Part shown: positions 1 to 64,000 of the stretch, in pieces | Layout of the letters: every line of letters begins with the position of its first letter | Position numbering within the stretch: position 1 is the first letter of the stretch | Virus record (IMG/VR): IMGVR_UViG_2758568729_000001 | Span: 1-64,000 of that record | DNA from: a virus | Taxonomy: Duplodnaviria; Caudoviricetes | Length of the DNA stretch: 64,000 bases | Strand: one strand, 5' to 3' | Made by a program: the position numbers and the translations under genes | Notes under the pieces: generated by a model | The model's input: only the letters and a program-made list of their open reading frames with translations | Databases searched by the model: none | Told to the model about the DNA's origin: nothing

Positions 1-849
1 TCAGAACGTCGGGGTTGAGCTACCCGTGATCGCCGCCGCCCCGGTGCCGGCAACAGCACCGGTTTCCTCGTACCGGTAGGTGACGGGCTTGCCGGCCTGT
101 GTGGCGTGGTCGATCTCGGCGCGGGTGCTGTCGCCCATGTATTTGCCGGGGCACACCACGATGACCTCGTCGGACATGCCGATCGCCGCGAAGTGCCTCG
201 CCTTGAGGTTGGCGATCTGCTCCGAGGTCGGGGCCGGCTCCCCTGGTAGGGGGAAGGCGGGGGACAGGACGACCACCCCGGTCAGGGCCAACTCCCGTTC
301 GACGCGCCGGAACTGGTCGGCGAAGCGGATCGACCCGCACAGGGTGACGACCCGCGGCCGGGTGTTGGCGGCCCGAGGTGGGTGCCCGTCTCCGCGAGAT
401 CGCAGTGCAATATCGACGGCGGTCATGGCGGCGACCGCCTGCGCCCACTCCTCCTCGAAGTCCCGCCGGGAGTTGTCCTCCAAGGCGTTCTCGAAGCCGG
501 ACAGCGCCTCCCGCAGCTCGGCCAGCGACGAACTCGCCGACACTTCGGCATTCTGCCGGTCCAGGAGCTGGTTCAGGTACTTGACCAGGCGAACCAGGGC
601 CTCTTCCATGTCGAGGGTCTTGAACACCCCACGCCAGTCGCGGTCGCGGTGCCGGCCGGGGTGGAGTTCGTGGACGAAGATCCCGCCGTCGCTGCTGATC
701 GTGTCGAGTCCTTCGGTGGACCTCAGCTCAAACGTGCGGGTCTTGAGCTCGTTGGTCCACCGCTCGGGGAAGTCGACGGTGACGACGGCGATCGGGCCGC
801 CCCACTCGGCGGTGCTGCGGGTGATGGTGAGGTCGTCACGGGTGATCAC
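1..849 (-). CDS. Hypothetical protein with C-terminal DUF4406/nucleoside deoxyribosyltransferase-like domain
   Basis: C-terminal VVTLCGSIRF...H...I..SD.V.V.CPGKYMGDST..EI..A pattern; GTG start at 849 overlaps the upstream stop. Confidence 0.6.
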   Translation of the reverse strand: MITRDDLTITRSTAEWGGPIAVVTVDFPERWTNELKTRTFELRSTEGLDTISSDGGIFVHELHPGRHRDRDWRGVFKTLDMEEALVRLVKYLNQLLDRQNAEVSASSSLAELREALSGFENALEDNSRRDFEEEWAQAVAAMTAVDIALRSRGDGHPPRAANTRPRVVTLCGSIRFADQFRRVERELALTGVVVLSPAFPLPGEPAPTSEQIANLKARHFAAIGMSDEVIVVCPGKYMGDSTRAEIDHATQAGKPVTYRYEETGAVAGTGAAAITGSSTPTF

Positions 850-1046
850 GGCTTCACCTCCTCCACCTGCGCGAGCAGGCGCATGGCCGTCTGGTGGTTG
901 TGGTAGTGCGGGGCGCTGGTCAGGTGATTGACCACCTCGCTGAGAGTGGCGTCCGGGTCCTCGGGGGACACCTGGAACTGGCGGATGCAGGGCGGCTTGG
1001 TGGTGGACGGGCACCGCAGCACCGTGCCCTCGGGGATGTCGTTCAC
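846..1046 (-). CDS. Small hypothetical protein (Cys/His, possible Zn-binding)
   Basis: Overlapping start/stop with both neighbours; C-x6-C...H..H pattern. Confidence 0.55.
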   Translation of the reverse strand: MNDIPEGTVLRCPSTTKPPCIRQFQVSPEDPDATLSEVVNHLTSAPHYHNHQTAMRLLAQVEEVKP

Positions 1047-1435
1047 GGGGTCACCGTCGTGATGAAGCCCGTCGGGTCGGGCAACCGCTGGGCGGCGGCG
1101 TTGAGCCCGTCGGCCATGGCCTGGGCTTGTGCCCACCGGGCCGGGGCGTCCGTGGACGGGTCACCGTCCTCCACGTACAGGCTGTCCCACAGCCTGATGA
1201 TGTCCCCGGCGTAGCAGGGGTTGGGCAACCGCAGGTTCATCCGCTCGTCCTCGGTTGAGTCGGGGCCACTCGGGAGGGCCGTGCCGCGCCGGATCGAGAT
1301 GTTGACTTCGTCCTCGTCGGTGAGGTCGGTGAGGTCATCGAGGACAAAGCCGTCCGTGTCGGTGAGGATGGCCCGCCACGGGCCGCGCAGGTGCTCGTTG
1401 ATGTCGGGTTCGGTGGTGGTTTGGGTGTCGGTCAT
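1043..1435 (-). CDS. Hypothetical protein
   Basis: GAGGAG RBS; coupled to neighbours. Confidence 0.65.
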   Translation of the reverse strand: MTDTQTTTEPDINEHLRGPWRAILTDTDGFVLDDLTDLTDEDEVNISIRRGTALPSGPDSTEDERMNLRLPNPCYAGDIIRLWDSLYVEDGDPSTDAPARWAQAQAMADGLNAAAQRLPDPTGFITTVTP

Positions 1436-1767
1436 GGCATCTCCTCAGTGGCAGGTGGGCGACGGGGAACGATGGACGCAGTCCCCTCCGGCTCGGGTGG
1501 CAGGAACTCGTCCAGCAGCGCGGCCTTCGCCTGGCTGCTGATCTGCCGGTCGGTGCCCAGCACCAGTGCGACAGACATGTGGCGCAGGCGGATGACGTAC
1601 GCGCGGCGCGCGGCGAACAGGTCGCCGGCCAGGGTGGCGCGGCGGTACGGCTGCGTGGGGGCGAGCCGGGAAATGTAGTAGCCGACCCGTAGGTGGGCGG
1701 CCCGGAGGAGGAACCCGGCCGCGATGAAGGCGGGGATCGTCAGCAGGCCGAGTAGGTAGTTAGCCAC
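1432..1767 (-). CDS. Hypothetical membrane-anchored protein
   Basis: N-terminal hydrophobic helix; coupled. Confidence 0.6.
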   Translation of the reverse strand: MANYLLGLLTIPAFIAAGFLLRAAHLRVGYYISRLAPTQPYRRATLAGDLFAARRAYVIRLRHMSVALVLGTDRQISSQAKAALLDEFLPPEPEGTASIVPRRPPATEEMP

Positions 1768-1978
1768 GGTGGCACCACCGTTCCGGTGTGTTCCCGAGCG
1801 CCACCCGGGCGGCGTGCATGATCGCCGGGTGGGCGGTCGCCGGGTACTGCTCGGTCAGGGACTCGATCGCAGCGGCGATCTCCCGCTCGGTACGGGCAAT
1901 GATCTGTGACTCGGCGAGCATGGCTTCGACCTGGGCGGGGTCGCGGCGGGCTGCCTGCGTGGGGTCGTAGCGTGGCAT
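1760..1978 (-). CDS. Hypothetical protein
   Basis: ATG overlaps the HAD gene stop (MPRYDPTQ...). Confidence 0.55.
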   Translation of the reverse strand: MPRYDPTQAARRDPAQVEAMLAESQIIARTEREIAAAIESLTEQYPATAHPAIMHAARVALGNTPERWCHRG

Positions 1979-2547
1979 CAGCCAGCCTGATCGGTAAGGA
2001 ACCGGTCGATCAGGTCCAGGTGCTTCCGGGTCAGCCCGACACCGGTCTTCGGCGACACGATCAGCGTCGGTGCGTGCTTGGCCAGTGCGGCACCGTCGTC
2101 GTGGGCACGCAGCTCCCAGTTGGCGTCGTCGTCGGTCCAGACCAGGGCCCGACCCTCGATTCCCACCACCCGCTCCGCGGCCGGGTACTTCCACCACCCG
2201 CGCCGCGTCGACAACGCGGCCAGGCCGGCGAGCCCTTGGGGGCACTCAGTGAAATCCGGGGCGGGGCGCACCGGGAAGTGCGGCAGGTCGAGCAGTCTCG
2301 ACAGGTTGACCGCCTCGTCCTGCCAGGTGGTGTGCCACCAAATCTCGGCCCGGCCGCGGTCGTGGGCGTCGCGGAGGAAGTCGAGAACGGGGGTGGCGGC
2401 GAGGATCGGCCAGTCCTGGCCGCCGCTGCGGGCACGACCGGTGAACCACTGGTGCTTGGGCCACACAGGGGTGACGGGTTTGCGGCTGATGGCGTTGATG
2501 ACCCCGTCGATGTCGAGTAGCCAGATCGGGGGTTTGGAGTCGGTCAT
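1978..2547 (-). CDS. HAD-family phosphatase (Swiss-Army-knife RNA-repair HAD type)
   Basis: LLDIDGVIN motif I, TTW motif II, VWTDDD motif IV. Confidence 0.8.
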   Translation of the reverse strand: MTDSKPPIWLLDIDGVINAISRKPVTPVWPKHQWFTGRARSGGQDWPILAATPVLDFLRDAHDRGRAEIWWHTTWQDEAVNLSRLLDLPHFPVRPAPDFTECPQGLAGLAALSTRRGWWKYPAAERVVGIEGRALVWTDDDANWELRAHDDGAALAKHAPTLIVSPKTGVGLTRKHLDLIDRFLTDQAG

Positions 2548-2777
2548 GCTGCCTCCTTCGATGTCTCGTTGCGGTGGGCCAGTTCCGCGTCAACCCCTTC
2601 GAGGAGGGCGAGCGTGAGAAGCCCGGACTGCGCGGGTGGGGCCGACCCTTTCGGCCCCACCCGGTGGAACGTGCCGGCGGCGAGGTGCCCTGCAACCCGG
2701 TCCAGGCCGGCCAGCAGGTTGGCCCGGATCGTGTGCAGCGTCTCGGTGGACGCGGCCTCGAACCCGCCGCCGGTCAC
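2544..2777 (-). CDS. Hypothetical protein
   Basis: GTGA/ATGA overlaps on both sides. Confidence 0.5.
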   Translation of the reverse strand: MTGGGFEAASTETLHTIRANLLAGLDRVAGHLAAGTFHRVGPKGSAPPAQSGLLTLALLEGVDAELAHRNETSKEAA

Positions 2778-3460
2778 GCCGGGGCCAGATGCGCCCGGCG
2801 GGCCCGCAGCAACCACGCCTCCACCGGGGTCCGGTCCGGCTCGTCCGGGAGCACCGTGCGGGCCTTTTCGAACATGTGCTTGTACATGGCGATCAGGTGC
2901 TCGGCGTCGTTCAGCGCCCCGTCGGCGACCCGCTCACCGAACTTGTGCAGCTCCTCCGGGTTGTGGACCCGGATCGTCAGCTTGCCGGTGGTGTACAGCT
3001 CGTACCCCTGCTGGCACAGGCGGGCCAGGTGCCGGGCGTGCTTCGCCGTGCGTTTCCTGGTGTCGGCCGAGAACGAACCGTCGCCGCGGGCCGTGAGCCG
3101 CCCGAACTGGCCGATGGCGTACCCGAGGTACGCGTCCCGGACCCGGTGCGCGGACAGGAACGCCGACCGGATGCCGATCAGCTCGTCACCCAGTGGCGTT
3201 CGGGTCTCGTACTCGTCGAGCCACACCAGCTCCATCGCCGTCGGGTTGCCCCCCAACGCGAGCCGGCACCACTTCGCCGCCTCGTGGTACGTGGCGTCCG
3301 GCTTGTTGGTGACGTGGGTGTCCTTCGGCGGGGTCAGCCCGAGGACGGCTTCGGTGGGGGCGGCAAACAGGCCGAGCCGATCCACGTCCGAACCGGGGCC
3401 GGCCAGCCCGTAGGCGGTCGACCCGACCACGCCGGCCAGCAGTAGATTGGTGGGCACCAT
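2774..3460 (-). CDS. Pol-beta superfamily nucleotidyltransferase (RlaP/YcgL-like, RNA-repair associated)
   Basis: GSTAYGL...SDVD motif; NP..MELVW; follows PNKP. Confidence 0.85.
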   Translation of the reverse strand: MVPTNLLLAGVVGSTAYGLAGPGSDVDRLGLFAAPTEAVLGLTPPKDTHVTNKPDATYHEAAKWCRLALGGNPTAMELVWLDEYETRTPLGDELIGIRSAFLSAHRVRDAYLGYAIGQFGRLTARGDGSFSADTRKRTAKHARHLARLCQQGYELYTTGKLTIRVHNPEELHKFGERVADGALNDAEHLIAMYKHMFEKARTVLPDEPDRTPVEAWLLRARRAHLAPA

Positions 3461-3461
3461 T

Positions 3462-4388
3462 TCAGAAGTCACCATCGGCTACCTGGAACACGGTCAGGCC
3501 GAGCGACCTCCACATCCGGACCACCCGGTCCCGGTCGTCGAACACCGCAGCGACCCGGTATCGGTCCCGGACGTGGGCGTTGAACAGCTCCAATTTCACG
3601 ACCGCGTCGTCCCGGCCGTCGCCGGCCGCGCGCATGAACAGACCCTCGTACGCGTACGGGTAGTGCTCCGCCAACCACTTCTCGGTAGCCTCACGGCAGC
3701 CCTCAGACCGGCCAGACATGAAGACCACCCGGTGCCCCGCGTGGACCATGGCCAGCACGGCGGACCGTACCGGCATGTTCGGGGCGTCGCCGCCGACAAG
3801 GGTTTCGTCGTACGGCGACCGGCGGCCCTCGTGGAGGCACATGGTCCCGTCGAGGTCGACCAGCACGATCGATGGGGCGACGGCCGGCGCCACGTACTGT
3901 TCGGCGACCGGGGCGGTCGGCAGCTCCGGGATCGGTAGCCGCTTGCCCTTGGCCTGCTTGAGGTACCGGTCGAACGTCTTCTGGATGAATTCCTCGCCGA
4001 CCTGGTCGTGCCCCTCCCGGAGTGCGTCCCGGCGCACGCACTCGTCAACCGGAACCTCCAAGAACTCGTCCCGGATGACCAACTCGGCGCCGACCTGGGC
4101 GGCGAGCTTCTGCCAACCCTTCACCGCACTGGCCGGCAGGTTGGTGTCGTCCGCGATGACGCTGACGCCGGAGCGGAGCAGCGCCCGGACCTGGGCTTGG
4201 TGCGCCACGGTGATCTGCTGCTCGGCCTCGTCGGTGTAGAGCGGCTTGCCGTGGAACAGTCGGCGGAGGCTGTCGCGGTTGACGCGGGCGACCGGTTGTC
4301 CGGCGGCCAGCATCTCGTCTCGTAGTGCTAGCGCGAAGGTGGTCTTTCCGGAGGCCATGAGCCCACGGGTGATGATCAGTTTGGCCAT
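3462..4388 (-). CDS. Polynucleotide 5'-kinase/3'-phosphatase (T4 PseT/PNKP-like)
   Basis: N-terminal P-loop GLMASGKTT, NRD, DDTNL; C-terminal HAD DLDGT, SGR, FDDR. Confidence 0.92.
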   Translation of the reverse strand: MAKLIITRGLMASGKTTFALALRDEMLAAGQPVARVNRDSLRRLFHGKPLYTDEAEQQITVAHQAQVRALLRSGVSVIADDTNLPASAVKGWQKLAAQVGAELVIRDEFLEVPVDECVRRDALREGHDQVGEEFIQKTFDRYLKQAKGKRLPIPELPTAPVAEQYVAPAVAPSIVLVDLDGTMCLHEGRRSPYDETLVGGDAPNMPVRSAVLAMVHAGHRVVFMSGRSEGCREATEKWLAEHYPYAYEGLFMRAAGDGRDDAVVKLELFNAHVRDRYRVAAVFDDRDRVVRMWRSLGLTVFQVADGDF

Positions 4389-5494
4389 CAGGCCGCGTCC
4401 TCTCCGTAGGTGCGGCCGGTGGGGGTCCACCCGGCCTCAGGCTTGGCCCGCTTCCACAGCTCGGCGGTGATGTCCTTGCCGTCGAGCAGGTTGAACAGCG
4501 CCCACCGCAGTGCGTGCGGGGCGGCGAGGGCGGCGAAGTCCCGGCGAGGGAACTCGTCAGGGAGTTGGGCGAGGATCAGACCAAACACCCACTGTGCGGC
4601 GGCTTCGGCTTCGTCCACCCGCTTCGACAGGGTGTAGGCGACCGCCTTGCACCAGTCGTGGAACTCGTCGGGCAGCGGGGCGATCAGGTCGGCGAGCGGT
4701 TTGCCGTCCATGAGGTGCTGCCAGATGACGCGGGCGTTGAATCCGGTGACGATCCGATGCAGGGCTACGTAGTCAGCCTGCTTGATCTTCACCATGCCGC
4801 CGTCGACCAGCGACCGAACCACCACACCCTCAGCGTTCGGCCGGGGCGGCATCGCCAGCGCATCGGCGAACGTAGCCGCCGGGAAGTGCTCCACGATCGG
4901 CCCGTACCAGGTGCCGAACCACGACGGGTCGTACACCGCCCCATCGCCGATGCCGACCCCGCCGAGGAGGATCAGGTCGTCCAACCCGTCGTAGTCGAGC
5001 ACGATCCGGTTGGCCGGGTAGACGATCTCGACCAGGGTGGTCGTGCCCGGCGTCGGCCGGAAGCTTGCGTACCGGTTGCGCAGCACCTCGGTTGCGTGCA
5101 CCGCCTGCTCGCTCGTGAAGGAGCCACGAGTGGCGACCGCCCAACCACCGAACGGCAGCGGGTAGATGATTCCGAGGGAACCATCCGCCTTGTCCGTAAC
5201 CAACACGGGGTCGTTCAGGCCAATCGTGGCGGCGCCGGCCTGACCGTGGTTGAAGAACTTTGGGTAGGGCCGGGCGACGACCTCGTGGGTGTCGCTGCGC
5301 GCGATCAGACCCCGGCAGGTCAGAGTGACCGGAGTCCAAGCCCCCGCGTACTGGCACATTTCGGTGTAGTTGTAGATCACCAACGGCTGCGTCGGGTGGT
5401 ACTGGACACGCACGTACCCGTCGTCAATCGCCTGTTCCAGGTCGCGCAGGTCGAAGAGATGGTCCAGGTACAGCGGGGCGGTCAGCGTGGTCAC
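4388..5494 (-). CDS. T4 Rnl1-like ATP-dependent RNA ligase
   Basis: CRGL, PKFFN, adenylation motif KADGS, TRGSF, EGVVV, VKIK. Confidence 0.92.
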   Translation of the reverse strand: MTTLTAPLYLDHLFDLRDLEQAIDDGYVRVQYHPTQPLVIYNYTEMCQYAGAWTPVTLTCRGLIARSDTHEVVARPYPKFFNHGQAGAATIGLNDPVLVTDKADGSLGIIYPLPFGGWAVATRGSFTSEQAVHATEVLRNRYASFRPTPGTTTLVEIVYPANRIVLDYDGLDDLILLGGVGIGDGAVYDPSWFGTWYGPIVEHFPAATFADALAMPPRPNAEGVVVRSLVDGGMVKIKQADYVALHRIVTGFNARVIWQHLMDGKPLADLIAPLPDEFHDWCKAVAYTLSKRVDEAEAAAQWVFGLILAQLPDEFPRRDFAALAAPHALRWALFNLLDGKDITAELWKRAKPEAGWTPTGRTYGEDAA

Positions 5495-5832
5495 CGGGCA
5501 CCGTCCGATGCGAAGAACCCGAACCCGTCGCGTCGCAACCGGGCGTTGATCGCCGCCGACACGGTTGCGTCGTCCTTCGCCTTCTGGATCGGGTCGTAGG
5601 TGCTCACCTCGTAGTCGGCGGCGAACGGGTAGTGGTAACCCTTCGTGGTTCTGACCATCAGCACCTCAGTGCCGGGCGTCGCCCGCTTGGCGCCGATGAC
5701 CCAGCCCATCAGCCACGACGGCGAATCGGTTTCGATCGACCTGCCGTAGGACTCGACGCTATCGACCACGAAATAACCGTGGCCGGTGCGGATCCCGTCG
5801 CCGCGCTCCAACTCGTCGGCTCGTTTGCTCAT
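5491..5832 (-). CDS. Hypothetical protein
   Basis: Coupled to ligase start; MSKRADELERGD. Confidence 0.55.
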   Translation of the reverse strand: MSKRADELERGDGIRTGHGYFVVDSVESYGRSIETDSPSWLMGWVIGAKRATPGTEVLMVRTTKGYHYPFAADYEVSTYDPIQKAKDDATVSAAINARLRRDGFGFFASDGAR

Positions 5833-5834
5833 GG

Positions 5835-6872
5835 TCACTGCCCTTCCGGGGAACTGGTGACCGGCCGGCGGGCGGCGTCGACCTCGGCGGCCTTTGCCCG
5901 GATCACCGCGATCAGCTCGGCCCGGAACTCCGGTCCGCGCAGCGCGTCGAGGTCGACCGGACCGGTCCCCGTGATGGGGTAGGCCACGCACCGGGCCGGG
6001 CCGTCGCCGAGCAGGTCCAGGTATCCGGACCGCAACCCCCACGCGGAGATGGCGGCGTCGGCGAACCCGGGCAGGATCTTGATGTGCCAGCCCGGGGTCC
6101 AGGCCGGGGTCCGGACATGTTCGTTCCTGATGCGCGGGGTCCGGCTGTTCGGGTCCAGACCCCGGTACAACTCGGCCAGGATCGGCACGTCGGCCAACTC
6201 CCGCATGATGTCGAGCACCAACGCCTCCGCGACCGCCCGAGTGTTCTCGGCCGGGTCACGCTCCACGACCGGCGGGGCCACGTAGTCGTGCAGGCGGCGG
6301 GCCTTGAAGGTCTTGAGCGAGTTCGCCGGGATGACCTGCTGGTCGAGCAGGGCGGCATACACCTCCGGGGTGATCCGCGCCTTCGGGACCTGCCCGTTGC
6401 CGTCCACGATGATGGAGATCTCCGTGACCCGCCCAGGGTCGTCGCCCCAGCCCCGGTCCCAGAACACCGACACCCAGTCGTTGGTCTCGGCCAGCTCGCG
6501 GAGGGTGGTGATGGCCGCGTCGACCGTGGACAGGGTCGGAACCTCGGGCTCGGCGTCGGCAATCGGGGTCATCTCCCGGAAGCCAGGCGCCTGGTGGACC
6601 TGCTCGGCGTGCTTCCCACACACCCCCGTGCGGGTCTCACCGGGGTAGAACAGGCCCTCGGTCTCCATGCCGGTCCGGTAGTCGTCCACGACGACCCGAT
6701 GGGTGGCCTTGGCCGGGCACATGTCCGCCTCGGACCGCCACGCCTCGGCGAGGAGGACGTAGCAGCCGGTGGTGTCCTTCCGGCCGCCGGTCATCAGGTA
6801 GACCTGCTGCACTGCGATGGCCAGGCGGTCGGCGGCTCGGACGGTGCCGGCGTTGTCCAGGGTGTTGATCAC
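5835..6872 (-). CDS. Hypothetical protein
   Basis: 345-aa ORF with AAGGAG RBS in operon context. Confidence 0.7.
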   Translation of the reverse strand: MINTLDNAGTVRAADRLAIAVQQVYLMTGGRKDTTGCYVLLAEAWRSEADMCPAKATHRVVVDDYRTGMETEGLFYPGETRTGVCGKHAEQVHQAPGFREMTPIADAEPEVPTLSTVDAAITTLRELAETNDWVSVFWDRGWGDDPGRVTEISIIVDGNGQVPKARITPEVYAALLDQQVIPANSLKTFKARRLHDYVAPPVVERDPAENTRAVAEALVLDIMRELADVPILAELYRGLDPNSRTPRIRNEHVRTPAWTPGWHIKILPGFADAAISAWGLRSGYLDLLGDGPARCVAYPITGTGPVDLDALRGPEFRAELIAVIRAKAAEVDAARRPVTSSPEGQ

Positions 6873-6875
6873 GGG

Positions 6876-7091
6876 CTACTCCTTCGGGTCGGTGAGTTGG
6901 GGGAGTGTGGTCTTGCGGCAGCCGGGGCACCGGTCGATGCCACCCGGGCCGGCGCACAACCAGCCGTCGGTACGCATCCGCTCCCGGACTTCGGCGACGG
7001 ACACACCGGTCCACGCGGCGTCATCCGGGCATCCGAGGTCGGCGTTGGCCGGGCCGTTGCAGCGGACCTCCACCAAGCGGTGAACGCTCAC
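6876..7091 (-). CDS. Small Cys-rich (Zn-ribbon-like) protein
   Basis: C...C, GW...D.CPGC pattern. Confidence 0.6.
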   Translation of the reverse strand: MSVHRLVEVRCNGPANADLGCPDDAAWTGVSVAEVRERMRTDGWLCAGPGGIDRCPGCRKTTLPQLTDPKE

Positions 7092-7396
7092 CGGTTGCCG
7101 CCGGCCAGCAGTGGCGCCGCGCGGGGGTGGTCAATCGGGACGATGCGGAAGACGAGCGCGTTAGCGGTGATGATCTGCCGGTCCCGGCTGCCGACCTCGT
7201 TCATGGCGTTGGTGTACCGCCAGAACCGGCGCCCGCTGGCGGTGAAGATCATGGACGTGGTGACGCGGGTGACCGTCGTCGCGTGGGCCTCGTACTTCCC
7301 TCGCCCGAGGTAGGCAAGTTCGGCCACCGGCTCACCGAGGGCGAACCAGCGCTCGGCCTCGGTGAGCGCGACCTGGCGGGCGATGCTTCGGTTCAC
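7088..7396 (-). CDS. Hypothetical protein
   Basis: Operon context. Confidence 0.55.
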   Translation of the reverse strand: MNRSIARQVALTEAERWFALGEPVAELAYLGRGKYEAHATTVTRVTTSMIFTASGRRFWRYTNAMNEVGSRDRQIITANALVFRIVPIDHPRAAPLLAGGNR

Positions 7397-7399
7397 AGG

Positions 7400-7561
7400 T
7401 CAGCCCTCGTCTTCGTGCTTGGTCGGGTCGACCGGTACGGCCTGGCGCTCCCGTACGGCCTCGATCAACGTGAGGGAGTCGCGGTGCCAGTCGGCGAGTA
7501 CGTCCAACTCTGGGACCGACAGGTCGGCCAGGTTGATCGGCGGGAACGCCTGGACGGTCAT
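7400..7561 (-). CDS. Small hypothetical protein
   Basis: ATGA overlap with upstream gene. Confidence 0.5.
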   Translation of the reverse strand: MTVQAFPPINLADLSVPELDVLADWHRDSLTLIEAVRERQAVPVDPTKHEDEG

Positions 7562-7824
7562 CGGGTGCCGTCGTTGGAGGCGGCGAGGTTGACCACGCGC
7601 ACCGGGCCGTTGTGGCGCTCGATGAACTTGTCGAGGTCGCTGCGGAACACCTGTCCCCGGACCCCGTCCGGCACCCACTCCTGATCGGTGGGCCAGAAGG
7701 CGTCGAACTGTCGCCGGTTGTGGTCGTCGGCCGGGCGGCTCAGGTCGACGTGGACGATGACCTCCGTCGGGAAGGTGAAGTCCTCCCGCGAGGGGATTCC
7801 CGCCGTGGGCTTGGTCGTCTTCAT
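7558..7824 (-). CDS. Hypothetical protein, first gene behind a double-box promoter
   Basis: GGGAG RBS just downstream of promoter 7855-7907. Confidence 0.65.
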   Translation of the reverse strand: MKTTKPTAGIPSREDFTFPTEVIVHVDLSRPADDHNRRQFDAFWPTDQEWVPDGVRGQVFRSDLDKFIERHNGPVRVVNLAASNDGTR

Positions 7825-7854
7825 CGCTACTCCCTGGCCGATCGATACCGCTTA

Positions 7855-7907
7855 CATCTACTAAGTTACAGTACGGCAGGCATGATCGCTATCAGATCTA
7901 TCAAGTT
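7855..7907 (-). promoter_or_regulatory. Double-box promoter heading the operon that contains the RNA-repair genes
   Basis: AACTTGATAGATC and AACTTAGTAGATG 40 bp apart; TAACTT -10 overlaps second box. Confidence 0.75.
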
Positions 7908-8197
7908 TGTGTGAGATTACTAGGCCGACTTGCACTTGGCGAGCGCGGCGATAGTCGCCAACGCGCGGAACAACGCCCGAATCTGCTCGGGAGTGAGCGC
8001 AGCCAAGTCCCCGCCGGTCAACCGCACGTCGAGACTCAGCCCCACCAGCACGCCCATGTGATTCCGGACGACGCGTTGGCGAGACACCACAGGCTCAGGC
8101 ACGCGGGGCACCACCGGCCGAGACAACCGGAGGACGTGCGACCTACTCGGGTCGATGCCGATCGCGGCGAGCGTCCGGGCCACACCCACGTGGGTGC

Positions 8198-8551
8198 TCA
8201 ACGGGGGCCACCGCCATCGGCTTCGCGTTCGGCAATGCGTTCCAATGCCTCGTTGTAGTGGCCGCGAGCCCTCGGTGGCGTGGCTTTCCGGGCGGGCTCA
8301 TCTCGGCCCGCGTGTGGGCTGCACGCGGCGCCGTGGCTGGCCTTCCAGCCATGCCCGGTTGCCGTGACCAGCCACCAGGACTTGTTCTCCCCGATCAGTT
8401 CGCCGCCCACGTCGCAGCGGCGCACCGTGGGGATCAAGGGGTGGGGGCCACTGACAACGAACAGGCCGCTCGCTGGCGCGGGACCCTGGACCGGGTTGAC
8501 CACGGCGCCGAGGTTGTCGAGGCTGATCTCGGGAGGTATGGGCTGCGTCAT
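8198..8551 (-). CDS. Hypothetical protein
   Basis: ATGA overlap; MTQPIPPE. Confidence 0.5.
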   Translation of the reverse strand: MTQPIPPEISLDNLGAVVNPVQGPAPASGLFVVSGPHPLIPTVRRCDVGGELIGENKSWWLVTATGHGWKASHGAACSPHAGRDEPARKATPPRARGHYNEALERIAEREADGGGPR

Positions 8552-8916
8552 CGGATGCCCGCCTTGCTGGCCGCGCCCTCGCGGTTTGTCAGTCCGGCGA
8601 TCCACGCCGGGGCTCCGCTGTTCGGGTCACCCTCGGTCTGCCGCTTTCGCAACCGGGCCGCGAGTTCGGTCAGCCGGGCCGCGAACCGTTCGAGGTGGTC
8701 CGCGTCCTCCACGTTGATCCCGCCGACTTGGATCACCCCGCCCAGGTCTACGACGATCACCGCCCGGTCGTTGGTGCCGACGAGTTGTGCGTGCCCCTGC
8801 GGGTCGGACAGGTAGACGCCGGGCGCCAACCCTCGGCTGTCGTCGGTGTGCATGTTGGCGGCGGCGAGCGCGGACAGGTCGTCATCCTCGGGCGCGGGCA
8901 GTGCGGTGAAGTTCAT
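8548..8916 (-). CDS. Hypothetical protein
   Basis: Operon context. Confidence 0.6.
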   Translation of the reverse strand: MNFTALPAPEDDDLSALAAANMHTDDSRGLAPGVYLSDPQGHAQLVGTNDRAVIVVDLGGVIQVGGINVEDADHLERFAARLTELAARLRKRQTEGDPNSGAPAWIAGLTNREGAASKAGIR

Positions 8917-8919
8917 GGG

Positions 8920-9588
8920 TTACGCCGCCTTCCGGACGGTGGACTGCTGCTGGGCGATGAGCGCGTCGACCTGCGCGCAGGTGAGTCGCCTGATGACCAA
9001 GCGGTGCTGGCGGTAGACCTGCCAGCCGTAGTCGGTCAGCGAGTAGTCACGGGAGTAGCCGTCTCCGGAGAGGGCACCTTCGCTGAAGATTCCCTTCGCG
9101 ACCAGCGACAGGACCGTCTGCCGTTCCTGGTGGTCGCCGTGGAAATGGGCGGTCGACGCCCAGGTCTTCCCACCGGATTCCGCCGCGCGCTCGATCTCCT
9201 CGGCCTGCTTCTCGGAAAGCCGTACACCCCTCGGGGTCGGCTGCTTCGCGTCTTTGGCCGGGATCGGCTTGGCGGCGGCCTCAGCCTCCGCAACCAGCTC
9301 AGCCGGCGCATCCCACGGGCTGCGGCGGTACTGGAACACCAACTCGCCGTACGTGTGCCGCTGCTCGGTCGACCAATCGGCGATCCGGGTGCGTCGCGCC
9401 TTGTGAGTCGGTACGAGGGTGAAGTTTCCGCCGCCGGTTGACTGGCACTCCTGGCCGAATCCGCGCCGGCAGGTCGGGCAGATGACGGCGTCCGATGCCA
9501 TGTAGTAGAGGCGCGTCTGCCGGTAGTCGCCGTTGGCAGCTTCGATCGAGGTGTGGACAAGGTCGACGCTGGTGATCGTGGTGGTCAT
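8920..9588 (-). CDS. Zinc-finger plus winged-helix-like protein
   Basis: CPTC..C...H finger; C-terminal LVAKG...LTDYG wing signature; GGAGG RBS. Confidence 0.65.
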   Translation of the reverse strand: MTTTITSVDLVHTSIEAANGDYRQTRLYYMASDAVICPTCRRGFGQECQSTGGGNFTLVPTHKARRTRIADWSTEQRHTYGELVFQYRRSPWDAPAELVAEAEAAAKPIPAKDAKQPTPRGVRLSEKQAEEIERAAESGGKTWASTAHFHGDHQERQTVLSLVAKGIFSEGALSGDGYSRDYSLTDYGWQVYRQHRLVIRRLTCAQVDALIAQQQSTVRKAA

Positions 9589-9620
9589 CGGCTTGCCCTC
9601 CTGCGGGTCGGCGCTACTTG

Positions 9621-9673
9621 CATCTACCAATCTACGCCGTCCGCCACGATGAAGCTAGTTTATCTATCAAGTT
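9621..9673 (-). promoter_or_regulatory. Double-box promoter
   Basis: AACTTGATAGATA and AGATTGGTAGATG 40 bp apart; TAGATT -10. Confidence 0.7.
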
Positions 9674-9724
9674 AGGCCAAGATCTTTCCGCAGGTCGCAG
9701 GCAACCCGCTGTACCGTGACGCGG

Positions 9725-9761
9725 GGGAGCCCCGGCCGCATATGGCGTGGCCGGGGCTCCC
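9725..9761 (-). terminator. GC-rich hairpin after the 9-aa micro-ORF
   Basis: GGGAGCCCCGGCC / GGCCGGGGCTCCC inverted repeat. Confidence 0.55.
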
Positions 9762-9772
9762 TTCGGTGTGGG

Positions 9773-9802
9773 TCAGACCCACTCGAACGTGCCTCGCTTC
9801 AT
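9773..9802 (-). CDS. Candidate 9-aa micropeptide MKRGTFEWV
   Basis: AAGGAGG RBS 8 nt upstream; only obvious ORF between promoter 9866-9918 and hairpin 9725-9761. Confidence 0.45.
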   Translation of the reverse strand: MKRGTFEWV

Positions 9803-9865
9803 GCGGCCCCCCTCCTTGGTTCGCGAGCCCTCCCTGCGCTGCCCCTCGGCAACACCTCGCCGTTG

Positions 9866-9918
9866 CATCTATCAAATTAAGTGATGCGTACGTCAAACAC
9901 AAGGACATCTATCAAGTT
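9866..9918 (-). promoter_or_regulatory. Double-box promoter
   Basis: Boxes 40 bp apart; TTGTGT-N17-TAATTT. Confidence 0.75.
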
Positions 9919-9938
9919 TTGTCTGTCCTGGACACGAC

Positions 9939-9970
9939 AAAACCCCGGACCCACATGGGGACCGGGGTTC
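9939..9970 (-). terminator. Intrinsic terminator closing the tRNA array
   Basis: AACCCCGG stem pairing with CCGGGGTT followed by T-tract on the minus strand, just after tRNA-Cys. Confidence 0.7.
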
Positions 9971-9993
9971 AGCCACACCACAGCGGACAGCAT

Positions 9994-10067
9994 TGGAGAC
10001 CGAGCAGGGATTCGAACCCTGGTGTGCGGTGTTGCAGACCGCTCCCTAGCCGCTCGGGCACTCGATC
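9994..10067 (-). tRNA. tRNA-Cys(GCA)
   Basis: Cloverleaf; GCGGT-CTGCAAC-ACCGC; GTTCGAATC; encoded CCA. Confidence 0.92.
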
Positions 10068-10079
10068 AAGATGGTGAAG

Positions 10080-10152
10080 TGCCCCCGAGAGGATTCGAAC
10101 CTCCGACCCCCGGCTCCGGAAGCCGGTGCTCTATCCACTGAGCTACGAGGGC
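10080..10152 (-). tRNA. tRNA-Arg(CCG)
   Basis: CCGGC-TTCCGGA-GCCGG; canonical D/T arms. Confidence 0.93.
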
Positions 10153-10273
10153 AGGACCGGCGTCAACGGCGAAGGGCCCACCCGAGGCAAGCGGGCGAGC
10201 CCTTCCGTGTCCGCATGACCAGACAACCCATGGAGGTGGGCAACTACGTCGGATCGTAGCGGTACCGGTGTGC

Positions 10274-10358
10274 TGGTGCGCGTCCCTGGTGCCGACCCAG
10301 GTATGCCCGAAGGCGACGGAGTTACAGTCCGCTGGGCGTGCCGCCGCCCACGACGCGC
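10274..10358 (-). tRNA. tRNA-Tyr(GTA), non-canonical
   Basis: 7-bp acceptor, GCGGA-CTGTAAC-TCCGT, long variable arm, CCA; T-loop GTCGGCA and G8 deviate. Confidence 0.75.
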
Positions 10359-10362
10359 AGAG

Positions 10363-10437
10363 GGTGACTGACGGGGTTTGAACCCGCGAACCTCCCGGAC
10401 CACAACCGGGCGCTCTACCAACTGAGCTACAGCCACC
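10363..10437 (-). tRNA. tRNA-His(GTG)
   Basis: G-1, C73, CCCGG-TTGTGGT-CCGGG. Confidence 0.93.
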
Positions 10438-10450
10438 ATGATCACTTGCG

Positions 10451-10524
10451 TACCCGCGCCTGGGATCGAACCAGGGGCCTCCGCCGTGTGAAAGCGGCGC
10501 TCATCCCAACTGAGCTACACGGGC
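10451..10524 (-). tRNA. tRNA-Val(CAC)
   Basis: CCGCT-TTCACAC-GGCGG. Confidence 0.9.
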
Positions 10525-11054
10525 ATCTCCGTCCGCCCCCGCCGCCAGTACGTCAGCGAGTTCGGGCACAACTGACAACCGCTCACCGGCGGCTCACCAG
10601 GCTTCGGGGCCCACGGCTTCCCCTCGCCGCAGCACATGCCGTCCTCGCGCGGCGCCGGGATGACCGGGGGAGCGGGCACCGCGGCCGGCGGGTCGACGGG
10701 CTGCGGGTTCCGGCCCCGTCGCCCCCACCAGTCACCGGTGTTCAGCTTGTGAGCGGGCGCCGGGTCGTAGTCGTCGGGCGACCAGCCGGGGCACATCGCG
10801 TCCAGGGCGGCGCGCAGCTCCCCTGCCGGTTCCACCCGCACGTCGAGCCGGTTGCCCTCGGTCCCGCTGTCCACGTACTCGCCGAGCTGCCACGTCGCGG
10901 CGGTTTGGGCGGCGGTCAGCGGGCCGGTGACCGCGAACTCCCGGCGCTCCCCGGTTCCCTGAGCGCCGGCCAGGTACAACAGGTGGACCACGGTTGACAG
11001 GCTCTCGACGCCGGGGACGGTGACGTACACGCGGGGCAGGGTCGGATCGGTCAT
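10515..11054 (-). CDS. Hypothetical protein with C-terminal Cys cluster
   Basis: MTDPTLPRVYV...CQLCPNSLTYWR; stop is the T8-A9-G10 of tRNA-Val. Confidence 0.6.
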   Translation of the reverse strand: MTDPTLPRVYVTVPGVESLSTVVHLLYLAGAQGTGERREFAVTGPLTAAQTAATWQLGEYVDSGTEGNRLDVRVEPAGELRAALDAMCPGWSPDDYDPAPAHKLNTGDWWGRRGRNPQPVDPPAAVPAPPVIPAPREDGMCCGEGKPWAPKPGEPPVSGCQLCPNSLTYWRRGRTEMPV

Positions 11055-11079
11055 CCCAGCAGTCTGCACCAGCACGCGG

Positions 11080-11496
11080 CTACAGCTCGTTGCGGCGCTC
11101 CAACTCGCGTATCGCGTGACGGTCACCACGGCTCGCCGCAGTTCGGTACCAGTTCAGCGCCGCAACGCTGTCGCCCAGTTCCTCGCACAGCACGGCGGCG
11201 TTCCACGCAGCTTCAGCGTCCCCAGCTTCGGCGGCTTGCGCGAACCACGGCAGCGCCTCCGGCTTGCGGTTCGCGTCGCCGTCGAGCAGCAGACCGAGGT
11301 TGTTCGCGGCGTCGGAGTCCCCAGCCTCAGCCGCCGCCCGGTACCACCGCTCAGCACCCTCACGGTCGCCTGCCCGGTCCAGAGAGAGCCCCAGGTTGAA
11401 CTGTTCGACGGTGTCCCCGGCGACCGCACCGGCCTGGTGCCGCCGCCCGAGCAGGCGATGCACGGGGGATAACACGCGGGTCAGCAGGTCCGTCAT
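11080..11496 (-). CDS. Sel1-like/TPR repeat protein
   Basis: Repeated A..WY..AAEAGD..AA.NLG. Confidence 0.85.
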   Translation of the reverse strand: MTDLLTRVLSPVHRLLGRRHQAGAVAGDTVEQFNLGLSLDRAGDREGAERWYRAAAEAGDSDAANNLGLLLDGDANRKPEALPWFAQAAEAGDAEAAWNAAVLCEELGDSVAALNWYRTAASRGDRHAIRELERRNEL

Positions 11497-11613
11497 GCCT
11501 ACCACTGTCGCATACTGCCTGGCGGCAGGGCTTGAACAAGTGCGGGGACGCCACGGGGGCGCCGGCAGTTCGGCGCCGGCCCGGCGAGGGCTACTGCACG
11601 TCGGTATGGGAGC

Positions 11614-12363
11614 GTGCATGATGGGCCGGTGGTAGAGAACCCAACTCCCCGCCGCCGGGTGGCGACCGAGTTGAAACGGCTCCGGGAGACGATCGGCGTA
11701 CTCGGCGACGATGTTGCCGCCGCCCTCGGTTGGTCGCAGTCGAAGGTGTCGCGCGTCGAGACCGCCCGGATCGGGATCAACCTCCGGGACCTCGCCACGC
11801 TGCTGCACTACTACGGCGCCCCGTTGGAGGTTCACGCCGAACTGATGGCCGCGACCGCCGACGCCGAGGGCGTCCCCGGGGCGTGGATCGTGCAGGCCAG
11901 CGGGCCACGTCATCCCCGAGCCGGGACCCAACCGATCGGATCCCGCGCCACCTCTGTCCGCCAGTACAGCCCGCTCACCATCCCCGGCCAGTTGCAGCCC
12001 GCCGCTGACCCCAGCTCGCCGAGCTACACGCTCCTGCTGGACGCACGCGTGTTCCTCTCGTGGCCAGGTGACGTGAGCCGCCGGCAGGTCCACGCCCTCC
12101 GGGACCGCGCACAGAAGCCCGGGATCGTCGTCAAGGTGATTCCCCTCGGGGTCGAGCAGGCAGTTACCGCGGCAACGCCGTTCACGATCTACGAGTTCCC
12201 TGCCGCCCCGACCGTTGTCCACGTAGCGACTCAAACGGCGGACCTCTACCTGTCGGCGGCTACCGACGTCCGTACCTATGGGGATGTCTTCGATCGACTC
12301 GTGGCCGACGCGCTTGACATCTCGGCTCCGGTGCAGGGATTCGAACCCCGATTAGGCGGTTAA
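11614..12363 (+). CDS. XRE HTH / DUF5753 (Scr1-type) regulator
   Basis: RRRVATELKRLRE...WSQSKVSRVET; IPGQLQ; PFTIYEF. Confidence 0.8.
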   Translation: MHDGPVVENPTPRRRVATELKRLRETIGVLGDDVAAALGWSQSKVSRVETARIGINLRDLATLLHYYGAPLEVHAELMAATADAEGVPGAWIVQASGPRHPRAGTQPIGSRATSVRQYSPLTIPGQLQPAADPSSPSYTLLLDARVFLSWPGDVSRRQVHALRDRAQKPGIVVKVIPLGVEQAVTAATPFTIYEFPAAPTVVHVATQTADLYLSAATDVRTYGDVFDRLVADALDISAPVQGFEPRLGG

Positions 12364-12396
12364 CAGCCGCCCGTCCTGCCGTTGAACGACACCGGA
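12326..12396 (-). tRNA. tRNA-Asn(GTT)
   Basis: GGCGG-CTGTTAA-CCGCC. Confidence 0.92.
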
Positions 12397-12397
12397 A

Positions 12398-12474
12398 TGG
12401 TAGCGCCGACGGGATTCGAACCCGCGAACTCCGGGTTGAAAGCCCGGCGACTTTAGCCGCTTGTCTACGACGCC
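12398..12474 (-). tRNA. tRNA-Glu(TTC)
   Basis: CCGGG-CTTTCAA-CCCGG; CCA. Confidence 0.92.
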
Positions 12475-12479
12475 ATGCG

Positions 12480-12551
12480 TGCCCCGAGTTGGGTTCGAAC
12501 CAACGGCCTCCGTCGCGTCAGGACGGCGCTCTCCCGCTGAGCTACCGGGAC
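12480..12551 (-). tRNA. tRNA-Val(GAC)
   Basis: CCGTC-CTGACGC-GACGG. Confidence 0.9.
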
Positions 12552-12582
12552 ATGACCTTGCGTTACTGCTACCGTCCCCATC

Positions 12583-12906
12583 GTGACCGACAGCGTGTCG
12601 ACCAGCCGGGCCACCCTTGGAGACTTCCTGACCCGTGCCCGCGAGGCACGCGGCTTCACCCGGACGGACGTCGCCAGGCATATCGGCTGCACCCTGGGAA
12701 AGATCACGGGGATCGAACGGGGCGAGGTACGCACCTCAATCCCCGACCTGCGCGCCCTGCTGGAGATCTACCAGGTCACCGATCCGCAAACCGTGGCTGA
12801 CCTGACGGAACTGGCTCGTGCTACCCGGCGACCGTCACCGCAGTTGGGGGTGCCGGTGCCGCCGAAACGTGGCACGAGCGAAGTTGGGGGCGGGACCCGG
12901 AGTTGA
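12583..12906 (+). CDS. XRE-family HTH protein (HTH only)
   Basis: LGDFLTRAREARG...KITGIERGE...DLRALLEIY. Confidence 0.75.
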   Translation: MTDSVSTSRATLGDFLTRAREARGFTRTDVARHIGCTLGKITGIERGEVRTSIPDLRALLEIYQVTDPQTVADLTELARATRRPSPQLGVPVPPKRGTSEVGGGTRS

Positions 12907-12959
12907 ACCGGGGGCCCGCGGCTTATGAGGCCGCCGCGCTACCACTGCGCCATCCCGCA
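12885..12959 (-). tRNA. tRNA-Met(CAT), atypical 1:72 mismatch
   Basis: GCGGC-CTCATAA-GCCGC; T1:C72; CCA. Confidence 0.85.
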
Positions 12960-12961
12960 AG

Positions 12962-13034
12962 TGCCCCTGTCCGGATTCGAACCGGAAACCCGCCGATTAA
13001 AAGTCGGCTGCTCTGGCCGTTGAGCTACAAGGGC
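12962..13034 (-). tRNA. tRNA-Lys(TTT)
   Basis: GCCGA-CTTTTAA-TCGGC. Confidence 0.93.
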
Positions 13035-13573
13035 TTAGTGCGATCACGTTCTACCGATACCCGCGCCGGGCGGGCGTTGCCATGCCGTGCCAGTTCGGCG
13101 TCTAGATCCGTAACTCGGAGCGCCCGGCGATCGACGTAATCATGGAGTAGTTCAAGGAACGACTTGAAGTCGTGGTTCGGCTGGGCCTCCAACCACCCCA
13201 CGTTCGTGTTGCACTTCCGACAAAGAAGTGCTCGGACGCACCGGCCGCACGATCGCTCGCCGGGGCAGCACCGATGATCGTGGTCGACTGCCATGCGAGT
13301 CTCGTCAAGACCCGTGAAGCACAGGGCACAGAGACCATCCTGGCTGTCCCAGAGTGCTTGCCAGTCTGCGGGCCGGAGTCGGTATAGGGTCCACATCCGG
13401 TTGACTACTCGCCGGTTCGCGTGCTTCTTCAGCCACTCGCTGACGTACGCGCTGTTGCACTTTCGGCAGTAGGTCTGCCGCTTATTCTTTGTGCTGATCG
13501 AGAAGTCGACTATAGGCAACGTCTGCTCGCAACGCGGGCAACGTTTCGGTGTGTCTACTATGGCTGCCGTCAC
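13025..13573 (-). CDS. Endonuclease VII-family nuclease (probable homing endonuclease)
   Basis: CPRC..CRKC; Q.GLCALC...VDHDH...VRALLC..CN. Confidence 0.88.
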   Translation of the reverse strand: MTAAIVDTPKRCPRCEQTLPIVDFSISTKNKRQTYCRKCNSAYVSEWLKKHANRRVVNRMWTLYRLRPADWQALWDSQDGLCALCFTGLDETRMAVDHDHRCCPGERSCGRCVRALLCRKCNTNVGWLEAQPNHDFKSFLELLHDYVDRRALRVTDLDAELARHGNARPARVSVERDRTKPL

Positions 13574-13631
13574 CTTTTAATCATAGACCATTGGCTAAAG
13601 TCCGGAGCCCGGCCATCAGGCGCCGGCGGCA

Positions 13632-13707
13632 TGGTCCCCCGGGCAGGACTCGAACCTGCCACGCCCGCCTTAGGAGTGCGGCGCTCTGTCCTCTGAGCTA
13701 CCGGGGG
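13632..13707 (-). tRNA. tRNA-Arg(CCT)
   Basis: Loop CTCCTAA; CCA. Confidence 0.9.
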
Positions 13708-13710
13708 GAG

Positions 13711-13786
13711 TGGTACGCCGGGTGGGAGTCGAACCCACGGCCTACGGATTAAGAGTCCGCAGCTCTGGCCTCTGAGCTACCGGCGC
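13711..13786 (-). tRNA. tRNA-Lys(CTT)
   Basis: GCGGA-CTCTTAA-TCCGT; CCA. Confidence 0.93.
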
Positions 13787-13790
13787 ATAG

Positions 13791-13873
13791 AGGAAGGTGG
13801 AGGAGTCGAACCCCTGCCGTTGCCGACACCCCGGTTTTCAAGACCGGTCGCCCACCGCTGAGCGGCACCTTCC
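13791..13873 (-). tRNA. tRNA-Ser(TGA) with 8/4 cloverleaf
   Basis: 8-bp acceptor GGAAGGTG/CACCTTCC, 4-bp T stem, 6-bp D stem, long variable arm. Confidence 0.85.
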
Positions 13874-13877
13874 GAAG

Positions 13878-13951
13878 TCGGGTACGAGGGACTTGAACCC
13901 CCGGCCTCGCGGTCCCAAACCGCGCGCTCTTCCAAGCTGAGCTAGTACCCG
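13878..13951 (-). tRNA. tRNA-Pro(TGG)
   Basis: CGCGG-TTTGGGA-CCGCG. Confidence 0.93.
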
Positions 13952-13952
13952 G

Positions 13953-14026
13953 TCGGGTTGACAGGATTTGAACCTGCGCCCTCGTCGTCCCGAACGACGC
14001 GCGCTACCAAACTGCGCTACAACCCG
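13953..14026 (-). tRNA. tRNA-Pro(CGG)
   Basis: CGTCG-TTCGGGA-CGACG. Confidence 0.93.
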
Positions 14027-14030
14027 TAAG

Positions 14031-14104
14031 TCGGGATAGCCGGATTTGAACCGACGACCTCTGCACCCCCAGTGCAGCGCCCTACCAAGCTGGGCCATAT
14101 CCCG
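14031..14104 (-). tRNA. tRNA-Pro(GGG)
   Basis: CTGCA-CTGGGGG-TGCAG. Confidence 0.93.
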
Positions 14105-14109
14105 TTGCG

Positions 14110-14182
14110 TGCCCCTGAGACGAGTCGAACGTCCGACCTCCCGGTTCGTAGCCGGGCGCTCTATCCACTGAGCTACAGGGGC
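14110..14182 (-). tRNA. tRNA-Arg(ACG)
   Basis: CCCGG-CTACGAA-CCGGG. Confidence 0.93.
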
Positions 14183-14318
14183 ATGAGGTGGAATGCCAGC
14201 AGCGTCGTGTGCCATAATGCTGGCTCCCGGAGCCCTTGGGCTCCGGTCACGTGGGAACAGGGATCGCCCCTCCGCTTGTCATGTGCCCCGGAGGGGCTTT
14301 TCTGTGCCCCAAGCCGCG

Positions 14319-14392
14319 TACCGTCGGCGAGAGTCGAACTCGCTGCCTCCGCTGTATCAGAGCGGCGCCCTTACCACCTGGGCCACGACGGC
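14319..14392 (-). tRNA. tRNA-Ile(GAT)
   Basis: CCGCT-CTGATAC-AGCGG. Confidence 0.9.
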
Positions 14393-14396
14393 AAAG

Positions 14397-14481
14397 CGGA
14401 AGCGGAGGGATTTGAACCCCCGGTGGTTTCCCACTCCGCGCTAGCAACGCGGTGCAATAGGCCGGACTCTGCCACGCTTCC
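14397..14481 (-). tRNA. tRNA-Ser(GCT)
   Basis: CCGCG-TTGCTAG-CGCGG; long variable arm; G73. Confidence 0.9.
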
Positions 14482-14486
14482 ATGCG

Positions 14487-14561
14487 CGCCTCGTACGGGA
14501 TTTGAACCCGTGACCTCCGCCGTGACAGGGCGGCGTCCACTCCTGACTGGACCAACGAGAC
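14487..14561 (-). tRNA. tRNA-Asp(GTC)
   Basis: CCGCC-CTGTCAC-GGCGG. Confidence 0.93.
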
Positions 14562-14686
14562 TTGACACCAGGGCGAGAGGCGCTGTCCTGCGCCGCCCGT
14601 ACGGTGGGCCATGACCCCACGCGGCGACGTGTCGTGCGTGACCCTGGTGGACTGTACCGACGTTGCCATGGCGTCGGCCTTGGTCG

Positions 14687-14759
14687 TGGACCCGATCGGT
14701 TTCGAACCGACTGCCTCCGATTTGCAAGAGCGGCGCTCTACCAAATGAGCTACGAGCCC
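14687..14759 (-). tRNA. tRNA-Ala(TGC)
   Basis: G3:U70; loop CTTGCAA. Confidence 0.9.
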
Positions 14760-14773
14760 AAACTGTTGCTGCG

Positions 14774-14848
14774 TACCCGGGGCGGGACTCGAACCCGCAC
14801 AACTCCGCAGTCTGAGTGCGGCGACTTTGCCAATTTGCCCACCCGGGC
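14774..14848 (-). tRNA. tRNA-Leu(CAG), short variable arm
   Basis: CCGCA-CTCAGAC-TGCGG. Confidence 0.88.
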
Positions 14849-14861
14849 AGGTGGTGCTGCG

Positions 14862-14934
14862 TACCGACGCCCGGTCTCGAACCGGGTACCTCCTGGTTAT
14901 GGACCAGGCGCTCTACCTGCTGAGCTACGTCGGC
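14862..14934 (-). tRNA. tRNA-Met/Ile2(CAT), C33
   Basis: CCTGG-TCCATAA-CCAGG. Confidence 0.85.
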
Positions 14935-14935
14935 A

Positions 14936-15012
14936 TGGAGCCGGTGACAGGAATCGAACCCGCGTCCTGCCGCTTACAAGGCGGCTGCTCGACCAACGTG
15001 AGCTACACCGAC
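14936..15012 (-). tRNA. tRNA-Thr(TGT)
   Basis: GCCGC-CTTGTAA-GCGGC; CCA. Confidence 0.92.
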
Positions 15013-15017
15013 GTGCG

Positions 15018-15090
15018 TGCCCTCGGTGCGATTCGAACGCACCCTGGACGGCCCCTCAGACCGCTGCCTCTACCGCTGGGCTACGAGGGC
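15018..15090 (-). tRNA. tRNA-Leu(GAG), short variable arm
   Basis: GCGGT-CTGAGGG-GCCGT. Confidence 0.88.
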
Positions 15091-15096
15091 ATTGCG

Positions 15097-15167
15097 CTCC
15101 CGGACAAGGATTCGAACCTCAGTTCCCTGATCCAGAATCAGGTGTCCTGCCGCTAGACGATCCGGGA
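15097..15167 (-). tRNA. tRNA-Gln(CTG)
   Basis: CCTGA-TTCTGGA-TCAGG. Confidence 0.9.
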
Positions 15168-15204
15168 AGGGGCCGGCGGGGCTGCGGGATCCCGCCGGCC
15201 GGTA

Positions 15205-15648
15205 TCAGCGCTGAGCGAGCGTCGCCCAGGTCGGGGACGCAGGCTGGACCCGCAGCATCATCCCCGCCTCGGCGGGGGTCCGGTCGCCCTTGCGCTGGTT
15301 GCAGTCGTAGCAGCTCGCCACGGTGTTCTTCCACGTGTTCCGGCCGCCCCGGGAGCGGGGGAGGATGTGGTCGACGGTGGTGGCCGCGGCCGGGCAGTAC
15401 CCGCACCGGTGGCCGTCGCGGTTGAGGACACCGCGTTTCGACCAGGCGGGGCCGGCGGTGTACCGCCACTTGGTGACCACGTACCGGACCAGGCGGAGCA
15501 CCTTCGGCATCGGGAAGACACCGATCAGCCGGTCCGGCTCGGCTTCGTGGATCTCGGCGACCTGGCGCAGCAGCATCCGGATCGCGTGTTTGACCGGGAC
15601 CCGGTGTAGCGGGCCGAGGTCGGCGTTGAGGATCAGTACGGCGTCCAC
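15205..15648 (-). CDS. HNH endonuclease
   Basis: RDGHRCGYC...TVDHILPRSRGG.NTW.N.V.SC..CN..KG. Confidence 0.92.
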   Translation of the reverse strand: MDAVLILNADLGPLHRVPVKHAIRMLLRQVAEIHEAEPDRLIGVFPMPKVLRLVRYVVTKWRYTAGPAWSKRGVLNRDGHRCGYCPAAATTVDHILPRSRGGRNTWKNTVASCYDCNQRKGDRTPAEAGMMLRVQPASPTWATLAQR

Positions 15649-15708
15649 CAGGTCCCTCCTTTCGGTTCTGGTTGGTTGGACAGATTGACAGATGATCCGT
15701 CAATCAAG

Positions 15709-15779
15709 AGCGGCTGCGGGGAATCGAACCCCGGTATCCACCATGGCAAGGTGGCGCTCTGCCGTTGAGCTACAGCCGC
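15709..15779 (-). tRNA. tRNA-Gly(GCC)
   Basis: CCACC-TTGCCAT-GGTGG; U73. Confidence 0.92.
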
Positions 15780-15781
15780 AG

Positions 15782-15851
15782 AGCCTTCGACGGGCCTCGA
15801 ACCCGTAACTCCCGTCGTACCAGGACGGGGCCCGACCGGTCGGGCGAAGGC
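15782..15851 (-). tRNA. tRNA-Thr(GGT), aberrant D-arm
   Basis: Acceptor GCCTTCG/CGAAGGC; CCGTC-CTGGTAC-GACGG; D-arm is the hairpin CCCGACCGGTCGGG with no U8-A9. Confidence 0.7.
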
Positions 15852-15852
15852 G

Positions 15853-15929
15853 TGGTGTCCTGGGCGAGAGTCGAACTCGCACTGTGCGCGTTTTGAAGGC
15901 GCTGCCTCCTGCCGTTGGGCTACCAGGAC
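15853..15929 (-). tRNA. tRNA-Leu(CAA), short variable arm
   Basis: Loop TTCAAAA, C31:C39 mismatch; CCA. Confidence 0.85.
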
Positions 15930-16160
15930 CCAACTCGGGGAGTTAAGTAGAAGTTCCATGCTTTCGGTTGACCTTGGGGGGTCCGCCTAGCGTGCTTGGA
16001 TCACGAAATCGGTTCATGATCCGGAAACATGAGGTCAACCTGAACGGCCACTCGGGTCAGGATCAGTAAGGACCATTGATCCACCCCACACGAGGCGCCT
16101 ATGTTGGGCCACCTCAGCGGTTTGACCAGCTCAACCCGCCCGACCTGGGGGAAGGTCACC

Positions 16161-16598
16161 ATGTCACGACAGATCATCACCGTCATCACCGACGACCTCG
16201 ACGGCACCGAAGGCGCTGAGACCGTCCATTTCGCCTTCGAGGGCCGCGAGTACCGAATCGACCTCAGCGACCACAACCGCCGCCGACTGCTGGCCCGCCT
16301 GGAGCCGTACATCAACGCCGGGTTGCCCGTCCGCGGTGACCGCACCGCGCAGGCACCGGCGCAAGACCGGGCCAGGCGTGCACAGCTCCGAAAGATGCGG
16401 GACTGGTGGAACACCAACCACACCGCGTTGGGGCTGCCCGAGCCGAAGGGCTACGGGCGGATCCCGGCCAAGGTAGAGGAGGCGTACCGGGTGCACGGCA
16501 ACCGGCAGGTGCCGGTGGTTGCTCGCCCGGTGGAACCGGTCGTGCCGCGGTTGCGTGTGGTGCCGCCGATCCCCGAGGCTACGTTCGCCGCCGGGTGA
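16161..16598 (+). CDS. lsr2: Lsr2-family nucleoid protein
   Basis: DDLDG...ETVHFAFEGREYRIDLS..N; C-terminal MRDW...GRIP.KV.EAY. Confidence 0.9.
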   Translation: MSRQIITVITDDLDGTEGAETVHFAFEGREYRIDLSDHNRRRLLARLEPYINAGLPVRGDRTAQAPAQDRARRAQLRKMRDWWNTNHTALGLPEPKGYGRIPAKVEEAYRVHGNRQVPVVARPVEPVVPRLRVVPPIPEATFAAG

Positions 16599-16600
16599 AG

Positions 16601-16674
16601 CTCCGGGTGCAGGAATCGAACCTGCGGGCCCCGCGTCCAAAGCGCGGTCACGGACGCCAACGCCGTACCCCGGA
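16601..16674 (-). tRNA. tRNA-Gln(TTG), atypical D-arm
   Basis: CCGCG-CTTTGGA-CGCGG; canonical T arm; G7:A66 mismatch. Confidence 0.8.
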
Positions 16675-16679
16675 AAGAG

Positions 16680-16750
16680 AGCGGCCACGGGGAATCGAAC
16701 CCCGGTTCGCTGGGTGGAAACCAGCAGCTCTACCACTGAGCTATGGCCGC
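16680..16750 (-). tRNA. tRNA-Gly(TCC)
   Basis: GCTGG-TTTCCAC-CCAGC. Confidence 0.92.
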
Positions 16751-16902
16751 GAACGGTGGCGCGGTTCCATCGTCGCTGAGGACTTGCCCCGCGCCACCGG
16801 TTGTCGGTCTACCCCTCGTCTCCGACTGCGCGGTCCATCTCGTCTCTCCGCGCTCCCGTCCCGCTGGCGGGATATCCACTTCTCGCAGGCCAGCGGGCTA
16901 TG

Positions 16903-16977
16903 TAGGCCAGGCCGGGCTTGAACCGGCGTTCTCCGCCTTGAGAGAGCGGTGAGCTTTGCCAACAGCTCCACTAGCCC
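16903..16977 (-). tRNA. tRNA-Glu(CTC)
   Basis: CCGCT-CTCTCAA-GGCGG. Confidence 0.9.
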
Positions 16978-16978
16978 A

Positions 16979-17027
16979 TGGAGCTGACAGGGGCCGGGTG
17001 CCTCGCCCGGGAGGTTCCCCCGTCAAC
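16979..17027 (-). ncRNA. CCA-ended mini tRNA-like RNA (candidate)
   Basis: 11-bp closing stem, 5-bp/7-nt hairpin, T-CCA end; packed between two tRNAs with 1-nt gaps. Confidence 0.45.
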
Positions 17028-17028
17028 G

Positions 17029-17101
17029 TGCCTACCCTCCGACTCGAACGGAGACCCTTCCGGATTTCACCCGGACGCTCGACCAATCGAGCTAGGTAGG
17101 C
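17029..17101 (-). tRNA. tRNA-Phe(GAA)
   Basis: TCCGG-GTGAAAT-CCGGA. Confidence 0.88.
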
Positions 17102-17190
17102 GTGAAGATCGGGTGTCGCTCTGCCCGCACTCGCGGGGCGGGGACCAACCGCCCGCCGGGTGGTCAGCCCGACGTATTAACGACACCCAG

Positions 17191-17263
17191 TGGACCTGCC
17201 CGGATTCGAACCGGGGACCTCTTCCCTGCCGAGGAAGCGCGCTACCAACTGCGCCACAAGCCC
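17191..17263 (-). tRNA. tRNA-Ala(GGC), C33
   Basis: G3:U70; CTTCC-TCGGCAG-GGAAG. Confidence 0.88.
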
Positions 17264-17381
17264 ATTGCGACAACCCCGGCCGGCGGCGGGCGTGTGCTGC
17301 CGCCGGCCGGGTGTCGTTGTATATGCCATCCGCTGTGGAGTTGAGATCGAACATTCCCGCCGGCCGAAGTCGGGGGATGAG

Positions 17382-17454
17382 CAGGGGTGACAGGACTTGA
17401 ACCTGCTGCCTGCGGTTTTGGAGACCGCCGCTCTACCTGTTGAGCTACACCCCT
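17382..17454 (-). tRNA. tRNA-Trp(CCA), first gene of the array
   Basis: GCGGT-CTCCAAA-ACCGC. Confidence 0.93.
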
Positions 17455-17475
17455 ATGAAGTTGTTGCTGTGCAAC

Positions 17476-17511
17476 AAAAAAGCCGCCCGGTCCCTTTCGG
17501 GTGGGCGGCTT
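17476..17511 (-). terminator. Attenuator terminator upstream of the tRNA array
   Basis: AAGCCGCCC-ACCCGAAAGGGACC-GGGCGGCTT plus T-tract, ending about 20 nt before tRNA-Trp. Confidence 0.85.
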
Positions 17512-17527
17512 CGCGGTTCGCATCGCG

Positions 17528-17650
17528 CTAGCCGCGCCACCTGCCCAGCTTGTAGTTATCGGCGGAGCTTTCGGTCCCAACGATGGGCGTGCACCACTCA
17601 CCGAGCGACAACATGTGTCGCTGCGGTGCGAAGGCGGCTTGCCGCATCAT
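17528..17650 (-). CDS. Putative 40-aa attenuator leader peptide (all 20 amino acids)
   Basis: MMRQAAFAPQRHMLSLGEWCTPIVGTESSADNYKLGRWRG; GGGAG RBS 7 nt upstream; stop 16 nt before terminator. Confidence 0.7.
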   Translation of the reverse strand: MMRQAAFAPQRHMLSLGEWCTPIVGTESSADNYKLGRWRG

Positions 17651-17742
17651 GTCCGTGCTCCCTGCGTCGGTGTTGCTGTGAAAGGTAGTTCCTGGGCTGT
17701 CGCGTCGGCAACGTGTTTCCGGTGCTGCGGCCCGTGACGTCA

Positions 17743-17787
17743 ACGGTACGGGTCGACCGCCGTCAACGCAATGACATCTACCAAGTT
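17743..17787 (-). promoter_or_regulatory. tRNA-array promoter with single upstream box
   Basis: AACTTGGTAGATG then TTGCGT-N17-TACCGT. Confidence 0.7.
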
Positions 17788-17805
17788 TCTTGGTGTGTTG
17801 GCAGA

Positions 17806-18174
17806 TCAAACCGCGAGCAGTGTCACGTCCATGCCCCGGTACAGGCCAGGCTCGCAGGTCACCACGGCCGCGCGCATGGCCCGTGCCTCGTGGACGGCGT
17901 GCCGAACGGACAGCTCCCCGGCCCAGCCGCCGATCTCAATCGCGGCGTGCTGGGCGAGGGGGAGTGGTAGGACGCCGGGGGACAGGAGTAGGGCGTGCCA
18001 CGCGTCCATGCTTGCCCCGAGTTTGGCTTGGGCGTCGGCGATGGCGGTGGTGGGAAGCAGGAGGTTGACGGTGCCGGCGTCGGCTTGGTCGAGCAGGGCC
18101 ATCAGGCGGGGGTGGGCGCCGAAGAAGGCCACCATCGCGGACGCGTCCAAGACGCGAGGTGGGCGGTGCCTCAC
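17806..18174 (-). CDS. PIN-domain (VapC-like) protein
   Basis: N-terminal VLDASA; size and C-terminal AVVT.E fit a PIN fold. Confidence 0.75.
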   Translation of the reverse strand: MRHRPPRVLDASAMVAFFGAHPRLMALLDQADAGTVNLLLPTTAIADAQAKLGASMDAWHALLLSPGVLPLPLAQHAAIEIGGWAGELSVRHAVHEARAMRAAVVTCEPGLYRGMDVTLLAV

Positions 18175-18338
18175 GCGGCGCGGCGCTCGCCGTACCGGGC
18201 GGCCAAGTCCAGATCGGCGGCGTCCTGCTCGCGCTCCCAGGCGGCGGCCTCAACCTCGCTGAGCGGGCCAGGGTGCGGAACACCGAGCACGGCGCAGAAC
18301 CGCTCGGAGGCGGTCATGGGTCGCTGGTCGTCGGCCAT
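18171..18338 (-). CDS. Putative antitoxin partner of the PIN protein
   Basis: 55-aa ORF with GTGA overlap to the PIN gene. Confidence 0.55.
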   Translation of the reverse strand: MADDQRPMTASERFCAVLGVPHPGPLSEVEAAAWEREQDAADLDLAARYGERRAA

Positions 18339-18396
18339 GTCCGGATGCTACCCAACACGGGCATGATCATGTTTGTGTCGGCGTGGCGTGTCCGGG

Positions 18397-18714
18397 TCAC
18401 GCCGCTTCTCGGTCAGCCGCCTCCCGCGCGTGCCGGCTCATCGCTTTTGTAGCCTGGTACAGCAGCGCCACCGCCTTGTCCTGCGCGTACGCGGCTTGCA
18501 GCAGCGCCCTTCGTTCCTCGACGTTGGCAATCCGGTCACTCGCTGCGATCTCCCGGATCGCGCGGTGGAGTGTGACGGCCGTGGTTAGTAGCGCTTCGGT
18601 GAGGTGTTGGGGGTCGCCGGGGTCTGTGCCTGCCGTGAGGGACTGGCTGAGGTTGAGTCCGGCGCGTTGGAATTTGTGGGCGAGGTCCGGGACTGGCGGC
18701 GAGACATGATCCAC
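18397..18714 (-). CDS. Hypothetical protein
   Basis: Helical ORF; start uncertain. Confidence 0.4.
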   Translation of the reverse strand: MDHVSPPVPDLAHKFQRAGLNLSQSLTAGTDPGDPQHLTEALLTTAVTLHRAIREIAASDRIANVEERRALLQAAYAQDKAVALLYQATKAMSRHAREAADREAA

Positions 18715-18826
18715 ATGATGGATCTTGCCAGGCCGGATCAACCGAAAAACGCCAGCCGGCCCCGAACCGCCACGGCGACCTCCCTGGCCAACTCCCGGCC
18801 CGCACGGCACTCCTCGACGAATGTGC

Positions 18827-19093
18827 TCACTGGCGTTCCTCACTACCCGCTGCGGGCTGCCGGTCCAGCCACCACTGCGGCACCCTGAGCAGGCTCGGAG
18901 TCCACCACAGGCACCGGCCCGTAAGGCGGTAACCCGCGCTCGCGGACGTGTACCGCATTTCCACCCTCACCGCCCGCCGGGTCACCGACACTTCCCGCAC
19001 CACACCCTCCCGGAGCTTCGGGTAGGCGCGACCATCGAACTCGTAGCAGAGCACAGGACCGTCGATGTGCGCTGCGGCTTCCGCCAGATTCAC
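18827..19093 (-). CDS. Hypothetical protein
   Basis: GTGA overlap chain. Confidence 0.5.
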   Translation of the reverse strand: MNLAEAAAHIDGPVLCYEFDGRAYPKLREGVVREVSVTRRAVRVEMRYTSASAGYRLTGRCLWWTPSLLRVPQWWLDRQPAAGSEERQ

Positions 19094-19287
19094 CGCCGCC
19101 TCCGCCCGTACTCGGTGCGCATCCGGCGGGCCCGGTCGAACGCCCCACACCGGCAGTGCCGGCGGCAGTACCACCGGTCGACGGGGCCGTCTGGTACCCA
19201 CCACCGGTCCGGGCCGACGTTCCGCTTCGGCTGGGTGCTCGTGTACCGGCCGCGTTCACGGCGTTCCGCTTTTGGTGTGCGGCTCAC
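19090..19287 (-). CDS. Small basic hypothetical protein
   Basis: GTGA overlap chain. Confidence 0.45.
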   Translation of the reverse strand: MSRTPKAERRERGRYTSTQPKRNVGPDRWWVPDGPVDRWYCRRHCRCGAFDRARRMRTEYGRRRR

Positions 19288-19616
19288 CGCCGTCGCCGCC
19301 CGTACGCTCGGTGCATCCGGGACACCCTGGCCTGACGCCGGTACCAGTGCGCGCACCCGTCGCACCCACCCATCACATACCGGACTTGGTACCTCGGAGG
19401 GTTCTCGCCGGGCCGGTCGATCAACTCGGCGCGCGTCGCGTCCGGGCCGTGCGTCTCCAGTTCGGGCGACCCGTACGGCAGGGTGACCCGCTGCCAGCCG
19501 TCGACATCGTCGTGCCACACCTTGCAATCGCTGCACCACAGTGGCAGGCCCCCCTCGTTGCCGGCCGACGGCGCGCAGTCACCGTGCTTCCACCACCCGG
19601 CCAGCCTCGTGATCAC
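19284..19616 (-). CDS. Hypothetical protein (two CxxC)
   Basis: GTGA overlap chain. Confidence 0.55.
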   Translation of the reverse strand: MITRLAGWWKHGDCAPSAGNEGGLPLWCSDCKVWHDDVDGWQRVTLPYGSPELETHGPDATRAELIDRPGENPPRYQVRYVMGGCDGCAHWYRRQARVSRMHRAYGRRRR

Positions 19617-20011
19617 CGGTGCTCCTCGGCGAACGCGGGCAACACCACGTCCTCGTACACGGCGGCCACCGCCATGGCCATTTCGTCGCGCTCGTCCTCC
19701 GGTGGCAGGGCCTCGTACGCGGCCAGGATCCGCTGGTGCGCGGTGGTGGGCTGGTGGCCGTCGAGCGTGGCGAGAACACCGGCCGCCGCTGCCCCGGCCC
19801 GGTCGAGATTACGCAGGATCTTTCGGACTATGCGCATGTCGTCCTCGTACTCGGGCGCGTCCGGGTCGACTGGCACCTTGAGTATGCCGGGTATGGGGTT
19901 CGCGTCGAGCCAGGTCAGGCGCACGTACTGACCGGACCGCTGGCCGGCGACAACCCAGCCGGCGGCGCGGAGTTGGGCTACGAGCTGCTGTGGGTCGAGT
20001 GCGGTGCTCAC
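19613..20011 (-). CDS. Hypothetical protein (N-terminus weakly HicA-like)
   Basis: LRAAGWVV...YVRLTW...KVP; GGAGG RBS. Confidence 0.55.
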   Translation of the reverse strand: MSTALDPQQLVAQLRAAGWVVAGQRSGQYVRLTWLDANPIPGILKVPVDPDAPEYEDDMRIVRKILRNLDRAGAAAAGVLATLDGHQPTTAHQRILAAYEALPPEDERDEMAMAVAAVYEDVVLPAFAEEHR

Positions 20012-20244
20012 TTGTCCTCCGTGTTGGGCTCGTCGGGGAAGTAGCGGACCTCGTTTATGACGAACAGGTCGACGTACCCCACGTAGTCCGGCCCGTCGGG
20101 GTGGTCGACGTTGTCGACGATGGAGAAGACACCGACCTCGTTCCGGACCACCCGCGCATCGGGCACCCGGCCGGCGATGTCGCGCAGGGTGGGCAGGTGC
20201 GTTTCGATGTGCTCGACCAGTTCGGTCAGGCTGATGGACGGCAT
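20008..20244 (-). CDS. Hypothetical protein
   Basis: AAGGA RBS; MPSISLTEL. Confidence 0.55.
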   Translation of the reverse strand: MPSISLTELVEHIETHLPTLRDIAGRVPDARVVRNEVGVFSIVDNVDHPDGPDYVGYVDLFVINEVRYFPDEPNTEDK

Positions 20245-20246
20245 GG

Positions 20247-20507
20247 TCAGTCCTTTCGTGCTGGCGCGGCTTGCACATACCGCGTTCGGGTGTCGCCAGC
20301 GAGTTCGAGGTGTTGGTTGAGCCAGTACACGTCCGCCTGGGTTGCCCCGGGGATTGCGCGCAGTTCGGTTGACGGCTGCTTTGGCGGCGGTACCGACGGG
20401 GCCGGGAAAAGCTCGTCGGCGATGCCGATCGCGGCGAAGATGATTGCGCCGAACGACACGAGGCAGACCACGATCATCACGGTGAACGCCCAGAGTGGCA
20501 CGGTCAT
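20247..20507 (-). CDS. Small membrane protein
   Basis: N-terminal TM helix; GGAGG RBS. Confidence 0.6.
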   Translation of the reverse strand: MTVPLWAFTVMIVVCLVSFGAIIFAAIGIADELFPAPSVPPPKQPSTELRAIPGATQADVYWLNQHLELAGDTRTRYVQAAPARKD

Positions 20508-20791
20508 GTCCTCCGGTCAGGCGAGTTCGGGCAGGTGCCGCCGGGGCAGTCCTCCGGAAGGTGCCCGGTGAAGGGAACACCGGCCAGGGCGGCCGAGGCG
20601 TCGAAGTGGCCGCCAGCGACGATCGCGAACGCCGCGTCGGACATCCAGAAGTGCCCACCGGCGTGGCCTTCGTCGGCGGTCCACCCCTTCGGGATGGGTT
20701 TGCGGCACGGCAGCCCGTCGGGGGATGCAACCGGGCAGGGAAGCGGGTTCTCGTTGGTGCTCGTCGGGGCCGGGTTCGTCACGCTGTCCAC
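20504..20791 (-). CDS. Hypothetical protein (Cys/His)
   Basis: ATGA overlap. Confidence 0.55.
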   Translation of the reverse strand: MDSVTNPAPTSTNENPLPCPVASPDGLPCRKPIPKGWTADEGHAGGHFWMSDAAFAIVAGGHFDASAALAGVPFTGHLPEDCPGGTCPNSPDRRT

Positions 20792-20871
20792 GTCCCGGAT
20801 GTCGTCATGCCGACATCACCCCGCCCGTGTGGACCATGCCACCGGTGGCCGCCTGGTTGCACACTGCTCCG

Positions 20872-21414
20872 ATGCGCATTCGTTCCCACATCCTTGCCGT
20901 GCCCGCCCTGGCCGTGGCCCTTGCCCTCACCGGTTGCGGGGGAGACGACACCACCCAGCCGAGCACCCCTCAGGTCACCGCCGTTGGACCGGCGGCCCCC
21001 GCCCCGACCACCGCGCCGGCGGCTGCCACGGTTGACGCGAAGACGGTGCTCGACAAGCTCACTGCGGCGAAGGTTGGGCTCACGGCCGGCACCGTTCAGG
21101 ACGAGAACACCGACCCGAACGACCTCCTCGGCCGGCCCAACGGCTACCAGTCCCGGGCCGCGGCTGACCTGCCCGGTGGTGACCCGGAGGGTGACAAGTT
21201 CGGGATCGACCGCGGGTTGGTGATCGAGCAGTTCGCGGACACGGCGGGGGCGGACACCCGGTCGAAGTTCATTCAGGACACCCTCCAGAGCCTGCCGATC
21301 ATGGGCACCGAGTACCACTACCGGGCCGGTGGCGGCACCGTACTGGTGCGGGTCACCGGCAAGGTCAAGCCGTCCGACGCCAAGAAGATCGAAACAGCGG
21401 TCGCCGGGCTGTGA
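20872..21414 (+). CDS. Lipoprotein
   Basis: Lipobox LALTG-C; Pro/Ala/Thr linker; DPNDLLGRPNGY domain. Confidence 0.8.
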   Translation: MRIRSHILAVPALAVALALTGCGGDDTTQPSTPQVTAVGPAAPAPTTAPAAATVDAKTVLDKLTAAKVGLTAGTVQDENTDPNDLLGRPNGYQSRAAADLPGGDPEGDKFGIDRGLVIEQFADTAGADTRSKFIQDTLQSLPIMGTEYHYRAGGGTVLVRVTGKVKPSDAKKIETAVAGL

Positions 21415-21431
21415 CCGGTGCGGGGCGGTGG

Positions 21432-22352
21432 TCACAGGGTCGCCGCCCCGCCCGCCGCCGGCCGCCGCTCGGGCCGCCGATACCCGGTCGCTCCCGGGTG
21501 ACCCTGCCGGGAGCATCCGCGAGGGCAGCCGGGCATATCCTCCGGCCGGGCCAGGTAGGCGTCTCCGACGTAGCAGGCCGCATGAGCGCCGTGGTCGTGG
21601 GTCAGGTGCCCCCGGCAATCGGGTTCGCTCTCGTGGTCGCCGGCAAGGCCAGGGCCGGATCGGCATTCGCTGCTCCCGTCGCCGTGCACGACCAGGATGC
21701 CCCCGCATTTCGGGTACGTCAGGATCCGCTCCCGGCGGGGGTCGACGGCGATCCACCGCAGCTCGTACCGCTTCGCGTCACCCGAGCACGTTTCCCGGGT
21801 GTGGAACCGGGCCTCGGGACCGCCGGGCAAATCGAGGTTGTCGCCGGGGTAGTCGACGGCCCGTTGCCGGGAGCTGATCGGCTCCCCGCACGACCAGCAG
21901 CAGCCGGGTAGGCGGGTGGCGAACACCTCCACCTCGGCGAGCCGGGCGGTGACCTCCCGGTCCTCCAATTCGGCCCGGCACGGCATCGGTTCCCCGCAGC
22001 ACGAACAGGATGGCCACCGGCCGCTTGATGGGTATACCTCCCAACCGATCCGCTGCCATTTCTGGGCGGGAACGTCCATGTGGGCGGCCGGGACCGGCGC
22101 GGGCTGGGCGGGAGCCCAATCGGGTCGCGCACCGGCAATGTGCTGGACGTCAACCCGGTACGGGCGGCCCTTCCACGCGGGAAGGTCTGGCATTCCGGCG
22201 TCCAACCAGATCTCCCGGTCGGCAGCAGACAGGGGCAGGTCGGTGACCTTCTCAACCTGCCACACGGCGTGGTCATGGGCGATGAGTCGACCAGGTTCGG
22301 GCGGGCTCCACCGGGACTGGGTGCGAATCGGGTACCAACGAGGGACGGTCAC
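21432..22352 (-). CDS. Hypothetical Cys/His-rich protein
   Basis: CSCCGEP.PC and CCWSCGEPI motifs. Confidence 0.65.
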   Translation of the reverse strand: MTVPRWYPIRTQSRWSPPEPGRLIAHDHAVWQVEKVTDLPLSAADREIWLDAGMPDLPAWKGRPYRVDVQHIAGARPDWAPAQPAPVPAAHMDVPAQKWQRIGWEVYPSSGRWPSCSCCGEPMPCRAELEDREVTARLAEVEVFATRLPGCCWSCGEPISSRQRAVDYPGDNLDLPGGPEARFHTRETCSGDAKRYELRWIAVDPRRERILTYPKCGGILVVHGDGSSECRSGPGLAGDHESEPDCRGHLTHDHGAHAACYVGDAYLARPEDMPGCPRGCSRQGHPGATGYRRPERRPAAGGAATL

Positions 22353-23029
22353 GGAAGCGCCCCGCTCGGGACCTGCTTACCGGTCTGCTTGCAGTCCCGG
22401 CACGGCCACGACAGATCGACACCAACGAGCGGGTCGAAGTCGTCCACCACGCCCGTGCCGTTGCAGGTTTCGCACGGCTTGTCGGCGCAGTCCGGGTGCC
22501 ACACGTCCAGGGCGTCTTCGATTGGGTTCTGCCACACGTACACCGCGTCGCCGCAGCCCTCACACCACCCGGTCTGGCAGTCCTCGCACACCAGAGCGCG
22601 GCCGTCGACATCGGTCTCCCAGCCGTCGATTTCGTAGTCGCCGAGCTTGGTCAGGGCCTCCGCCGGCCAGGTGGTGGGTTCGCGGTAGTCAGGGTCCCGG
22701 TGGACCTGGTGGCAGTGGGAGCAGTGCAGGTGGTAACGGGTGGCGGGCCGGGCGTCGAGACCGGCCGGCACCGTGGCGTTCAGCGCGTCAACCGGCAGGA
22801 CCCGGCCGTGGATGAGGGCGCCCAGCACCTCCTCGACGAAGATGCGGGCCAGCCCCGCCCCGGTGGCGGTGATGCACTTCGCCGGGTCGGTGTTGCCTTC
22901 CTGGCAGCCGCAGGCGTCGGCGTGAAACGGTGGCAGGGCCTCGGTTTCGAGTTGTTCCCCGTACGCCTCGATCAGGGCGGTGGTGGGCTCGTCGAACCCG
23001 AACCGGTCCCGAAGCGGCAGGTAGCTCAC
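22349..23029 (-). CDS. Multi-CxxC zinc-finger protein
   Basis: CSHC, CEDC, CEGC, CETCNGTG, CRDCKQTG. Confidence 0.65.
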   Translation of the reverse strand: MSYLPLRDRFGFDEPTTALIEAYGEQLETEALPPFHADACGCQEGNTDPAKCITATGAGLARIFVEEVLGALIHGRVLPVDALNATVPAGLDARPATRYHLHCSHCHQVHRDPDYREPTTWPAEALTKLGDYEIDGWETDVDGRALVCEDCQTGWCEGCGDAVYVWQNPIEDALDVWHPDCADKPCETCNGTGVVDDFDPLVGVDLSWPCRDCKQTGKQVPSGALP

Positions 23030-23409
23030 GGTGTGCCTCCCGGCTGGTTGCGGAGGGCGGCCCTGCGCATCACGAATTCGGTGAGCGGCCCGATCGGGGT
23101 GTGGTCCACCTCGGGCATCGGGGTGATGTCCCGGAACTCGCCGTACTGGGCGACCATCTGGGACAGCCATGCCCGCCAGTCAGCCTCGCTGGTGAGCTGC
23201 GGCATCACGATGGCCCGAAGGTCGGGGTGCTGCTCGTAGATCGCCGGCTGGCACTCGCTGCCGAACCGGGGGAGCTGGTGAGTCATTGGGGTGTCGCCGG
23301 TCATCCAGGCGCACAGGTTGTAGATGCCGTCCATGCCGTTCGGACTGCACATGATGCCGGTGGCGACGCTGAGGATGTCGCCGAGGTGGAAGGGCCTGCT
23401 CTCGGTCAT
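23026..23409 (-). CDS. Conserved phage/plasmid-type hypothetical protein
   Basis: FHLGDILSV.TG...G.Y.L..WMTG....THQLPR. Confidence 0.7.
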   Translation of the reverse strand: MTESRPFHLGDILSVATGIMCSPNGMDGIYNLCAWMTGDTPMTHQLPRFGSECQPAIYEQHPDLRAIVMPQLTSEADWRAWLSQMVAQYGEFRDITPMPEVDHTPIGPLTEFVMRRAALRNQPGGTP

Positions 23410-23864
23410 GGTGTTGCCTCGCCGGCCAGCAGCACCAGCCGCGCCTTGGCGTACTTCTGCCGGAACCACGCCGCCTGCTCCGGGTCAAGCAGGGCCAGGC
23501 GTTCCGGGTCGCTGTTGTGCCTGTTGTCGGCGAGCTTGATCAGCCGACCGAGCGGGTTCGCGGCGGCCCGGCGGATCAGGTCCATGTACGGCTCGTCCGG
23601 GCGTCGGGTCACCGAGTCGACGGCGGCCACGACTTCCTCCGGGTAGCCGGCGACGCGAAGGTCATCGAGGGTGATGTTCGTGTCCTCGACAACGTCGTGA
23701 AGCAGTCCGGCCATGACGGCGTTGTCGCCGTGGACGTACAGCTCCTTGGCGACGGCGCGCGGGTGGTCGATGTACGGGTTACCGGCCTTGTCGACCTGGC
23801 CCCGGTGGGCGGCCTCAGCAAGCCGGTCAGCGTCAGCAACGGTGGGGATGGGTCGATCATTCAT
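23406..23864 (-). CDS. HD-domain hydrolase (RelA/SpoT HD, small alarmone hydrolase-like)
   Basis: H.GQ.DKAG.PYI.HP..V; LLHDVVEDT; IKLADNRHN. Confidence 0.88.
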   Translation of the reverse strand: MNDRPIPTVADADRLAEAAHRGQVDKAGNPYIDHPRAVAKELYVHGDNAVMAGLLHDVVEDTNITLDDLRVAGYPEEVVAAVDSVTRRPDEPYMDLIRRAAANPLGRLIKLADNRHNSDPERLALLDPEQAAWFRQKYAKARLVLLAGEATP

Positions 23865-24270
23865 GGGGTTCACCTTTGATTCTGAGAGCCCGCGCGATCG
23901 TCTCGTTTGCCCACGGCTGCGGCAGGTGCTCTGTCCAGTCGGGGCCGGCGACGACGGCGCGGAGGGCGTCGTACATGCACTGATTGGCTTCGACCCAGTC
24001 GTCCGGGTCGTCACTGTTGGCCCAACCGTCGAGCCTCGCGAGGATCTGGACGCGCAGGGCGGTGGTGCCGGCCGCGGCGCGGCTGCGACCGGTAGGCAGG
24101 GTGTGCGCCCATTCCAGTCGGTCGCCGGTGACGGCCAGGAAGTAGCTGCCGGGGTGCAGTTCTTGCAGTTTGGCGATGCGCGGGCCGAGCCCGTCGAGAG
24201 AAACGGTCTGGTCGTCGCGTGTGTAGTCGAGCCCTCCGCTGACCGGCCGCCAGACGATCATGTACGTCAC
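23857..24270 (-). CDS. Hypothetical protein
   Basis: Overlap chain. Confidence 0.55.
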   Translation of the reverse strand: MTYMIVWRPVSGGLDYTRDDQTVSLDGLGPRIAKLQELHPGSYFLAVTGDRLEWAHTLPTGRSRAAAGTTALRVQILARLDGWANSDDPDDWVEANQCMYDALRAVVAGPDWTEHLPQPWANETIARALRIKGEPHE

Positions 24271-24647
24271 GGTGTCGCCTCCGGCTCCCAGGCCGTCACG
24301 AACACGGCGCCGTCCGGCCACCGGTACACATCACGGCGAACGAGCTGCGCGGTCACCGGGTAGGTGCAGGCGGCCAAGAACCGAACGCGGTCGTTCTCTG
24401 CTTCGTTGCGACCGTTGTACGGCAGCGACACGCCCTCACCGTCAGCGGCGGACGACTTCCGTACTGACCACTGCTCGGTGTGCTTGGCGTCGGCGAGCAG
24501 TGGAACACCAGCACTCCCCACCGGGGCGGTAAGCGCCAGGATGGCGTGGACCTGGGCGAGCGCGATGTTCCCGCTTGTCGGACCCTCGTAGAGGGCGTTG
24601 ACCGCGATAAGCCGATCGGCCTCGCGGTGGTGCTCCGTCCCGTTCAC
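24267..24647 (-). CDS. Hypothetical protein
   Basis: EH.READRL...AQVHAILAL motif; overlap chain. Confidence 0.6.
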   Translation of the reverse strand: MNGTEHHREADRLIAVNALYEGPTSGNIALAQVHAILALTAPVGSAGVPLLADAKHTEQWSVRKSSAADGEGVSLPYNGRNEAENDRVRFLAACTYPVTAQLVRRDVYRWPDGAVFVTAWEPEATP

Positions 24648-25090
24648 GACACCGACCGCCGCTCGTATTCGAGGCCCCACCGGTCCGCGTCGGGCCGTGG
24701 ATCGTCGCCCGTCAGCACTTCCTTGATGTTGTGGGAGGCGTTGTTGCAGGACTCGCCGATGTACTCCTCGATGGCGGCGAGGGCAGCGAAGCGCTCCCGC
24801 AGGTCCGCCAACTCGTCCTGCAACGCGTTCACGTTGGGGTGGGCGGCGGCAATGGGCGCCGACAGCCCGCCCGCGGCGTCGAACGCTGCAAGCACCTGCC
24901 GTGCGTCCGCGCGGAACAGTTCCCGGTCGCCCTCACCTCTGCGGGAGTAGCCCCGCCCGTGCCAGTCGTCGTCGGCGTGCCGGTCCTGATCCTCAACCGG
25001 CCGGTGCGACATACTCGCCGTCGCGATGCGGTGGTGCAGGGCTCGGGCTACCGCCTCCACCCACGCTTTCGGGTAGTCGCGGTCAGCCAT
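24644..25090 (-). CDS. Hypothetical protein
   Basis: GAGGAG RBS. Confidence 0.6.
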   Translation of the reverse strand: MADRDYPKAWVEAVARALHHRIATASMSHRPVEDQDRHADDDWHGRGYSRRGEGDRELFRADARQVLAAFDAAGGLSAPIAAAHPNVNALQDELADLRERFAALAAIEEYIGESCNNASHNIKEVLTGDDPRPDADRWGLEYERRSVS

Positions 25091-25433
25091 GGTCGGGCTC
25101 CTCTGGAACCGGCTGCCACGTCTGGCCGCCAAGGCGAACGGCGAGCATCCGCACGACTGGGCCGGATCCGTGGAGATCGCGCTTCCAATCGCGTGCGTGC
25201 TCCTGGTCGTCGCACTCGAAGATCTCGCCCGGCTTGGCCGGGTCCCACACGACGCCGTAGTGCCAGTCGGCGGTGAACAGGGGCAGCATGGCGTCCGCTA
25301 CGGCGTCGCATACGGCGCGGGTAGCTGGGCTGCGGTACCCGTCGAGAGAGATCCCGTGCCGGCGGGTGGCCTCGGTCTCGGCCAGCAGGTCCCGCAGGGC
25401 TGCGGTTGCGGTCTCGATGTCGTCGGTTGTCAT
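25083..25433 (-). CDS. Hypothetical protein
   Basis: ATGA overlap. Confidence 0.55.
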   Translation of the reverse strand: MTTDDIETATAALRDLLAETEATRRHGISLDGYRSPATRAVCDAVADAMLPLFTADWHYGVVWDPAKPGEIFECDDQEHARDWKRDLHGSGPVVRMLAVRLGGQTWQPVPEEPDHG

Positions 25434-26170
25434 GCCGGCCGCCGGGTGGTGATCGGGCCGAAGTGCTGGACCAGTTCCCGCCACGCCGATGGGTAGCCGA
25501 AGTCATCGTTGAGCGGAAGGCCGTGCCACGACCTCGGAATCCAGCCCGCCGTGACCCGCTTCCACTGGTCGCCGTCGCAGTCCCAGACCTCGGTGACCTC
25601 GGGGCCGGGCTCGGCTTCGAGGCGCCCGGGGCCGGGGCCTCGGGTGACGTGGTAGGTGACTACCTCGGGGGTCGGTTCGTCCGTAGGTTTGTCGTACGGC
25701 GGACACCACGGGTGGTGCAGTTTGCCGCACTTCGGGCACTCGCCGGACGCCTCGGGTCCCGGGCCGGTGACCGCGGGCAGAGTGATGGACGCAGTGCCGA
25801 CGCTGCGGCCGAGCGTGGGTAACGCCGGCTTGGCGTCCGTGTCCGCTATCTCACCGGTCGGGTTGTCTGCATCTGGAAAGTGCTCGGTGATCGCATCAGC
25901 CAGGTAGGACCACGACAGCGGTCCGGGCGGCAACGACACGGTCCAGCCGCACGAGTGTTCCATGACGATCCGGGTGTGAGCCGGGCCCGCCATGGCACCC
26001 ATGCGTTCCCGGTACTCGGCTTCGGGGCCCATGAAGTTCTGCCACGCCTCGACCACCACCTGCGAGGGGTCGGCGTCGGGGTTCGGGCACGCGGAGTTGA
26101 TGCTTGGGGAACGCCAGACCGCCGGGCGGGGCTCGGCGTCAATCCGGATGGGCTCGATTTGGTTCATCAC
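25430..26170 (-). CDS. Hypothetical protein
   Basis: Coupled to the bldC-like gene. Confidence 0.6.
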   Translation of the reverse strand: MMNQIEPIRIDAEPRPAVWRSPSINSACPNPDADPSQVVVEAWQNFMGPEAEYRERMGAMAGPAHTRIVMEHSCGWTVSLPPGPLSWSYLADAITEHFPDADNPTGEIADTDAKPALPTLGRSVGTASITLPAVTGPGPEASGECPKCGKLHHPWCPPYDKPTDEPTPEVVTYHVTRGPGPGRLEAEPGPEVTEVWDCDGDQWKRVTAGWIPRSWHGLPLNDDFGYPSAWRELVQHFGPITTRRPA

Positions 26171-26367
26171 GCCCCGCCCCCTTTCAGCAGCGCCCGGACC
26201 TCGGACTCACGGAACCGGCGGTGCCCACCCGGCGTGCGGATCGACCCGATCCGGCCGGCAGCAGCCCACCGGGTCACGGTCTTCGGGTCAACCCTCATCA
26301 GCGCGGCGACCTCGCCGGGGGTCATCAGCCGGTCACCCGGCAGCAGCGGACTACTCACCGGTGCCAC
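26167..26367 (-). CDS. bldC: BldC-family (MerR-like) DNA-binding protein
   Basis: LMTPGEVAALMRVDPKTVTRWAAAGRIGSIRTPGGHRRFRESEVRALL closely matches the BldC consensus. Confidence 0.9.
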   Translation of the reverse strand: MAPVSSPLLPGDRLMTPGEVAALMRVDPKTVTRWAAAGRIGSIRTPGGHRRFRESEVRALLKGGGA

Positions 26368-26818
26368 CGTTCGCCAGCGCCCGGGTCACAGCCAGCGCGG
26401 TCTTCTCGACCGCCTCCATGCCGGACCAGCCGTGCTCGTCGTAGTTGGCGGACGCCACCAGCGCGCCGTCCACCCAGACCTCGATGGCCTCGTCATTCGG
26501 GCGTTCGATGGTGACACGGTCAACCCTGGTCGACGGCTCATCGGCCTGGTAGTGCTCGCGAACCGTCATCAGCAGTTGCTCCGCGACCCTGACCGCGTTG
26601 TCGGCCGTGAGGTGCATCGGCGCCTCGTGGGTCGGCCCGTTCGGGTCGTTGAGGTCGGTCGGCGCGGTCGCGCGCAGCCAGACGTGCGGGCCGATCGCGG
26701 CGGACGGCTCGGACACGGACACGTGGCCGCCGTACTCGGACGGAATGTTGGGCAGGTAGGAGAACCCGCGCTCGCTGACGACCTTTTGGAGGTGCCAGCG
26801 TTCGTTGGTGTCGGTCAT
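26351..26818 (-). CDS. Hypothetical protein, first gene behind a double-box promoter
   Basis: GGAGG RBS; SERGF...YGG.V.V.E.SAA..PH.WL. Confidence 0.7.
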   Translation of the reverse strand: MTDTNERWHLQKVVSERGFSYLPNIPSEYGGHVSVSEPSAAIGPHVWLRATAPTDLNDPNGPTHEAPMHLTADNAVRVAEQLLMTVREHYQADEPSTRVDRVTIERPNDEAIEVWVDGALVASANYDEHGWSGMEAVEKTALAVTRALANGGTGE

Positions 26819-26852
26819 GCCGGTTGGCCTCCAAGTAGCTCGGCGGCAGGGA

Positions 26853-26905
26853 TATCTACCAAGCTACGGCATGACCAGGCTCGCGGCAATCACATCTACC
26901 GAGTT
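26853..26905 (-). promoter_or_regulatory. Double-box promoter
   Basis: Boxes 40 bp apart; TTGCCG-N17-TAGCTT. Confidence 0.75.
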
Positions 26906-27427
26906 TCGCTAGCCGCCTCTCGGGCCAGGGCCCGCTTCAGCCGCCGGCGCACCTGGCGGGGCGAGTGGGATCGCACCGGGCAGTCCGGTCCCGGCGGCTT
27001 CCGGCAGATCGGGCACCACGGCGGCGACGCACGACCCGGCATCCGAGCCACGTCAACCACCCCCGAACGTACGGCGGCCCCGGTAACCGCCGGGGATTCT
27101 CCCCCCAGCGCCGGGGCCGCAATGTCGCATAGCCGCGCTTCCACTTCGGTCACACCCGCACGGACGATGCGACCTGCCGATCGGACGGCCCAACCGCGCT
27201 GAGTTTTCCCTAGTAGCCCGCCCGGCGTTGGCCCTGCGGGGATTGTCCGCAGGCAAGGCGCCGGGCAGTACGTTCGGTACGCCAGGGTTAAGGGCTGGGA
27301 ACTACCCCTGGTTCGTGTGCTTCCCGTGACCCGATCTGCCGTTGAGTGTACCGGGGGTCACCGACCGTTTCGAGGCGCCGGGGCCAGTCAGCCCACTCCA
27401 GCCCGGGTTGTCCCGTACGGTGACCCG

Positions 27428-27679
27428 ATGAGCGACAGCGAAGGGCTCACCCGGAAATTCGGCCCGATCACCGTCACCGCCAGCCCCGCCACCGGCCTCG
27501 CCAGCCTGTCATTTCTCACCGAAGGTGGGGAACGCGTCGCCGTGCTCTCGGTAGACGAACTAACGAAGATCGAATCCACCCTGATCGAACGCATCGCCGC
27601 ACACCTCGAATTCGGAGAACCCATCGACCTCGCCGGGGCGTTCACCGAGGCGATGGGCCGGAACCCGTTCGAGGCGTAA
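27428..27679 (+). CDS. Hypothetical protein
   Basis: Protein-like composition, GC3-rich. Confidence 0.55.
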   Translation: MSDSEGLTRKFGPITVTASPATGLASLSFLTEGGERVAVLSVDELTKIESTLIERIAAHLEFGEPIDLAGAFTEAMGRNPFEA

Positions 27680-27712
27680 CCCGTCCGCGGCGCGCTTCCA
27701 GCGGGGGACCGG

Positions 27713-27773
27713 ATGGCAATTTGCCATGGGTTTGCTATCCGCTTGCTACCGGGTTGCCATGGCTTGATGGCAA
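27713..27773. repeat. Phased heptamer repeats TTGCYAY, 11-bp period
   Basis: Copies at 27721, 27732, 27743, 27754; inverted ATGGCAA at 27713 and 27767. Confidence 0.7.
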
Positions 27774-27867
27774 AAGGCCATCGCCGGGGGTCGGATCACC
27801 GACAGCCCGCAACCCGATCAGGCAGTGCAAACGATCAACGACGCCCATCACACTTCGCCACGTGACC

Positions 27868-28386
27868 ATGCCTCAACCACACGCTCACGGCCCGCAGCAG
27901 CAGACCAGCCGAACCGCCCTGATCGTCTTCGGCGTGGCCGGCGTCCTGATCCTCTGCGGAGGCGCCGTCGGGATCGTCGCCGCTCTCGGGGAAGATCCCG
28001 TTGACCCAGCGGCCCAACCGCTGGCGACGTCGACACCCGCAAGCCGGCCGCCGGCCGCGCCCGCGGCGACCGCGGCGGCACCCCAGGTGGTTCCGACGGT
28101 CGAGCCGGTGACCAGCCCCACAGTGGCGGCACCGAGTAGCGCCGCGCCGGCCAAGACCGCCGCCCCGAAAACCCTGACGGTGCCGACCCTGGTGGGGAAA
28201 AACGCGGCCGTCGCCGACGACGAGCTGCGGAAGCTCGGGTTTACGAACATCAGCTTCGGGTCGCAGGACAAGAACGACACCGTCGTGATCCTGCTGACGA
28301 ACTGGACGGTCACGAAGCAGTCAACGAAGGCGGGCGCGAAGGTGGCGGCGGACACGCTCATCGTCCTGACCTGCACGAAGGAGTAA
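27868..28386 (+). CDS. Membrane-anchored PASTA-domain protein
   Basis: TM helix, Pro/Ala linker, VPTLVGKN...L..LGF...WTVTKQS. Confidence 0.8.
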   Translation: MPQPHAHGPQQQTSRTALIVFGVAGVLILCGGAVGIVAALGEDPVDPAAQPLATSTPASRPPAAPAATAAAPQVVPTVEPVTSPTVAAPSSAAPAKTAAPKTLTVPTLVGKNAAVADDELRKLGFTNISFGSQDKNDTVVILLTNWTVTKQSTKAGAKVAADTLIVLTCTKE

Positions 28387-28464
28387 CGGCGCGTCGCAGT
28401 TCGGTTGCCCAGGTGACTTTAGGGTCGCCAGTGCAGGACGCCTACGGGCTCCCGCACCCGCCTT

Positions 28465-28488
28465 AGGCCCCGCCCCGTGCGGGGCCTT
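28465..28488. terminator. Hairpin between convergent genes
   Basis: AGGCCCCGC-CCCGT-GCGGGGCCT. Confidence 0.55.
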
Positions 28489-28494
28489 CGTGCA

Positions 28495-29388
28495 TCACCG
28501 GGCGAACGCCTCCTCCAACCGGGCATCCCGGTCGTGGGCGAGCAGGTCGAACACGGACAGGCCGTGCCCGAACACGAACCCATCCCAGTCGTCCGGGGTC
28601 AACTCCAGACGGCCTGGGTTGCCCCGCAAACCGGCCATGCCCAGCTCCCACCGCCGGGCGGTCGGGATCTCGGACCACAGCTCCTCGACGTGCTGATCCC
28701 GGTAGTCCTCCTGCCCCGCGGCCGTCATGTCCGCCCACTCGTTGGCCCCGTCCCCGTACGCCCAGTCCGGTCGCCAGTCCGGTTTGATGACCGGCTCCCA
28801 CCTGGCGGCCTTCCGGTTCGGGAACTGATCCTCCACCGAATACGACGTAACCACCGGCTCGTCATCGCGCGCCCGTAGCAGCTCGATCACCTGCGTCCAG
28901 CCCTGGTCCGACCACCGGCGAGGCCCGTCCGGTCCGTCGTTGAACCAGAACCCGTCCCGGAAGACCGACCGGTTGAGCCCGTCCTGCATGATGTCGGCCA
29001 GCCACGCCCGGTTCGGCCCGTCGACCCAGGCGTGAATCTCGCACTGGTAGTACAGGCGGGCGGCCAACCGGATTGGGTCGTTCCCGAGGGCAAGGGCGGT
29101 GTTGAACAGCAGTGGCTTCGACGCGATCGGGTGTCCACGCCAGTGGAACGGGTCGTCGCCGACGACGAGCGACGTCTCGACGCCCCGTCGCCACCCCTGG
29201 TACTGGTGGGCGGGCGGGACCTGGCCCACGGCGGGTGACAGGAGTTTGGCGATCCGCTTCACCGCGATGGGGCTGCCGAGCCCAAGCATGGCGATGACCA
29301 TGTCGGTGCACAGTGCACCGAAGTGGGCGTGTTCGCTGCCATTCAATGCGGCTTCACCGAAGGGGGAGTGGAAGTGAAGCTTGCTCAT
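28495..29388 (-). CDS. Hypothetical protein (Trp-rich)
   Basis: 297-aa ORF, MSKLHFHS start with GAGGA RBS. Confidence 0.7.
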   Translation of the reverse strand: MSKLHFHSPFGEAALNGSEHAHFGALCTDMVIAMLGLGSPIAVKRIAKLLSPAVGQVPPAHQYQGWRRGVETSLVVGDDPFHWRGHPIASKPLLFNTALALGNDPIRLAARLYYQCEIHAWVDGPNRAWLADIMQDGLNRSVFRDGFWFNDGPDGPRRWSDQGWTQVIELLRARDDEPVVTSYSVEDQFPNRKAARWEPVIKPDWRPDWAYGDGANEWADMTAAGQEDYRDQHVEELWSEIPTARRWELGMAGLRGNPGRLELTPDDWDGFVFGHGLSVFDLLAHDRDARLEEAFAR

Positions 29389-29446
29389 GCTGCGCGGCCT
29401 TCCTCGCTGGTGGTTGCCCGCTCGACCAGGATGGTGCGGATCTCCA

Positions 29447-30472
29447 TCAGCAACCGGCCGAGGTAATTCTCCCCGGTCGCCTGACGGCCAGCTTCCAGCC
29501 CTTGTGAGCGTCACGCTTGCCGTTCAGCAACTCACTGAGTTTTCCCTTGTCCAGATGGTGCGCGGCGGCGAAGGCGACAACGCCCACGCCTTCGACCTCT
29601 TCACCCTCGGGGTTTAGCAGAACGAAGTGCTTCCGTGGACGAGGGATGGCGCGAACGGTGCCACGCCGGCCAGCAAGCAACTGCACCGCCTTGGCTGCCT
29701 CCTCCGAGGTGCAGTGCCCCAGGTCTACTGCGGCCCTGACGGCGTGAGGTGTGTTCGCGCAGGCCGTTGCGTGCGTTTGTGCCGCCGCCCGCATCGCCCG
29801 CGAGAACGAGCTACGGCACCCAGGACACACCAAAGACTCGTCCGTGTCGAACAGGGTCGCTGGTAATGGATCGGCAACCAGCCGCCATCCCTGATGCGAC
29901 GGGCGCACTCCCCAAGCCACTGCCCGAAGGTTGCTGTAACTCAGTCCCACCTCCTTGCAGAACTTCCCCGGGTTGCTGATCACGATCGACTCCCCGGACG
30001 GGTTGATCAAAGTCCAGGGCCGTCGCCGCTCCGCGAAAGTCGCCGCTGCGGCAATGTACGCCCGTTCGGGGAGTCTGCGTCCCTGCCACAGCTCGCTCAA
30101 CGCCTGACGGCGTTCGGGCGTCATCGCCGATCGGAGTGCATCGCGTGCCTGCTGGCTGACCGCACCGATTCCGTTGCCAGCGCGGAGGTTATACCCGTGA
30201 GGCGCGAACGTGTTCTGGCACACGGCCCAAGCCTTCTCCGCAGCGTCCAGGGCCTCCTGGCTATCGCACTGGGCCAGCTCCCTCATGACGAACGACTCGA
30301 CCCCGTACTTGCGAAGGGCTGCCGTAATCGGCTGAGTCCGTCGGCGGTTGCTCATAGCGTGGACATGACCCCGCCATCGCCGCTCAAGCGTAAACGTGGT
30401 CTGACCGACGTATTCCTTGCCCGTCAGCTTGTTGATGATGACGTAAATCCGGCCGTACGGCTCAGCCGTCAT
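29447..30472 (-). CDS. GIY-YIG homing endonuclease with NUMOD-like repeats
   Basis: GRIYVI.NKLTGKEYVGQT, R.RW..H, GYNL; two NP.GE...F....L....L...G.R..H.GW repeats. Confidence 0.88.
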   Translation of the reverse strand: MTAEPYGRIYVIINKLTGKEYVGQTTFTLERRWRGHVHAMSNRRRTQPITAALRKYGVESFVMRELAQCDSQEALDAAEKAWAVCQNTFAPHGYNLRAGNGIGAVSQQARDALRSAMTPERRQALSELWQGRRLPERAYIAAAATFAERRRPWTLINPSGESIVISNPGKFCKEVGLSYSNLRAVAWGVRPSHQGWRLVADPLPATLFDTDESLVCPGCRSSFSRAMRAAAQTHATACANTPHAVRAAVDLGHCTSEEAAKAVQLLAGRRGTVRAIPRPRKHFVLLNPEGEEVEGVGVVAFAAAHHLDKGKLSELLNGKRDAHKGWKLAVRRPGRITSAGC

Positions 30473-30933
30473 CCCTGCTCCCGCAGTTCGGCACGTAGAG
30501 CCATGAGCAACTTGCCTAGGCAGTTCTGCCCCGGCCGGACGCACGCTGGCCGCCCGCAGTGGCAGAACCCTCCCCAGGTCAGGTCATGCCACATCGTGCC
30601 CTCAATCAGGGTTGCGTCTCCGGTCGCAACCAGGGCGGCGGCCTTGTCCGGGTGCGCCCGGAACTTCGCCGCCAACACCTCGGCCATCACCTCGTACCTG
30701 ACCTTCTCGTCCCACCGCGGCCGGAGCTGCACCGACCGGCCGCGGCGCTTCGCCTCGGCCGGGGTCCGAGCTTCGGCGATCCACAGCCGGACGCCCATGT
30801 CCAGGGACTTGCCGGCGTTGAAGCTGTGTTCGGTGGTCGGGTAGTCGATTTGCTCCCACCGGTGGGGTGCGTGGTCGAAGTTCGACAGGAACCCGTGCCG
30901 GCCCCGGAAGTCGCTGATCACCACCCTGGCCAC
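30469..30933 (-). CDS. NADAR (YbiA-like) protein
   Basis: FLSNF, YPTTEH.F.A.K, AK..GR, KF..H, LIEG..W.D..WG, GQN.LGKLLM.LR. Confidence 0.92.
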   Translation of the reverse strand: MARVVISDFRGRHGFLSNFDHAPHRWEQIDYPTTEHSFNAGKSLDMGVRLWIAEARTPAEAKRRGRSVQLRPRWDEKVRYEVMAEVLAAKFRAHPDKAAALVATGDATLIEGTMWHDLTWGGFCHCGRPACVRPGQNCLGKLLMALRAELREQG

Positions 30934-30934
30934 G

Positions 30935-31468
30935 TCAACCACGGCGCACCTCGGTCTTGTGCTCGGCGTGCCACTCACGCCGGGCGTTGTCCGACGGCAA
31001 CACCGGGGACGGCTCCCCACACGAGCAGGCAGTGGCGCCTTCCCGGATCCGGGAACCCTGGTCGAAGATACGGCCTTCGGCGGGCAAGGTGTGCCCGGCA
31101 AGGCGGGCGCCCGGCCGCTGCCGCTCCGTCTCGTCTGCGAACCCCAGAACATCCAGGATTGTCTGTACGCGAAGGAGGTCTCTCGGCTGTTCGGCGGCTA
31201 GGGCTTCGAAGAACGGGGCCACCTCTACGAACGCGGAAAACATATCGTCCAACACCCTCACCTGGATCCTCGGACTACCGAAAATCGCGCTGATGTCCTC
31301 GACAAGGACCATCCAGGCATCTTGTTCGTTGTTGTCCTGTTTGAAGATGTGGATCGAGGGCGAGGGAGCTTTGCCGAGTATCCGGGCCTCGCTCTTGGCG
31401 TACCAGTGTTCGTGTTCCACGGTGTACGCAAGCCGGTAGCCGGGGTCGGTGCTCAGCTTCTCCGTCAT
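30935..31468 (-). CDS. Hypothetical protein with C-terminal CSCG...WH..H finger
   Basis: AGGAG RBS. Confidence 0.6.
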   Translation of the reverse strand: MTEKLSTDPGYRLAYTVEHEHWYAKSEARILGKAPSPSIHIFKQDNNEQDAWMVLVEDISAIFGSPRIQVRVLDDMFSAFVEVAPFFEALAAEQPRDLLRVQTILDVLGFADETERQRPGARLAGHTLPAEGRIFDQGSRIREGATACSCGEPSPVLPSDNARREWHAEHKTEVRRG

Positions 31469-31634
31469 GGTGCGCTCCTGTCGTAGTGGTTCAGTGTGTG
31501 TGACTGCGGTGTGACTTCCGCGTGACTCACGGCGTGACGGGCGGTCAGCCGCGAGACACGGCCGGGGCGAGCAGGTCCGTACGACCATGCACATCCTCAT
31601 CGCGATCAATAACCATCACGGTCACGGGCGGAGG

Positions 31635-31883
31635 TCACCCCAGGCCGGCGGCGCGCCGCTGCTCCTCCCACTCCTCCACGAGAAGGTCACCCTTCTCAAA
31701 GTTGCACTCAGCGCAGGCGCAATCCAGGTTGTCCAGCTCGTTCGTCCCACCCCGAGAGACGGGCACCCGGTGCTCGACCCAAAACGGCCCGTCAACGTTG
31801 CCGCAGTAGCAGCAGCGGCCGATACCAAGAACTCGGCGACGGCGCGCGATGGGAACCCTGGTCCGCTTCCTCCCCCTAGGCAT
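31635..31883 (-). CDS. Small HNH endonuclease
   Basis: CCYCG...EHRVPVSRGG.N..DNL..AC..CN..KG. Confidence 0.85.
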   Translation of the reverse strand: MPRGRKRTRVPIARRRRVLGIGRCCYCGNVDGPFWVEHRVPVSRGGTNELDNLDCACAECNFEKGDLLVEEWEEQRRAAGLG

Positions 31884-31971
31884 GGGTGGCTCGCCTGCTA
31901 CTGGACCGCCAGTAGCGGCGGCAGCCGGTCCGGGTGTACCAGGTTGTGCGAGATGGTCAGTTTCGTATCGG

Positions 31972-32826
31972 TCATGCGGCTGGCTCCTGTTCTGGCTGGT
32001 CAAGGTACATGTCGGCGGTGTGGTCAGTTCCGTGTGCTGCGTTCCATGTGTCCAGCACCTTCTGGACCACGTCAAGCAGGGTGCCGTTCCGCTTGACCGC
32101 CACCCACCAGCCGTTGCCGTCCACGAGGTTGTCGGCGGTGATCCGGGCGATAAGCCAGTCGGCGTCGGTTCCGATCCAACCGATCTCGGCGAGGTACCGG
32201 TGGGGGAGACTCCTGAACTTCGGCTTGGGCCTCTTGCCGTCTCTCTCACGATCTTGATTTGCCCGCCGCGTCGGCGGTGGTGCGTTCGCGCCGGAGAGAG
32301 AGGCGGTAGTTAGTGGTTGTTCTTGTAGTGGTCCTAATGGTTGCGTTCCACCGTTGGAACTACCAGCGGCCGAAGTGGAACTACCGTGGTCCGCTGATGG
32401 AACTACCGTAGTTCCGACGTTGGAACTACCGGCCGTTTCGTCGGTGGTTCCAACGTCGGAACTACCAGCATCGTCGTTAGTTCCGACGCTGGAACTAACG
32501 ACGGGAACCACCAGCCGGTAGATCGTGGACCGGCGAGGCGCCTCGTGCACCAGTGCCAACCAACCGGCCGCCACAAGACTGTCGACGATCGCCGGTACCT
32601 TCGCCCGCCGCCGGATACCGGACTTCGCCATGAGCCTCGGGTACGTCAACCAGGCCAGGTCCGCATCGGGCCCCTTGTCGCCGGCCGCGTTCCGGGCGTG
32701 CCGGGCGTACGTCTCCAGAACGGCCTTCTGGTCGGCGCTCAGGTGCTCAGACTCCCACACGGCATCCCGGTAGATGTCGCGGAACCATCGGCCACTTGGG
32801 CGCTCGCTGTCAGTCGGCGAGGTCAT
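31972..32826 (-). CDS. Putative phage-type replication initiator (N-terminal wHTH)
   Basis: KAVL..YA...AW.TYPRL...L...GWL...RSTIYRL; low-complexity linker with DNA repeats. Confidence 0.6.
   Translation of the reverse strand: MTSPTDSERPSGRWFRDIYRDAVWESEHLSADQKAVLETYARHARNAAGDKGPDADLAWLTYPRLMAKSGIRRRAKVPAIVDSLVAAGWLALVHEAPRRSTIYRLVVPVVSSSVGTNDDAGSSDVGTTDETAGSSNVGTTVVPSADHGSSTSAAGSSNGGTQPLGPLQEQPLTTASLSGANAPPPTRRANQDRERDGKRPKPKFRSLPHRYLAEIGWIGTDADWLIARITADNLVDGNGWWVAVKRNGTLLDVVQKVLDTWNAAHGTDHTADMYLDQPEQEPAA
32343..32499. repeat. Iteron-like GGAACTA(C) repeats, candidate origin
   Basis: GGAACTA at 32356, 32377, 32399, 32422, 32458, 32491; four within GTTCC-N6-GGAAC palindromes. Confidence 0.7.
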
Positions 32827-33430
32827 CGATTACCTCGATCCGGGCGCCCTTACGGGAGTTGCACGATCCGCACAGCACCCGCAGGTTTTCGACGGTGTCC
32901 GGGCCGCCCCTGGACCACGGGTAGATGCGATCGAGGGCGAGCAAGTGGGTCGAACCGCATTTGATGCACGCGTCGCCGTCCCGCGCGAAGACCGCCACCC
33001 TCACGGCCGTGGGGATGGGGCGACGTCGGACACCCTCGGGGGCAATCCGTTCGGCGGAGTAGCGAGGCGCCCGGACGGGCTTCGTCCCCTTGATGTGGAG
33101 TGGCACGTCGTACACGGTGGGCCGTTGCCCGGACGCCAGGTTATGCACCAGCGTCTGGTCCCCGAGCAGCAGGAGACCGAGCGACCGAAGCCGTGCGATA
33201 TCGCGTTGGGTTTGCTTGACCGACTTGCCTGTCTTCTTCGCGATCTTCGCTACCGGTTGGGACGAGCCCTGCCCCTGGTCATCGCAAGCGCGGGCGATGA
33301 CGACCAGCGTGCCGGCAAGTTCGGCTGGCACGGGGGCATCGTCAATCACCCAATCGATGGCGCGCATGCAGACCGGCTCGTGGTCCATCGGTCGGCCGCT
33401 CGCCGGTGGGATCTTGCTAGTGTGTTGCAC
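32810..33430 (-). CDS. wHTH-HNH fusion protein
   Basis: HTH IAKKTGKSVKQTQRDIARL; RDGDACIKCG...DRIYPWSRGG...NLRVLCGSCN. Confidence 0.8.
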   Translation of the reverse strand: MQHTSKIPPASGRPMDHEPVCMRAIDWVIDDAPVPAELAGTLVVIARACDDQGQGSSQPVAKIAKKTGKSVKQTQRDIARLRSLGLLLLGDQTLVHNLASGQRPTVYDVPLHIKGTKPVRAPRYSAERIAPEGVRRRPIPTAVRVAVFARDGDACIKCGSTHLLALDRIYPWSRGGPDTVENLRVLCGSCNSRKGARIEVIDDLAD

Positions 33431-33514
33431 AGCCCAGGGCCTACTTTCTGGGTCAGGCTCGGGGGCGCATGGCGTTGGTAGCGCCGCTCCCGGGCCGAAC
33501 TATTTGCGCTGCCG

Positions 33515-33760
33515 CTACTGCGGCCCGTCAGTCTTCGCGGGTTCCTCCTTGAGGATCTTGTCGAGCCAGGTGTCTGACCAGACGTGGCCCATACCGCGCA
33601 GGATCGCGGCCTTCCTTATGTTCTCGGCGTACGCGGCGCGCGCTTCGGCGGCCAGCCTGTCTCGCGGGCCGGCAAGGATCCGTTCGGCTTCGTTTCGTGC
33701 CTGCTGATACTCGTCACCCGCTTTCTTGAGTCGCGCGAGCCGCGCGCTGTGATCGGTCAT
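33515..33760 (-). CDS. Small helical, possibly DNA-binding protein
   Basis: 81-aa ORF divergent from promoter 33833. Confidence 0.55.
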   Translation of the reverse strand: MTDHSARLARLKKAGDEYQQARNEAERILAGPRDRLAAEARAAYAENIRKAAILRGMGHVWSDTWLDKILKEEPAKTDGPQ

Positions 33761-33832
33761 GCCGGGGATCATGTCATGAACCGGTTGGGAAAGCAATTAG
33801 CCAACATGTTCCCATCATGTTTGCCAACCTGG

Positions 33833-33869
33833 TTGACATGGCCCAACGCAGCCCGTAACTTGGTAGATG
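33833..33869 (+). promoter_or_regulatory. Strong sigma70-like promoter with single downstream box
   Basis: TTGACA-N17-TAACTT overlapped by AACTTGGTAGATG. Confidence 0.8.
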
Positions 33870-33934
33870 TAAGGCGAACGGCCACGGCCGGTGCTACCAA
33901 CACCACCGAGGCCCTGATCGGGAGAGGCCCCGAT

Positions 33935-34630
33935 ATGAGCAGCACCACCAGCACCACCAGCCGGCGGATCTTCGGCGCGCTCACCATCACCGCACAGATC
34001 ACCATTGACGGCGGCTACACCATCAACGTCTTAACCGGCCCGATCCGCGAGCACGAGCTGTTCTTCTCCACCAAGGACCGAGACCTGTACCGCCGCGTCT
34101 ACGCCGTCATCCGCGAAGGCGGACGCAAAGGGGTCACGCCGGCCGGTATCCACGCCGCCGTGGTCGACGCCCTCACCGACGACCTGCACGCCGCCCGCCG
34201 CAACCGGGACGGGCGCCGGATCGAGTTGCTGAACCAGGCGCTCGACCGGCTCGAAACCCAGGCCCAGCGGAAGGCGAACCAGGAGCTTATCGGCGGCATC
34301 CGCGCCAACATGCAGGCGGCTGCCGCCGGCAACCCTCGTGTCGACGAGCCGAACGCGCTCGAAACCCTGGCTGCGCAGGGCACCCGCTCGGTGACTCCGC
34401 CGACCCGGGGCGGCGCCGAGTACACCCCGGCGTCCGACCCCGGCATGAAGGTCATCCGCGCGGCCAAGGCCAACGGCGGCACCATCGCCCGAGGCCAGAG
34501 CGCCAGCATCACCCAGCTCCACGCCCTGGAGCGGCGGGGCCTGATGACCCTCACCCGCCGGCCCGGTACGGCGATCGTCACCTCCGGCACCCTCACCGGC
34601 CCCGGCTGGCAGACCCCGGTCGGTGCCTGA
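33935..34630 (+). CDS. Hypothetical protein with C-terminal wHTH-like domain
   Basis: QLHALERRGL...LTGPGW. Confidence 0.65.
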   Translation: MSSTTSTTSRRIFGALTITAQITIDGGYTINVLTGPIREHELFFSTKDRDLYRRVYAVIREGGRKGVTPAGIHAAVVDALTDDLHAARRNRDGRRIELLNQALDRLETQAQRKANQELIGGIRANMQAAAAGNPRVDEPNALETLAAQGTRSVTPPTRGGAEYTPASDPGMKVIRAAKANGGTIARGQSASITQLHALERRGLMTLTRRPGTAIVTSGTLTGPGWQTPVGA

Positions 34631-34791
34631 TGGCCGCCGACCAGCAGACCAACCCGCTCGACGACCTGTACCGCGAGTTCCTGGAAGCGGACGACGACGG
34701 CGCGAGCAGCAACGACATCGCGCAGATGCTCGACGACTTCCTCACCAAGCGCGGTTACCCGACCGTCCTGTACCGGGCCGGTCGACGGTGA
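34630..34791 (+). CDS. Small acidic protein
   Basis: TGATG overlap; MAADQQTNPLDDLYREFLEADDD. Confidence 0.55.
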   Translation: MAADQQTNPLDDLYREFLEADDDGASSNDIAQMLDDFLTKRGYPTVLYRAGRR

Positions 34792-34988
34792 GCGCCGGGA
34801 AGCCGGCGAAGGACCCGGCGGAAGACCCGGCGGACCGGCTCGACAGGCAGATGACCGAGGCCGTGGATCACATCCGGCAGATGCTCGCCAAGCTCGCCCG
34901 CCCGGTCGACGTGTCGTACGGCTACGACGCCGACGGGGCGTTCCGGGCCGACAGCAGCCCCACGAACGGCCCCACCACCGAGCAGTAA
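34788..34988 (+). CDS. Small protein, paralog A1 (VSYGYD motif)
   Basis: Shares VSYGYD...RAD.SPT.GPT with 35264-35431. Confidence 0.55.
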   Translation: MSAGKPAKDPAEDPADRLDRQMTEAVDHIRQMLAKLARPVDVSYGYDADGAFRADSSPTNGPTTEQ

Positions 34989-35075
34989 CCCGCTCCCGGT
35001 CGGGCCGTCCACAAGGCGGCGGCCCGGCCCGCACTACCAAACCCAACCCATTCCACTCGCAAGAGGAGCACGGCC

Positions 35076-35264
35076 ATGACCCGCACCGACACGATCGCCC
35101 GCCGCGCCGCCCGCACCGTCACCCGCACCAACCGGCGCCGCAACGTCCAGATCCCCGCCGACGACCGGTACCCGAACCTCCGCCCGCAGCGCCTCGACCG
35201 GCCCAGCCGGCACAGCGCCAACACGGTCGCCATCCAGGCGTCGCTGTACGGGGTCACCGCCTGA
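35076..35264 (+). CDS. Arg-rich small protein, paralog B1
   Basis: GAGGAG RBS; paralog of 35522-35713. Confidence 0.7.
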   Translation: MTRTDTIARRAARTVTRTNRRRNVQIPADDRYPNLRPQRLDRPSRHSANTVAIQASLYGVTA

Positions 35265-35431
35265 TGGACGACACCGCCCCCGATCCGGTACCGGCCGAGA
35301 TCGCGGACGCGGTGGCGGATGAACTCACCGCCCTCGGCGACCTCCTCGCCCCGCCCGTTTCGTACGGCTACGACACCGAGGACACGTACCGGGCCGACAC
35401 CAGCCCGACCACCGGCCCCACCCAGGAGTAA
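35264..35431 (+). CDS. Small acidic protein, paralog A2
   Basis: TGATG overlap; VSYGYDTEDTYRADTSPT. Confidence 0.6.
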   Translation: MDDTAPDPVPAEIADAVADELTALGDLLAPPVSYGYDTEDTYRADTSPTTGPTQE

Positions 35432-35521
35432 CGACCTCCGGTCGGGCCGCCGCCTACGGGACGGCCCGGCCCGCACTACCCGAACCCAAACCCAGAGCAC
35501 AACCACGTCAAGGAGCACGCC

Positions 35522-35713
35522 ATGAACACCGTCATCGTCACCCCGGCCGACCGCCGCACCAACCGAATCGACGCCCGCAGCAACCGGCGCCGCCGGATCC
35601 AGCCCACCAACGACCGGCACGCGAACCTCCGCCCGCAGCCGCTCAACCGGCCGGCCCGCCGTAACACCGCCGCCGCCGCGATCGCGGAGTCGCTGAACGG
35701 GGTCACAGTCTGA
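35522..35713 (+). CDS. Arg-rich small protein, paralog B2
   Basis: AAGGAG RBS; NRRR..Q...DR..NLRPQ.L.RP.R. Confidence 0.7.
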   Translation: MNTVIVTPADRRTNRIDARSNRRRRIQPTNDRHANLRPQPLNRPARRNTAAAAIAESLNGVTV

Positions 35714-36186
35714 TGGGCGAGCTCAACATGGACGCCATCGCGCGGCTCAACGACGACGTTCAGCAGTGGGCCGCCGACCGGCTCCGGGCCGGCGAGTTCA
35801 CCGACCGGATGGCGTCCATGTTCGACGCGGCGATCGGGTGGCGGGTCGAGCGGCGGGACTGCTGCGACCGGTGGGGGATCGACGTTGACTCCGCCGCGAG
35901 GACCGCCCTGCGGGCCGAGCTGGCGGAGGAGAAGGCCGACATGTACGGCAACGGGACCCTGCTGATCCTGCCGGACGGGCACGAGCTGTACGCCCGGCAC
36001 CGGTCCCAGGGAGCGCGGGCGTTGGCCGCCGCCGAGTACCGGGCGTCCATGACGGCCGCGCCGGCGCCCCGCCGCTGGTCACTCACCGAGCTTGCCGTGT
36101 CGGCGACCAGCGTGGCCGCGTACACGACCTTGGTGTTCCTGGTCGGCGCCGCCTCCATGTTGATCGCCCTCGGCTACCAGCCCTGA
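35713..36186 (+). CDS. Hypothetical protein with C-terminal TM helix
   Basis: TGATG overlap. Confidence 0.6.
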   Translation: MGELNMDAIARLNDDVQQWAADRLRAGEFTDRMASMFDAAIGWRVERRDCCDRWGIDVDSAARTALRAELAEEKADMYGNGTLLILPDGHELYARHRSQGARALAAAEYRASMTAAPAPRRWSLTELAVSATSVAAYTTLVFLVGAASMLIALGYQP

Positions 36187-36328
36187 GCCTGCCGGTAAGC
36201 CTGCGGGGCCGGAACCAGCACGCCCGGCCCAAGCAGGGTCACCGCAGACCAGACCGGGGCGCGGCCCATGCCCTGAGAAGCCGGCCGCGCCCCGCCCGTT
36301 CCCTCCCGCAGGAAGGAGAAACCCCATC

Positions 36329-36469
36329 ATGTCCGACGCCCAGCTTCGCCGGCAGTCCGAGTACGTACGGGCCCGCGCCCGTGACGCCCGCCTGGCGCAG
36401 ATGGCCGAAGCGCAACGGCAGGCCGACGAGCGCAACGCCGCCAGGGCCGCCGCCGCGACGACCACCTGA
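36329..36469 (+). CDS. Small helical protein
   Basis: AAGGAG RBS; MSDAQLRRQ. Confidence 0.55.
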   Translation: MSDAQLRRQSEYVRARARDARLAQMAEAQRQADERNAARAAAATTT

Positions 36470-36590
36470 CCGTGCGTGGGGGCGGCCCCGCCTGCGAAGC
36501 GAGCCGCCCCCACTGAACCCCAACCACAGGATTCACCCCGCCGGGTGCTCGAACACCGAGGCGGGTCGACCAGCCCGAAGGAGGCTGACC

Positions 36591-36767
36591 ATGTCGAACA
36601 GTTTCGCAGACCAGCACGCCGCGTGGCAGGAGCAGACCGCTGTCGCGCGGCAGACCGGCACCGAAGCGGACCGGGCCGAGGCCGAACGGCTGCGGCAGGA
36701 AGTCGTCGCCAGCCCGGCCGTGCAGCGCGCCCGCAAGGCGACCGACGCCCGTCCGGTGCGCTCGTAA
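36591..36767 (+). CDS. Small helical protein
   Basis: AAGGAGG RBS; MSNSFADQ. Confidence 0.6.
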   Translation: MSNSFADQHAAWQEQTAVARQTGTEADRAEAERLRQEVVASPAVQRARKATDARPVRS

Positions 36768-36862
36768 CCCGCACCCATATCGGTGCACCCCCATGTGGCC
36801 GCGCACGTCGGCATGCTCGCCGCCGCGCTCGGGGGTGAGGGCACATCGAGCTGTAGTGACTG

Positions 36863-36894
36863 GCCCCCGAGGTGATTCTCGGGGGCTTCTCTTT
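36863..36894 (+). terminator. Intrinsic terminator
   Basis: GCCCCCGAG/CTCGGGGGC plus TTCTCTTT. Confidence 0.7.
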
Positions 36895-36899
36895 GGACA

Positions 36900-36952
36900 A
36901 ACTTGGTAGATGTTCTGTCGTTCAGTCGGTCAAACTGGTAACTTGGTAGATG
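36900..36952 (+). promoter_or_regulatory. Double-box promoter
   Basis: AACTTGGTAGATG at 36900 and 36940. Confidence 0.8.
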
Positions 36953-36982
36953 TAAGGATTGTCGAGCGGCAAGGAGCGGGGC

Positions 36983-37381
36983 ATGTTCACCGAAGACGAC
37001 ATCATCCACCGGTACACCCGGGCGCAGGCCCTCGCCGACGGCACCCTGATCGACGCCGGACCGCTCGCACGAGAGGCCGGCTTCCGCTGGCCGGTCGCAC
37101 TCACCGCCGCCGCCTGGGCCGACTGCGTCGCCTGGACCGACGCCGATAACAAGCGCAAGGGCGCCATCCAGGACGAGACCGGTCGCCTGTGGGACGTCCT
37201 CAACATGGCCCGCTTCGCCGCCGCCCGCAGCGGCGGCGGCAACCGGATTCTGTTCCAACTCGTGCGGGTACCAGTCGCCGGCAAGGCCACCCGTCCCCGG
37301 CTGGTGACCCTCGCCCTGATGGCTGGCCCCGGTGACAACGGTGAGCCGGTCATGGTCATCGGCACCCCCGACGAGGACTGA
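36983..37381 (+). CDS. DUF6573-like protein
   Basis: IIHRYTRAQALADGTLID; QDETGRLWDVL; GPGDNGEPV. Confidence 0.75.
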   Translation: MFTEDDIIHRYTRAQALADGTLIDAGPLAREAGFRWPVALTAAAWADCVAWTDADNKRKGAIQDETGRLWDVLNMARFAAARSGGGNRILFQLVRVPVAGKATRPRLVTLALMAGPGDNGEPVMVIGTPDED

Positions 37382-37384
37382 CCG

Positions 37385-38188
37385 ATGACCACCGACACCG
37401 CCGCCGCGCCGTACGTCACCGCCCTTACTGCTGCCGCCCTACCGGACTGGCTCCGCTGGCGGGTCGAGATCCGACCCCGGCGCCGCAGCCTCGGGATCAT
37501 CACCGAGCCTGGTGGCCAGGTCGTGATCGCCATCCCGCCGGGCGTGGACCCGCAACGGGTGGTCGCCGTGGTGCAAGCCAGCCTTGCTCAGCTACGCCGG
37601 CACGTGCGCGACAGCGAAGAGAGCGCCCTACGTCGCCCGGTCAAGGAACTGGTGAACGGCGAAGGGTTCCCCCTCCTGGGTGCGAACCACCGCCTGCGGC
37701 TCGTGGGCGACGCGGATATGCCGATCGTCGGCGAGCCGGGGCCGTCGACCTGGAGCGGCGTCCGGACCCGGCAACTGACCCTCCGTCGAGACGCGGCCAG
37801 CGCCGCCACCATCGTCGGCTGGTACCAGGCGCAGGGTCAGGCGTTCGCCGACCGGTACGCCCCGGAGATGGCCGCCCGCCTGGGTGTCGCCGACGGGCTG
37901 ACGGTGCGGGTACGCGGCTACCGGCCCGGCCAAGGCGTCGCGAGCTGGGGCACGTATCGCCCACGTACGCACAGCATTTCGCTCCACTGGTCCCTGTTCC
38001 AGCTTCCCCGGGAGATGCCCGAAGCGGTGCTGGCGCACGAGGTGGCGCACGCCGCCCGGCCGAGCGGAGGGCCGCACGGCCGGGGGTGGGAACGCCTGTT
38101 CGTGCGACTCGTACCCGAGTGGCGGGAGCGTGCGCGGGAGTTGGAGCTGGCTGCCCGATCGATGTGGTTCGGTGACGTAGCCCCCTGA
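37385..38188 (+). CDS. YgjP/DUF45-like zincin (M48-like)
   Basis: RRRSL.I, GE.FPLLG, WG, HEVAH...H...W. Confidence 0.8.
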   Translation: MTTDTAAAPYVTALTAAALPDWLRWRVEIRPRRRSLGIITEPGGQVVIAIPPGVDPQRVVAVVQASLAQLRRHVRDSEESALRRPVKELVNGEGFPLLGANHRLRLVGDADMPIVGEPGPSTWSGVRTRQLTLRRDAASAATIVGWYQAQGQAFADRYAPEMAARLGVADGLTVRVRGYRPGQGVASWGTYRPRTHSISLHWSLFQLPREMPEAVLAHEVAHAARPSGGPHGRGWERLFVRLVPEWRERARELELAARSMWFGDVAP

Positions 38189-38195
38189 CTCGATG

Positions 38196-38223
38196 GCCCC
38201 CGGGTGTCACCGGGGGCTTTCTT
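38196..38223 (+). terminator. Intrinsic terminator
   Basis: GCCCCCGG/CCGGGGGC plus TTTCTT. Confidence 0.7.
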
Positions 38224-38230
38224 GTGCCCG

Positions 38231-38283
38231 AACTTGGTAGATGTTCTGGCGGTAGCAAGGGAGATGCGGTAACTTGATAGATG
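38231..38283 (+). promoter_or_regulatory. Double-box promoter
   Basis: Boxes at 38231 and 38271. Confidence 0.8.
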
Positions 38284-38313
38284 TAAGAGCTACCGAGCGC
38301 CACGGAGGCACGG

Positions 38314-39351
38314 ATGACCACCACGACGACCGAGCGAGTCACCCCCACCAGCAGCCCCGTCGAAATCGACACCCACCTCCACCGCCTCTACATCCGGGAG
38401 ATGCAGGCCACCCAGCGCCTCATGGCCGCGAACATCAGCCTCCACCGCGCCAACGGCGAAACCCCCGTGCACCTCGGCCGCCGGCAGGAATGGCCCACCA
38501 GCGACGCCGACGCGCTCGCCGCGTGCCGCGCCAAGGTCGCCGCCCCCGACTACAAGGAGGTCCCCTGGGGTTCCTCTCCCACCAAGGCCATCGCCGCTCT
38601 CACCGCCGCCACCGCCGACCTAGCCGCGATCGAAGCTGAAGCCGCGTCCCTCGAAGCGGAATGGGTCCGCCGGGGGCGCTGGACGCGGTACTTCACGGTG
38701 CAGCAGCACGACGGGCATATCCACTCCAGCATGAACTGTTCGACCTGCAACCGGGGCATGTCCGCCACCCGGTTCACCTGGAACCCGGACCTGTCCGGTC
38801 TGACCGAAGCGGAGGCGGTCGCCAAGCTTGGCCCGAATCTGTGCACCGTGTGTTTCCCCTCGGCCCCAGTGGAGTGGACGAGGGGCGCCGACACCGACGC
38901 CGTCGCCCTGGCCGATGGGTGGTGCCTCAACCGGGTGCCGACAGACAGCAACTACAACACCCACCGCCCGTACGGCCGCTGCAACGACTGCGACGCGCGG
39001 AACGTCCCCCTTACCCAGCAAGGGCTCCGCAAGCACAAGCACGAGCGGAACCTGACCGAGGCCGCCCGCAAGGCTCGACGCGAGGACCCGAAGCTGATCG
39101 GAACCCCGGAGGGGGACGAACTGCGGGTCGACCGCGAAACGATCAAAACGGTCGTCGCCGCGAAGAACCGCTACGTGTGGCACATGGAGTGGGTGCTGAC
39201 CAGCCGCAACCCGGCGTTCGCCGCCGACCACGCGAAGCACGCCGCGACGATCGCCGAGGCCCTGGCCGCGAAGCTCGGCAAGCGGGTGGACGAGATCCGG
39301 GCGGAGTTGCAGCCCCGCGTCACCAAGATGTTGAAGGCGTACGGCCGATGA
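38314..39351 (+). CDS. Hypothetical Zn-binding protein of actinophage type
   Basis: WTRYF.V...GHIHSSMNCSTC...LCTVCFPSAPVE. Confidence 0.7.
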   Translation: MTTTTTERVTPTSSPVEIDTHLHRLYIREMQATQRLMAANISLHRANGETPVHLGRRQEWPTSDADALAACRAKVAAPDYKEVPWGSSPTKAIAALTAATADLAAIEAEAASLEAEWVRRGRWTRYFTVQQHDGHIHSSMNCSTCNRGMSATRFTWNPDLSGLTEAEAVAKLGPNLCTVCFPSAPVEWTRGADTDAVALADGWCLNRVPTDSNYNTHRPYGRCNDCDARNVPLTQQGLRKHKHERNLTEAARKARREDPKLIGTPEGDELRVDRETIKTVVAAKNRYVWHMEWVLTSRNPAFAADHAKHAATIAEALAAKLGKRVDEIRAELQPRVTKMLKAYGR

Positions 39352-40436
39352 GCCCGGCCGCGGTGGGGGTGCTCGACCGCCCCCACCGGCCCGGCCTGCC
39401 CCCGGAGACCGGCGACGAAGCGGCCGACCTCGCCGCGTTCCTCGCATGGGAAGCCGACGAGCGGGAAGCCAGCAGGGCAGCCGCCGCCGAGTACCACCGG
39501 GAGTTGCGCCGCAAGTACGGGCTACGACCCGAACCGGCGACCATGAGCACCGAGTGGGGCGAGCTGACCAACCCCACCATCGACCGCGACGACCCGGCCC
39601 GCCGGCTGACTTACTACCTCGGTGCCCACCACCCGAGCTGGCTGAACTACTCCCCGGTGCCGTTGTTCATCTCCGCCGCGTCCCTCGCCCGGTACCGCAC
39701 CACCGGCGACAGGTGGCCTGTCCGGATGGGGATGACCTGGGCGCTCGACTCCGGCGCGTTCACCGCGCTCACCCCGGCCGGGATCGCCAAGGGCGACGCC
39801 CCGTGGTGGCAACACCCCGACGAGTACGGCGGCATGGCCACACGGTTCGCAGAGGAAGTCGGCCCGCCGGACTTCTGCGCGCCGCAGGACTGGCCGTGTG
39901 AGCCACCCGTACGGGAGCGGACCGGGATGACGGTCCGCGAGCACCAGCAGCTCACCCTGGACAACTTCCTGTACCTGCGGGAGGAGTTCTACTTCCTGCC
40001 CTGGATCCCGGTGTTGCAGGGTTGGGAGGCGGACGAGTACCTGGAGCATGCCGAGATGTACGAGGCCGCCGGGGTCGACCTGGCCGCCGCGTACCGGGTG
40101 GGTGTTGGGTCGATCTGCCGGCGCGGGCATGTCCCGTCGATCGTGCGGGTGATCGAGCAGTTCGCGTCGCGCGGGTACCGAATGCATGGTTTCGGGGTCA
40201 AGGTGACTGCGTTGCCGCTGATTGGTCACCTGTTCGCGTCGGCGGACTCGATGGCATGGTCGGACACCGCCCGGCGGGACCGGATCCGGCTGCCGGAGTG
40301 CACCCACCGGTCGAAGTCGGGGGAGTTGTCGGACTGCCGGAACTGCTTCCGCTGGGCGTTGAGGTGGCGGGAGCGGGTGTTGGAGTCGTTGCGGTCGGGT
40401 CGTCCCGCCCGGTCGTCGCAGCTCGCGCTGTTCTGA
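39348..40436 (+). CDS. Queuine tRNA-ribosyltransferase-like (TGT/DpdA-like) protein
   Basis: LDSGAF, PQDWPCEP, PVLQGW, GVGSICRR, HGFGVK, SADSMAW; start may be 39543. Confidence 0.8.
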   Translation: MSPAAVGVLDRPHRPGLPPETGDEAADLAAFLAWEADEREASRAAAAEYHRELRRKYGLRPEPATMSTEWGELTNPTIDRDDPARRLTYYLGAHHPSWLNYSPVPLFISAASLARYRTTGDRWPVRMGMTWALDSGAFTALTPAGIAKGDAPWWQHPDEYGGMATRFAEEVGPPDFCAPQDWPCEPPVRERTGMTVREHQQLTLDNFLYLREEFYFLPWIPVLQGWEADEYLEHAEMYEAAGVDLAAAYRVGVGSICRRGHVPSIVRVIEQFASRGYRMHGFGVKVTALPLIGHLFASADSMAWSDTARRDRIRLPECTHRSKSGELSDCRNCFRWALRWRERVLESLRSGRPARSSQLALF

Positions 40437-40440
40437 GCCA

Positions 40441-40493
40441 AACTTGGTAGATGTACTGGCTGTGACTGACCGTTCATGCTAACTTGATAGATA
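40441..40493 (+). promoter_or_regulatory. Double-box promoter
   Basis: Boxes at 40441 and 40481. Confidence 0.8.
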
Positions 40494-40521
40494 TACGGCG
40501 ACCGAGTTACCGGAGGCACCA

Positions 40522-42057
40522 ATGACCACTCGCAACCCCACCAAGGCGCAGCTCGTCGCACTGCTCGACGCCATCGCGAACGGCAATGAGGCGTTGCACA
40601 AGTACCGCAAAGACATGATCGACCGAATGGAGCTCGCCGGTCTCCTGGATGGTTACGCCGTCACCGACGCGGGCCGCGTGGCCGCTCACCGCAGCGACCC
40701 GACCGGGTACGCCCTGGCGATTGGCGTCGAGCCGGACGCGCACATCGCCGAGGGCAACGATCTCCGCACGGAGGCCGAGCGGGTTGCCGCCGGGCTGTCT
40801 TCGCAGATGATCGGCACCCTCGGTACGGGGCACGCCAGTGCGCATAGCGCCACGGTGATCGGTCGCCCGCAGGTCATGAAGGCGCTGCGCAGCCGTGGTC
40901 TGATCGGCAACGATGACCGCTGGACTCGACTCGGCTTGGAGGTTGCCGCCATCGTCCTCGGTGGCCGAGTGTGGTCGATCGACGAGCTGCACGTCATGGC
41001 GCTGAGTGATGAAGCGCACGCGGAAGCGCTCGCGATGAACGCCGAGCGCGACACGCAGTTGATCGAGCCCGCGCCTGCGCCGGCCCCGCTGACCACGCGA
41101 GACCTGAAGGTTGGCATGCGCGTCAAGATGCCCGCCGTGTGGTGCACGTCGGACGCACCGTGCGCCCAGTACCGCATCGTCACGAGCGACGCGCAACGCG
41201 AGCCGTACCACAGCCACTCCGTGGAATTCGACGGCGTTGGCGAGGTGTGGCGCTCGGACGCCGAGTGGGAGATCGAGTCCGCCGCGCACGCCGCGCTGGC
41301 GACCGGCCTGCCGCACGGCGTCGGACCGGCGTGCCTCGACGGATGCGTAACCGAAGGCGGGATCACGACGTGCCTCGACGGGTGCCCGCGCTTCGCGGCA
41401 GTCGCCGCAGCGAACCGCTCCACCGTCCGCCCGATCGCGGTCGGCGACCGCGTCCGGGGCCGCGACGTCACCATGGGAAGCACCGTGGAGGGCGCGGTCA
41501 CCGGCATCCTGTACCCGCGCGGACTCGGCTACTACCAGGACGAGCCGACCGACAGGCCGGTCCACTCGCGCAGGTACCACATCACGGCCGACGACGGCCG
41601 CACCCGAATCGTGGAGTGCGCCGAGCGGATCGAGCCGCCCGCCGCCCCGGAGCCGGACGAGATGAGCCAGGGGGAGCGCGACCAGCGCTCGTCCGACTAC
41701 TGGCAGGCCGCCACCGCCAACCTGCCGCGCGTACCCGCGTTCGAGCCGCCCGCGCCCGCCGACGGAGTGAGCGTCGACCAGTGGATCGCCGAGCAGGTGG
41801 CGCAGCTCAGCGAGAACGAGCTGCTGATGGTCAAGGGCGTACTGGACGACATTGCTGCTGGCCGACCGGTGGAGCACTTCGCGGTGGGCACGAAGGTATA
41901 CGTCGGCTCGTACGGCACTACCGAGTTCGTCGTTCAGGGAACGGCGCCGTGGCACGAGAACGGCGTGGTGTCGCGCAAGGTCGAGATCCGGAGCACGACG
42001 GGCAACCTTTCCGGCCACGTCGACCCGCGCGAGTTGCGGCGAGTCGACGAGTCATGA
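40522..42057 (+). CDS. Multidomain hypothetical protein (two wHTH-like plus SH3/KOW-like modules)
   Basis: GGAGG RBS; LKVGMRV, IAVGDRV, FAVGTKV repeats. Confidence 0.7.
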   Translation: MTTRNPTKAQLVALLDAIANGNEALHKYRKDMIDRMELAGLLDGYAVTDAGRVAAHRSDPTGYALAIGVEPDAHIAEGNDLRTEAERVAAGLSSQMIGTLGTGHASAHSATVIGRPQVMKALRSRGLIGNDDRWTRLGLEVAAIVLGGRVWSIDELHVMALSDEAHAEALAMNAERDTQLIEPAPAPAPLTTRDLKVGMRVKMPAVWCTSDAPCAQYRIVTSDAQREPYHSHSVEFDGVGEVWRSDAEWEIESAAHAALATGLPHGVGPACLDGCVTEGGITTCLDGCPRFAAVAAANRSTVRPIAVGDRVRGRDVTMGSTVEGAVTGILYPRGLGYYQDEPTDRPVHSRRYHITADDGRTRIVECAERIEPPAAPEPDEMSQGERDQRSSDYWQAATANLPRVPAFEPPAPADGVSVDQWIAEQVAQLSENELLMVKGVLDDIAAGRPVEHFAVGTKVYVGSYGTTEFVVQGTAPWHENGVVSRKVEIRSTTGNLSGHVDPRELRRVDES

Positions 42058-42992
42058 GCCGAACTGGGGCCGAGCTGCCCAGCCTCGGGCAGCTCGGCCT
42101 GTTCGACCCCGGGTGGTGCCAGCGCTGGACCAACGGCAAGAGCCTGTGGCTGCCGACCGGGGATGAGCGGTTCAACCCGAAGCGGCACACCGTACGGGCC
42201 ATCCCGGAGCAGGTGGCCCGTGCGTTCATCTCGACCCACCACTACAGCCACTCGTACCCCGCCGCACGCCTGAGGTACGGCCTCTTTGAGGGCTGCCACC
42301 TGGTCGGCGTAGCGGTGATCGGGCAGCCGATGCACCGGCAGGTCACCGGCAAACCGTTCCCGACGCTGGGCAAGACTGCGGCCGAGTTATCCCGGTTCGT
42401 TTTGCTCGATCCGGTTCCGCCCCCGGCGGAGAGTTGGCTCCTCGGCCGGGTGTTCCGGCTGGCCGCCGCCGACGGGCTCCGTGGCCTGGTCGCGTTCAGC
42501 GACCCCATGCCCCGGCTGGCTATCAACGGTCAGTTGATCATGCCTGGTCACGTCGGCACCATCTACCAGGCGACCAACGGCCGCTACACCGGCCGGGCCA
42601 CCCGGCGCACCCTCGTCGTGCTGCCGGACGGGACCGTGTTCAGCGAACGCAGCCTGCAAAAGATCCGGGGCTGCGAACGGGCCGACGGCGAGCCCATGTC
42701 CCGGCTGGTGACGTATGGCGCCGAGCCGTTCTCCCCGTACCTGCCGCCGGTGGGTTGGCTGCCGGGGGAGTGGAACCGGTTGGACCGGTGGGCCGACCTT
42801 GACCTGCGGGGCCGGCGGAAGGTGTGGCTAAAGCACGCGCTGACCTCGATCGGCGCCCGCCGGGCGCGACACCGGGGCAACCACCGGTTCGTCTGGCCGC
42901 TCGGAGACCGGTCGCAGCGTCGCCGCACGGTGATCGCCCTGGACGCGCAGCCCTACCCCAAGACGACAGATCCGTGGGACCTGGCGGCGTAA
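42054..42992 (+). CDS. Mom-family DNA adenine modification protein
   Basis: A.AFI..HHYS.SYPAA.LRYGL, LVGVAV, ELSRFVL, ESW.L, AFSDP, GH.GTIYQATN..YTG. Confidence 0.82.
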   Translation: MSRTGAELPSLGQLGLFDPGWCQRWTNGKSLWLPTGDERFNPKRHTVRAIPEQVARAFISTHHYSHSYPAARLRYGLFEGCHLVGVAVIGQPMHRQVTGKPFPTLGKTAAELSRFVLLDPVPPPAESWLLGRVFRLAAADGLRGLVAFSDPMPRLAINGQLIMPGHVGTIYQATNGRYTGRATRRTLVVLPDGTVFSERSLQKIRGCERADGEPMSRLVTYGAEPFSPYLPPVGWLPGEWNRLDRWADLDLRGRRKVWLKHALTSIGARRARHRGNHRFVWPLGDRSQRRRTVIALDAQPYPKTTDPWDLAA

Positions 42993-43013
42993 GCCGAAGA
43001 GAGGCAGGACAAC

Positions 43014-43265
43014 ATGGCCAAAACCACCGCAGAAGCTTCATACACCGGCGACCAGGTGGAGGAGGCGTTGAGCAGGGCGGTTGACGACCTCCTGGACCGG
43101 GTCCAGCCGCTCGGCGAGGAGATCGGCGATGCCTTGCGCGTGTTGATGAACGTCGGCATGCACTACCTGGAGCACCCGGATGCTGCCGACCTCGAAGAGG
43201 CCATCGGGGCGAAGTACGCCGAGGACCCGGAGACCGTCATGGGGTGGGTGGCTGCGTGCGACTGA
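43014..43265 (+). CDS. Small acidic protein
   Basis: 19 D/E versus 5 K/R in 83 aa. Confidence 0.65.
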   Translation: MAKTTAEASYTGDQVEEALSRAVDDLLDRVQPLGEEIGDALRVLMNVGMHYLEHPDAADLEEAIGAKYAEDPETVMGWVAACD

Positions 43266-43383
43266 CCTCGTCAGCGGCTCGACACGGCACCGGCCCGCCG
43301 ATCGGGCTGTACCCGCTCCCCGAGGACATCGACCGCCGGTCGTGATCAACAATGATCCGATCAGTGGAGAGGCCCGGACGACG

Positions 43384-44037
43384 ATGAACACGCCCACCCC
43401 CAGCCCGGCCCAGCTCAGAGCTTTGCTCGCCGCACTGGCCGGCGACCTCGCTGCTATCCAAACTGGTCGAACCACCAGGCGACGACTGGCTGCCAACGGA
43501 TGGCTCGACGGCCCGCACGCCGACTCGGAGATCACCGACGACGGCCGCGATGCAGCTCGGCGCGCATACCCACACGGGTACGCCGACGCCCTCTCCGTTG
43601 ACGAGGTCCCCGCCGAACTCGACCGGATCGTGGAGCCAGGCGAGCAGGCGTACGCGGTGTACAGGTGGAGCCGCGATCACCGGAAGTACGGGATCGCCGC
43701 TGCGGTTGCCGTCTTCGCCAACTACGGCATTGCCGAGGCGTACGCGGTTGCGCGGGAGCTGGTCGTCAGGTCGGTCTGGCGGGACCTGGGACCGGCGCCT
43801 GTTCCTGTGCTGGAGTCGACCCCGACCCCGGAGCCAACCCCGGATCCGGAGCCGGATCCGGACGACACGGTCCGCGTCGCAGGGGAGGGCGACGGTCGGT
43901 ACCGGGTCATCCGTCACGACGCCTCCGGCACCTGGGCCCTGATCGTGGCCGCCGACGTTGATCCCGACTCGACGCGGGGCGCCCGTTGGGTGTCGACACA
44001 CGAGGTCCGGTCGGCTCCGGACAAGGCGCCAGCCTGA
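43384..44037 (+). CDS. Hypothetical protein with N-terminal wHTH-like domain
   Basis: Resembles N-terminus of 40522-42057. Confidence 0.6.
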   Translation: MNTPTPSPAQLRALLAALAGDLAAIQTGRTTRRRLAANGWLDGPHADSEITDDGRDAARRAYPHGYADALSVDEVPAELDRIVEPGEQAYAVYRWSRDHRKYGIAAAVAVFANYGIAEAYAVARELVVRSVWRDLGPAPVPVLESTPTPEPTPDPEPDPDDTVRVAGEGDGRYRVIRHDASGTWALIVAADVDPDSTRGARWVSTHEVRSAPDKAPA

Positions 44038-44093
44038 GCGAGCTGCTGATACCCCGAGGGCCGGATCGCCGACCGTCGGCGCCACACCCAAAA

Positions 44094-44146
44094 AACTTGA
44101 TAGATATTGCCGCCAGCGTGACCTTCCTGCGGTAACTTGGTAGATG
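44094..44146 (+). promoter_or_regulatory. Double-box promoter
   Basis: Boxes at 44094 and 44134. Confidence 0.8.
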
Positions 44147-44176
44147 TAAGTGCTACCGATTTGCGAGGGAGTCACG

Positions 44177-44677
44177 ATGACCGCCAACGACCGCCTCTGG
44201 GCCGCATTCACCGCCTCCCACCCCGCCGAGGCCGCCCTGATCTGGGCCAACGAAACGTCGGCCCGACCCAACGCGCCCCTCGGCTACGCCTACAGCTCCG
44301 TTGCTGTCGCCGACGAAGCCGACACCAACCCCGAGCAGGCGTTGTGCCTCGTCGCCGACTACCTGACCAGCGTCCAGGACCAGACCATCGGCGGGCGCCC
44401 CCTCCGCGACTACCTCCCCCTCAAGCGAGACGAATACCTCGCCTGCCCCGGGCACCGCACGGACAACACCGCCGGCTACGTCATCCGACTCACCGTCGCC
44501 GGGGGAGAGGTCGTCAAGACCCCGGACGGGCGAACCGGCATCGACGCCTTCGCCGTCGAGTGCGAGCCTCACTGGGGCAACTACGACAAGGCGATCAACG
44601 CCGCGTGCGCGCTCACGGATGAGCACACGTACGCCGTCACCGACCGCCTGTACCGGTGCGGTCACCGCTCGTACTGA
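44177..44677 (+). CDS. Hypothetical protein
   Basis: GGGAG RBS; single-gene cassette. Confidence 0.65.
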   Translation: MTANDRLWAAFTASHPAEAALIWANETSARPNAPLGYAYSSVAVADEADTNPEQALCLVADYLTSVQDQTIGGRPLRDYLPLKRDEYLACPGHRTDNTAGYVIRLTVAGGEVVKTPDGRTGIDAFAVECEPHWGNYDKAINAACALTDEHTYAVTDRLYRCGHRSY

Positions 44678-44685
44678 GCTGGCTG

Positions 44686-44718
44686 AGAAGGGGGGCCGGG
44701 CTACCTGGCCCCCCTTCT
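44686..44718 (+). terminator. Terminator hairpin
   Basis: AGAAGGGGGGCC/GGCCCCCCTTCT. Confidence 0.65.
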
Positions 44719-44738
44719 GTGCGCCCGACTAGGGGGCA

Positions 44739-44792
44739 AACTCGGTAGATGAGATTGCCGGATCTCTGCCCCATGCCGTAGATTGATAGATA
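44739..44792 (+). promoter_or_regulatory. Double-box promoter
   Basis: Boxes at 44739 and 44780; TTGCCG-N18-TAGATT. Confidence 0.7.
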
Positions 44793-44833
44793 TGAGGTAG
44801 TCCGACCGACCTAGCGACGAGGAGCCGAACCCT

Positions 44834-45562
44834 GTGACCACAACCAAAACCCACACCGCCGAACATCCCGGACCCATCACCCTGGACGCCCGACTCGCCA
44901 GCGGTGCCATCACCGTAACCGTCGAAGACCGCACCCACGCCGTCATCACCATCGCCACCGCCGACAACGACGGGACCTCGGCCAACGCGGTCAACGCCGC
45001 CCGCATCAACGACAGCGGCACGAAGATCGCGGTCGGCGTCGACACGGCCGGCGGCGGCAGCGGCGGAGTCGTCATCCAAAGCGGCGGTGTCCAGCGGAAC
45101 ATGTTCAACACCGGTGGCGGCGTCATGATCGCCGGGAACAACTACGGGGTGATCTCCACCGGCAACGGGAGCGTTGTCATCGGCGGCGGGGCCGTCGTGA
45201 TCGGCGGCAGCCCGATCTTTATCGAGGCCAAGCTCCCCGTCGGGTCGTCGTTGCTCGCGGAGACGACCGACGCCCGAGTGGAAACGACCGGCAGCCTGGA
45301 CCGGGCACAGGTCCGCACCATGTCCGGGCACATCCGGATCGACGCCGTGACCACCCCGGACCTGCACACCATGTCGGGTCACATCGACATCCGCGCCCTG
45401 TACGGCGACGGCCGGGCCGAAACCATGTCCGGCCGGATCACCGTGGTCGCGGCGGTCGAGTGCGCACTGCGCGCCCGGTCCATGTCGGGCGACATCGAGA
45501 TCTCGGGCGCCCGCGTCGACCTGGACGCCAGCACCATGTCCGGCCGGCTCCGGACCCGTTGA
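44834..45562 (+). CDS. DUF4097-like beta-strand repeat protein
   Basis: Repeated (T/S)MSG.I.I. Confidence 0.8.
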   Translation: MTTTKTHTAEHPGPITLDARLASGAITVTVEDRTHAVITIATADNDGTSANAVNAARINDSGTKIAVGVDTAGGGSGGVVIQSGGVQRNMFNTGGGVMIAGNNYGVISTGNGSVVIGGGAVVIGGSPIFIEAKLPVGSSLLAETTDARVETTGSLDRAQVRTMSGHIRIDAVTTPDLHTMSGHIDIRALYGDGRAETMSGRITVVAAVECALRARSMSGDIEISGARVDLDASTMSGRLRTR

Positions 45563-45591
45563 CCATCCCACTACTCACCTGAGGAGCTTCC

Positions 45592-45951
45592 ATGACCGAC
45601 CCCAGCGCCCACTGGGCCCCCCCGGGTGACGCCCGCCCACCTGGCAGGGCTGAACTCGCCGCCATGCTCCGCGCCGTCGCCAACCGCGGTGTCCTCACCC
45701 CGGCGATGGGGCGCCCGGAGGTGCTGGCCGGGATCAGGCGTAAGCGCTGGGCCACCACCCCGACGGATGGCACCCCGTCCACGCTCACCGAATTCGGTCA
45801 CCGTGTGACCCGGGGGGCGAATCCCGAGGCGTACGTGGCGGCGGTGCCCGACGAGCAGGTGCAGGCGTGGGCCGGTCTGATCGCTGCGGCCGAACGGGCA
45901 CCGGAGTCGACCGACCCGCCCGCTGATCACCGAGGAGGTGAAGCGCCGTGA
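45592..45951 (+). CDS. wHTH-like hypothetical protein
   Basis: LTEFG...P..Y..A motif shared with 40522 and 43384. Confidence 0.6.
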   Translation: MTDPSAHWAPPGDARPPGRAELAAMLRAVANRGVLTPAMGRPEVLAGIRRKRWATTPTDGTPSTLTEFGHRVTRGANPEAYVAAVPDEQVQAWAGLIAAAERAPESTDPPADHRGGEAP

Positions 45952-46907
45952 CAACCACGTTGACATATCCTGGTCCGGGTATCGCCTACCGCAACCCTGG
46001 ACCCGGAGCCGCCCGCATGCCCGAAGTTCCGTTTCTGACCCGGACCGACCTGGCCGCCATCGGCACAGAGGTATGGGGGGTGCCAGTCACCGAAACCAAG
46101 ATCACCGAGCTGGTTCGGGAATCACGGCCGGGCGGCAAATACGAGGACGACCCGTTCGTGGGGCCGGACTCCTACCTCGGCAACGCCCCCTGGTGGGCCA
46201 AGGGCCGGGGCCGGACGGTCACCGCCTGGTTCAAGCGGCACATGCCACCCCCCGTGGTCGACGCCGAAGCAGTCGCTGCCGAACGGCAACTCGAACTCGC
46301 CGACGTGCTCTGGTTGGAAGATGTCGCCGCGCTCGGCGGCGTACAAGAGAAGACCATCACCGACCACCTCTACCAGTCACAGGAAGAGGTCGGCGGGAAG
46401 CGCGGCGCAGCCAAGAAGCGGGGCAAGTGGGCCGACGACCCGTTCCCGGCACCGGAGGAGAAGCGGGCTGGACGGCGGGTGTACTGGAAGGCGGAGAGGC
46501 GAGACGAGATCCTGGCCTGGTTCGGCCGGCACCCGCGGCGGCAGGTTGGTGACGGAATCGGCGGGCCGAGCGGAATCACCCGGGCGGAGGCGCAGGGGTT
46601 GCAGCCGCCAAAGCCGCCGAAGCCGCCGAAGCCGCCAGTAAATGCGTCCCCACGCGAGTACCTGGATTGGGCGGCTGGCCACGCCCTTGACATCTACCTG
46701 GCCGGCGACACGGCCAGGGCTATCGACTCGTTCGCGGCCGACCTGGTGCAGCACGAGGGAACGACTCACATCGTTGAGGACCCGGAGTTCCGGTCAGCGA
46801 TGGCGGATGCGGCGGCGAAGGGGTGGGAGGCTTTCAAGGCGGCCATGTCTGGATGGCCGCTGCGGAAGCCGTCGGGGCGGTCGTCGAAGCCGCGCGTCAA
46901 GTCCTGA
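45948..46907 (+). CDS. Protein with tandem AlpA/MerR-like HTH domains
   Basis: Two repeats ending DDPF..P....G....W......(I/V).AWF.RH. Confidence 0.65.
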   Translation: MTTTLTYPGPGIAYRNPGPGAARMPEVPFLTRTDLAAIGTEVWGVPVTETKITELVRESRPGGKYEDDPFVGPDSYLGNAPWWAKGRGRTVTAWFKRHMPPPVVDAEAVAAERQLELADVLWLEDVAALGGVQEKTITDHLYQSQEEVGGKRGAAKKRGKWADDPFPAPEEKRAGRRVYWKAERRDEILAWFGRHPRRQVGDGIGGPSGITRAEAQGLQPPKPPKPPKPPVNASPREYLDWAAGHALDIYLAGDTARAIDSFAADLVQHEGTTHIVEDPEFRSAMADAAAKGWEAFKAAMSGWPLRKPSGRSSKPRVKS

Positions 46908-46920
46908 AGTCCTGACGGGA

Positions 46921-46948
46921 GCGCCCTCGTGATCGCGGGGGCGTTTTT
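46921..46948 (+). terminator. Intrinsic terminator
   Basis: CGCCCTCG/CGGGGGCG plus TTTTT. Confidence 0.7.
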
Positions 46949-46956
46949 CGTGGCGA

Positions 46957-47009
46957 AACTTGATAGATGTACTAGCGCTTGAGTCCTTCGTGCGGTAACT
47001 TGGTAGATG
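46957..47009 (+). promoter_or_regulatory. Double-box promoter
   Basis: Boxes at 46957 and 46997. Confidence 0.8.
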
Positions 47010-47044
47010 TAAGGCAGTCGGGTTGCCCAACCAAGGAGACGAAG

Positions 47045-47575
47045 ATGACCACCGCCACCACCGCCACCACCTACAGCGGCGCCAACGGCACCACCTTCGA
47101 CCACATCTCCGTCACCGCCCTCACCGAACGCGACGTCGACCGCATGGAACGCGTCGAGTCCGCCCTGTGCCGCTGGGCCCGCGTCACCCCCATGCACCAC
47201 ACCCAGGAGGATGAGATCTGCGGCGTCATCAACGACGCGCTGATCCTCCTGGAGGAGTACGGCACCGGTGCCGTCGAGAACGCCGCAACCCCTGCTGACG
47301 CCACATACGCCGAGGCCGCTGCGTGGGCGACCGTCCGCAAGGTCACCGCGCAGGCCCTTCGGTTCCCGCTCCCGATCCAGCCGACCGAGCAGATCAGTAC
47401 CGAGGAGCGGACCGCCCGCAGCACCGCACACATCCACCGCGCCGGTACCGCGCTCCTCGCCGGCAAGCAGCCCGAGGCCCTGTACTGGCTCGACGCCGCC
47501 GAGGCCGTCGACCCGGCCCGGGACTACGACGGGCTGTACCACCTGGTCGTCACCCCGTGGGCGATCTGCCGGTAA
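47045..47575 (+). CDS. Hypothetical protein
   Basis: AAGGAG RBS; C-terminal DAAE...RDYD.L. Confidence 0.65.
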   Translation: MTTATTATTYSGANGTTFDHISVTALTERDVDRMERVESALCRWARVTPMHHTQEDEICGVINDALILLEEYGTGAVENAATPADATYAEAAAWATVRKVTAQALRFPLPIQPTEQISTEERTARSTAHIHRAGTALLAGKQPEALYWLDAAEAVDPARDYDGLYHLVVTPWAICR

Positions 47576-47609
47576 CCCGCCCGCGTAGAGCAGGAGAGAG
47601 GAGAGCGGC

Positions 47610-48032
47610 ATGCTCACGCTTGTCGAACTGGCCATGGTCGCCCAGGCCGCCGAGGACTACGCGGCCTGCTGGTACGGGCCGCAACCTGCTGCGGTTTTCA
47701 GCCGGTGGGACTGTGAACGGTACGTCTCCGAGGGCTACCTGAAGCACCTCCACCACCGATACAACCTCGACGAGCTGATGGCGGCCGTGGGCGCGCACCT
47801 GGACGCGAACCCCAACATCCTGACCGCCGGCCGGGTGAGTGCCGCCGAACTCGTCGCCCGCGAAACCGAACGTCACAAGCGGGCCGAGGCCGTGCTTGAC
47901 CAGGCCCTGATCGCCTTCAGGGCGGGACGGCGGGCCGAGGGTTTGCGGCTGATCGACGCGGCCGAGGTTGAGGCACCGCTGATGCGCGACTACGACCGGC
48001 TGCGCGCCCGGGTGAACGCCACCAAATCCTGA
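47610..48032 (+). CDS. Hypothetical protein
   Basis: Same C-terminal DAAE...RDYD.L motif. Confidence 0.65.
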   Translation: MLTLVELAMVAQAAEDYAACWYGPQPAAVFSRWDCERYVSEGYLKHLHHRYNLDELMAAVGAHLDANPNILTAGRVSAAELVARETERHKRAEAVLDQALIAFRAGRRAEGLRLIDAAEVEAPLMRDYDRLRARVNATKS

Positions 48033-48339
48033 CCTGCGCCGGTCCGCCCCCGACCTGCGCCAACCCGACCAAGGGGGACCACCATGCGACCGATCGACCT
48101 CAATGCCCTACCGGGGCCAATACTCCAGGCGGCCGAACGCGCCATCCTCCTCGCCTGGGTCGCCGGTCGCAGCCTCCCCGACGCGATCGAAGCCGCCACC
48201 AAAGCGGTGGTCCGGGACGCCCTCGCCCGCGACATGACCGTGGCCGGCGCGCAGCGGCTCGGGGACATCACCGTGGCGGTCGGCGCCAAGATGCTGGCCA
48301 ATCTCGACCCAACCCACCTGACGAATCGAGGAACCCAAG

Positions 48340-48645
48340 ATGCCCACGACACCGGCAACCCAGAGCGAACTGTTCACCCTGCTCGTCGACAGCAACGCCC
48401 AGGCCATGCGGGACCTGCTCGTACCGGAAGGGTTCACCCCGTACGGCCCGAACCTCCAGCACGACACCACCGGGGTCATGGTCGCGGTCGGGGCTGACGG
48501 GTACCGGATCACGTTCGTGAGCGCCGGCACGTGCGGGCAACTCGGTGTTGTGGACCTGCCGCCGTCGACCGGGTACACGGCCGTGCGCGACACGGCGTTG
48601 GCGTTGCACCGGTTCGTGGCCGCCGAGATCGAGGCGGCGGGCTGA
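48340..48645 (+). CDS. Hypothetical protein
   Basis: GAGGA RBS. Confidence 0.6.
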   Translation: MPTTPATQSELFTLLVDSNAQAMRDLLVPEGFTPYGPNLQHDTTGVMVAVGADGYRITFVSAGTCGQLGVVDLPPSTGYTAVRDTALALHRFVAAEIEAAG

Positions 48646-48704
48646 CCGGCGCGCGGCTGTTGGCCGCGATCGACCCAACCCATCTGATCGACTGAGGAGT
48701 ACCG

Positions 48705-48917
48705 ATGCTCGTTGAGACGTTGCCCGCCGCCCCGCCGGTGACCCCGCTCGTTGTCCACCCGTGCCAGCCGGCCGAGTTGGAGGAGGTGCGGTTGTCGACC
48801 TGCCCGTACGGGTGCAAGGTCATGCGCTGCGCCGGCTGCCAGGGGGAGCATGTCGTGCACATGCCGGCGTACGGGTGCCCGCCGTGGCGGCCGTACGCCG
48901 TGGCGCCCCGCCGGTAG
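48705..48917 (+). CDS. Small Cys/His-rich protein
   Basis: GAGGAG RBS; CPYGC, CAGC, H...YGC. Confidence 0.6.
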   Translation: MLVETLPAAPPVTPLVVHPCQPAELEEVRLSTCPYGCKVMRCAGCQGEHVVHMPAYGCPPWRPYAVAPRR

Positions 48918-48944
48918 TTCGGCTGGAAGCGGTCGGATTCCAAA

Positions 48945-48996
48945 AACTCGGTAGATGTATTGCGTTCAGCTTGACGGTACCGTAACTTGATAGATG
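48945..48996 (+). promoter_or_regulatory. Double-box promoter
   Basis: Boxes at 48945 and 48984; TTGCGT-N17-TAACTT. Confidence 0.8.
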
Positions 48997-49025
48997 TAAG
49001 TGATGCCGAACGCGCGGAGGGCAAG

Positions 49026-49442
49026 ATGGCCACCACACGCACCGCCCCAAAGGCCACCACCGGCACCAAGGCCATCAACACCGCCCTCGACGCCGGGTTC
49101 GAGATCACCGAACACGGCGCGACCAACGGCCGCTACCGCCACCACCTCGTCGCCGCCGACGGACGCGCACTCATCATCGACACCGCACTCGGCACCGGCC
49201 GGTTCCTCAACGCCGAAGGCCGTAGCCGCTCCTACTGGAACGCAAGCTACCTCGGGGCGCGCAGCCTCAAGGCGCTCCGGGAACTGCTCGCCGCCGGAAG
49301 CAAGACCCCAGAGCAGATGCCGGCACAGGCGGCCGAGCAACGCAGCTCCGAACTCACGGACATGCACCTCGCGGCCCTGGACAACGAGCGCCGGCTGCGC
49401 AACGACCTGCGCCGCGAACGCCGCCACTTCTACGGACGCTGA
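49026..49442 (+). CDS. Hypothetical protein
   Basis: GGAGG RBS. Confidence 0.65.
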   Translation: MATTRTAPKATTGTKAINTALDAGFEITEHGATNGRYRHHLVAADGRALIIDTALGTGRFLNAEGRSRSYWNASYLGARSLKALRELLAAGSKTPEQMPAQAAEQRSSELTDMHLAALDNERRLRNDLRRERRHFYGR

Positions 49443-49590
49443 TCAAAACTCCAGAACGGCCCCCGCTCCTGGGGGACTCACCCGGTTGAGGGGTCACAGC
49501 CCCAACCAGTACCGGGGAGACTGCGGACCCCATGTGGTGTCCCTGGGGAGCGGGGGCCACGACCAAGGTCAGCGCAGAGGAGAACCCGAG

Positions 49591-49854
49591 ATGGCCCGCA
49601 AGACCACCGTCCCGACCTGTGGCGACTGCCAGGCCACCAACCAACCGCAGGGCCGCGCCCGGGGCCTCTGCATCGTCTGCTCGCCCCTCACCGTCCTGCA
49701 CCTCAGGCTTGCCGGCGACCAGGCCACCTACTGCGGCCGGAGCATGTACATCGTCACCAACGACCCGGACCAGGACTCCACCATCAACGACCTGGACCAC
49801 AAGGTGAACTGCCCCGACTGCCTGTGGCAGCTTCGGCACCGCCGCAGCCACTGA
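49591..49854 (+). CDS. Small zinc-finger protein
   Basis: CGDC...RGLCIVC; H...CG...CPDC. Confidence 0.65.
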   Translation: MARKTTVPTCGDCQATNQPQGRARGLCIVCSPLTVLHLRLAGDQATYCGRSMYIVTNDPDQDSTINDLDHKVNCPDCLWQLRHRRSH

Positions 49855-49880
49855 CCCGACCACCCGCCTGGGAGACCGAG

Positions 49881-50243
49881 ATGACCGACACCGACCGGCC
49901 CATGACGTTCATCGAACGCCAGAAGGAAGCCGCCCTCGACGAGCTGCGTGAGCGGGGCGAGGAACGCCGACGCATCGCGGAAATCGTCCTCGGCAAGAAC
50001 CGCGGCCGGGACCAGGTCACCGAGGTCATCAACCTCAGCGGCGACTACCTGGTGGAGGTCGCCACCCGGGACAGCGGCGTGTACTGGGCGTCCCTCGTTG
50101 GCGGGAAGCGCACCGGCCAGTTCCACGTCCGGCAGGAGGACGCGATTCTCCACCTGATCGCCGCCCGGTACGACCCGAACCCGAACACGAACACCTCGGC
50201 CGCGTTCTACGCCGGCCGGGTCCTCGGCGTCTCCACCGACTGA
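49881..50243 (+). CDS. Hypothetical protein
   Basis: GGGAG RBS. Confidence 0.6.
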   Translation: MTDTDRPMTFIERQKEAALDELRERGEERRRIAEIVLGKNRGRDQVTEVINLSGDYLVEVATRDSGVYWASLVGGKRTGQFHVRQEDAILHLIAARYDPNPNTNTSAAFYAGRVLGVSTD

Positions 50244-50257
50244 CGAGGACAGCCAGA

Positions 50258-50572
50258 ATGCCGACCCGACTCGACGCCGCCCGTGAAGCCGCTACCACCG
50301 CCGCGACCAACGCTCTCGCTGGTCGCGGCGTGGAAGCGGTCCTCTGCGACCAGCTCGCAGCCGAGATCGTCGCCGTGCTCCTCATCGCCCGGTCCGAACG
50401 CGGGCTGACGTGGCTGCGCGGGATGCGGGCCACGGCCAGGCAGAACGAGCTGATCAACCGGCACCACACGATCAGCGCCCTGACCCTGTTCGCCACCCGA
50501 ACCGCCCTGCAAGACGCGATGGTTGCCGCCGCTGATGCGCTGGTGGCCGCCCTTGGCCGCCGCACGAACTGA
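50258..50572 (+). CDS. Hypothetical protein
   Basis: GAGGA RBS. Confidence 0.55.
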   Translation: MPTRLDAAREAATTAATNALAGRGVEAVLCDQLAAEIVAVLLIARSERGLTWLRGMRATARQNELINRHHTISALTLFATRTALQDAMVAAADALVAALGRRTN

Positions 50573-50594
50573 CCCGACCGTGAAGGAGACCAGC

Positions 50595-50984
50595 ATGTCC
50601 GACACCCTGACCCTCGCCCTGGCCGCGTACGACGAGGCCGACCCGGACAACCCCGCCGGCCGCCGCGTTCACGCTGCGGCCCTGTTCCGGGAGGCCACCG
50701 GCGCCACCCTCCGTGACTCGCTGGCCGCTGTGGACGAGGTCATCGCGGAGCGGACCACGTTCGAGAACCTGGAGCAGTTCCGGCAGCCCACCACGTTCGG
50801 GTGGCGGTACGAGTTCCCGAACAACCGGATGGTGACGGTCATCAACGACGACACCGCCCCGTTCAGGTTCGAGGTGCTGTCCGACGACCCGGCCGACGTG
50901 GCGACGGGCAACATCCGCCGGGGGCTCACCACCGAGCAGGTGGAGGCAAAGTTGGTGGCGATCTACGGGATGCCGGCGGTCTAG
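50595..50984 (+). CDS. Hypothetical protein (N-terminus weakly L7/L12 CTD-like)
   Basis: AAGGAG RBS; FREATGATLRDSLAAVD. Confidence 0.6.
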   Translation: MSDTLTLALAAYDEADPDNPAGRRVHAAALFREATGATLRDSLAAVDEVIAERTTFENLEQFRQPTTFGWRYEFPNNRMVTVINDDTAPFRFEVLSDDPADVATGNIRRGLTTEQVEAKLVAIYGMPAV

Positions 50985-51003
50985 CCGGGGGAGCGGTTCA
51001 AGG

Positions 51004-51056
51004 AACTTGATAGATGCTCTTGCCTCACGTGGTACGCGTGTGTAACTTGATAGATG
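51004..51056 (+). promoter_or_regulatory. Double-box promoter
   Basis: Boxes at 51004 and 51044; TTGCCT-N17-TAACTT. Confidence 0.8.
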
Positions 51057-51087
51057 TAACCGCTACCGAGGTACACCGGAGGACACC

Positions 51088-51456
51088 ATGCAGGCCACCA
51101 CCCTGAACCGCCGCCTCATCGCCTACAGCGCGCGCAGCACCGACGGTCCTATCGCCGACATCGTTCAGGGCATCGCCACCGTCATCACCACCCACACCCG
51201 GCCCACCTGGTCCGAGTGCGCCGAGCAGATCCCCGGCTACGTCACCGGCACCGACCTCGGGCCGGCGATCGAGTACACCCTCCGGTACACCCACTGCGGC
51301 CAGGACGTCGTTCGCGTGCTCGACGCGGCCGGGGTCGAGCGGATCGGCAAGGTCGTCATGGCCAGCAATGCCCGTACCGGGAACATCACCAACATCGCGG
51401 TCCTCGACGCCGACGGCGGGGACGTCACCTTCGACTTCGCCTGCTTCCGCGACTGA
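51088..51456 (+). CDS. Hypothetical protein
   Basis: GGAGG RBS. Confidence 0.65.
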   Translation: MQATTLNRRLIAYSARSTDGPIADIVQGIATVITTHTRPTWSECAEQIPGYVTGTDLGPAIEYTLRYTHCGQDVVRVLDAAGVERIGKVVMASNARTGNITNIAVLDADGGDVTFDFACFRD

Positions 51457-51486
51457 CCCCCACTTCGCCCACCTACATGCTCAACC

Positions 51487-51534
51487 GGGCCGTACCGGCG
51501 CACCAGCAGGGTTCGAATCCCTGACGGCCCACCA
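51487..51534 (+). ncRNA. tRNA-like minihelix (acceptor stem, T-arm, ACCA)
   Basis: GGGCCGT-13nt-CAGGG-TTCGAAT-CCCTG-ACGGCCC-A-CCA. Confidence 0.6.
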
Positions 51535-51568
51535 AAGCAGGACCCCAACGAACACCGGAGAACCCGAC

Positions 51569-52132
51569 ATGACGACTCCACCGGTAGATCCGAAGATCTA
51601 CACCTCCGACGCCGAACCCGGCGACGTCCTCATCCAACTCAGCTACCCCACGTCGAACCTGGACGACGCAGGCATTGCCGAGCTCGGCGTCACCGACCGC
51701 ATGTCGGGACAGGCGTTGGTCCGGGTCCGCATGAACGCTGAACAGTTCCTCGGCGTCATGTCGAACACCGGAACCGTCGTCGGCGGCGCGGTCGTGCCGG
51801 TCCACCCGGAACGCATCGGGAAGCGGTCGCAGCACACCTCCACCGCCATCGCACGCAACAGCGACCTGGACCCCGAGCAGGTCAAAGCCGACTACCTGGC
51901 CAACGGGTGGGACACCGTTCGGATCAGCAAGACGAACTCCGGGCAGCAGGTATCGGCAACCCGGTGGGTCACCGACGGGCCGGAGCCGGTGGCGACAACG
52001 CCGGTCGACGTGGAGGCGGTCATGGCGATGGTCACCGAGTACGGCGCCGAATGCAGCAAGGACGCCGGGCTCACCGACCGGGCGATGGAACTCCGCGACG
52101 CGATCCGCGCCGCCATCACCGGGCAGGAGTAA
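51569..52132 (+). CDS. Hypothetical protein
   Basis: GGAG RBS; MTTPPVDPK. Confidence 0.6.
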   Translation: MTTPPVDPKIYTSDAEPGDVLIQLSYPTSNLDDAGIAELGVTDRMSGQALVRVRMNAEQFLGVMSNTGTVVGGAVVPVHPERIGKRSQHTSTAIARNSDLDPEQVKADYLANGWDTVRISKTNSGQQVSATRWVTDGPEPVATTPVDVEAVMAMVTEYGAECSKDAGLTDRAMELRDAIRAAITGQE

Positions 52133-52137
52133 GCGAC

Positions 52138-52728
52138 GTGACCCGCCAGACGACCGCCCCGCTGACCCACCTGTCGCTGAATGTCACCAACCGGTTCGCG
52201 GACTTCTTCGTGCGCAACGTCGAGCGGGGCAACATACTCCTCGACGCCCCATACCAGCGCGGCTCCGTCTGGAGCGAAAGTCAGCGCATGGGACTGGTTC
52301 GCTCGTGGCTGATGGGCCTGCCGATCCCGGCGGTCGTCATCAACGACCGCACGTCGCCGGACTGGGCCCGCGCCAACCCGCAGGACCGCGAGGGAACCGG
52401 GTACGTGTACGCGGTCATCGACGGGAAGCAGCGGATCCTCACCGCCGTCGCCTGGTTCGGTGGCGAGCTGCGCGTGCCAGCCTCGTGGTTCCCCGCCAAA
52501 CACGTCGCCACCACGGAGGACACCGACGACGGCCCGCACGTCAGGTTCACCGGCCTCACCGAGGTCGGCCGCCGGTTCGCCGAGAACCGATGCGTGCTGC
52601 CCTGCGCCGAGGGTCGCCTTGCCAGCGTCGAGCAGGAGGCCGAGGTCTACCTGCTCGTTAACGGCGGCGGGACGCCGCAGACCACCACCGACATGGCCAA
52701 CGCCCGGCGTGTGGCCGAGGGGAAGTGA
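52138..52728 (+). CDS. Stand-alone DUF262 (ParB/Srx-like) protein
   Basis: PYQRGSVW, GLPIP, VIDGKQR, N.GGTP. Confidence 0.82.
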   Translation: MTRQTTAPLTHLSLNVTNRFADFFVRNVERGNILLDAPYQRGSVWSESQRMGLVRSWLMGLPIPAVVINDRTSPDWARANPQDREGTGYVYAVIDGKQRILTAVAWFGGELRVPASWFPAKHVATTEDTDDGPHVRFTGLTEVGRRFAENRCVLPCAEGRLASVEQEAEVYLLVNGGGTPQTTTDMANARRVAEGK

Positions 52729-53138
52729 CCATGTCCAAGCTGAAAGTCTTCACGCTCGGCAACCACGGGTTTATCGACACCCCGACCGGCGACGCCCTCA
52801 ACCTGCCATCCCACACTCGGCAGGCACGCGTCCTCGTCGCCGCTACGAGCAAAGCCCACGCGGTGCAGGTGCTCGCCGAGCGGGGCTTCCCGCACCACCC
52901 GCCACGCGACCCCGAATTCCGGACGGCGATGGGGAACGAGCTCAACGCCCTCATCGACGCCGGACTCTTGGCCGAACCGGCTGTGCTCGTGATGCCGCTC
53001 CTCGGCCACCCCGGCGACGGTGTCGTGGCGATGCAGCCCGGCGGCACCCCACGTCGGATCGGCCGCCTTGAAGGGGGTTGGGGCGAGCCGACGGTGTTCG
53101 TTGCTGACGACTTCCAGCGTGCGTCCGAGGGGAGCTGA
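52725..53138 (+). CDS. Hypothetical protein
   Basis: GTGA overlap. Confidence 0.6.
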   Translation: MTMSKLKVFTLGNHGFIDTPTGDALNLPSHTRQARVLVAATSKAHAVQVLAERGFPHHPPRDPEFRTAMGNELNALIDAGLLAEPAVLVMPLLGHPGDGVVAMQPGGTPRRIGRLEGGWGEPTVFVADDFQRASEGS

Positions 53139-53140
53139 CC

Positions 53141-53410
53141 GTGACCGTCCAGAGCACCAACGTCCTGGCCCGTGTCGCCGACGTCATCGAGCCGCACATC
53201 GACGGCACGTTCAAGGTCCGTGACCGGGCCGAGGGCATGGCCCGCCAGTTGTACGTCTGCGGTCTGCTGGCCGGCGGCGAACCGGGGCGCAGCAGCCTGC
53301 CGGTGCAGGAGCAGGCCGCAAACGTGTTGCAGTGCGTCCAGTCGTGGACGACCGCCGAGCAGATCGCCGCCGAGCTGGCTGAGGCCGGACTACTGCGACA
53401 GGAGAACTGA
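53141..53410 (+). CDS. Hypothetical protein
   Basis: Operon context. Confidence 0.55.
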   Translation: MTVQSTNVLARVADVIEPHIDGTFKVRDRAEGMARQLYVCGLLAGGEPGRSSLPVQEQAANVLQCVQSWTTAEQIAAELAEAGLLRQEN

Positions 53411-53412
53411 CC

Positions 53413-53727
53413 ATGCCCGAAACGACCGCCGCCGAGATGGCCGCGCTCACCATGCACGCCGAGTTCACCCGGGACCGGTTCAGAACACAGGTCACCCGAA
53501 CTGCCGCCCGGCTGCGGGACCTCGCCGACGACATCGAACGGGCCGCCGGCCGAATCGACTCCGTACCCACCCCCGGTGTGCCGTCGCACGTGACCATCGC
53601 CGGCAGCATCCAGCACGACGTGTTGTGGGCGGTGGCGAACATGCACCTCGACCAACTGGCGACGACCGCAGCGGAGGCGGACCAGCTCACCGCCCAGGTC
53701 AAAGCCGCCACGGCGCAGCAGGGCTGA
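53413..53727 (+). CDS. Hypothetical protein
   Basis: AGGAG RBS. Confidence 0.6.
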   Translation: MPETTAAEMAALTMHAEFTRDRFRTQVTRTAARLRDLADDIERAAGRIDSVPTPGVPSHVTIAGSIQHDVLWAVANMHLDQLATTAAEADQLTAQVKAATAQQG

Positions 53728-53729
53728 CC

Positions 53730-53942
53730 ATGCCCAGGCCGTACTGGACCGCAGCCCTGCCGGTTGGATCCGTCATCGAGCACGACGGGATGACGGTGAA
53801 AAAGACCCACGACTCCGACCGGGAACCGTTCCCGTGGACCTCGGAGAACGGCACCGAGTACGACGACGAGTGGGCCGCCAATGCTGTCGCCGACGGCGGA
53901 GTCCTGACCGAGCCCGAGCCGACTACCAACCCGAGCATCTGA
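53730..53942 (+). CDS. Hypothetical protein
   Basis: ALPVGSVI motif; operon context. Confidence 0.55.
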   Translation: MPRPYWTAALPVGSVIEHDGMTVKKTHDSDREPFPWTSENGTEYDDEWAANAVADGGVLTEPEPTTNPSI

Positions 53943-53953
53943 GGAGGAGCCTC

Positions 53954-54415
53954 GTGTCCGACCAGGACCCGCACAACCCGGACCAGACCCACCCCGACCC
54001 GGCCGTCCAGGCGCTCATCGACGCCGCGTGGCTCGGCCAGTGGGACGTGCCGGTCACCGTGGACGACCTTGTCACCGCCGCCCGCCTCGTCCGGGCCGCC
54101 GGCACCGGCGCTGTTTCCCTGCCCACCGAATGGGCCGTGAACGTCACCTTCGCCGACGGGAAGGTGAAGACCACCACGGCCGAGAACGAGGAGCACGCGG
54201 CGGTGGTCGCTGACAGCATGGCTACCTACCTCGACACCCTGAACGCGCCGACGCGGATCGCGTTCGGTGCGACCAAGGTCGAGATCGTCAGCCGGCGCAG
54301 CGAATTCCTTCCCGGTATGGACGCCCGGCTCATCCACGGGTGGCGGCACGTCCGCGACGGGCGGGCGTTCGACTTCGACGACGTCGCCAAGGAAATGGAG
54401 GCCGGACGTGGCTGA
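53954..54415 (+). CDS. Hypothetical protein
   Basis: GGAGGAG RBS. Confidence 0.6.
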   Translation: MSDQDPHNPDQTHPDPAVQALIDAAWLGQWDVPVTVDDLVTAARLVRAAGTGAVSLPTEWAVNVTFADGKVKTTTAENEEHAAVVADSMATYLDTLNAPTRIAFGATKVEIVSRRSEFLPGMDARLIHGWRHVRDGRAFDFDDVAKEMEAGRG

Positions 54416-54743
54416 CACCACGAAGGTCCGGACCCGCAGCGAGGCGTTCCGGGTGGCGGTCGCCGAGTTGATGGCCGTATCCGAAGACGATTACGCCTTC
54501 ACGCGCCCGGACGCGGAGCAGATCAGCAAGCGGACCCTGGCAACCGCCATCGCCTCGGCGCAGGACGTGCCCCGGCTCGCCGACGACGTCGACCGGCTGA
54601 CCGGGGCGCTCCGCGACATCGAGAAAGTCGCCGCAGGGGTCCTTCTCGAACTGGCCGTCACCATGCCGGACGCCCCGGAATCACTCCGGAACCTGCTCAA
54701 CACGTTCCGGGACCGGGCACACCGGGCGGTGACCAATGGCTAA
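54408..54743 (+). CDS. Hypothetical protein
   Basis: GGAGG RBS; IASAQDVPRL..DVDRL. Confidence 0.55.
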   Translation: MADTTKVRTRSEAFRVAVAELMAVSEDDYAFTRPDAEQISKRTLATAIASAQDVPRLADDVDRLTGALRDIEKVAAGVLLELAVTMPDAPESLRNLLNTFRDRAHRAVTNG

Positions 54744-54921
54744 CACCACCCGCCGCCGGCTCGCCGAGGTGTGCTTCTGGGCCGGGGTCGCCGCCCTCAC
54801 GATCGTCCTCTTCGGCACCACCCCGCGCACGGTCGAGCTCATCACCGCTCTGATCGGCGTGGTCCTCTTCCTCGCCGCCCGGTGGTTCGGCGCCCAGCAG
54901 GAGCGTGACCACCGTGGTTGA
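54736..54921 (+). CDS. Small two-TM membrane protein
   Basis: Two hydrophobic segments. Confidence 0.55.
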   Translation: MANTTRRRLAEVCFWAGVAALTIVLFGTTPRTVELITALIGVVLFLAARWFGAQQERDHRG

Positions 54922-55210
54922 CCAGCGCCCCGGGTACGCCACCCCAACCCTGACAACCATGGTCGCGCCCGACACGTTCGCCGGCCTGCTGGCCCAGGCC
55001 CGCACCCGCGTCCTGACCCAGCTCGCCAAAGCAGCCGCCGACGGTGCCGCCGAGATGCGCCGCCGCGGCCGGCTGATCCCCGATCCGGTGCCTGGTCTCG
55101 AAGCCGACGCCGAAGCCCTCGACCGGTACGCCGCCGAATGCCGGGCCGCCGCCGCCGACGACACCCTGCCGACACCGTCCGGACCCCACTACCCGAGGAG
55201 GCACCCATGA
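54905..55210 (+). CDS. Hypothetical protein
   Basis: Overlap chain. Confidence 0.5.
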   Translation: MTTVVDQRPGYATPTLTTMVAPDTFAGLLAQARTRVLTQLAKAAADGAAEMRRRGRLIPDPVPGLEADAEALDRYAAECRAAAADDTLPTPSGPHYPRRHP

Positions 55211-55524
55211 CCGACCGACCCAAAATGGAGATCCACTACGCGGACGGGTGGGCCGCCCTGTACGTAGACGGCCAGGTCGACCCCGACACCGTCGGCGACT
55301 CGCACCTTGCCGAGGAGCGCGCCTTCGAACTGCTCGGGGTGAAGCAGGTTCAGAACGACGCGTTCATGTGCGGCCAGTCGCAGCGGGACGGTGTCGCCCC
55401 GAGGCTCGACGACGTCGCCGCGTACCGGAAGGAGCGGGACGCCCGTCGCGCCGAGGCAAACCGGCTCCGCAGGCAGGCCGCCGAACTGCTCCAGCAGGCA
55501 GACACGCTGGACACGAGCCGGTGA
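55207..55524 (+). CDS. Hypothetical protein
   Basis: GGAGG RBS; WAALYVDG. Confidence 0.6.
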   Translation: MTDRPKMEIHYADGWAALYVDGQVDPDTVGDSHLAEERAFELLGVKQVQNDAFMCGQSQRDGVAPRLDDVAAYRKERDARRAEANRLRRQAAELLQQADTLDTSR

Positions 55525-56159
55525 GCACCGACCGGATCCTCACCCAACGCGACCACCTCACCGCCATGGTCGCCCTCGACACGATCGCACCACTCACCAC
55601 CCGGGTCCGGAGCTTCCTCGCCCACGGCCGCCGCATCACCCTCACCAAGAGGTACACCTACGAGGACAGCCCGCCGGAGGTCACCGTTGGTCTCGCCCTG
55701 AACGCCGTTGACGTGTGGAAGCAGCCCGACGCGGCCGGCTTCACCGTCCGACTGAAACCCGGCATCCTCGTCCAGTTCGGGATGGCCGCCTACGCCTCCG
55801 ACGGCGATGTCACCGAGCAGGCGGCGTGGGCCCGGTATCACGCCGACACCGACCGGCGCCGGAACATGACCCGGGTCGACATCACCGGTGGGCTACCCGA
55901 CGACGGCCCCGCCCGTGACGACCGGATCGCCATCCGGGCATGGAACCAGCACGGGGTGTGCACCGAAACCGTGGTGGCATTTGACCCCGGCCCCGACACC
56001 GACATGGTCGCCCGGCACCTGTACGTCCGCGACTGGGACACCGACACCCACGACGCCGCCCACCGCTGGGACATGGGCAACGTGTCCGAGTTGCAGGTGG
56101 CCGACTACCGGGAGGCCGCCCGGAAGCTCCTCGCCGCCATCAACGAACCGGAGCGGTGA
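55521..56159 (+). CDS. Hypothetical protein
   Basis: GTGA overlap. Confidence 0.6.
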   Translation: MSTDRILTQRDHLTAMVALDTIAPLTTRVRSFLAHGRRITLTKRYTYEDSPPEVTVGLALNAVDVWKQPDAAGFTVRLKPGILVQFGMAAYASDGDVTEQAAWARYHADTDRRRNMTRVDITGGLPDDGPARDDRIAIRAWNQHGVCTETVVAFDPGPDTDMVARHLYVRDWDTDTHDAAHRWDMGNVSELQVADYREAARKLLAAINEPER

Positions 56160-56659
56160 CGATGACTGACTACCTCGACCCGGCCGACGTAGCTGCCCTC
56201 AGGATGTTGGCCGGCGCTAACTTCCTCCATGGGGCGAGCGTCGTCCTGCCTTCTGGGCGGACGCTCGACCCCAACGAGGTTCAGGCGCTCGCGTCGGCGT
56301 ACGCGCCATCAGCACGGGACGGCCGAGAAGAGGCCGACAACCCTGAAGTTGGCGTGGGGCCAGCCGTCGATCTGTACCTCGCGGGAGGCGGCAACCCGGC
56401 GAACGCGCGAACCATGGCCCTGCTCCGTGAGGCAGACCGGGGCGCCGCACGCCGACAGCGTCCGGTAGCCGGTACACCGGTCGCGCCCGAAAGTGTCCTA
56501 CTGAAGACCCCGAGGTTGCCTTCCTGGCCCTACAGGTATCCGCCCCTGAGTTGGCTGCACGCGGCCATTTCGTGGTGCGGTGACACCCCGTTCCGGGTCG
56601 CAGTCACGATGACAACGTGCGTCGCAGGCGGCATCCTGGTGGTGGTCCTCTGTGGCTGA
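56156..56659 (+). CDS. Hypothetical protein with C-terminal TM helix
   Basis: GTGA overlap. Confidence 0.5.
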   Translation: MTMTDYLDPADVAALRMLAGANFLHGASVVLPSGRTLDPNEVQALASAYAPSARDGREEADNPEVGVGPAVDLYLAGGGNPANARTMALLREADRGAARRQRPVAGTPVAPESVLLKTPRLPSWPYRYPPLSWLHAAISWCGDTPFRVAVTMTTCVAGGILVVVLCG

Positions 56660-57098
56660 CCTGACCGACGCCGAACGGCTGGCCGAAGCCAGCGAGACCA
56701 TCATCGGCGCCATCGAGAACGGCCCGTGGGTGCTGATCCCGGACCCCACCCTGCGCGCCCTGGTCGGCGGGTACGTCGCCGAAACCTGCCACACGGTGGC
56801 GTCCGCCGCCGGCCTCGACCAGGCCATGGAACGGGCCCACGACGCCATGCCGCAGCGGCTCGGCACTACCCTGCCGGTGGTGACCCCGGACGCCCGGGAG
56901 CGGATCGCGAAACACCTGTGGGTCGCCGACGCCGGTGACCCCGACACGTGGGACCGGATCCGGGCCGCCGAAACCGCGCTCGCCGAGTACAACGCCGCCG
57001 GCGGTAGCGCCCTTCGGCTGGTCGAGTCGGACCGCCGTGCCCGGCTGCTGGCGTGGGCGGACAAGATCCTGGCCATCGCCACCAGCAAGAAGGACTGA
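56652..57098 (+). CDS. Hypothetical protein
   Basis: Overlap chain. Confidence 0.6.
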   Translation: MADLTDAERLAEASETIIGAIENGPWVLIPDPTLRALVGGYVAETCHTVASAAGLDQAMERAHDAMPQRLGTTLPVVTPDARERIAKHLWVADAGDPDTWDRIRAAETALAEYNAAGGSALRLVESDRRARLLAWADKILAIATSKKD

Positions 57099-57139
57099 CC
57101 GGCAACGCCGGAACCAACACCCAACAGAGCGGAGACCGC

Positions 57140-57391
57140 ATGCACACCGAAGAGACCGTGGCCGAGATGCTGACCGAACCCGAGGACGGAACCCGTCTCG
57201 TCGTCCAGAACGGCGACACCGAGTTCAAGGTCATCTGGCGTGACGACGCCGAAGCCAAGAACTGGAGCCCCAACAAGACCGACCGCTGGTTCGACGCCGA
57301 AGACTCCGACCCGATGGAGCTGTACCAGCACGTCAAGTACGCCACGGCCGTCTACCCCCTCGGGGAACCGCTGGCCGTTTACGGCCGCTGA
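57140..57391 (+). CDS. Small acidic protein
   Basis: GGAG RBS. Confidence 0.6.
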   Translation: MHTEETVAEMLTEPEDGTRLVVQNGDTEFKVIWRDDAEAKNWSPNKTDRWFDAEDSDPMELYQHVKYATAVYPLGEPLAVYGR

Positions 57392-57400
57392 CCCGACAAC

Positions 57401-57438
57401 ACGAAAGCCGGCCACCCGAACAGGGCGGCCGGCTTCGT
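57401..57438. terminator. Terminator between convergent genes
   Basis: AAGCCGGCC/GGCCGGCTT stem. Confidence 0.7.
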
Positions 57439-57448
57439 CGTGTGTGCG

Positions 57449-58855
57449 TCAGGCGCCGAGGATCTGGTCCCGCCAACGCCACGCCAGGTCGATGCACCCC
57501 GCCCCGGCCGGTGCCACCCGGCCGCCGGCCAGCAGCTCCCGAATCGCCTGCTCGGTGAACGGCACCGTCTCGGCCATCACACCCTCATCGTTCCGGTCGA
57601 CGAAGTCAGCGCTCAACTCGTCGAACAGGTCCGGGTCGATCACGGCGACGGTCAGCACCTCACCGATCAGGGTCAACGCGTCCAACGCCACCCCGAGCGC
57701 GTACACCCGCAACCTGCCGTCGGCCCGCGCCGCGTCCAGTCCGGCGAACGGCTCCACGGTGTAGTCGACCGGGTCCCCGTCCCCGCCGGCCTCGGCCAGG
57801 CCCAACAGCTCCTCGCTGTACTCCCGCTGAATGTTCCGCCACAACGAGAAGTCAGCCGCGGCCCCGGCCGGTAGGACCGACGACGGCTGGAAAATCCCGC
57901 TGGGGATCACCTGCAACATGCCGCCGGCCGACGCCACCGAACGCGGATCCCGCCGGTGCAGCAAGAACGACGGCTCCGACCCGCCCCGGATCGTCAGCGT
58001 CGAGATCGCCGACACCAACGGCCGGCGGCCCAAGTCGAACGGGTCGCCAATCAACTTCCGGTACGGCAGGTCCCGCAACGCCGTCGGCCGCACCTGGCCG
58101 CCGTCGAGCGCCACGTAGGCCAGCTCGTGGGCGACGACCTCCGCGATGTCGACCGACGCGAAGTAGCTGCTGTCGGCGTACGCCATCTGCCCCGAACCGC
58201 CGGCCCAGCCGATGTCGGTCAGCCGCCAGCACATGCGGTTCTCAAACAACCTCGGCTGGGACAAGTCCCGGATCGCGTGCGTGTACCGGGGGTACCGGCG
58301 GACCAGGGTGTTCATCGGCCGCACCAGCGCCGACGCCTCCTCCGTCCCGTCCAGCACCGGCGGCATCGCGGCCGGGTCCGCGCGGAGCTCGACGTCCCGC
58401 AGGTCGACCGGGCCGTCCGGCAACCACCCGGGCCCGGCGATCAGGCCGGTGTCGCCGAGCGCAGTCGACCCGTACAAGCCGGCAGCGGCCAGGGCCAGGC
58501 GCCGCCGGTTGCCGTTGAGCGCGGCCCGGGTGGTCCGCCACTGCTGTTGGCTGTCGGCGACACGCGGATCCAACTCGTCGGTCATGAACTCCCAATCGTG
58601 AGGCTTCCGAGGTTTCGGCACGGTGGGGGAGGACAGGCCAAGCTGGTCGACCGTGGTCCCGAGGGCGGTCGCAAGGTGACCGCGGTTCCGGACCCCTGGC
58701 TGCACGACACCTGTTTCCCACCGTGACACCGACCGGCCCGTAACCGCGCTACTGCGGCCCGCAAGACGGTTGATCTCGTCCGCCAGGCCCTCCTGGGTAA
58801 GCCCCTTGCTTTCGCGCAGCTCGCTAAGTCGGTTCGGTGTCCCGTTCATGTTCAC
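57449..58855 (-). CDS. XRE HTH fused to a NUDIX-like C-terminal domain
   Basis: GLTQEGLA...VSRWETG; LLHRR...IPSG.FQP...IQREYSEELLG. Confidence 0.75.
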   Translation of the reverse strand: MNMNGTPNRLSELRESKGLTQEGLADEINRLAGRSSAVTGRSVSRWETGVVQPGVRNRGHLATALGTTVDQLGLSSPTVPKPRKPHDWEFMTDELDPRVADSQQQWRTTRAALNGNRRRLALAAAGLYGSTALGDTGLIAGPGWLPDGPVDLRDVELRADPAAMPPVLDGTEEASALVRPMNTLVRRYPRYTHAIRDLSQPRLFENRMCWRLTDIGWAGGSGQMAYADSSYFASVDIAEVVAHELAYVALDGGQVRPTALRDLPYRKLIGDPFDLGRRPLVSAISTLTIRGGSEPSFLLHRRDPRSVASAGGMLQVIPSGIFQPSSVLPAGAAADFSLWRNIQREYSEELLGLAEAGGDGDPVDYTVEPFAGLDAARADGRLRVYALGVALDALTLIGEVLTVAVIDPDLFDELSADFVDRNDEGVMAETVPFTEQAIRELLAGGRVAPAGAGCIDLAWRWRDQILGA

Positions 58856-59029
58856 CGCCTCGGTGCGCTCATCGGATCAGCAATCCGACACCAGCGTATG
58901 GGCAGCCATTCAGCAATGCGCATGGGCTGCTGACCGGCTGCGGTGCAAATGCCGTTCCCTGCGGCGCTCGACCGGATCACGGTGGACATCAGCAGGTGAT
59001 CAACGGCAGGGCGGGAGTGGAACGTGGTC

Positions 59030-59311
59030 CTACAAGCCATCGGGGTGGTCGGCGTCGCGCCACTTTCGCGACTCGGCCAGCACCGCGAGCACATCCTCGG
59101 GGTGGCACAGCCGGTCGCCGGATGGGTCGAGTCGGTATCGGATCAGGATCCGCTTCGCGCCGAATCGGGCGCCCTTGGTGAGCCAGCGGTCGACGCTGGA
59201 CCGCGATGCCGGTTTGCCGGGACGCCCGAACAGGATCATCAGGTCACCGATCTTGACCTCTTCGCCCTCGTTCAGCCGCCGCTCGACATCGGCCGCGTTC
59301 TCTTCGTCCAC
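59030..59311 (-). CDS. Small MerR/Xis-like DNA-binding protein
   Basis: SRSSVDRWL...IRYRLDPSGDRLCHPEDVLAVL resembles the BldC/Xis wing. Confidence 0.5.
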   Translation of the reverse strand: MDEENAADVERRLNEGEEVKIGDLMILFGRPGKPASRSSVDRWLTKGARFGAKRILIRYRLDPSGDRLCHPEDVLAVLAESRKWRDADHPDGL

Positions 59312-59529
59312 GCTTCGCCCCCTCACCCGTGTTGGCGGTGATCTTAACCGCGACTTCGGGGCGAGGCGTACAGCCGGACGGCTCGACGCTGCGGGTGTCA
59401 CGGTGAATCAGTGTACCGCTCATCTCTGTCATGCCGAGTATCCCGGATAGCCCGATCATCCCGAGTGTGGCACACTTCGACAAGGAAGACCCCCACGAAC
59501 CCAGACCCAAGCGATGAGGAGGAAGGCCC

Positions 59530-61260
59530 GTGATCCAGACCGCCACGGCCCAGTCGAGCCCCGGCATCCCCGGTTGGCTGACTCCCGTCGCCGACTTCGT
59601 TGCGACGTACGCATCCGCGTTCCTCTTCGGAGCCGGAGCGGTCGGGGCGGTGCTCGCCATCACCATGCTCGCCAAGTTCCTCCGCACCGGGCACGCCCAC
59701 AAAAAGCTCGGCAACCTCGCGGTCCTACTCGCCACCGGCTTCGCCATGGAAGGCATGTTCGAGGTCGCCCGACACCGACTCGACCTCACCTTGGCGCTCG
59801 CCGTCGTGTTCTGCGCGACCTTCGAGATCCTTGCCGCCTGGTTGGGGGCGCTCGCCCGCCACAAGCGCAAGCTCGACCCGCTCGCCGACATCGCCCGCTA
59901 CATGAGCGGGCTGTGGGCCGTAGCCATCGTCTCCGGAATCATCGCCTGCACCGCCGGCAACAACCTCACCGAAGTCCTGCTCCGCCTCGTGAGCCCCTGC
60001 GCCGCCGGCCTGGTCTGGTGGATCAACCTCATGGCCGACCGGCCGGCGACGACCACCACCCGGCCCCGGTCCACGTGGATTTACACCCCGCGAGAGATCT
60101 GCATCCGCCTTAAGCTCATCCGGCCCGGCGAGCAGGACATCAACGTGGCCGCCCGGGAGCATCGGGTCAACACCATGCTCCGGGTCGCCGCCGGCCTCGT
60201 CACCGCCGACCCGGTCCGCGGCCAGAAGCTCGCCGACAAGCTGAGCCGCCTCGCCACCGACGACGAAGACGTGGTGACCGAGGTCGCCGAGCGGTACCGG
60301 CGAGGCGCCACCGTCCAAGAACAGATCTTCGGCCGCATCCTGATCCAGCCACACACCCGGCTCACCGCGGCCGTCACCGTGCCGGCCGCATGGTGGGAGG
60401 GCATCCTGCCGCACCGACGGGTTCGCCGGCTCGCTGCCGTACTGGCCACCGAGCAAGCGAACGCAGCCGCAACCCTGGCCGCCGCTCACGCCGAGACCGA
60501 ACGGGTGAGTGGGTCTCTCGCCGAGATGACCGAGCTGTTCGAGACCGCCTCCACTGAGGCGCAGCGAGAGAGTGAGAAGGCCACTCAGGCTCTCAACGCC
60601 CAGCGCGCTGCCGAGAGGGACGCGTCCGAGAGTCGACGAGAGATTGAGAGGGTGCGGGCAGAGGTCACCGCTGCGATCGAACGCGAGAGGGCAGCCGTTG
60701 CCGCCCGGGTCGCCGCCGTACGAGCTGAGACCGACGAGACTGCCCGGCGGGTTCAGGAACTCGACCGGCAACTCATCGAGACGCGCGCTCTCACCTCTCA
60801 CGCCAAGCAGACCATCGCCGACCTGCGGGAACGCCTCGCCGACCAGGAAGCACTGCATCGCCGGGAGCTGGACGCCACCATCGGCCGAATGAGCGCCGAG
60901 AGGGCAGCCGCCGTCGCGACCGCCCGAGAGGAAGCTCTCGCCTCTCGCCGGGACCGCCCAGCACCCGCCCGCCGGGACAGCGGTGAGAGGACTCCCAAGA
61001 GCGGGGGCGACTCTCGCTCACCGGAGTGGACCGATCAGCAGTTGCAGGCGTTCAAACTCCGCGACAGCAACCCGGCTCTCACCGTGAAGGACATCGCCGA
61101 TCAGATCGGTGTGGGTGAGAGCACCGTCTTCCGGTGGTTCCAGCGCCGCAAGGAAGCGGCCAAGACTCTCGCTCCGGCGGTGCCGACACTCCCGCTCCCG
61201 GACCCCCGTCAGCCCGTGACCGCCGGCACGAACGGCACCCACGTCAACACCGAGAAGTGA
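59530..61260 (+). CDS. SpdB-like membrane protein (TM helices, coiled coil, C-terminal HTH)
   Basis: About five TM segments, long E/R/A coiled coil, TVKDIADQIGVGESTVFRW. Confidence 0.7.
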   Translation: MIQTATAQSSPGIPGWLTPVADFVATYASAFLFGAGAVGAVLAITMLAKFLRTGHAHKKLGNLAVLLATGFAMEGMFEVARHRLDLTLALAVVFCATFEILAAWLGALARHKRKLDPLADIARYMSGLWAVAIVSGIIACTAGNNLTEVLLRLVSPCAAGLVWWINLMADRPATTTTRPRSTWIYTPREICIRLKLIRPGEQDINVAAREHRVNTMLRVAAGLVTADPVRGQKLADKLSRLATDDEDVVTEVAERYRRGATVQEQIFGRILIQPHTRLTAAVTVPAAWWEGILPHRRVRRLAAVLATEQANAAATLAAAHAETERVSGSLAEMTELFETASTEAQRESEKATQALNAQRAAERDASESRREIERVRAEVTAAIERERAAVAARVAAVRAETDETARRVQELDRQLIETRALTSHAKQTIADLRERLADQEALHRRELDATIGRMSAERAAAVATAREEALASRRDRPAPARRDSGERTPKSGGDSRSPEWTDQQLQAFKLRDSNPALTVKDIADQIGVGESTVFRWFQRRKEAAKTLAPAVPTLPLPDPRQPVTAGTNGTHVNTEK

Positions 61261-61271
61261 AGGAGACCTAC

Positions 61272-61508
61272 ATGGAGAACACACCCGTCACGGTTGACGC
61301 CGTCCGGTCCAAGCGCCGACAGGCGCCCCCGGCCCCAAGCCCGCTCCCTCTGTCGACCGGCCTGTTCAGCGTGAGTGGCGTCGTCGGGGTCCTTGGAGCG
61401 GTGTCCGTCTACGCAAATCGGCCCGAACAGGCCGCAATCGTCCTCTCGGTCATGGCGCTACTGCTGATCACAGCGGTCGCCGAGCGAATCAAGGAGCGGC
61501 GGCCGTGA
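61272..61508 (+). CDS. Small two-TM (Spd-like) protein
   Basis: AAGGAG RBS; two TM helices. Confidence 0.6.
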   Translation: MENTPVTVDAVRSKRRQAPPAPSPLPLSTGLFSVSGVVGVLGAVSVYANRPEQAAIVLSVMALLLITAVAERIKERRP

Positions 61509-61630
61509 GACGCACCGAGATCGAACCGCACCAAAACCGACCGGCGGCACCCCTGATCTACGGGCTACTGGCGGCGATCCTCGTCGTTCTCCTGGCTGGA
61601 TTCCTCCTCGGCCTCTGGCGGTCACTCTAG
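61505..61630 (+). CDS. Small single-TM protein
   Basis: GTGA overlap; hydrophobic. Confidence 0.45.
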   Translation: MRRTEIEPHQNRPAAPLIYGLLAAILVVLLAGFLLGLWRSL

Positions 61631-61634
61631 GTGA

Positions 61635-61757
61635 TTGTCGGGTTGTCGGTCCGACAACCCGACAAGCCGATGTGGGTACTCCGTCTCCAGGTCAGACCCC
61701 AACCCTGGCGGGTCGACAACACAACCGACAGCCCGACAACCGACAACCCGACAACAC
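61635..61757. repeat. clt-like cluster of 8-bp CCGACAAC repeats
   Basis: Two inverted plus about seven direct (C)CGACA(A/G) copies, intergenic in the transfer locus. Confidence 0.7.
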
Positions 61758-61780
61758 GTAGCGTCACAGAAGGAGGGTCC

Positions 61781-63061
61781 ATGACTACCGAAGTCGCGAC
61801 CCCACCAGCGGTGGAGAAGCCAAGCCCTGCCAAGGCACCCAAGGCGCAACCCACCGCCGACAAGCCCACCACCGTCCTCACCGTGCCCGCGAAGCCGGCT
61901 GCGGTTACCGGCGCCAACGTGGTCGCAATCGGCGGCACCGCAGCCGCTGCCGCCGGCCCGGTTGGTTGGGCTGTCGCCGCCGTCGTAGCCGGTGGCGCGG
62001 TCGCCGGGTACACCGTCCGCCGGGCGGTGATCCGCCGCAACGCGAAGGCTGACGGCGGCGGGACCCCGGGTGTCGGTCCTCTGTTCAGTGGCCGGCCACC
62101 TGCCGGCGGGGGGCGTAACAAGGGCTCGCGTGCCGGGGGAGGGGCGTCGAACCGGGCCGGGTCTGGCGGTACGAGCGGTGGTCGGTCGGACCGGTCGGGT
62201 GGCTCCTCGCGCACCGCAGCGCAGAGGGCGAAGTCGGCGGGCCGCAGCCTCCTGGACCGGCTGGGCCGCAAACCCGGCGGAGACAAGTCACCGGGCGGTG
62301 GGGGCGGGCGCAACAAGCGCACCACTGGAGGGCCGGCAAGCAAGATGAGCCGGGCCGCCGGCCGGGCCGCAGCCAGCGCAGCACGAGGGCTGTGGAACGC
62401 GGTCAAAGCACAACGGACCGCAGCCGCGAAGAAGAAGCAAGACCGCGCTGCCGCCGGCAAGAAGACGAAGCCTCAGAAGGCGTGGGGGTGGGCGCGGAAG
62501 ATCACGCGCCGGGTCCTCGGAAAGAAGGACCAGCCCAAGCCGGCCGCTAAGACACCCACGACGAAACCCGAAGCCCCGCGCGTGACCGGCGACAAGGTCC
62601 GCCGCGGTCAGGCGCCCGACGCCACCAACCAGAACCCGAGCAAGCCGGCGACCAACCGGGCCGCCCGCACCACCGAAAGGAACCCTCTCATGGGTAACAA
62701 CAACGCACAGCAGAGCACCAGCCCATTCTGGGCGGCGGCCCGGCAGGTCCACGCCACCGCAGCCCAGCACAAGCCCCGTGGCATGCTCGCCCGCCGGCAG
62801 GAGGCATTCGAGATGCCCGCCGCGCTCGGTGAGATCGCCGCCGGTCTGCGGCTCCTCGCCCAGACCCACACCTCCCAGGAGCCCCTGGAGCCGGCGTACG
62901 CCGCTGCGGTCATGCAGGTCGCCGCCACGGTCGAGTCCGCCGCCCAGGCGTCCCGCCACCTCGCCCCCGCCTTCGACGCACTCCACTCCGTCCAGGTCCG
63001 CCGGCTGTTGCAGCCGAAGGTCGGCGAGGACATGTGGGACACCGTCAACAACAAGCCCTGA
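61781..63061 (+). CDS. Plasmid transfer protein (TraA-like)
   Basis: AAGGAGG RBS; TM, basic G/R/K linker, C-terminal F..LH....RR...P..GE.MWD. Confidence 0.6.
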   Translation: MTTEVATPPAVEKPSPAKAPKAQPTADKPTTVLTVPAKPAAVTGANVVAIGGTAAAAAGPVGWAVAAVVAGGAVAGYTVRRAVIRRNAKADGGGTPGVGPLFSGRPPAGGGRNKGSRAGGGASNRAGSGGTSGGRSDRSGGSSRTAAQRAKSAGRSLLDRLGRKPGGDKSPGGGGGRNKRTTGGPASKMSRAAGRAAASAARGLWNAVKAQRTAAAKKKQDRAAAGKKTKPQKAWGWARKITRRVLGKKDQPKPAAKTPTTKPEAPRVTGDKVRRGQAPDATNQNPSKPATNRAARTTERNPLMGNNNAQQSTSPFWAAARQVHATAAQHKPRGMLARRQEAFEMPAALGEIAAGLRLLAQTHTSQEPLEPAYAAAVMQVAATVESAAQASRHLAPAFDALHSVQVRRLLQPKVGEDMWDTVNNKP

Positions 63062-63074
63062 TCGGACGACGACG

Positions 63075-64000
63075 ATGACGACGAGCAAGCGACGCCAGAA
63101 CAAGAACTGGCAGCTCGACTGGGCTGGCCGGCACGGCACCGCCTGGGGCACCGTCAACGCCTGCCTCACGGTGGTGTCCGTGGCGGTCGTCGGCCGGTAC
63201 GTGCAGGGCTGGTGGCCGATCCGGGAAACCCCGATGCTGCTGTTCGCCGCTGCGCTGACCGTGCTCGCCGTCGTCGCCGTTCTCGGCCGGGCGGCGGTAC
63301 GGAAGACCGGCACACCGGGCGCGACCGTCTTCTACCAGGTGTGCTGCATGGTCGGCGCCGGCATCTGGGTCATGTTCATGTACGCGGCCGACCAGTGGAC
63401 ATGGCGGTCGGTGATCTCCGGTGTCGCCGCCCTCGCGTTCGCGGCCATCGTCGCCGGGGTGCTCGCCGGGCTCGCGTCCGACGACCCACCCCCGGCAGAC
63501 GACGAGAAGAAGGAGGAGGAGGTTCCAGCTCGGCCGACCGTCGGCCCCGACGGGAACCCGGACGAGACCCTGCCAAAACGCAACGCCCTCGCGATCGAGT
63601 GGGAAGAACGGCTCAACCGGCTGTGCGACGTGCCGAAGGGCAGCACCGTGCAGGTGCCAAACGTCGAACTGTGGCCCAAGGGCAACGGGTACACCGTGGA
63701 AGCGGTCATGCCGGCCGTTGGTGGGTTGTCGTGGAAGACGGTCAACCAAGCGGCCGACTCGCTCGCCAACGACCTCGACCTTGACGAAGGGTGCCGCCTG
63801 AACGTCGAGATGGGGCCGTCCCGTCGGGTCGCGCTCATCGAGGTGATGACCCAATCGACCTTAGGGGAGGACCAACCGTACGGGGACGACTACAGCCCTC
63901 TGTCGATCTACGACCCACTCCCCGGTGCCGTACGCGATGACGGCACGGAGATCGGCCCCGAACTGCGGTCGAAGTGCATGCTCCTCGTCGGCGAAACCGG
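63075..64000 (+). CDS. TraB/FtsK-like DNA translocase, N-terminal part (truncated by window)
   Basis: Multiple N-terminal TM helices; frame ends in MLLVGETG, the start of a Walker A motif. Confidence 0.65.
   Translation, partial: MTTSKRRQNKNWQLDWAGRHGTAWGTVNACLTVVSVAVVGRYVQGWWPIRETPMLLFAAALTVLAVVAVLGRAAVRKTGTPGATVFYQVCCMVGAGIWVMFMYAADQWTWRSVISGVAALAFAAIVAGVLAGLASDDPPPADDEKKEEEVPARPTVGPDGNPDETLPKRNALAIEWEERLNRLCDVPKGSTVQVPNVELWPKGNGYTVEAVMPAVGGLSWKTVNQAADSLANDLDLDEGCRLNVEMGPSRRVALIEVMTQSTLGEDQPYGDDYSPLSIYDPLPGAVRDDGTEIGPELRSKCMLLVGET

What the first reader, a model, noticed from the sequence alone, without database searches (positions are those of the whole stretch)
7855..51056. Element-wide regulon: 13-bp box AACTTGRTAGATG in 40-bp-spaced pairs bracketing promoters
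Seen: 12 tandem pairs 39-41 bp apart (minus: 7855/7895, 9621/9661, 9866/9906, 26853/26893; plus: 36900/36940, 38231/38271, 40441/40481, 44094/44134, 44739/44780, 46957/46997, 48945/48984, 51004/51044) and two singles (17775, 33857). All are intergenic, asymmetric and oriented with transcription. The downstream box overlaps the -10 (TAACTT/TAGATT/TAGCTT/TAATTT) and the upstream box sits just before a TTGNNN -35 where one is visible; the spacer sequence is not conserved. Established analogies: mycobacteriophage L5 13-bp operators/stoperators and zygotic-induction regulons of conjugative plasmids. Inference: one element-encoded factor coordinates RNA repair, DNA modification and dozens of small genes, probably de-repressed on entry into a new host.
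Basis: partly seen in the sequence, partly recalled or inferred. Interest (0 to 1): 0.8.

Follow-up and report, generated by a model that had tools for sequence, protein, structure and literature searches.

The report
Paired-box early promoters of a prophage
A 152-kb prophage in a Micromonospora-family actinomycete starts at least 16 early transcription units from look-alike promoters carrying one 13-base box. Related prophages of another genus keep the same layout, so one still unidentified phage protein probably switches the whole early programme.

Summary
The box AACTTGRTAGATG occurs 25 times in the window (0.31 expected). Genome-wide, good matches occur only in one ~152-kb prophage: 14 pairs 39-41 bp apart and two singles. 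All are intergenic and point with transcription.

The element is a tailed prophage, not a conjugative plasmid. The upstream box (U) lies at -51..-39, 3 nt before a weak -35. The downstream box (D) runs from -11 to +2 and supplies the -10 (TANNTT). D is also the left arm of an imperfect palindrome (D', +9..+18) centred on the start site.

Four related prophages (three in named Micromonospora strains) keep the geometry while the spacers diverge. They also keep three promoter classes: U+D; D-only with a consensus -35 (central promoter); and U-only (35-tRNA array).

A separate CI/Cro-type switch beside the integrase uses a different palindromic operator, so the box belongs to a second regulatory tier.

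Best reading: one phage-encoded, probably monomeric DNA-binding protein that represses from D/D' and helps from U. This is inference, and the protein is not identified. Two candidates are conserved in all five elements: 45948-46907 (tandem MerR/Xis-like winged helix) and 33515-33760.

The scan had noted this regulon before only in overlapping windows of this same genome.

The parts
7855..7907 (-). U (7895) + D (7855) promoter; first gene 7558-7824, operon continues to the RNA-repair genes (PNKP 3462-4313)
9621..9673 (-). U (9661) + D (9621) promoter; first gene 8920-9588, whose N-terminus matches Phage_zn_bind_8
9866..9918 (-). U (9906) + D (9866) promoter with no ORF in the next 277 nt
17730..17787 (-). 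U-only promoter: U box 17775-17787, TTGCGT-17-TACCGT, no D box. It drives a leader and the 35-tRNA array (first tRNA, Trp, at 17381-17454)
26853..26905 (-). U (26893) + D (26853) promoter, TTGCCG-17-TAGCTT; genes 26351-26818 and the BldC-like gene 26167-26325
33820..33900 (+). Central promoter P_R: TTGACA-17-TAACTT with a D box (33857-33869), no U box, CCAAC..GTTGG palindromes upstream, and a conserved leader with an inverted core CTACCAA 27 nt after the D core
36900..36952 (+). U+D promoter behind a terminator hairpin (36862-36887); DUF6573 and YgjP-like peptidase genes
38231..38283 (+). U+D promoter behind a terminator hairpin (38195-38218); 38314-39351 and DpdA 39348-40436
40441..40493 (+). 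U+D promoter; 40522-42057 and Mom-like 42054-42992
44094..44146 (+). U+D promoter; gene 44177-44677
44739..44792 (+). U+D promoter (41-bp spacing, TTGCCG-18-TAGATT); genes 44834-45562, 45592-45951 and candidate regulator 45948-46907
46957..47009 (+). U+D promoter; gene 47045-47575
48945..48996 (+). U+D promoter (39-bp spacing, TTGCGT-17-TAACTT); gene 49026-49442
51004..51056 (+). U+D promoter with a clear inverted D' (CCGCTACCGAGG, 51061-51072); gene 51088-51456
45948..46907 (+). Candidate box-binding protein (319 aa): two tandem MerR/excisionase-type winged-helix units. The N-terminal unit is conserved in all five related prophages, and the gene lies inside a U+D cassette
33515..33760 (-). 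Candidate regulator (81 aa): long helix plus a short helix-turn-helix. It is 47-55% identical in the four related prophages (68% to a metagenome protein) and always divergent from P_R. It more likely reads the CCAAC..GTTGG palindromes

Best explanation
The boxes are operator sites built into the early promoters of a large temperate phage.

Shown or read directly from sequence:
- Each unit is a host sigma-70/HrdB-type promoter (-35 T-N-G-C/A, 17-18 nt, -10 TANNTT).
- Box U lies at -51..-39.
- Box D lies at -11..+2 and is itself part of the -10.
- An inverted, weaker copy D' lies at +9..+18, so D/D' straddles the start site.

Inferred:
- One phage-encoded protein reads the asymmetric 13-14-bp box, probably as a monomer or a flexibly linked oligomer, because sites occur as direct repeats 40 bp apart, as inverted repeats, and alone.
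- Bound at D/D' it occludes RNA polymerase and shuts the promoter.
- Bound at U, next to the -35, it helps polymerase or helps a second copy load at D.

This gives three logics, all conserved across genera:
- D-only with a consensus -35: the central immediate-early promoter, on by default and then shut.
- U+D: about 14 delayed-early cassettes for RNA repair, DNA modification, replication and many small genes.
- U-only: the 35-tRNA array, helped and never shut.

The factor sits one tier below a separate CI/Cro-type lysogeny switch. My preferred candidate is the tandem winged-helix protein 45948-46907. This identification is weak.

The confidence of 0.4 is for this dual (repress from D, help from U) reading. 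The general claim that these are promoter-embedded sites of one phage-encoded DNA-binding factor I hold at about 0.85.
For: - Enrichment and confinement to the prophage.
- Fixed geometry in all 16 units.
- The -10 assignment is anchored by TTGAC(A/G/C)-17-TAACTT in the orthologous central promoter of all five elements.
- D-box end to start codon is typically about 28-41 nt (three outliers: an evident gene-call artefact at 36940, 55 nt at 142865, and 277 nt in the ORF-less 9866 cassette), with a GGAGG ribosome site.
- 42 U-D pairs in five prophages have spacings of 40 (35 pairs), 39 (4), 41 (2) and 42 (1). Information content is high in U, -35 T/G, -10 and D/D', and about zero in the spacer.
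- Promoters of one orthologous gene keep the boxes while the spacers differ.
- The U-only promoter, about 320-350 nt before tRNA-Trp of a 35-tRNA array, is conserved in three elements.
- D' scores as a reverse-oriented box.
- The CI/Cro operator GTGTCA-N4-TGACAC occurs four times only beside the integrase and differs from the box.
- The candidate 45948-46907 is conserved in all five elements and unique in the genome. Both its repeats model as MerR/RacA/BldC/excisionase-like winged helices (Z 4.6-6.5).
Against: - No transcription start, binding or expression data exist.
- The sign of regulation is inferred from position only.
- D-only and U-only are each one orthologous promoter, so each counts as a single evolutionary case.
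- A protein on double-stranded D and a helper role at U in the same promoter pull in opposite directions unless affinities or timing differ, which cannot be seen in sequence.
- In the M. costi, 15K316 and G396 elements U (AAYTCGGTAGAAG) differs systematically from D (AACTTGATAGATG), so two related readers are possible.
- Fold matches of the candidate are below Z 8, and Pfam and PDB sequence searches give nothing.
- About 130 prophage proteins have no domain assignment, so the real factor may be none of those examined.
Confidence: 0.4

Rival explanations
1. Repressor only. The box protein is a silencing repressor of the L5 gp71 or P1 C1 kind. D/D' is the operator proper, and U is an auxiliary operator that gives cooperative binding across the promoter on the same helix face (40 bp).
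For: - D/D' covers -11..+18, the classic occlusion position.
- The sites are asymmetric, dispersed and co-oriented, like L5 (PMC9283540).
- A temperate phage with a separate promoter for each cassette must silence every one of them.
Against: - A perfectly kept U with no D at the tRNA-array promoter in three elements has no role in this model.
- The strongest promoter (P_R) lacks U.
- A separate CI/Cro switch with its own operator exists.
Confidence: 0.3
2. Promoter-recognition code. The boxes are read by host RNA polymerase carrying a phage specificity factor, such as a MotA/AsiA-like or Mor/C-like activator, or the highly conserved phage WhiB-like protein bound to sigma region 4. D is a core-promoter element rather than a repressor site.
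For: - U ends 3 nt before the -35, where WhiB7-type and class II activators act (my own knowledge).
- The -35 hexamers are suboptimal in about half of the U+D units.
- The WhiB-like gene is 87% and 71% identical in two relatives.
- The conserved block from -12 to +6 resembles phage-specific promoters.
Against: - The same 13-mer at -45 and at -5 is not what a single recognition surface on polymerase would need.
- P_R has a full consensus -35/-10 and needs no factor, yet keeps D.
- The WhiB-like gene itself lies behind a U+D promoter.
Confidence: 0.12
3. RNA-level signal. In read-through transcripts the D/D' inverted repeat (AACUUGGUAG-N9-CUACCGAGUU) folds into a hairpin that serves as a processing, insulation or antitermination site, and the boxes are conserved for that reason.
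For: - Strict co-orientation with transcription.
- A 7-10-bp stem is possible.
- Arginine-rich small proteins that recall lambda N are encoded just after P_R.
Against: - Fixed distances to -35 and -10, and U as a lone half-site.
- The unit's own transcript would start inside the stem.
- G/A changes in the left arm are not compensated in the right arm.
- No Rfam family matches.
Confidence: 0.05
4. A host transcription factor (for example BldC or another conserved actinomycete regulator) binds the boxes, and the phage has plugged its early genes into a host circuit.
For: - The same box is used in hosts of at least two genera.
- The prophage carries a near-copy of a host BldC-like gene.
Against: - No box with up to 1 mismatch and a partner occurs anywhere in the 8.6 Mb of host DNA.
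- In 401 genomes of the family, multi-site clusters occur only where the prophage is present.
Confidence: 0.03

Closest known systems
Mycobacteriophage L5 / cluster A repressor gp71 with 13-bp operators and stoperators (PMC9283540, PMC6550527)
   Same: - A 13-bp asymmetric site with more than twenty copies spread over the phage genome.
- Sites lie in intergenic DNA, and orientation is tied to the direction of transcription.
- A monomer with two DNA-binding domains reads the site.
- The hosts are actinobacteria.
   Different: - Here every site sits at a fixed promoter position, in 40-bp pairs plus an inverted third copy. No promoter-less 'stoperator' sites were seen.
- A separate CI/Cro switch exists.
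- No gp71-like protein was detected among the candidates.
- U-only and D-only classes suggest more than silencing.
Phage P1 C1 repressor and its dispersed asymmetric 17-bp operators (my own knowledge, not checked in a paper here)
   Same: A large temperate phage in which one protein reads an asymmetric operator at many separate early operons across the genome, with a multi-layer immunity system.
   Different: - Different sequence and protein.
- P1 operators are single or overlapping bivalent sites, not 40-bp direct pairs bracketing -35 and -10.
Lambda CI at OR2/OR3 of PRM, and phi29 p4 (one protein activates or represses according to site position; my own knowledge)
   Same: A site next to the -35 helps polymerase, and a site over the -10 or start blocks it, so position gives the sign of regulation.
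   Different: - Those use symmetric sites and dimers at one or two loci.
- Here an asymmetric box is used at about 16 promoters genome-wide.
Excisionase/BldC-type winged-helix proteins that bind direct repeats head to tail (structures 6ama, 6amk, 8dgl, 8c3t)
   Same: - The predicted fold of both repeats of 45948-46907.
- Such proteins read asymmetric sites as monomers, which suits direct repeats.
   Different: - Known members bind adjacent repeats about 10 bp apart, not 40 bp apart.
- The fold match is only moderate (Z 4.6-6.5), and there is no sequence-family match.
Phage class-specific promoter boxes: T4 MotA box, Mu Mor/C sites (my own knowledge)
   Same: A phage-specific box near -35 to -50 marks one temporal class of promoters with a weak -35.
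   Different: Those promoters have one box each, with no second copy over the -10 and start site.

Membership tests
Tailed temperate phage (prophage) | Integrase plus terminase, portal and tail genes in one contiguous island | tested here: met
   large serine recombinase (Resolvase + Recombinase), Terminase_6N/6C, Portal_Mu and a 1168-aa tape-measure-sized protein; contiguous gene map of about 152 kb.
Sigma-70 (HrdB)-type promoter | -35 TTGACA-like and -10 TANNNT hexamers 16-18 nt apart, upstream of a gene with a ribosome site | tested here: met
   TTGAC(A/G/C)-17-TAACTT in five orthologous central promoters. The other units have T-N-G-C/A, 17-18 nt, TANNTT. The actual start sites are not testable here.
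L5 gp71-type operator/stoperator system | Many 13-bp asymmetric sites whose orientation follows transcription | tested here: met
   30 boxes, all co-oriented with the downstream genes.
L5 gp71-type operator/stoperator system | Sites in short intergenic gaps without a promoter, acting on elongation (stoperators) | tested here: not met
   every good box is at -51..-39 or -11..+2 of a promoter. No free-standing boxes between genes were found.
L5 gp71-type operator/stoperator system | Repressor homologous to gp71 (HTH plus Stoperator domain) | tested here: inconclusive
   no sequence match of the candidates to any solved chain, which include the TipsytheTRex repressor. Most prophage ORFs were not tested individually.
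MerR-N/excisionase winged-helix superfamily (for protein 45948-46907) | Beta-alpha-alpha-beta-beta-alpha winged-helix fold | tested here: inconclusive
   residues 28-102 have pLDDT about 90. Z 6.5 (rmsd 2.3, 58 aa) to a MerR-type regulator; Z 5.9 to TipAN, 5.4 to RacA, 4.7 to BldC; Z 5.2-5.3 for the second repeat. All are below the Z 8 guide value; no Pfam hit except weak ones in one distant homologue.
   phage structural genes and an integrase; no similar plasmid. A TraB/FtsK-like gene was noted by another reader, but it is not what defines the island.
Host-regulon site | The same motif upstream of host chromosomal genes | tested here: not met
   whole genome; 401 genomes of the family.

The most novel reading that the evidence does not exclude
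A previously undescribed family of small Xis/BldC-like winged-helix proteins, tandemly duplicated in this phage, reads one asymmetric box as a monomer. Purely through box placement (U only, D only, or U+D 40 bp apart) it sets always-on, early-then-off and pulsed expression for a 150-kb phage's whole early programme. That would be a position-coded temporal programme with no phage sigma factor and no phage RNA polymerase.
Probability: 0.2. Interest if true: 0.7.

Novelty: new variant of a known kind. Interest (0 to 1): 0.55.

Why it matters
- **A compact regulatory code.** Large actinophages and their prophages are almost unstudied at the level of gene control. Here the sequence alone gives about 16 promoters in three logic classes, and conservation across genera makes it credible.
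- **A short candidate list.** Only two conserved predicted DNA-binding proteins need testing first.
- **A possible second case.** If confirmed, this would be another example, after the L5 and P1 type of systems, of genome-wide control by an asymmetric operator. It would add a paired-site geometry not seen in those.
- **Practical use.** The promoters and the factor could make a ready orthogonal promoter/operator set for high-G+C actinomycetes such as Micromonospora and relatives.
- **A map of early genes.** The boxes mark which prophage genes (RNA repair, tRNAs, deazaguanine and Mom-type DNA modification, replication) are expressed together early.

Tried and rejected
- **Host regulator site: rejected.** There are no sites outside the prophage. 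In 401 genomes of the family, multi-site clusters occur only in three prophage-bearing genomes, and single hits equal the reversed-pattern control.
- **Known plasmid or phage relative: none found.** Megablast found no related plasmid or phage. The terminase is at most 36% identical to any isolated phage.
- **BldC-like gene (26167-26325) as the factor: rejected.** It is 92% identical to a host copy and absent from all four related prophages.
- **57449-58855 as the factor: unlikely.** It has no domain hit and no homologue in the relatives.
- **First gene after P_R (33935-34630): unlikely.** Its C-terminal winged helix is present only here and in one of two copies in the NPDC006766 prophage.
- **CI/Cro proteins as box readers: unlikely.** Their own palindromic operators are different.
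- **'Autoregulatory' reverse box before homologues of 45948-46907: discounted.** It lies inside the conserved N-terminal coding sequence.
- **Hairpin covariation between D and D': not seen**.
- **Known RNA families: only tRNAs found**.
- **Searches for more relatives gave little.** Viral contigs gave only the M. costi provirus.
- **Sequence searches of both candidates against solved structures gave nothing**.
- **Not tested:** papers on phiC31 early promoters and P1 C1 were not in the held library, so those comparisons rest on memory.

Full report
**Observation.** The partner of 44739 at 44780 has three mismatches and was recovered by alignment.

The window lies at 8,156,949-8,220,948 of a single 8.74-Mb contig. 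A scan of the whole genome shows that all good matches lie between genome positions 8,164,803 and 8,207,992. Two more minus-strand pairs, exactly 40 bp apart, lie at window+129487/129527 and +142865/142905. The other 8.6 Mb hold only scattered two-mismatch hits without partners.

So there are 14 pairs and two singles. All lie outside predicted coding sequences (0 of 30 inside, with at least 75% of the island coding). All point the same way as the gene downstream.

**What the element is.** Genes run leftward below 33.4 kb and rightward above 33.9 kb. The island runs from about genome 8,156,900 to 8,309,000 (about 152 kb). It carries:
- a large serine recombinase, a T4-type large terminase, a Mu-type portal and a 1168-aa tape-measure-sized protein;
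- 35 tRNA genes;
- HNH and GIY-YIG homing endonucleases;
- RNA-repair genes (PNKP, RNA ligase, RlaP), DpdA, Mom, SSB, a sliding clamp, RecT and a WhiB-like protein.

It is a large prophage, as an earlier follow-up in this scan also concluded. It is not a conjugative plasmid. No isolated phage is close: the terminase is at most 36% identical, and there is no nucleotide match.

**Anatomy of one unit.** I aligned all units on the downstream box.
- The base before the D box is T, which gives a -10 hexamer TAACTT, TAGATT, TAGCTT, TAATTT or TAAATT.
- A T-N-G-C type hexamer (TTGCCG, TTGCGT, TTGCCT, TGGCGG, TAGCGC ...) lies 17-18 nt upstream of the -10 and 2-3 nt after the upstream box.
- With the usual numbering, U covers -51..-39 and D covers -11..+2.
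- After D comes GTAAG and then CTACCGAG. Read on the other strand, CTACCGAG scores as a box.
- D is therefore the left arm of an imperfect palindrome, AACTTGGTAG-N9-CTACCGAGTT, centred near +3.5.
- A GGAGG ribosome site and the start codon typically follow about 28-41 nt after D; the exceptions are a gene-call artefact at 36940, 55 nt at 142865 and the ORF-less 9866 cassette.
- Several units are preceded by strong hairpins with T-rich tails, so the cassettes look insulated from each other.

**The two singles are informative.** The site at 33857 is a D-type box behind a perfect TTGACA-17-TAACTT promoter at the point where the two gene arms diverge. It has no U box. The site at 17775 is a perfect U-type box followed by TTGCGT-17-TACCGT with no D box. 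It lies 321 nt before tRNA-Trp, the first gene of the tRNA array.

**Relatives.** An exact-match scan with the extended D box found high-G+C hits only in Micromonospora genomes and in one provirus record from M. costi. I fetched four related prophages:
- M. costi;
- Micromonospora sp. NPDC006766;
- a 23.8-kb contig of Micromonospora sp. 15K316;

Their proteins are typically 35-80% identical to those here, and gene order is similar. All four show the same layout.
- U there reads AATTCGGTAGAAG or AATTTGGTAGATG.
- D reads TANNTTGRTAGWTGTAAS, followed by CTAYCGAG.
- Pooling 42 U-D pairs from the five elements, the spacing is 40 bp in 35, 39 in 4, 41 in 2 and 42 in 1.
- Information content is high across U, at the T and G of the -35, and across the -10, D and D'. 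It is about zero in the spacer.
- Promoters in front of one orthologous gene keep the boxes while the spacers are unalignable.

The central promoter is orthologous in all five: TTGAC(A/G/C)-17-TAACTT plus D, without U. Each has CCAAC..GTTGG palindromes upstream and a conserved leader. The U-only promoter recurs about 350 nt before tRNA-Trp of a 35-tRNA array in M. costi and in G396. The layout is therefore under selection and predates the split of these phages.

It is also rare. Among 401 genomes of the family, only three carry multi-site clusters, and single hits are no more frequent than for the reversed control pattern. Metagenome scans added nothing of high G+C.

**A second regulatory system.** Beside the integrase lie an XRE-type CI-like gene and a divergent Cro-like gene. 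Four copies of the palindrome GTGTCA-N4-TGACAC lie between and over their starts, and this cluster is found nowhere else in the genome. The classical lysogeny switch therefore has its own operator. The U/D box belongs to another tier.

**Who reads the box.** Domain searches of about 165 prophage proteins found these DNA-binding candidates:
- the CI-like gene, plus a divergent Cro-like gene whose only domain hit is sub-threshold (HTH_31, E = 0.09, 13.5 bits against a 27-bit cut-off);
- two more XRE proteins, one of them WhiJ-like, plus a further HTH_31 match in the right-hand gene set that I did not locate;
- an Lsr2-like protein;
- a WhiB-like protein;
- a zinc-finger N-terminus;
- an HTH at the end of a 576-aa protein.

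Most small genes have no assignment.

Comparison with the four relatives shows two unassigned proteins that are present in all five elements and unique in this genome.

*Candidate one: 45948-46907.*
- Its first ~100 residues recur in every element, and the unit is duplicated in tandem here.
- The family is tiny: 51 representatives in 1.8 billion proteins.
- The AlphaFold model gives two beta-alpha-alpha-beta-beta-alpha units. The first has pLDDT about 90.
- The best structural matches are MerR-type N-domains, RacA, BldC and excisionases, at Z 4.6-6.5. These are consistent but below the level that would be convincing on their own.
- Proteins of this fold that lack a MerR coiled coil bind asymmetric sites as monomers, which suits a box found in direct, inverted and single arrangements.

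*Candidate two: 33515-33760.*
- It has 81 residues and is 47-55% identical across the four related prophages.
- It is always divergent from the central promoter.
- Its model shows a long helix followed by a short helix-turn-helix.
- Its position next to the CCAAC..GTTGG palindromes makes those its more likely target.

*Other candidates.* The BldC-like gene (26167-26325) is 92% identical to a host gene and absent from the relatives. 57449-58855 has neither a domain nor homologues in the relatives.

**How it most likely works.** Shown: the geometry, the confinement to the prophage, and the conservation. Inferred: a phage-encoded protein binds the box.

A protein on D/D', from -11 to +18, would exclude polymerase. 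So D is most simply a repressing site, and the consensus central promoter carries only that. U abuts the -35, where activators act. A perfectly conserved U without D at the tRNA promoter in three elements argues that U works on its own, most simply as a helper.

This gives three conserved logics from one box. The central promoter is on and then shut. The cassettes are helped and then shut. The tRNA array is helped only.

I hold this dual reading at about 0.4. A repressor-only reading, with U as a cooperative auxiliary site on the same helix face, stands at about 0.3. A polymerase-specificity reading, with the WhiB-like protein as a possible partner, stands at about 0.12. RNA-level and host-factor readings are unlikely for the reasons given under rivals.

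**Comparison with known systems.** The nearest described system is the L5/cluster A repressor: a monomer with two DNA-binding domains, more than twenty 13-bp asymmetric sites, and orientation tied to transcription (PMC9283540). The present system shares those features. It fails one defining feature, because there are no promoter-less stoperator sites. It adds a paired geometry, an inverted third site, and a separate CI/Cro switch. P1 C1, lambda CI at PRM, T4 MotA and Mu Mor/C are functional analogies recalled from memory and were not tested here.

I class the finding as a new variant of a known kind: genome-wide control of a temperate phage by a dispersed asymmetric operator.

**Limits.**
- There are no expression or binding data.
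- My gene calls are home-made, from GC3-based scoring.
- The sign of regulation and the identity of the factor are inferences.

Noticed in passing
window 26167-26325 (-): A 52-aa BldC-like (MerR/excisionase HTH) gene, second in the U+D cassette at 26853. It is 92% identical to a host copy at genome 4727726-4727878 and 73% identical to another at 3992696-3992842. It is absent from the four related prophages, so it looks like a recently captured host developmental regulator.
   Followed up: partly
window 16101-16598 (+): An Lsr2-like xenogeneic-silencer gene (dimerisation plus DNA-binding domains) sits antisense inside the tRNA array. A 38%-identical homologue is in the NPDC006766 prophage. It could coat the A+T-richer promoter islands in the lysogen.
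   Followed up: partly
window 11659-12363 (+): A WhiJ-type regulator (HTH_31 + DUF5753), also antisense inside the tRNA array.
   Followed up: no
window 34788-35713 (+): Two paralogous gene pairs lie just after the central promoter. Each pair is a small acidic protein (34788-34988, 35264-35431) followed by an arginine-rich 62-63-aa protein (35076-35264, 35522-35713). The arginine-rich stretch recalls lambda N-type RNA-binding motifs.
   Followed up: no
window 33780-33905: The central promoter has CCAAC..GTTGG palindromes over and upstream of its -35. Its leader, conserved across five prophages, contains CTACCAA, a perfect inverted copy of the D core TTGGTAG, 27 nt downstream of it.
   Followed up: partly
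L119:6435-7374 (genome 8306435-8307374, outside the window): A CI-like XRE gene and a divergent Cro-like gene with four GTGTCA-N4-TGACAC palindromes, next to the large serine integrase (L119:7379-8920). This is the classical lysogeny switch of the prophage.
   Followed up: partly
L118:9418-9741 (-) (outside the window): A WhiB-like protein of the prophage, 87% and 71% identical to the copies in two related prophages. Among the prophage proteins compared with the relatives only a short HNH endonuclease (78-79%) and the capsid gene (59-79%) reach similar values. It lies in a U+D-driven replication operon with SSB and a sliding clamp.
   Followed up: partly
L128: about 10880-10990 (Micromonospora sp. 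15K316 contig): Four copies of GGTAGTTCC at about 22-bp period lie next to the central promoter. This iteron-like array shares the GGTAG core of the box. No equivalent array exists in the window's prophage.
   Followed up: no
window 9675-9690 and genome 8299866-8299880 (window+142918): The palindrome AAGATCTT, within GGAAAGATCTTG, lies a few bases upstream of the U box in two units that are 133 kb apart. It may be an extra operator or a trace of promoter duplication.
   Followed up: no
L124:19223-19235, L129:396-408, L149:728-740: A near-perfect box in reverse orientation lies inside the conserved N-terminal coding sequence (..DYQVL..) of the homologues of 45948-46907 in three related prophages. 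It may be coincidence of coding or an autoregulatory site.
   Followed up: partly
window 9725-9918 (-): The U+D unit at 9906/9866 has no ORF of useful size in the 277 nt before the next promoter. It may make a small RNA or a micropeptide, as another first-stage note proposed.
   Followed up: no
window 9367-9522 (-): The N-terminus of the first gene of the 9621 cassette matches Pfam Phage_zn_bind_8 (putative DNA-binding phage zinc finger, 25.4 bits, just over the cut-off).
   Followed up: no

Follow-up and report, generated by a model that had tools for sequence, protein, structure and literature searches.

The leader-peptide attenuators of enterobacteria, among them trpL, hisL and the multivalent thrL and ilv leaders, control biosynthetic operons. 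tRNA genes carried by phages can serve as counter-measures to anticodon nucleases, and phage T4 repairs tRNA cut by an anticodon nuclease with its Pnkp-Rnl1 pair. In the whiB7 system, knock-down of tRNAs, synthetases or amino-acid synthesis leads to read-through, and a uORF (upstream open reading frame) without Trp codons loses the response to Trp, so that the composition of the uORF sets the specificity (10.1101/2023.06.02.543512). At all 56 WhiB7 ChIP sites of M. abscessus, 3 bp separate the -35 element from an AT-rich sequence on its upstream side (PMC10727445). The tRNA array of Anabaena PCC 7120, the trn operon, shares its regulation with an RNA repair ligase and is expressed only once translation is impaired; its control has been assigned to direct repeats at the promoter and a presumed repressor, and the words attenuator, leader and terminator are absent from the paper (PMC8421152). 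In the papers on the tRNA array units of Mycobacterium, a search by term found no description of a promoter, terminator or leader (PMC5966550, PMC12803027). Long tRNA arrays occur widely, on plasmids, phages and islands, and the conditions of their expression and the reasons for it are poorly understood.

We analyzed a stretch of 64,000 nucleotides (the window) from a virus of the Caudoviricetes, IMG/VR record IMGVR_UViG_2758568729_000001, in which a tRNA array on the minus strand is preceded by a short leader. We consider it likely that this leader is a whiB7-like leader-peptide (uORF) attenuator that keeps the 35-tRNA operon silent during smooth translation, its reading frame being an inventory of tRNA isotypes. 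The spare tRNAs would probably be made only when ribosomes fail to read some codon. The elements of the leader and the array are the following:

17743..17771, minus strand: distal promoter look-alike, TTGCGT, 17 nt, TACCGT, not at the family-conserved position
17714..17719, minus strand: A-rich box GAAACA at the position of a WhiB7-type AT-box, 2-3 nt upstream of the -35
17706..17711, minus strand: -35 hexamer TTGCCG, family-conserved
17682..17687, minus strand: -10 hexamer TACCTT, family-conserved
17658..17662, minus strand: Shine-Dalgarno (SD) sequence GGGAG, 7 nt before the ATG
17528..17650, minus strand: leader ORF of 40 codons plus TAG with all 20 amino acids, its register shared in 76 of 80 loci
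17599..17628, minus strand: hairpin H1 inside the ORF, at about codons 8-17, predicted by folding, its pairing kept across lineages
17530..17541, minus strand: predicted antiterminator 5' strand (A box), spanning the last four codons and ending at the first base of the stop, complementary to 17510-17500
17476..17512, minus strand: predicted intrinsic terminator, hairpin 17512-17479 with a U6 run to 17476, -23.9 kcal/mol
9994..17454, minus strand: tRNA array of 35 genes, Trp first (ARAGORN and Rfam)

An initial annotation of this DNA had already proposed an attenuator here. Its SD and ORF were found as described, its terminator is followed by tRNA-Trp and 34 further tRNAs as it had stated, and a recount gave the same 20 amino acids, complete by codon 34, and the same 34 different codons out of 40. 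The promoter that it had named, TTGCGT-N17-TACCGT, is present at 17771-17743, but the conserved promoter (TTGCCG/TACCTT) lies ~55-60 nt downstream. The distal look-alike may be a second copy of the promoter.

The first gene of the array is tRNA-Trp (17454-17381, minus strand), and 34 tRNAs follow it within 7.5 kb. The array covers 20/20 isotypes with 34 anticodons according to ARAGORN, with which Rfam agrees. The 8.74-Mb actinomycete genome that contains the array (referred to here as the host genome) encodes 78 other tRNAs, which also cover 20/20 isotypes and include all of the array anticodons. The array genes are supernumerary tRNAs and show 55-93% identity to housekeeping genes of the host genome with the same anticodon. 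The locus thus has the makeup of an L-array, being a dense block on one strand with many supernumerary tRNAs and most isotypes, and it resembles the Anabaena and Mycobacterium arrays, which are likewise horizontally spread blocks of 20-40 supernumerary tRNA genes. Four protein-coding features lie within the array or downstream of it:

15119..15703, minus strand: HNH-type homing endonuclease-like ORF within the array, whose sole database relative has HNH domains
13025..13573, minus strand: ORF with an Endonuclease VII domain within the array (Pfam PF02945, E = 2.8e-14)
5494-4388, minus strand: RNA ligase of the T4 Rnl1 type (Pfam RNA_lig_T4_1)
4430-3462, minus strand: polynucleotide kinase-phosphatase (Pfam HAD_PNKP plus AAA_33; TIGR02308)

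The HNH-like ORF recurs at the same place of the array in 28 related loci. A search for the function of two other array-embedded ORFs (10515-11129 and 16001-16423) found none. The ligase and the kinase-phosphatase (joint span 3462..5494) are encoded on the array strand ~4.5 kb past the last tRNA, an arrangement in which an Rnl1-type ligase accompanies a kinase-phosphatase as in the Pnkp-Rnl1 pair of phage T4. The same pair was found ~0.75 kb downstream of a related leader on a short contig without tRNA (locus L118). No nuclease or defence system was identified in this analysis. By analogy with T4, the genomic context suggests a link between the array and tRNA damage. On the other side of the leader, another ORF of the minus strand has its end at 17806. 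It lies ~300 nt upstream of the terminator and is not kept in related loci.

To find related leaders, we used the leader DNA alone as the query against 401 genomes of the same family (Micromonosporaceae), of which 148 were matched at E<=0.01. The best 80 matching places were fetched with ~13 kb of downstream sequence. Same-strand tRNAs were located directly downstream at 73 of these 80 places, in arrays of 1 to 37 genes, and Trp was the first tRNA in 45 of 69 arrays. The leader was kept in 76 of the 80 loci, where an ORF of 31-46 codons (median 42.5) begins with ATG or GTG. The uORF with a terminator and antiterminator, whose conservation in related arrays the initial annotation had suggested testing, is thus kept despite divergence of the peptide. 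Because our parser demanded a GGAG-type SD 4-10 nt upstream of the start, the presence of an SD in 76/76 leaders is by construction; among the leaders first inspected without this filter, a GGAG-type SD at matching spacing was seen in 8/8.

Outside the family, BLAST with the leader gave 0 matches in 269 genomes from 18 other families of the order. One out-of-family array (G050), which was found via its tRNA-Trp, has a recognisable leader. In BLAST searches of plasmids and phages, tRNA-Trp was the sole match. No comparable uORF and terminator were seen before the tRNA-Trp of M. avium pS2b, and on a Mycolicibacterium plasmid tRNA-Trp sits inside the array. A pattern scan of the whole collection found a tRNA within 400 nt downstream at 3 of 120 places among the matches listed, most of which are chance matches in GC-rich genomes. 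One of the three, in Asanoa iriomotensis, is a clear array of 17 tRNAs with tRNA-Trp first, and covariance model R1 recognises an Asanoa leader from outside its training set at 130 bits. We also observed a Curtobacterium plasmid with 35 tRNAs and a tmRNA in the 14.3 kb analyzed, tRNA-Trp first, preceded by a 44-codon ORF containing 20 amino acids and by a long hairpin. Covariance model R1 does not recognise the Curtobacterium leader; judged by its layout, this plasmid array is an analogous case.

The promoter of the family has a recurrent arrangement. Its -35 element is TTGC followed by two variable bases in 73 of 76 leaders, the spacer to the -10 is 17-18 nt, and the -10 reads TACCGT or TACCTT in 51 of these 73 promoters, and in most the start codon follows it at a distance of 37-52 nt. 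Across the 73 promoters, positions -8 to -4 from the TTG of the -35 are 75-100% A/T, compared with a background of 30%, and the next three bases are GC-rich. The conserved array promoter thus looks to have the layout of WhiB7-dependent promoters, and we infer from this layout that transcription of the array may depend on WhiB7. The AT box of the window (AAACA) is weaker than that of the family. A strict WhiB7 motif matched ~16 sites in the host genome, whiB7 included, and the promoter of the window does not fit it. Ten ORFs downstream of the strict-motif sites were scanned, and a two-cassette ABC ATPase and four MFS pumps were found among them. The whiB7 gene of the host, which is at another locus, has an AT-box promoter of the same layout, a uORF of 111 codons and a terminator.

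We then analyzed the amino-acid content of the leaders. Of the host genome's 17,643 stop-to-stop ORFs with lengths of 37-46 codons, just 0.006% hold all 20 amino acids, and the 20-amino-acid content of the window leader is far beyond chance. The Leu codons of this leader (TTG, CTC and CTG) correspond to the three Leu anticodons of the array, a match noted at the outset and reproduced with the ARAGORN annotation. By wobble rules, 38 of 39 codons of the window leader are readable by array tRNAs. The excess extends to the family. Leaders of full arrays (>=15 isotypes, n=21) contain on average 18.7 different amino acids, with 19 or 20 in 14 of the 21 and all 20 in seven. Random ORFs drawn from the codon-position base composition of these leaders contain 15.9±1.5 (P(>=19)=0.034, P(20)=0.005), a comparison of the kind that the initial annotation had suggested. 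The other two sense frames of the same DNA give 12.9 and 13.9 different amino acids, and 40-residue windows of long ORFs of the host genome give 12.8. Leaders of decayed arrays (<=8 isotypes, n=42) have 15.1, compared with 14.8 for their own null. The diversity excess is confined to the reading frame and to full arrays.

After hand-thinning to 15 lineages, there were 9 full-array leaders with 19 or 20 amino acids (binomial ~3e-10 from the composition null). Some full arrays have leaders with just 16-17 amino acids. The rank correlation between the number of isotypes and leader diversity is 0.66, with few independent decay events behind it, and an underpowered comparison of array size with diversity in independent pairs (6 usable pairs) was not significant. 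Because the correlation rests on few independent events, we put weight on the excess over the null. In all full-array leaders but one, the first N-5 codons already contain every amino-acid type of the ORF, and the final five add none.

We next compared the amino acids absent from the leader with the isotypes absent from the array in 32 arrays with >=10 isotypes. An amino acid that is absent from the leader is usually an isotype that is absent from the array (pooled odds ratio 10). Under a null that fixes the missing number per locus and per amino acid, and so controls for richness and for the loss of AT-rich codons, 28.8±2.9 double absences are expected in the 32 arrays and 42 were observed (p<=0.0007). 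When the set was thinned to 22 lineages, 35 were observed and 22.0±2.3 expected. A compact array of 12 tRNAs and 11 isotypes (L100) has a 35-codon leader that uses these 11 plus Thr (12 amino acids). In another locus (L116), the array is without Phe, Ile, Lys, Asn and Thr and the leader is without Phe, Ile, Lys and Asn. In a third (L120), the leader lacks Asp, Phe, Ile, Lys, Met and Tyr after the start codon, and all six are among the nine isotypes absent from the array. At the level of codons, the matching between leader and array is mild: in full arrays, the exact anticodon for 58% of leader codons is present in the array that the leader precedes, compared with 45% for codons of the other frames.

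These results bear on the explanation that the leader is a whiB7-like attenuator for translation stress in general, one that senses ribosome-targeting antibiotics or slow translation and in which the composition of the leader has no sensing role. The architecture of AT-box promoter, uORF and terminator equals that of the host whiB7 leader, the array promoter has the WhiB7-type layout, and inhibitors of translation induce the Anabaena array (PMC8421152). We nevertheless regard this explanation as unlikely: it leaves unexplained why diversity exceeds the null before full arrays alone, and why absences in leader and array are matched. The general-stress and composition-sensing readings are compatible, since antibiotics would trip the same switch. 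Taken together, the sequence comparisons support the reading that the leader samples amino acids on purpose and that the attenuator would be coupled to translation.

A further explanation is that the leader is a structured RNA, riboswitch-like or tRNA-binding, and that its open frame is a by-product of constraints on the RNA. H1, which lies within the ORF, is in keeping with it, since the H1 stem sequences vary by lineage yet remain complementary. RNAalifold on a MAFFT alignment recovered the terminator alone and not H1, because indels in the loop misalign H1, which was therefore inspected sequence by sequence. The conserved N- and C-terminal codons also coincide with RNA elements. We consider this explanation very unlikely, because features of a translated frame are conserved: the spacing of the SD, the start codon, the position of the stop and gaps in multiples of three, which were seen in the ORF part of an alignment made without regard to codons. 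The confinement of the diversity excess to the reading frame also speaks against a by-product. A search with Rfam over 9000-19000 (E<=1) found tRNAs alone, with no match to a T-box or other curated RNA leader, and sequence conservation is absent from the middle of the leader. Leader peptides are <50% identical even inside one clade, and wide conservation is confined to the initial codons, an Arg and a Gly in the centre and the five final codons. In the attenuator that we propose, H1 may be a pausing or synchronising hairpin.

The terminator of the window begins 15 nt beyond the leader stop. A scan for consensus terminators did not list this hairpin, which has an internal loop; folding shows it clearly. 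Across the 76 leaders the terminator stem is almost invariant, with an outermost pair that alternates between A-U and C-G in 13, and the median energy in the family is about -23.5 to -23.8 kcal/mol. Most family terminators have 4-7 T within 9 nt past the stem, and the gap from the stop to the first paired base is 15-23 nt. The antiterminator claimed by the initial annotation was recovered: 17541-17530 pairs with 17510-17500 over 11 bp with one bulge and, with an inner 4-bp stem, folds at -27.2 kcal/mol. In 70 of 76 leaders, the best 14-nt complement of the terminator 5' arm is in the last 4-6 codons and starts 12-22 nt before the stop. The duplex between the 5' arm and the last codons has a mean energy of -18.6 kcal/mol, compared with -13.8 with shuffled arms. 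Antiterminator duplexes in the family range from -15 to -25 kcal/mol, and the median energy of the antiterminator segment is -28.5 kcal/mol, stronger than the -23.5 of the terminator. Because two different pairing registers are used in different clades, the antiterminator is supported by conserved pairing potential and not by clean covariation.

To examine the effect of a ribosome, we modelled masking by its footprint in 16 leaders of different lineages before the 3' arm is made. With no ribosome, or with the A site >=10 codons from the stop, ~75% of the bases of the 5' arm are paired with the last codons. With the A site on the stop or within 6 codons of it, 5'-arm pairing drops to 0-0.2. In this model, a ribosome at the stop codon would mask the antiterminator strand, as the initial annotation had proposed. 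However, in minimum-energy folds of the whole leader the terminator prevails in roughly two of three cases even when no ribosome is present. Because the terminator usually wins equilibrium folds, the switch would have to be kinetic, like classical attenuators. The leader thus has an ORF with a ribosome-binding site, an intrinsic terminator and a predicted, ribosome-dependent and mutually exclusive antiterminator, which are sequence elements of a leader-peptide attenuator.

The same region gives rise to a third explanation, arrest of the nascent peptide, in which a C-terminal Gly-Arg-Trp-Arg-Gly followed by TAG stalls termination and senses a small molecule or the activity of release factor 1. 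The C-terminus is conserved in this form, and the stop is TAG in 62 of 76 leaders, compared with roughly one in four long ORFs of the host genome. However, the C-terminus differs by clade, with Trp and Arg interchanging, and according to the footprint model a ribosome held at the stop would mask the antiterminator strand and so favour termination. Conservation of these codons is explained by the RNA, as they are the antiterminator strand, and arrest by the peptide is highly improbable. It is scarcely credible that the terminator closes an upstream transcription unit, with the small ORF a chance occurrence or separate micro-gene and the array transcribed independently: an ORF does end at 17806 upstream, but it is not conserved at related loci, the promoter, SD, ORF and terminator accompany arrays across many genera, and the U run ends only ~25 nt before tRNA-Trp, a gap that cannot fit a promoter for the array.

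The leader-peptide attenuator that we favour would work as follows. Transcription would begin at the promoter of WhiB7-type layout, and a ribosome would load onto the 40-codon leader. On reaching the TAG, the ribosome would cover the 5' strand of the antiterminator, the terminator would form, and RNA polymerase would halt ~25 nt before tRNA-Trp. If the ribosome stalled more than ~7-9 codons before the stop, the A box would pair with the terminator 5' arm once this is made, and the array would be read through. A ribosome that never loads would likewise leave the A box free and allow read-through. Since the leader is stocked with the amino acids of the array, a shortage of almost any usable tRNA could trip the switch, and the newly made tRNAs would relieve the stall, giving negative feedback. 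Selection would maintain in the leader those amino acids whose tRNAs the array carries. From these features of the sequence, we infer that the leader ORF is translated and that termination and read-through occur as proposed. The reading of the initial annotation is thus supported by the conserved anatomy, the frame-specific diversity and the matching of leader and array; it is amended with respect to the promoter and to the untranslated leader, which is also predicted to read through. The triggers that it named, anticodon-nuclease attack, starvation or antibiotics, are putative.

Extra tRNA does not cure amino-acid starvation, and the benefit of the array would therefore depend on a deficit at the level of tRNA. 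Together, the matching of leader and array and the adjacent repair genes point to cleavage or depletion of tRNA as the candidate selective trigger. A broader proposal, which we advance tentatively, is that the leader is a self-inventory, from which amino acids that the array cannot supply with tRNAs are lost, and forms a closed feedback circuit: it would detect the loss of any tRNA species, for example to anticodon nucleases or tRNase toxins, and respond by releasing replacement tRNAs from an operon with a WhiB7-type promoter that lies beside tRNA repair enzymes. The leader would then exemplify a rule that holds generally for mobile tRNA arrays of bacteria and phages.

The closest relative in design is the whiB7/wblC leader. 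Both have an AT-rich box ~3 bp upstream of the -35, a uORF and then a Rho-independent terminator (PMC10727445; 10.1101/2023.06.02.543512). In both, the antiterminator would use the end of the uORF, a stall would lead to read-through, and the amino acids of the uORF would set the shortage that is sensed. Unlike the whiB7 leader, the array leader gates tRNA genes and not a transcription factor, and its uORF has ~40 codons compared with 111 in the host whiB7 leader. A comparison by eye of the array leader with the host whiB7 leader found no visible sequence likeness. Whereas whiB7 uORFs are enriched in alanine, array leaders are kept as diverse as possible and follow the set of tRNAs in their operon. 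The array leader would therefore work like a whiB7 leader without being one, since tRNAs follow it and whiB7 lies elsewhere with a 111-codon uORF of its own.

The array leader shares with the enterobacterial leaders a short ORF (putatively translated in the array leader), an alternative between terminator and antiterminator hairpins, and a completing ribosome at the stop that would favour the terminator. The trpL, hisL, thrL and ilv leaders contain repeats of codons for 1-3 amino acids and precede biosynthetic genes, whereas the array leader samples up to twenty amino acids, mostly once or twice each. It has no clear anti-antiterminator, and an untranslated leader is therefore predicted to read through, unlike in the enterobacterial attenuators.

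A full-text search of the literature for a tRNA array with a leader peptide or with WhiB7 control found none, and we found no published description of attenuator control of tRNA arrays by such a leader. The claim of novelty made in the initial annotation thus stands for the control of tRNA arrays, but the principle that composition decides what is sensed has been published for whiB7, so the array leader would be a new use of a known principle. If the proposal is correct, a sensor that monitors the decoding of every amino acid and co-varies with the tRNAs it releases would supply a logic for making spare tRNAs on demand, and attenuation would be extended from the supply of amino acids to the supply of tRNA. 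The leader would also be a compact natural reporter of codon-specific translation stress. tRNA arrays would join the WhiB7 translation-stress response of actinomycetes, which would bear on intrinsic antibiotic tolerance.

We found two RNA repair genes in tandem near the array in the window, and the same genes in another genome of the same bacterial family:
Window 3462-5494, minus strand (the strand of the array): T4 Rnl1-type RNA ligase and polynucleotide kinase-phosphatase genes, in tandem.
L118:1335-3382 (locus reverse-complemented): the same ligase and kinase-phosphatase genes.

In the window, the pair lies about 4.5 kb beyond the last tRNA of the array. In phage T4, cleaved tRNA is repaired by a pair consisting of an Rnl1-type ligase and a polynucleotide kinase-phosphatase. 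In L118, the leader is located at about 408-576 of the reverse-complemented locus and contains only 14 different amino acids; the repair genes follow about 0.75 kb after it, and no tRNA was present in the 3.8-kb stretch read.

Genes of the homing-endonuclease type were also identified within and around the array:
Window 15119-15703, minus strand: ORF with an HNH-endonuclease relative.
Window 13025-13573, minus strand: Endonuclease VII gene, inside the array.
Window 29447-30544, minus strand: GIY-YIG gene, upstream of the array.

The HNH-like ORF recurs at the same position, 1-2 kb inside the arrays, in 28 related loci. In L135 and L136, it still follows the leader with no tRNA remaining. Several ORFs neighboring the endonuclease genes matched solely phage protein families of unknown function, which suggests that the array island may be phage-derived.

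The stop codon of the leader ORF was TAG in 62 of 76 leaders (17530-17528 in the window) and lies within an internal loop of the antiterminator. TGA dominates among the long ORFs of the window's genome (4157 TGA vs 1491 TAG). The TAG preference in leaders may be caused by RNA constraints or by release factor 1, with neither favored.

Further promoter-like elements, and the whiB7 gene of the window's genome, were located as follows:
Window 17743-17771, minus strand: a second pair of promoter-like hexamers, directly preceded by an AT-rich stretch.
Window's genome, about 3314989-3315551 (outside the window), minus strand: whiB7 gene region.
L141:210-260, M. avium plasmid pS2b: WhiB7-type layout consisting of a T-rich box, TTGACA and a -10-like hexamer.

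The second pair in the window is located 55-60 nt upstream of the conserved promoter and may represent a tandem promoter. For the whiB7 gene, we identified an AT-box promoter, a uORF of 111 codons containing repeated Glu-Leu-Val-Gln units, and a terminator. The pS2b elements sit ahead of the tRNA-Trp of that array, before which no uORF and terminator comparable to the leader were seen.

tRNA-Trp heads 45 of 69 arrays (17381-17454 in the window), and likewise heads an unrelated-looking array in Curtobacterium:
L266:1-14301, Curtobacterium pusillum plasmid pCPAA3: 35 tRNAs and a tmRNA gene, tRNA-Trp first.

This array is preceded by an ORF of 44 codons that encodes all 20 amino acids, and by a long hairpin lacking a clear U run. 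The pCPAA3 arrangement may thus represent the same design in a different order of bacteria, either of independent origin or strongly diverged.
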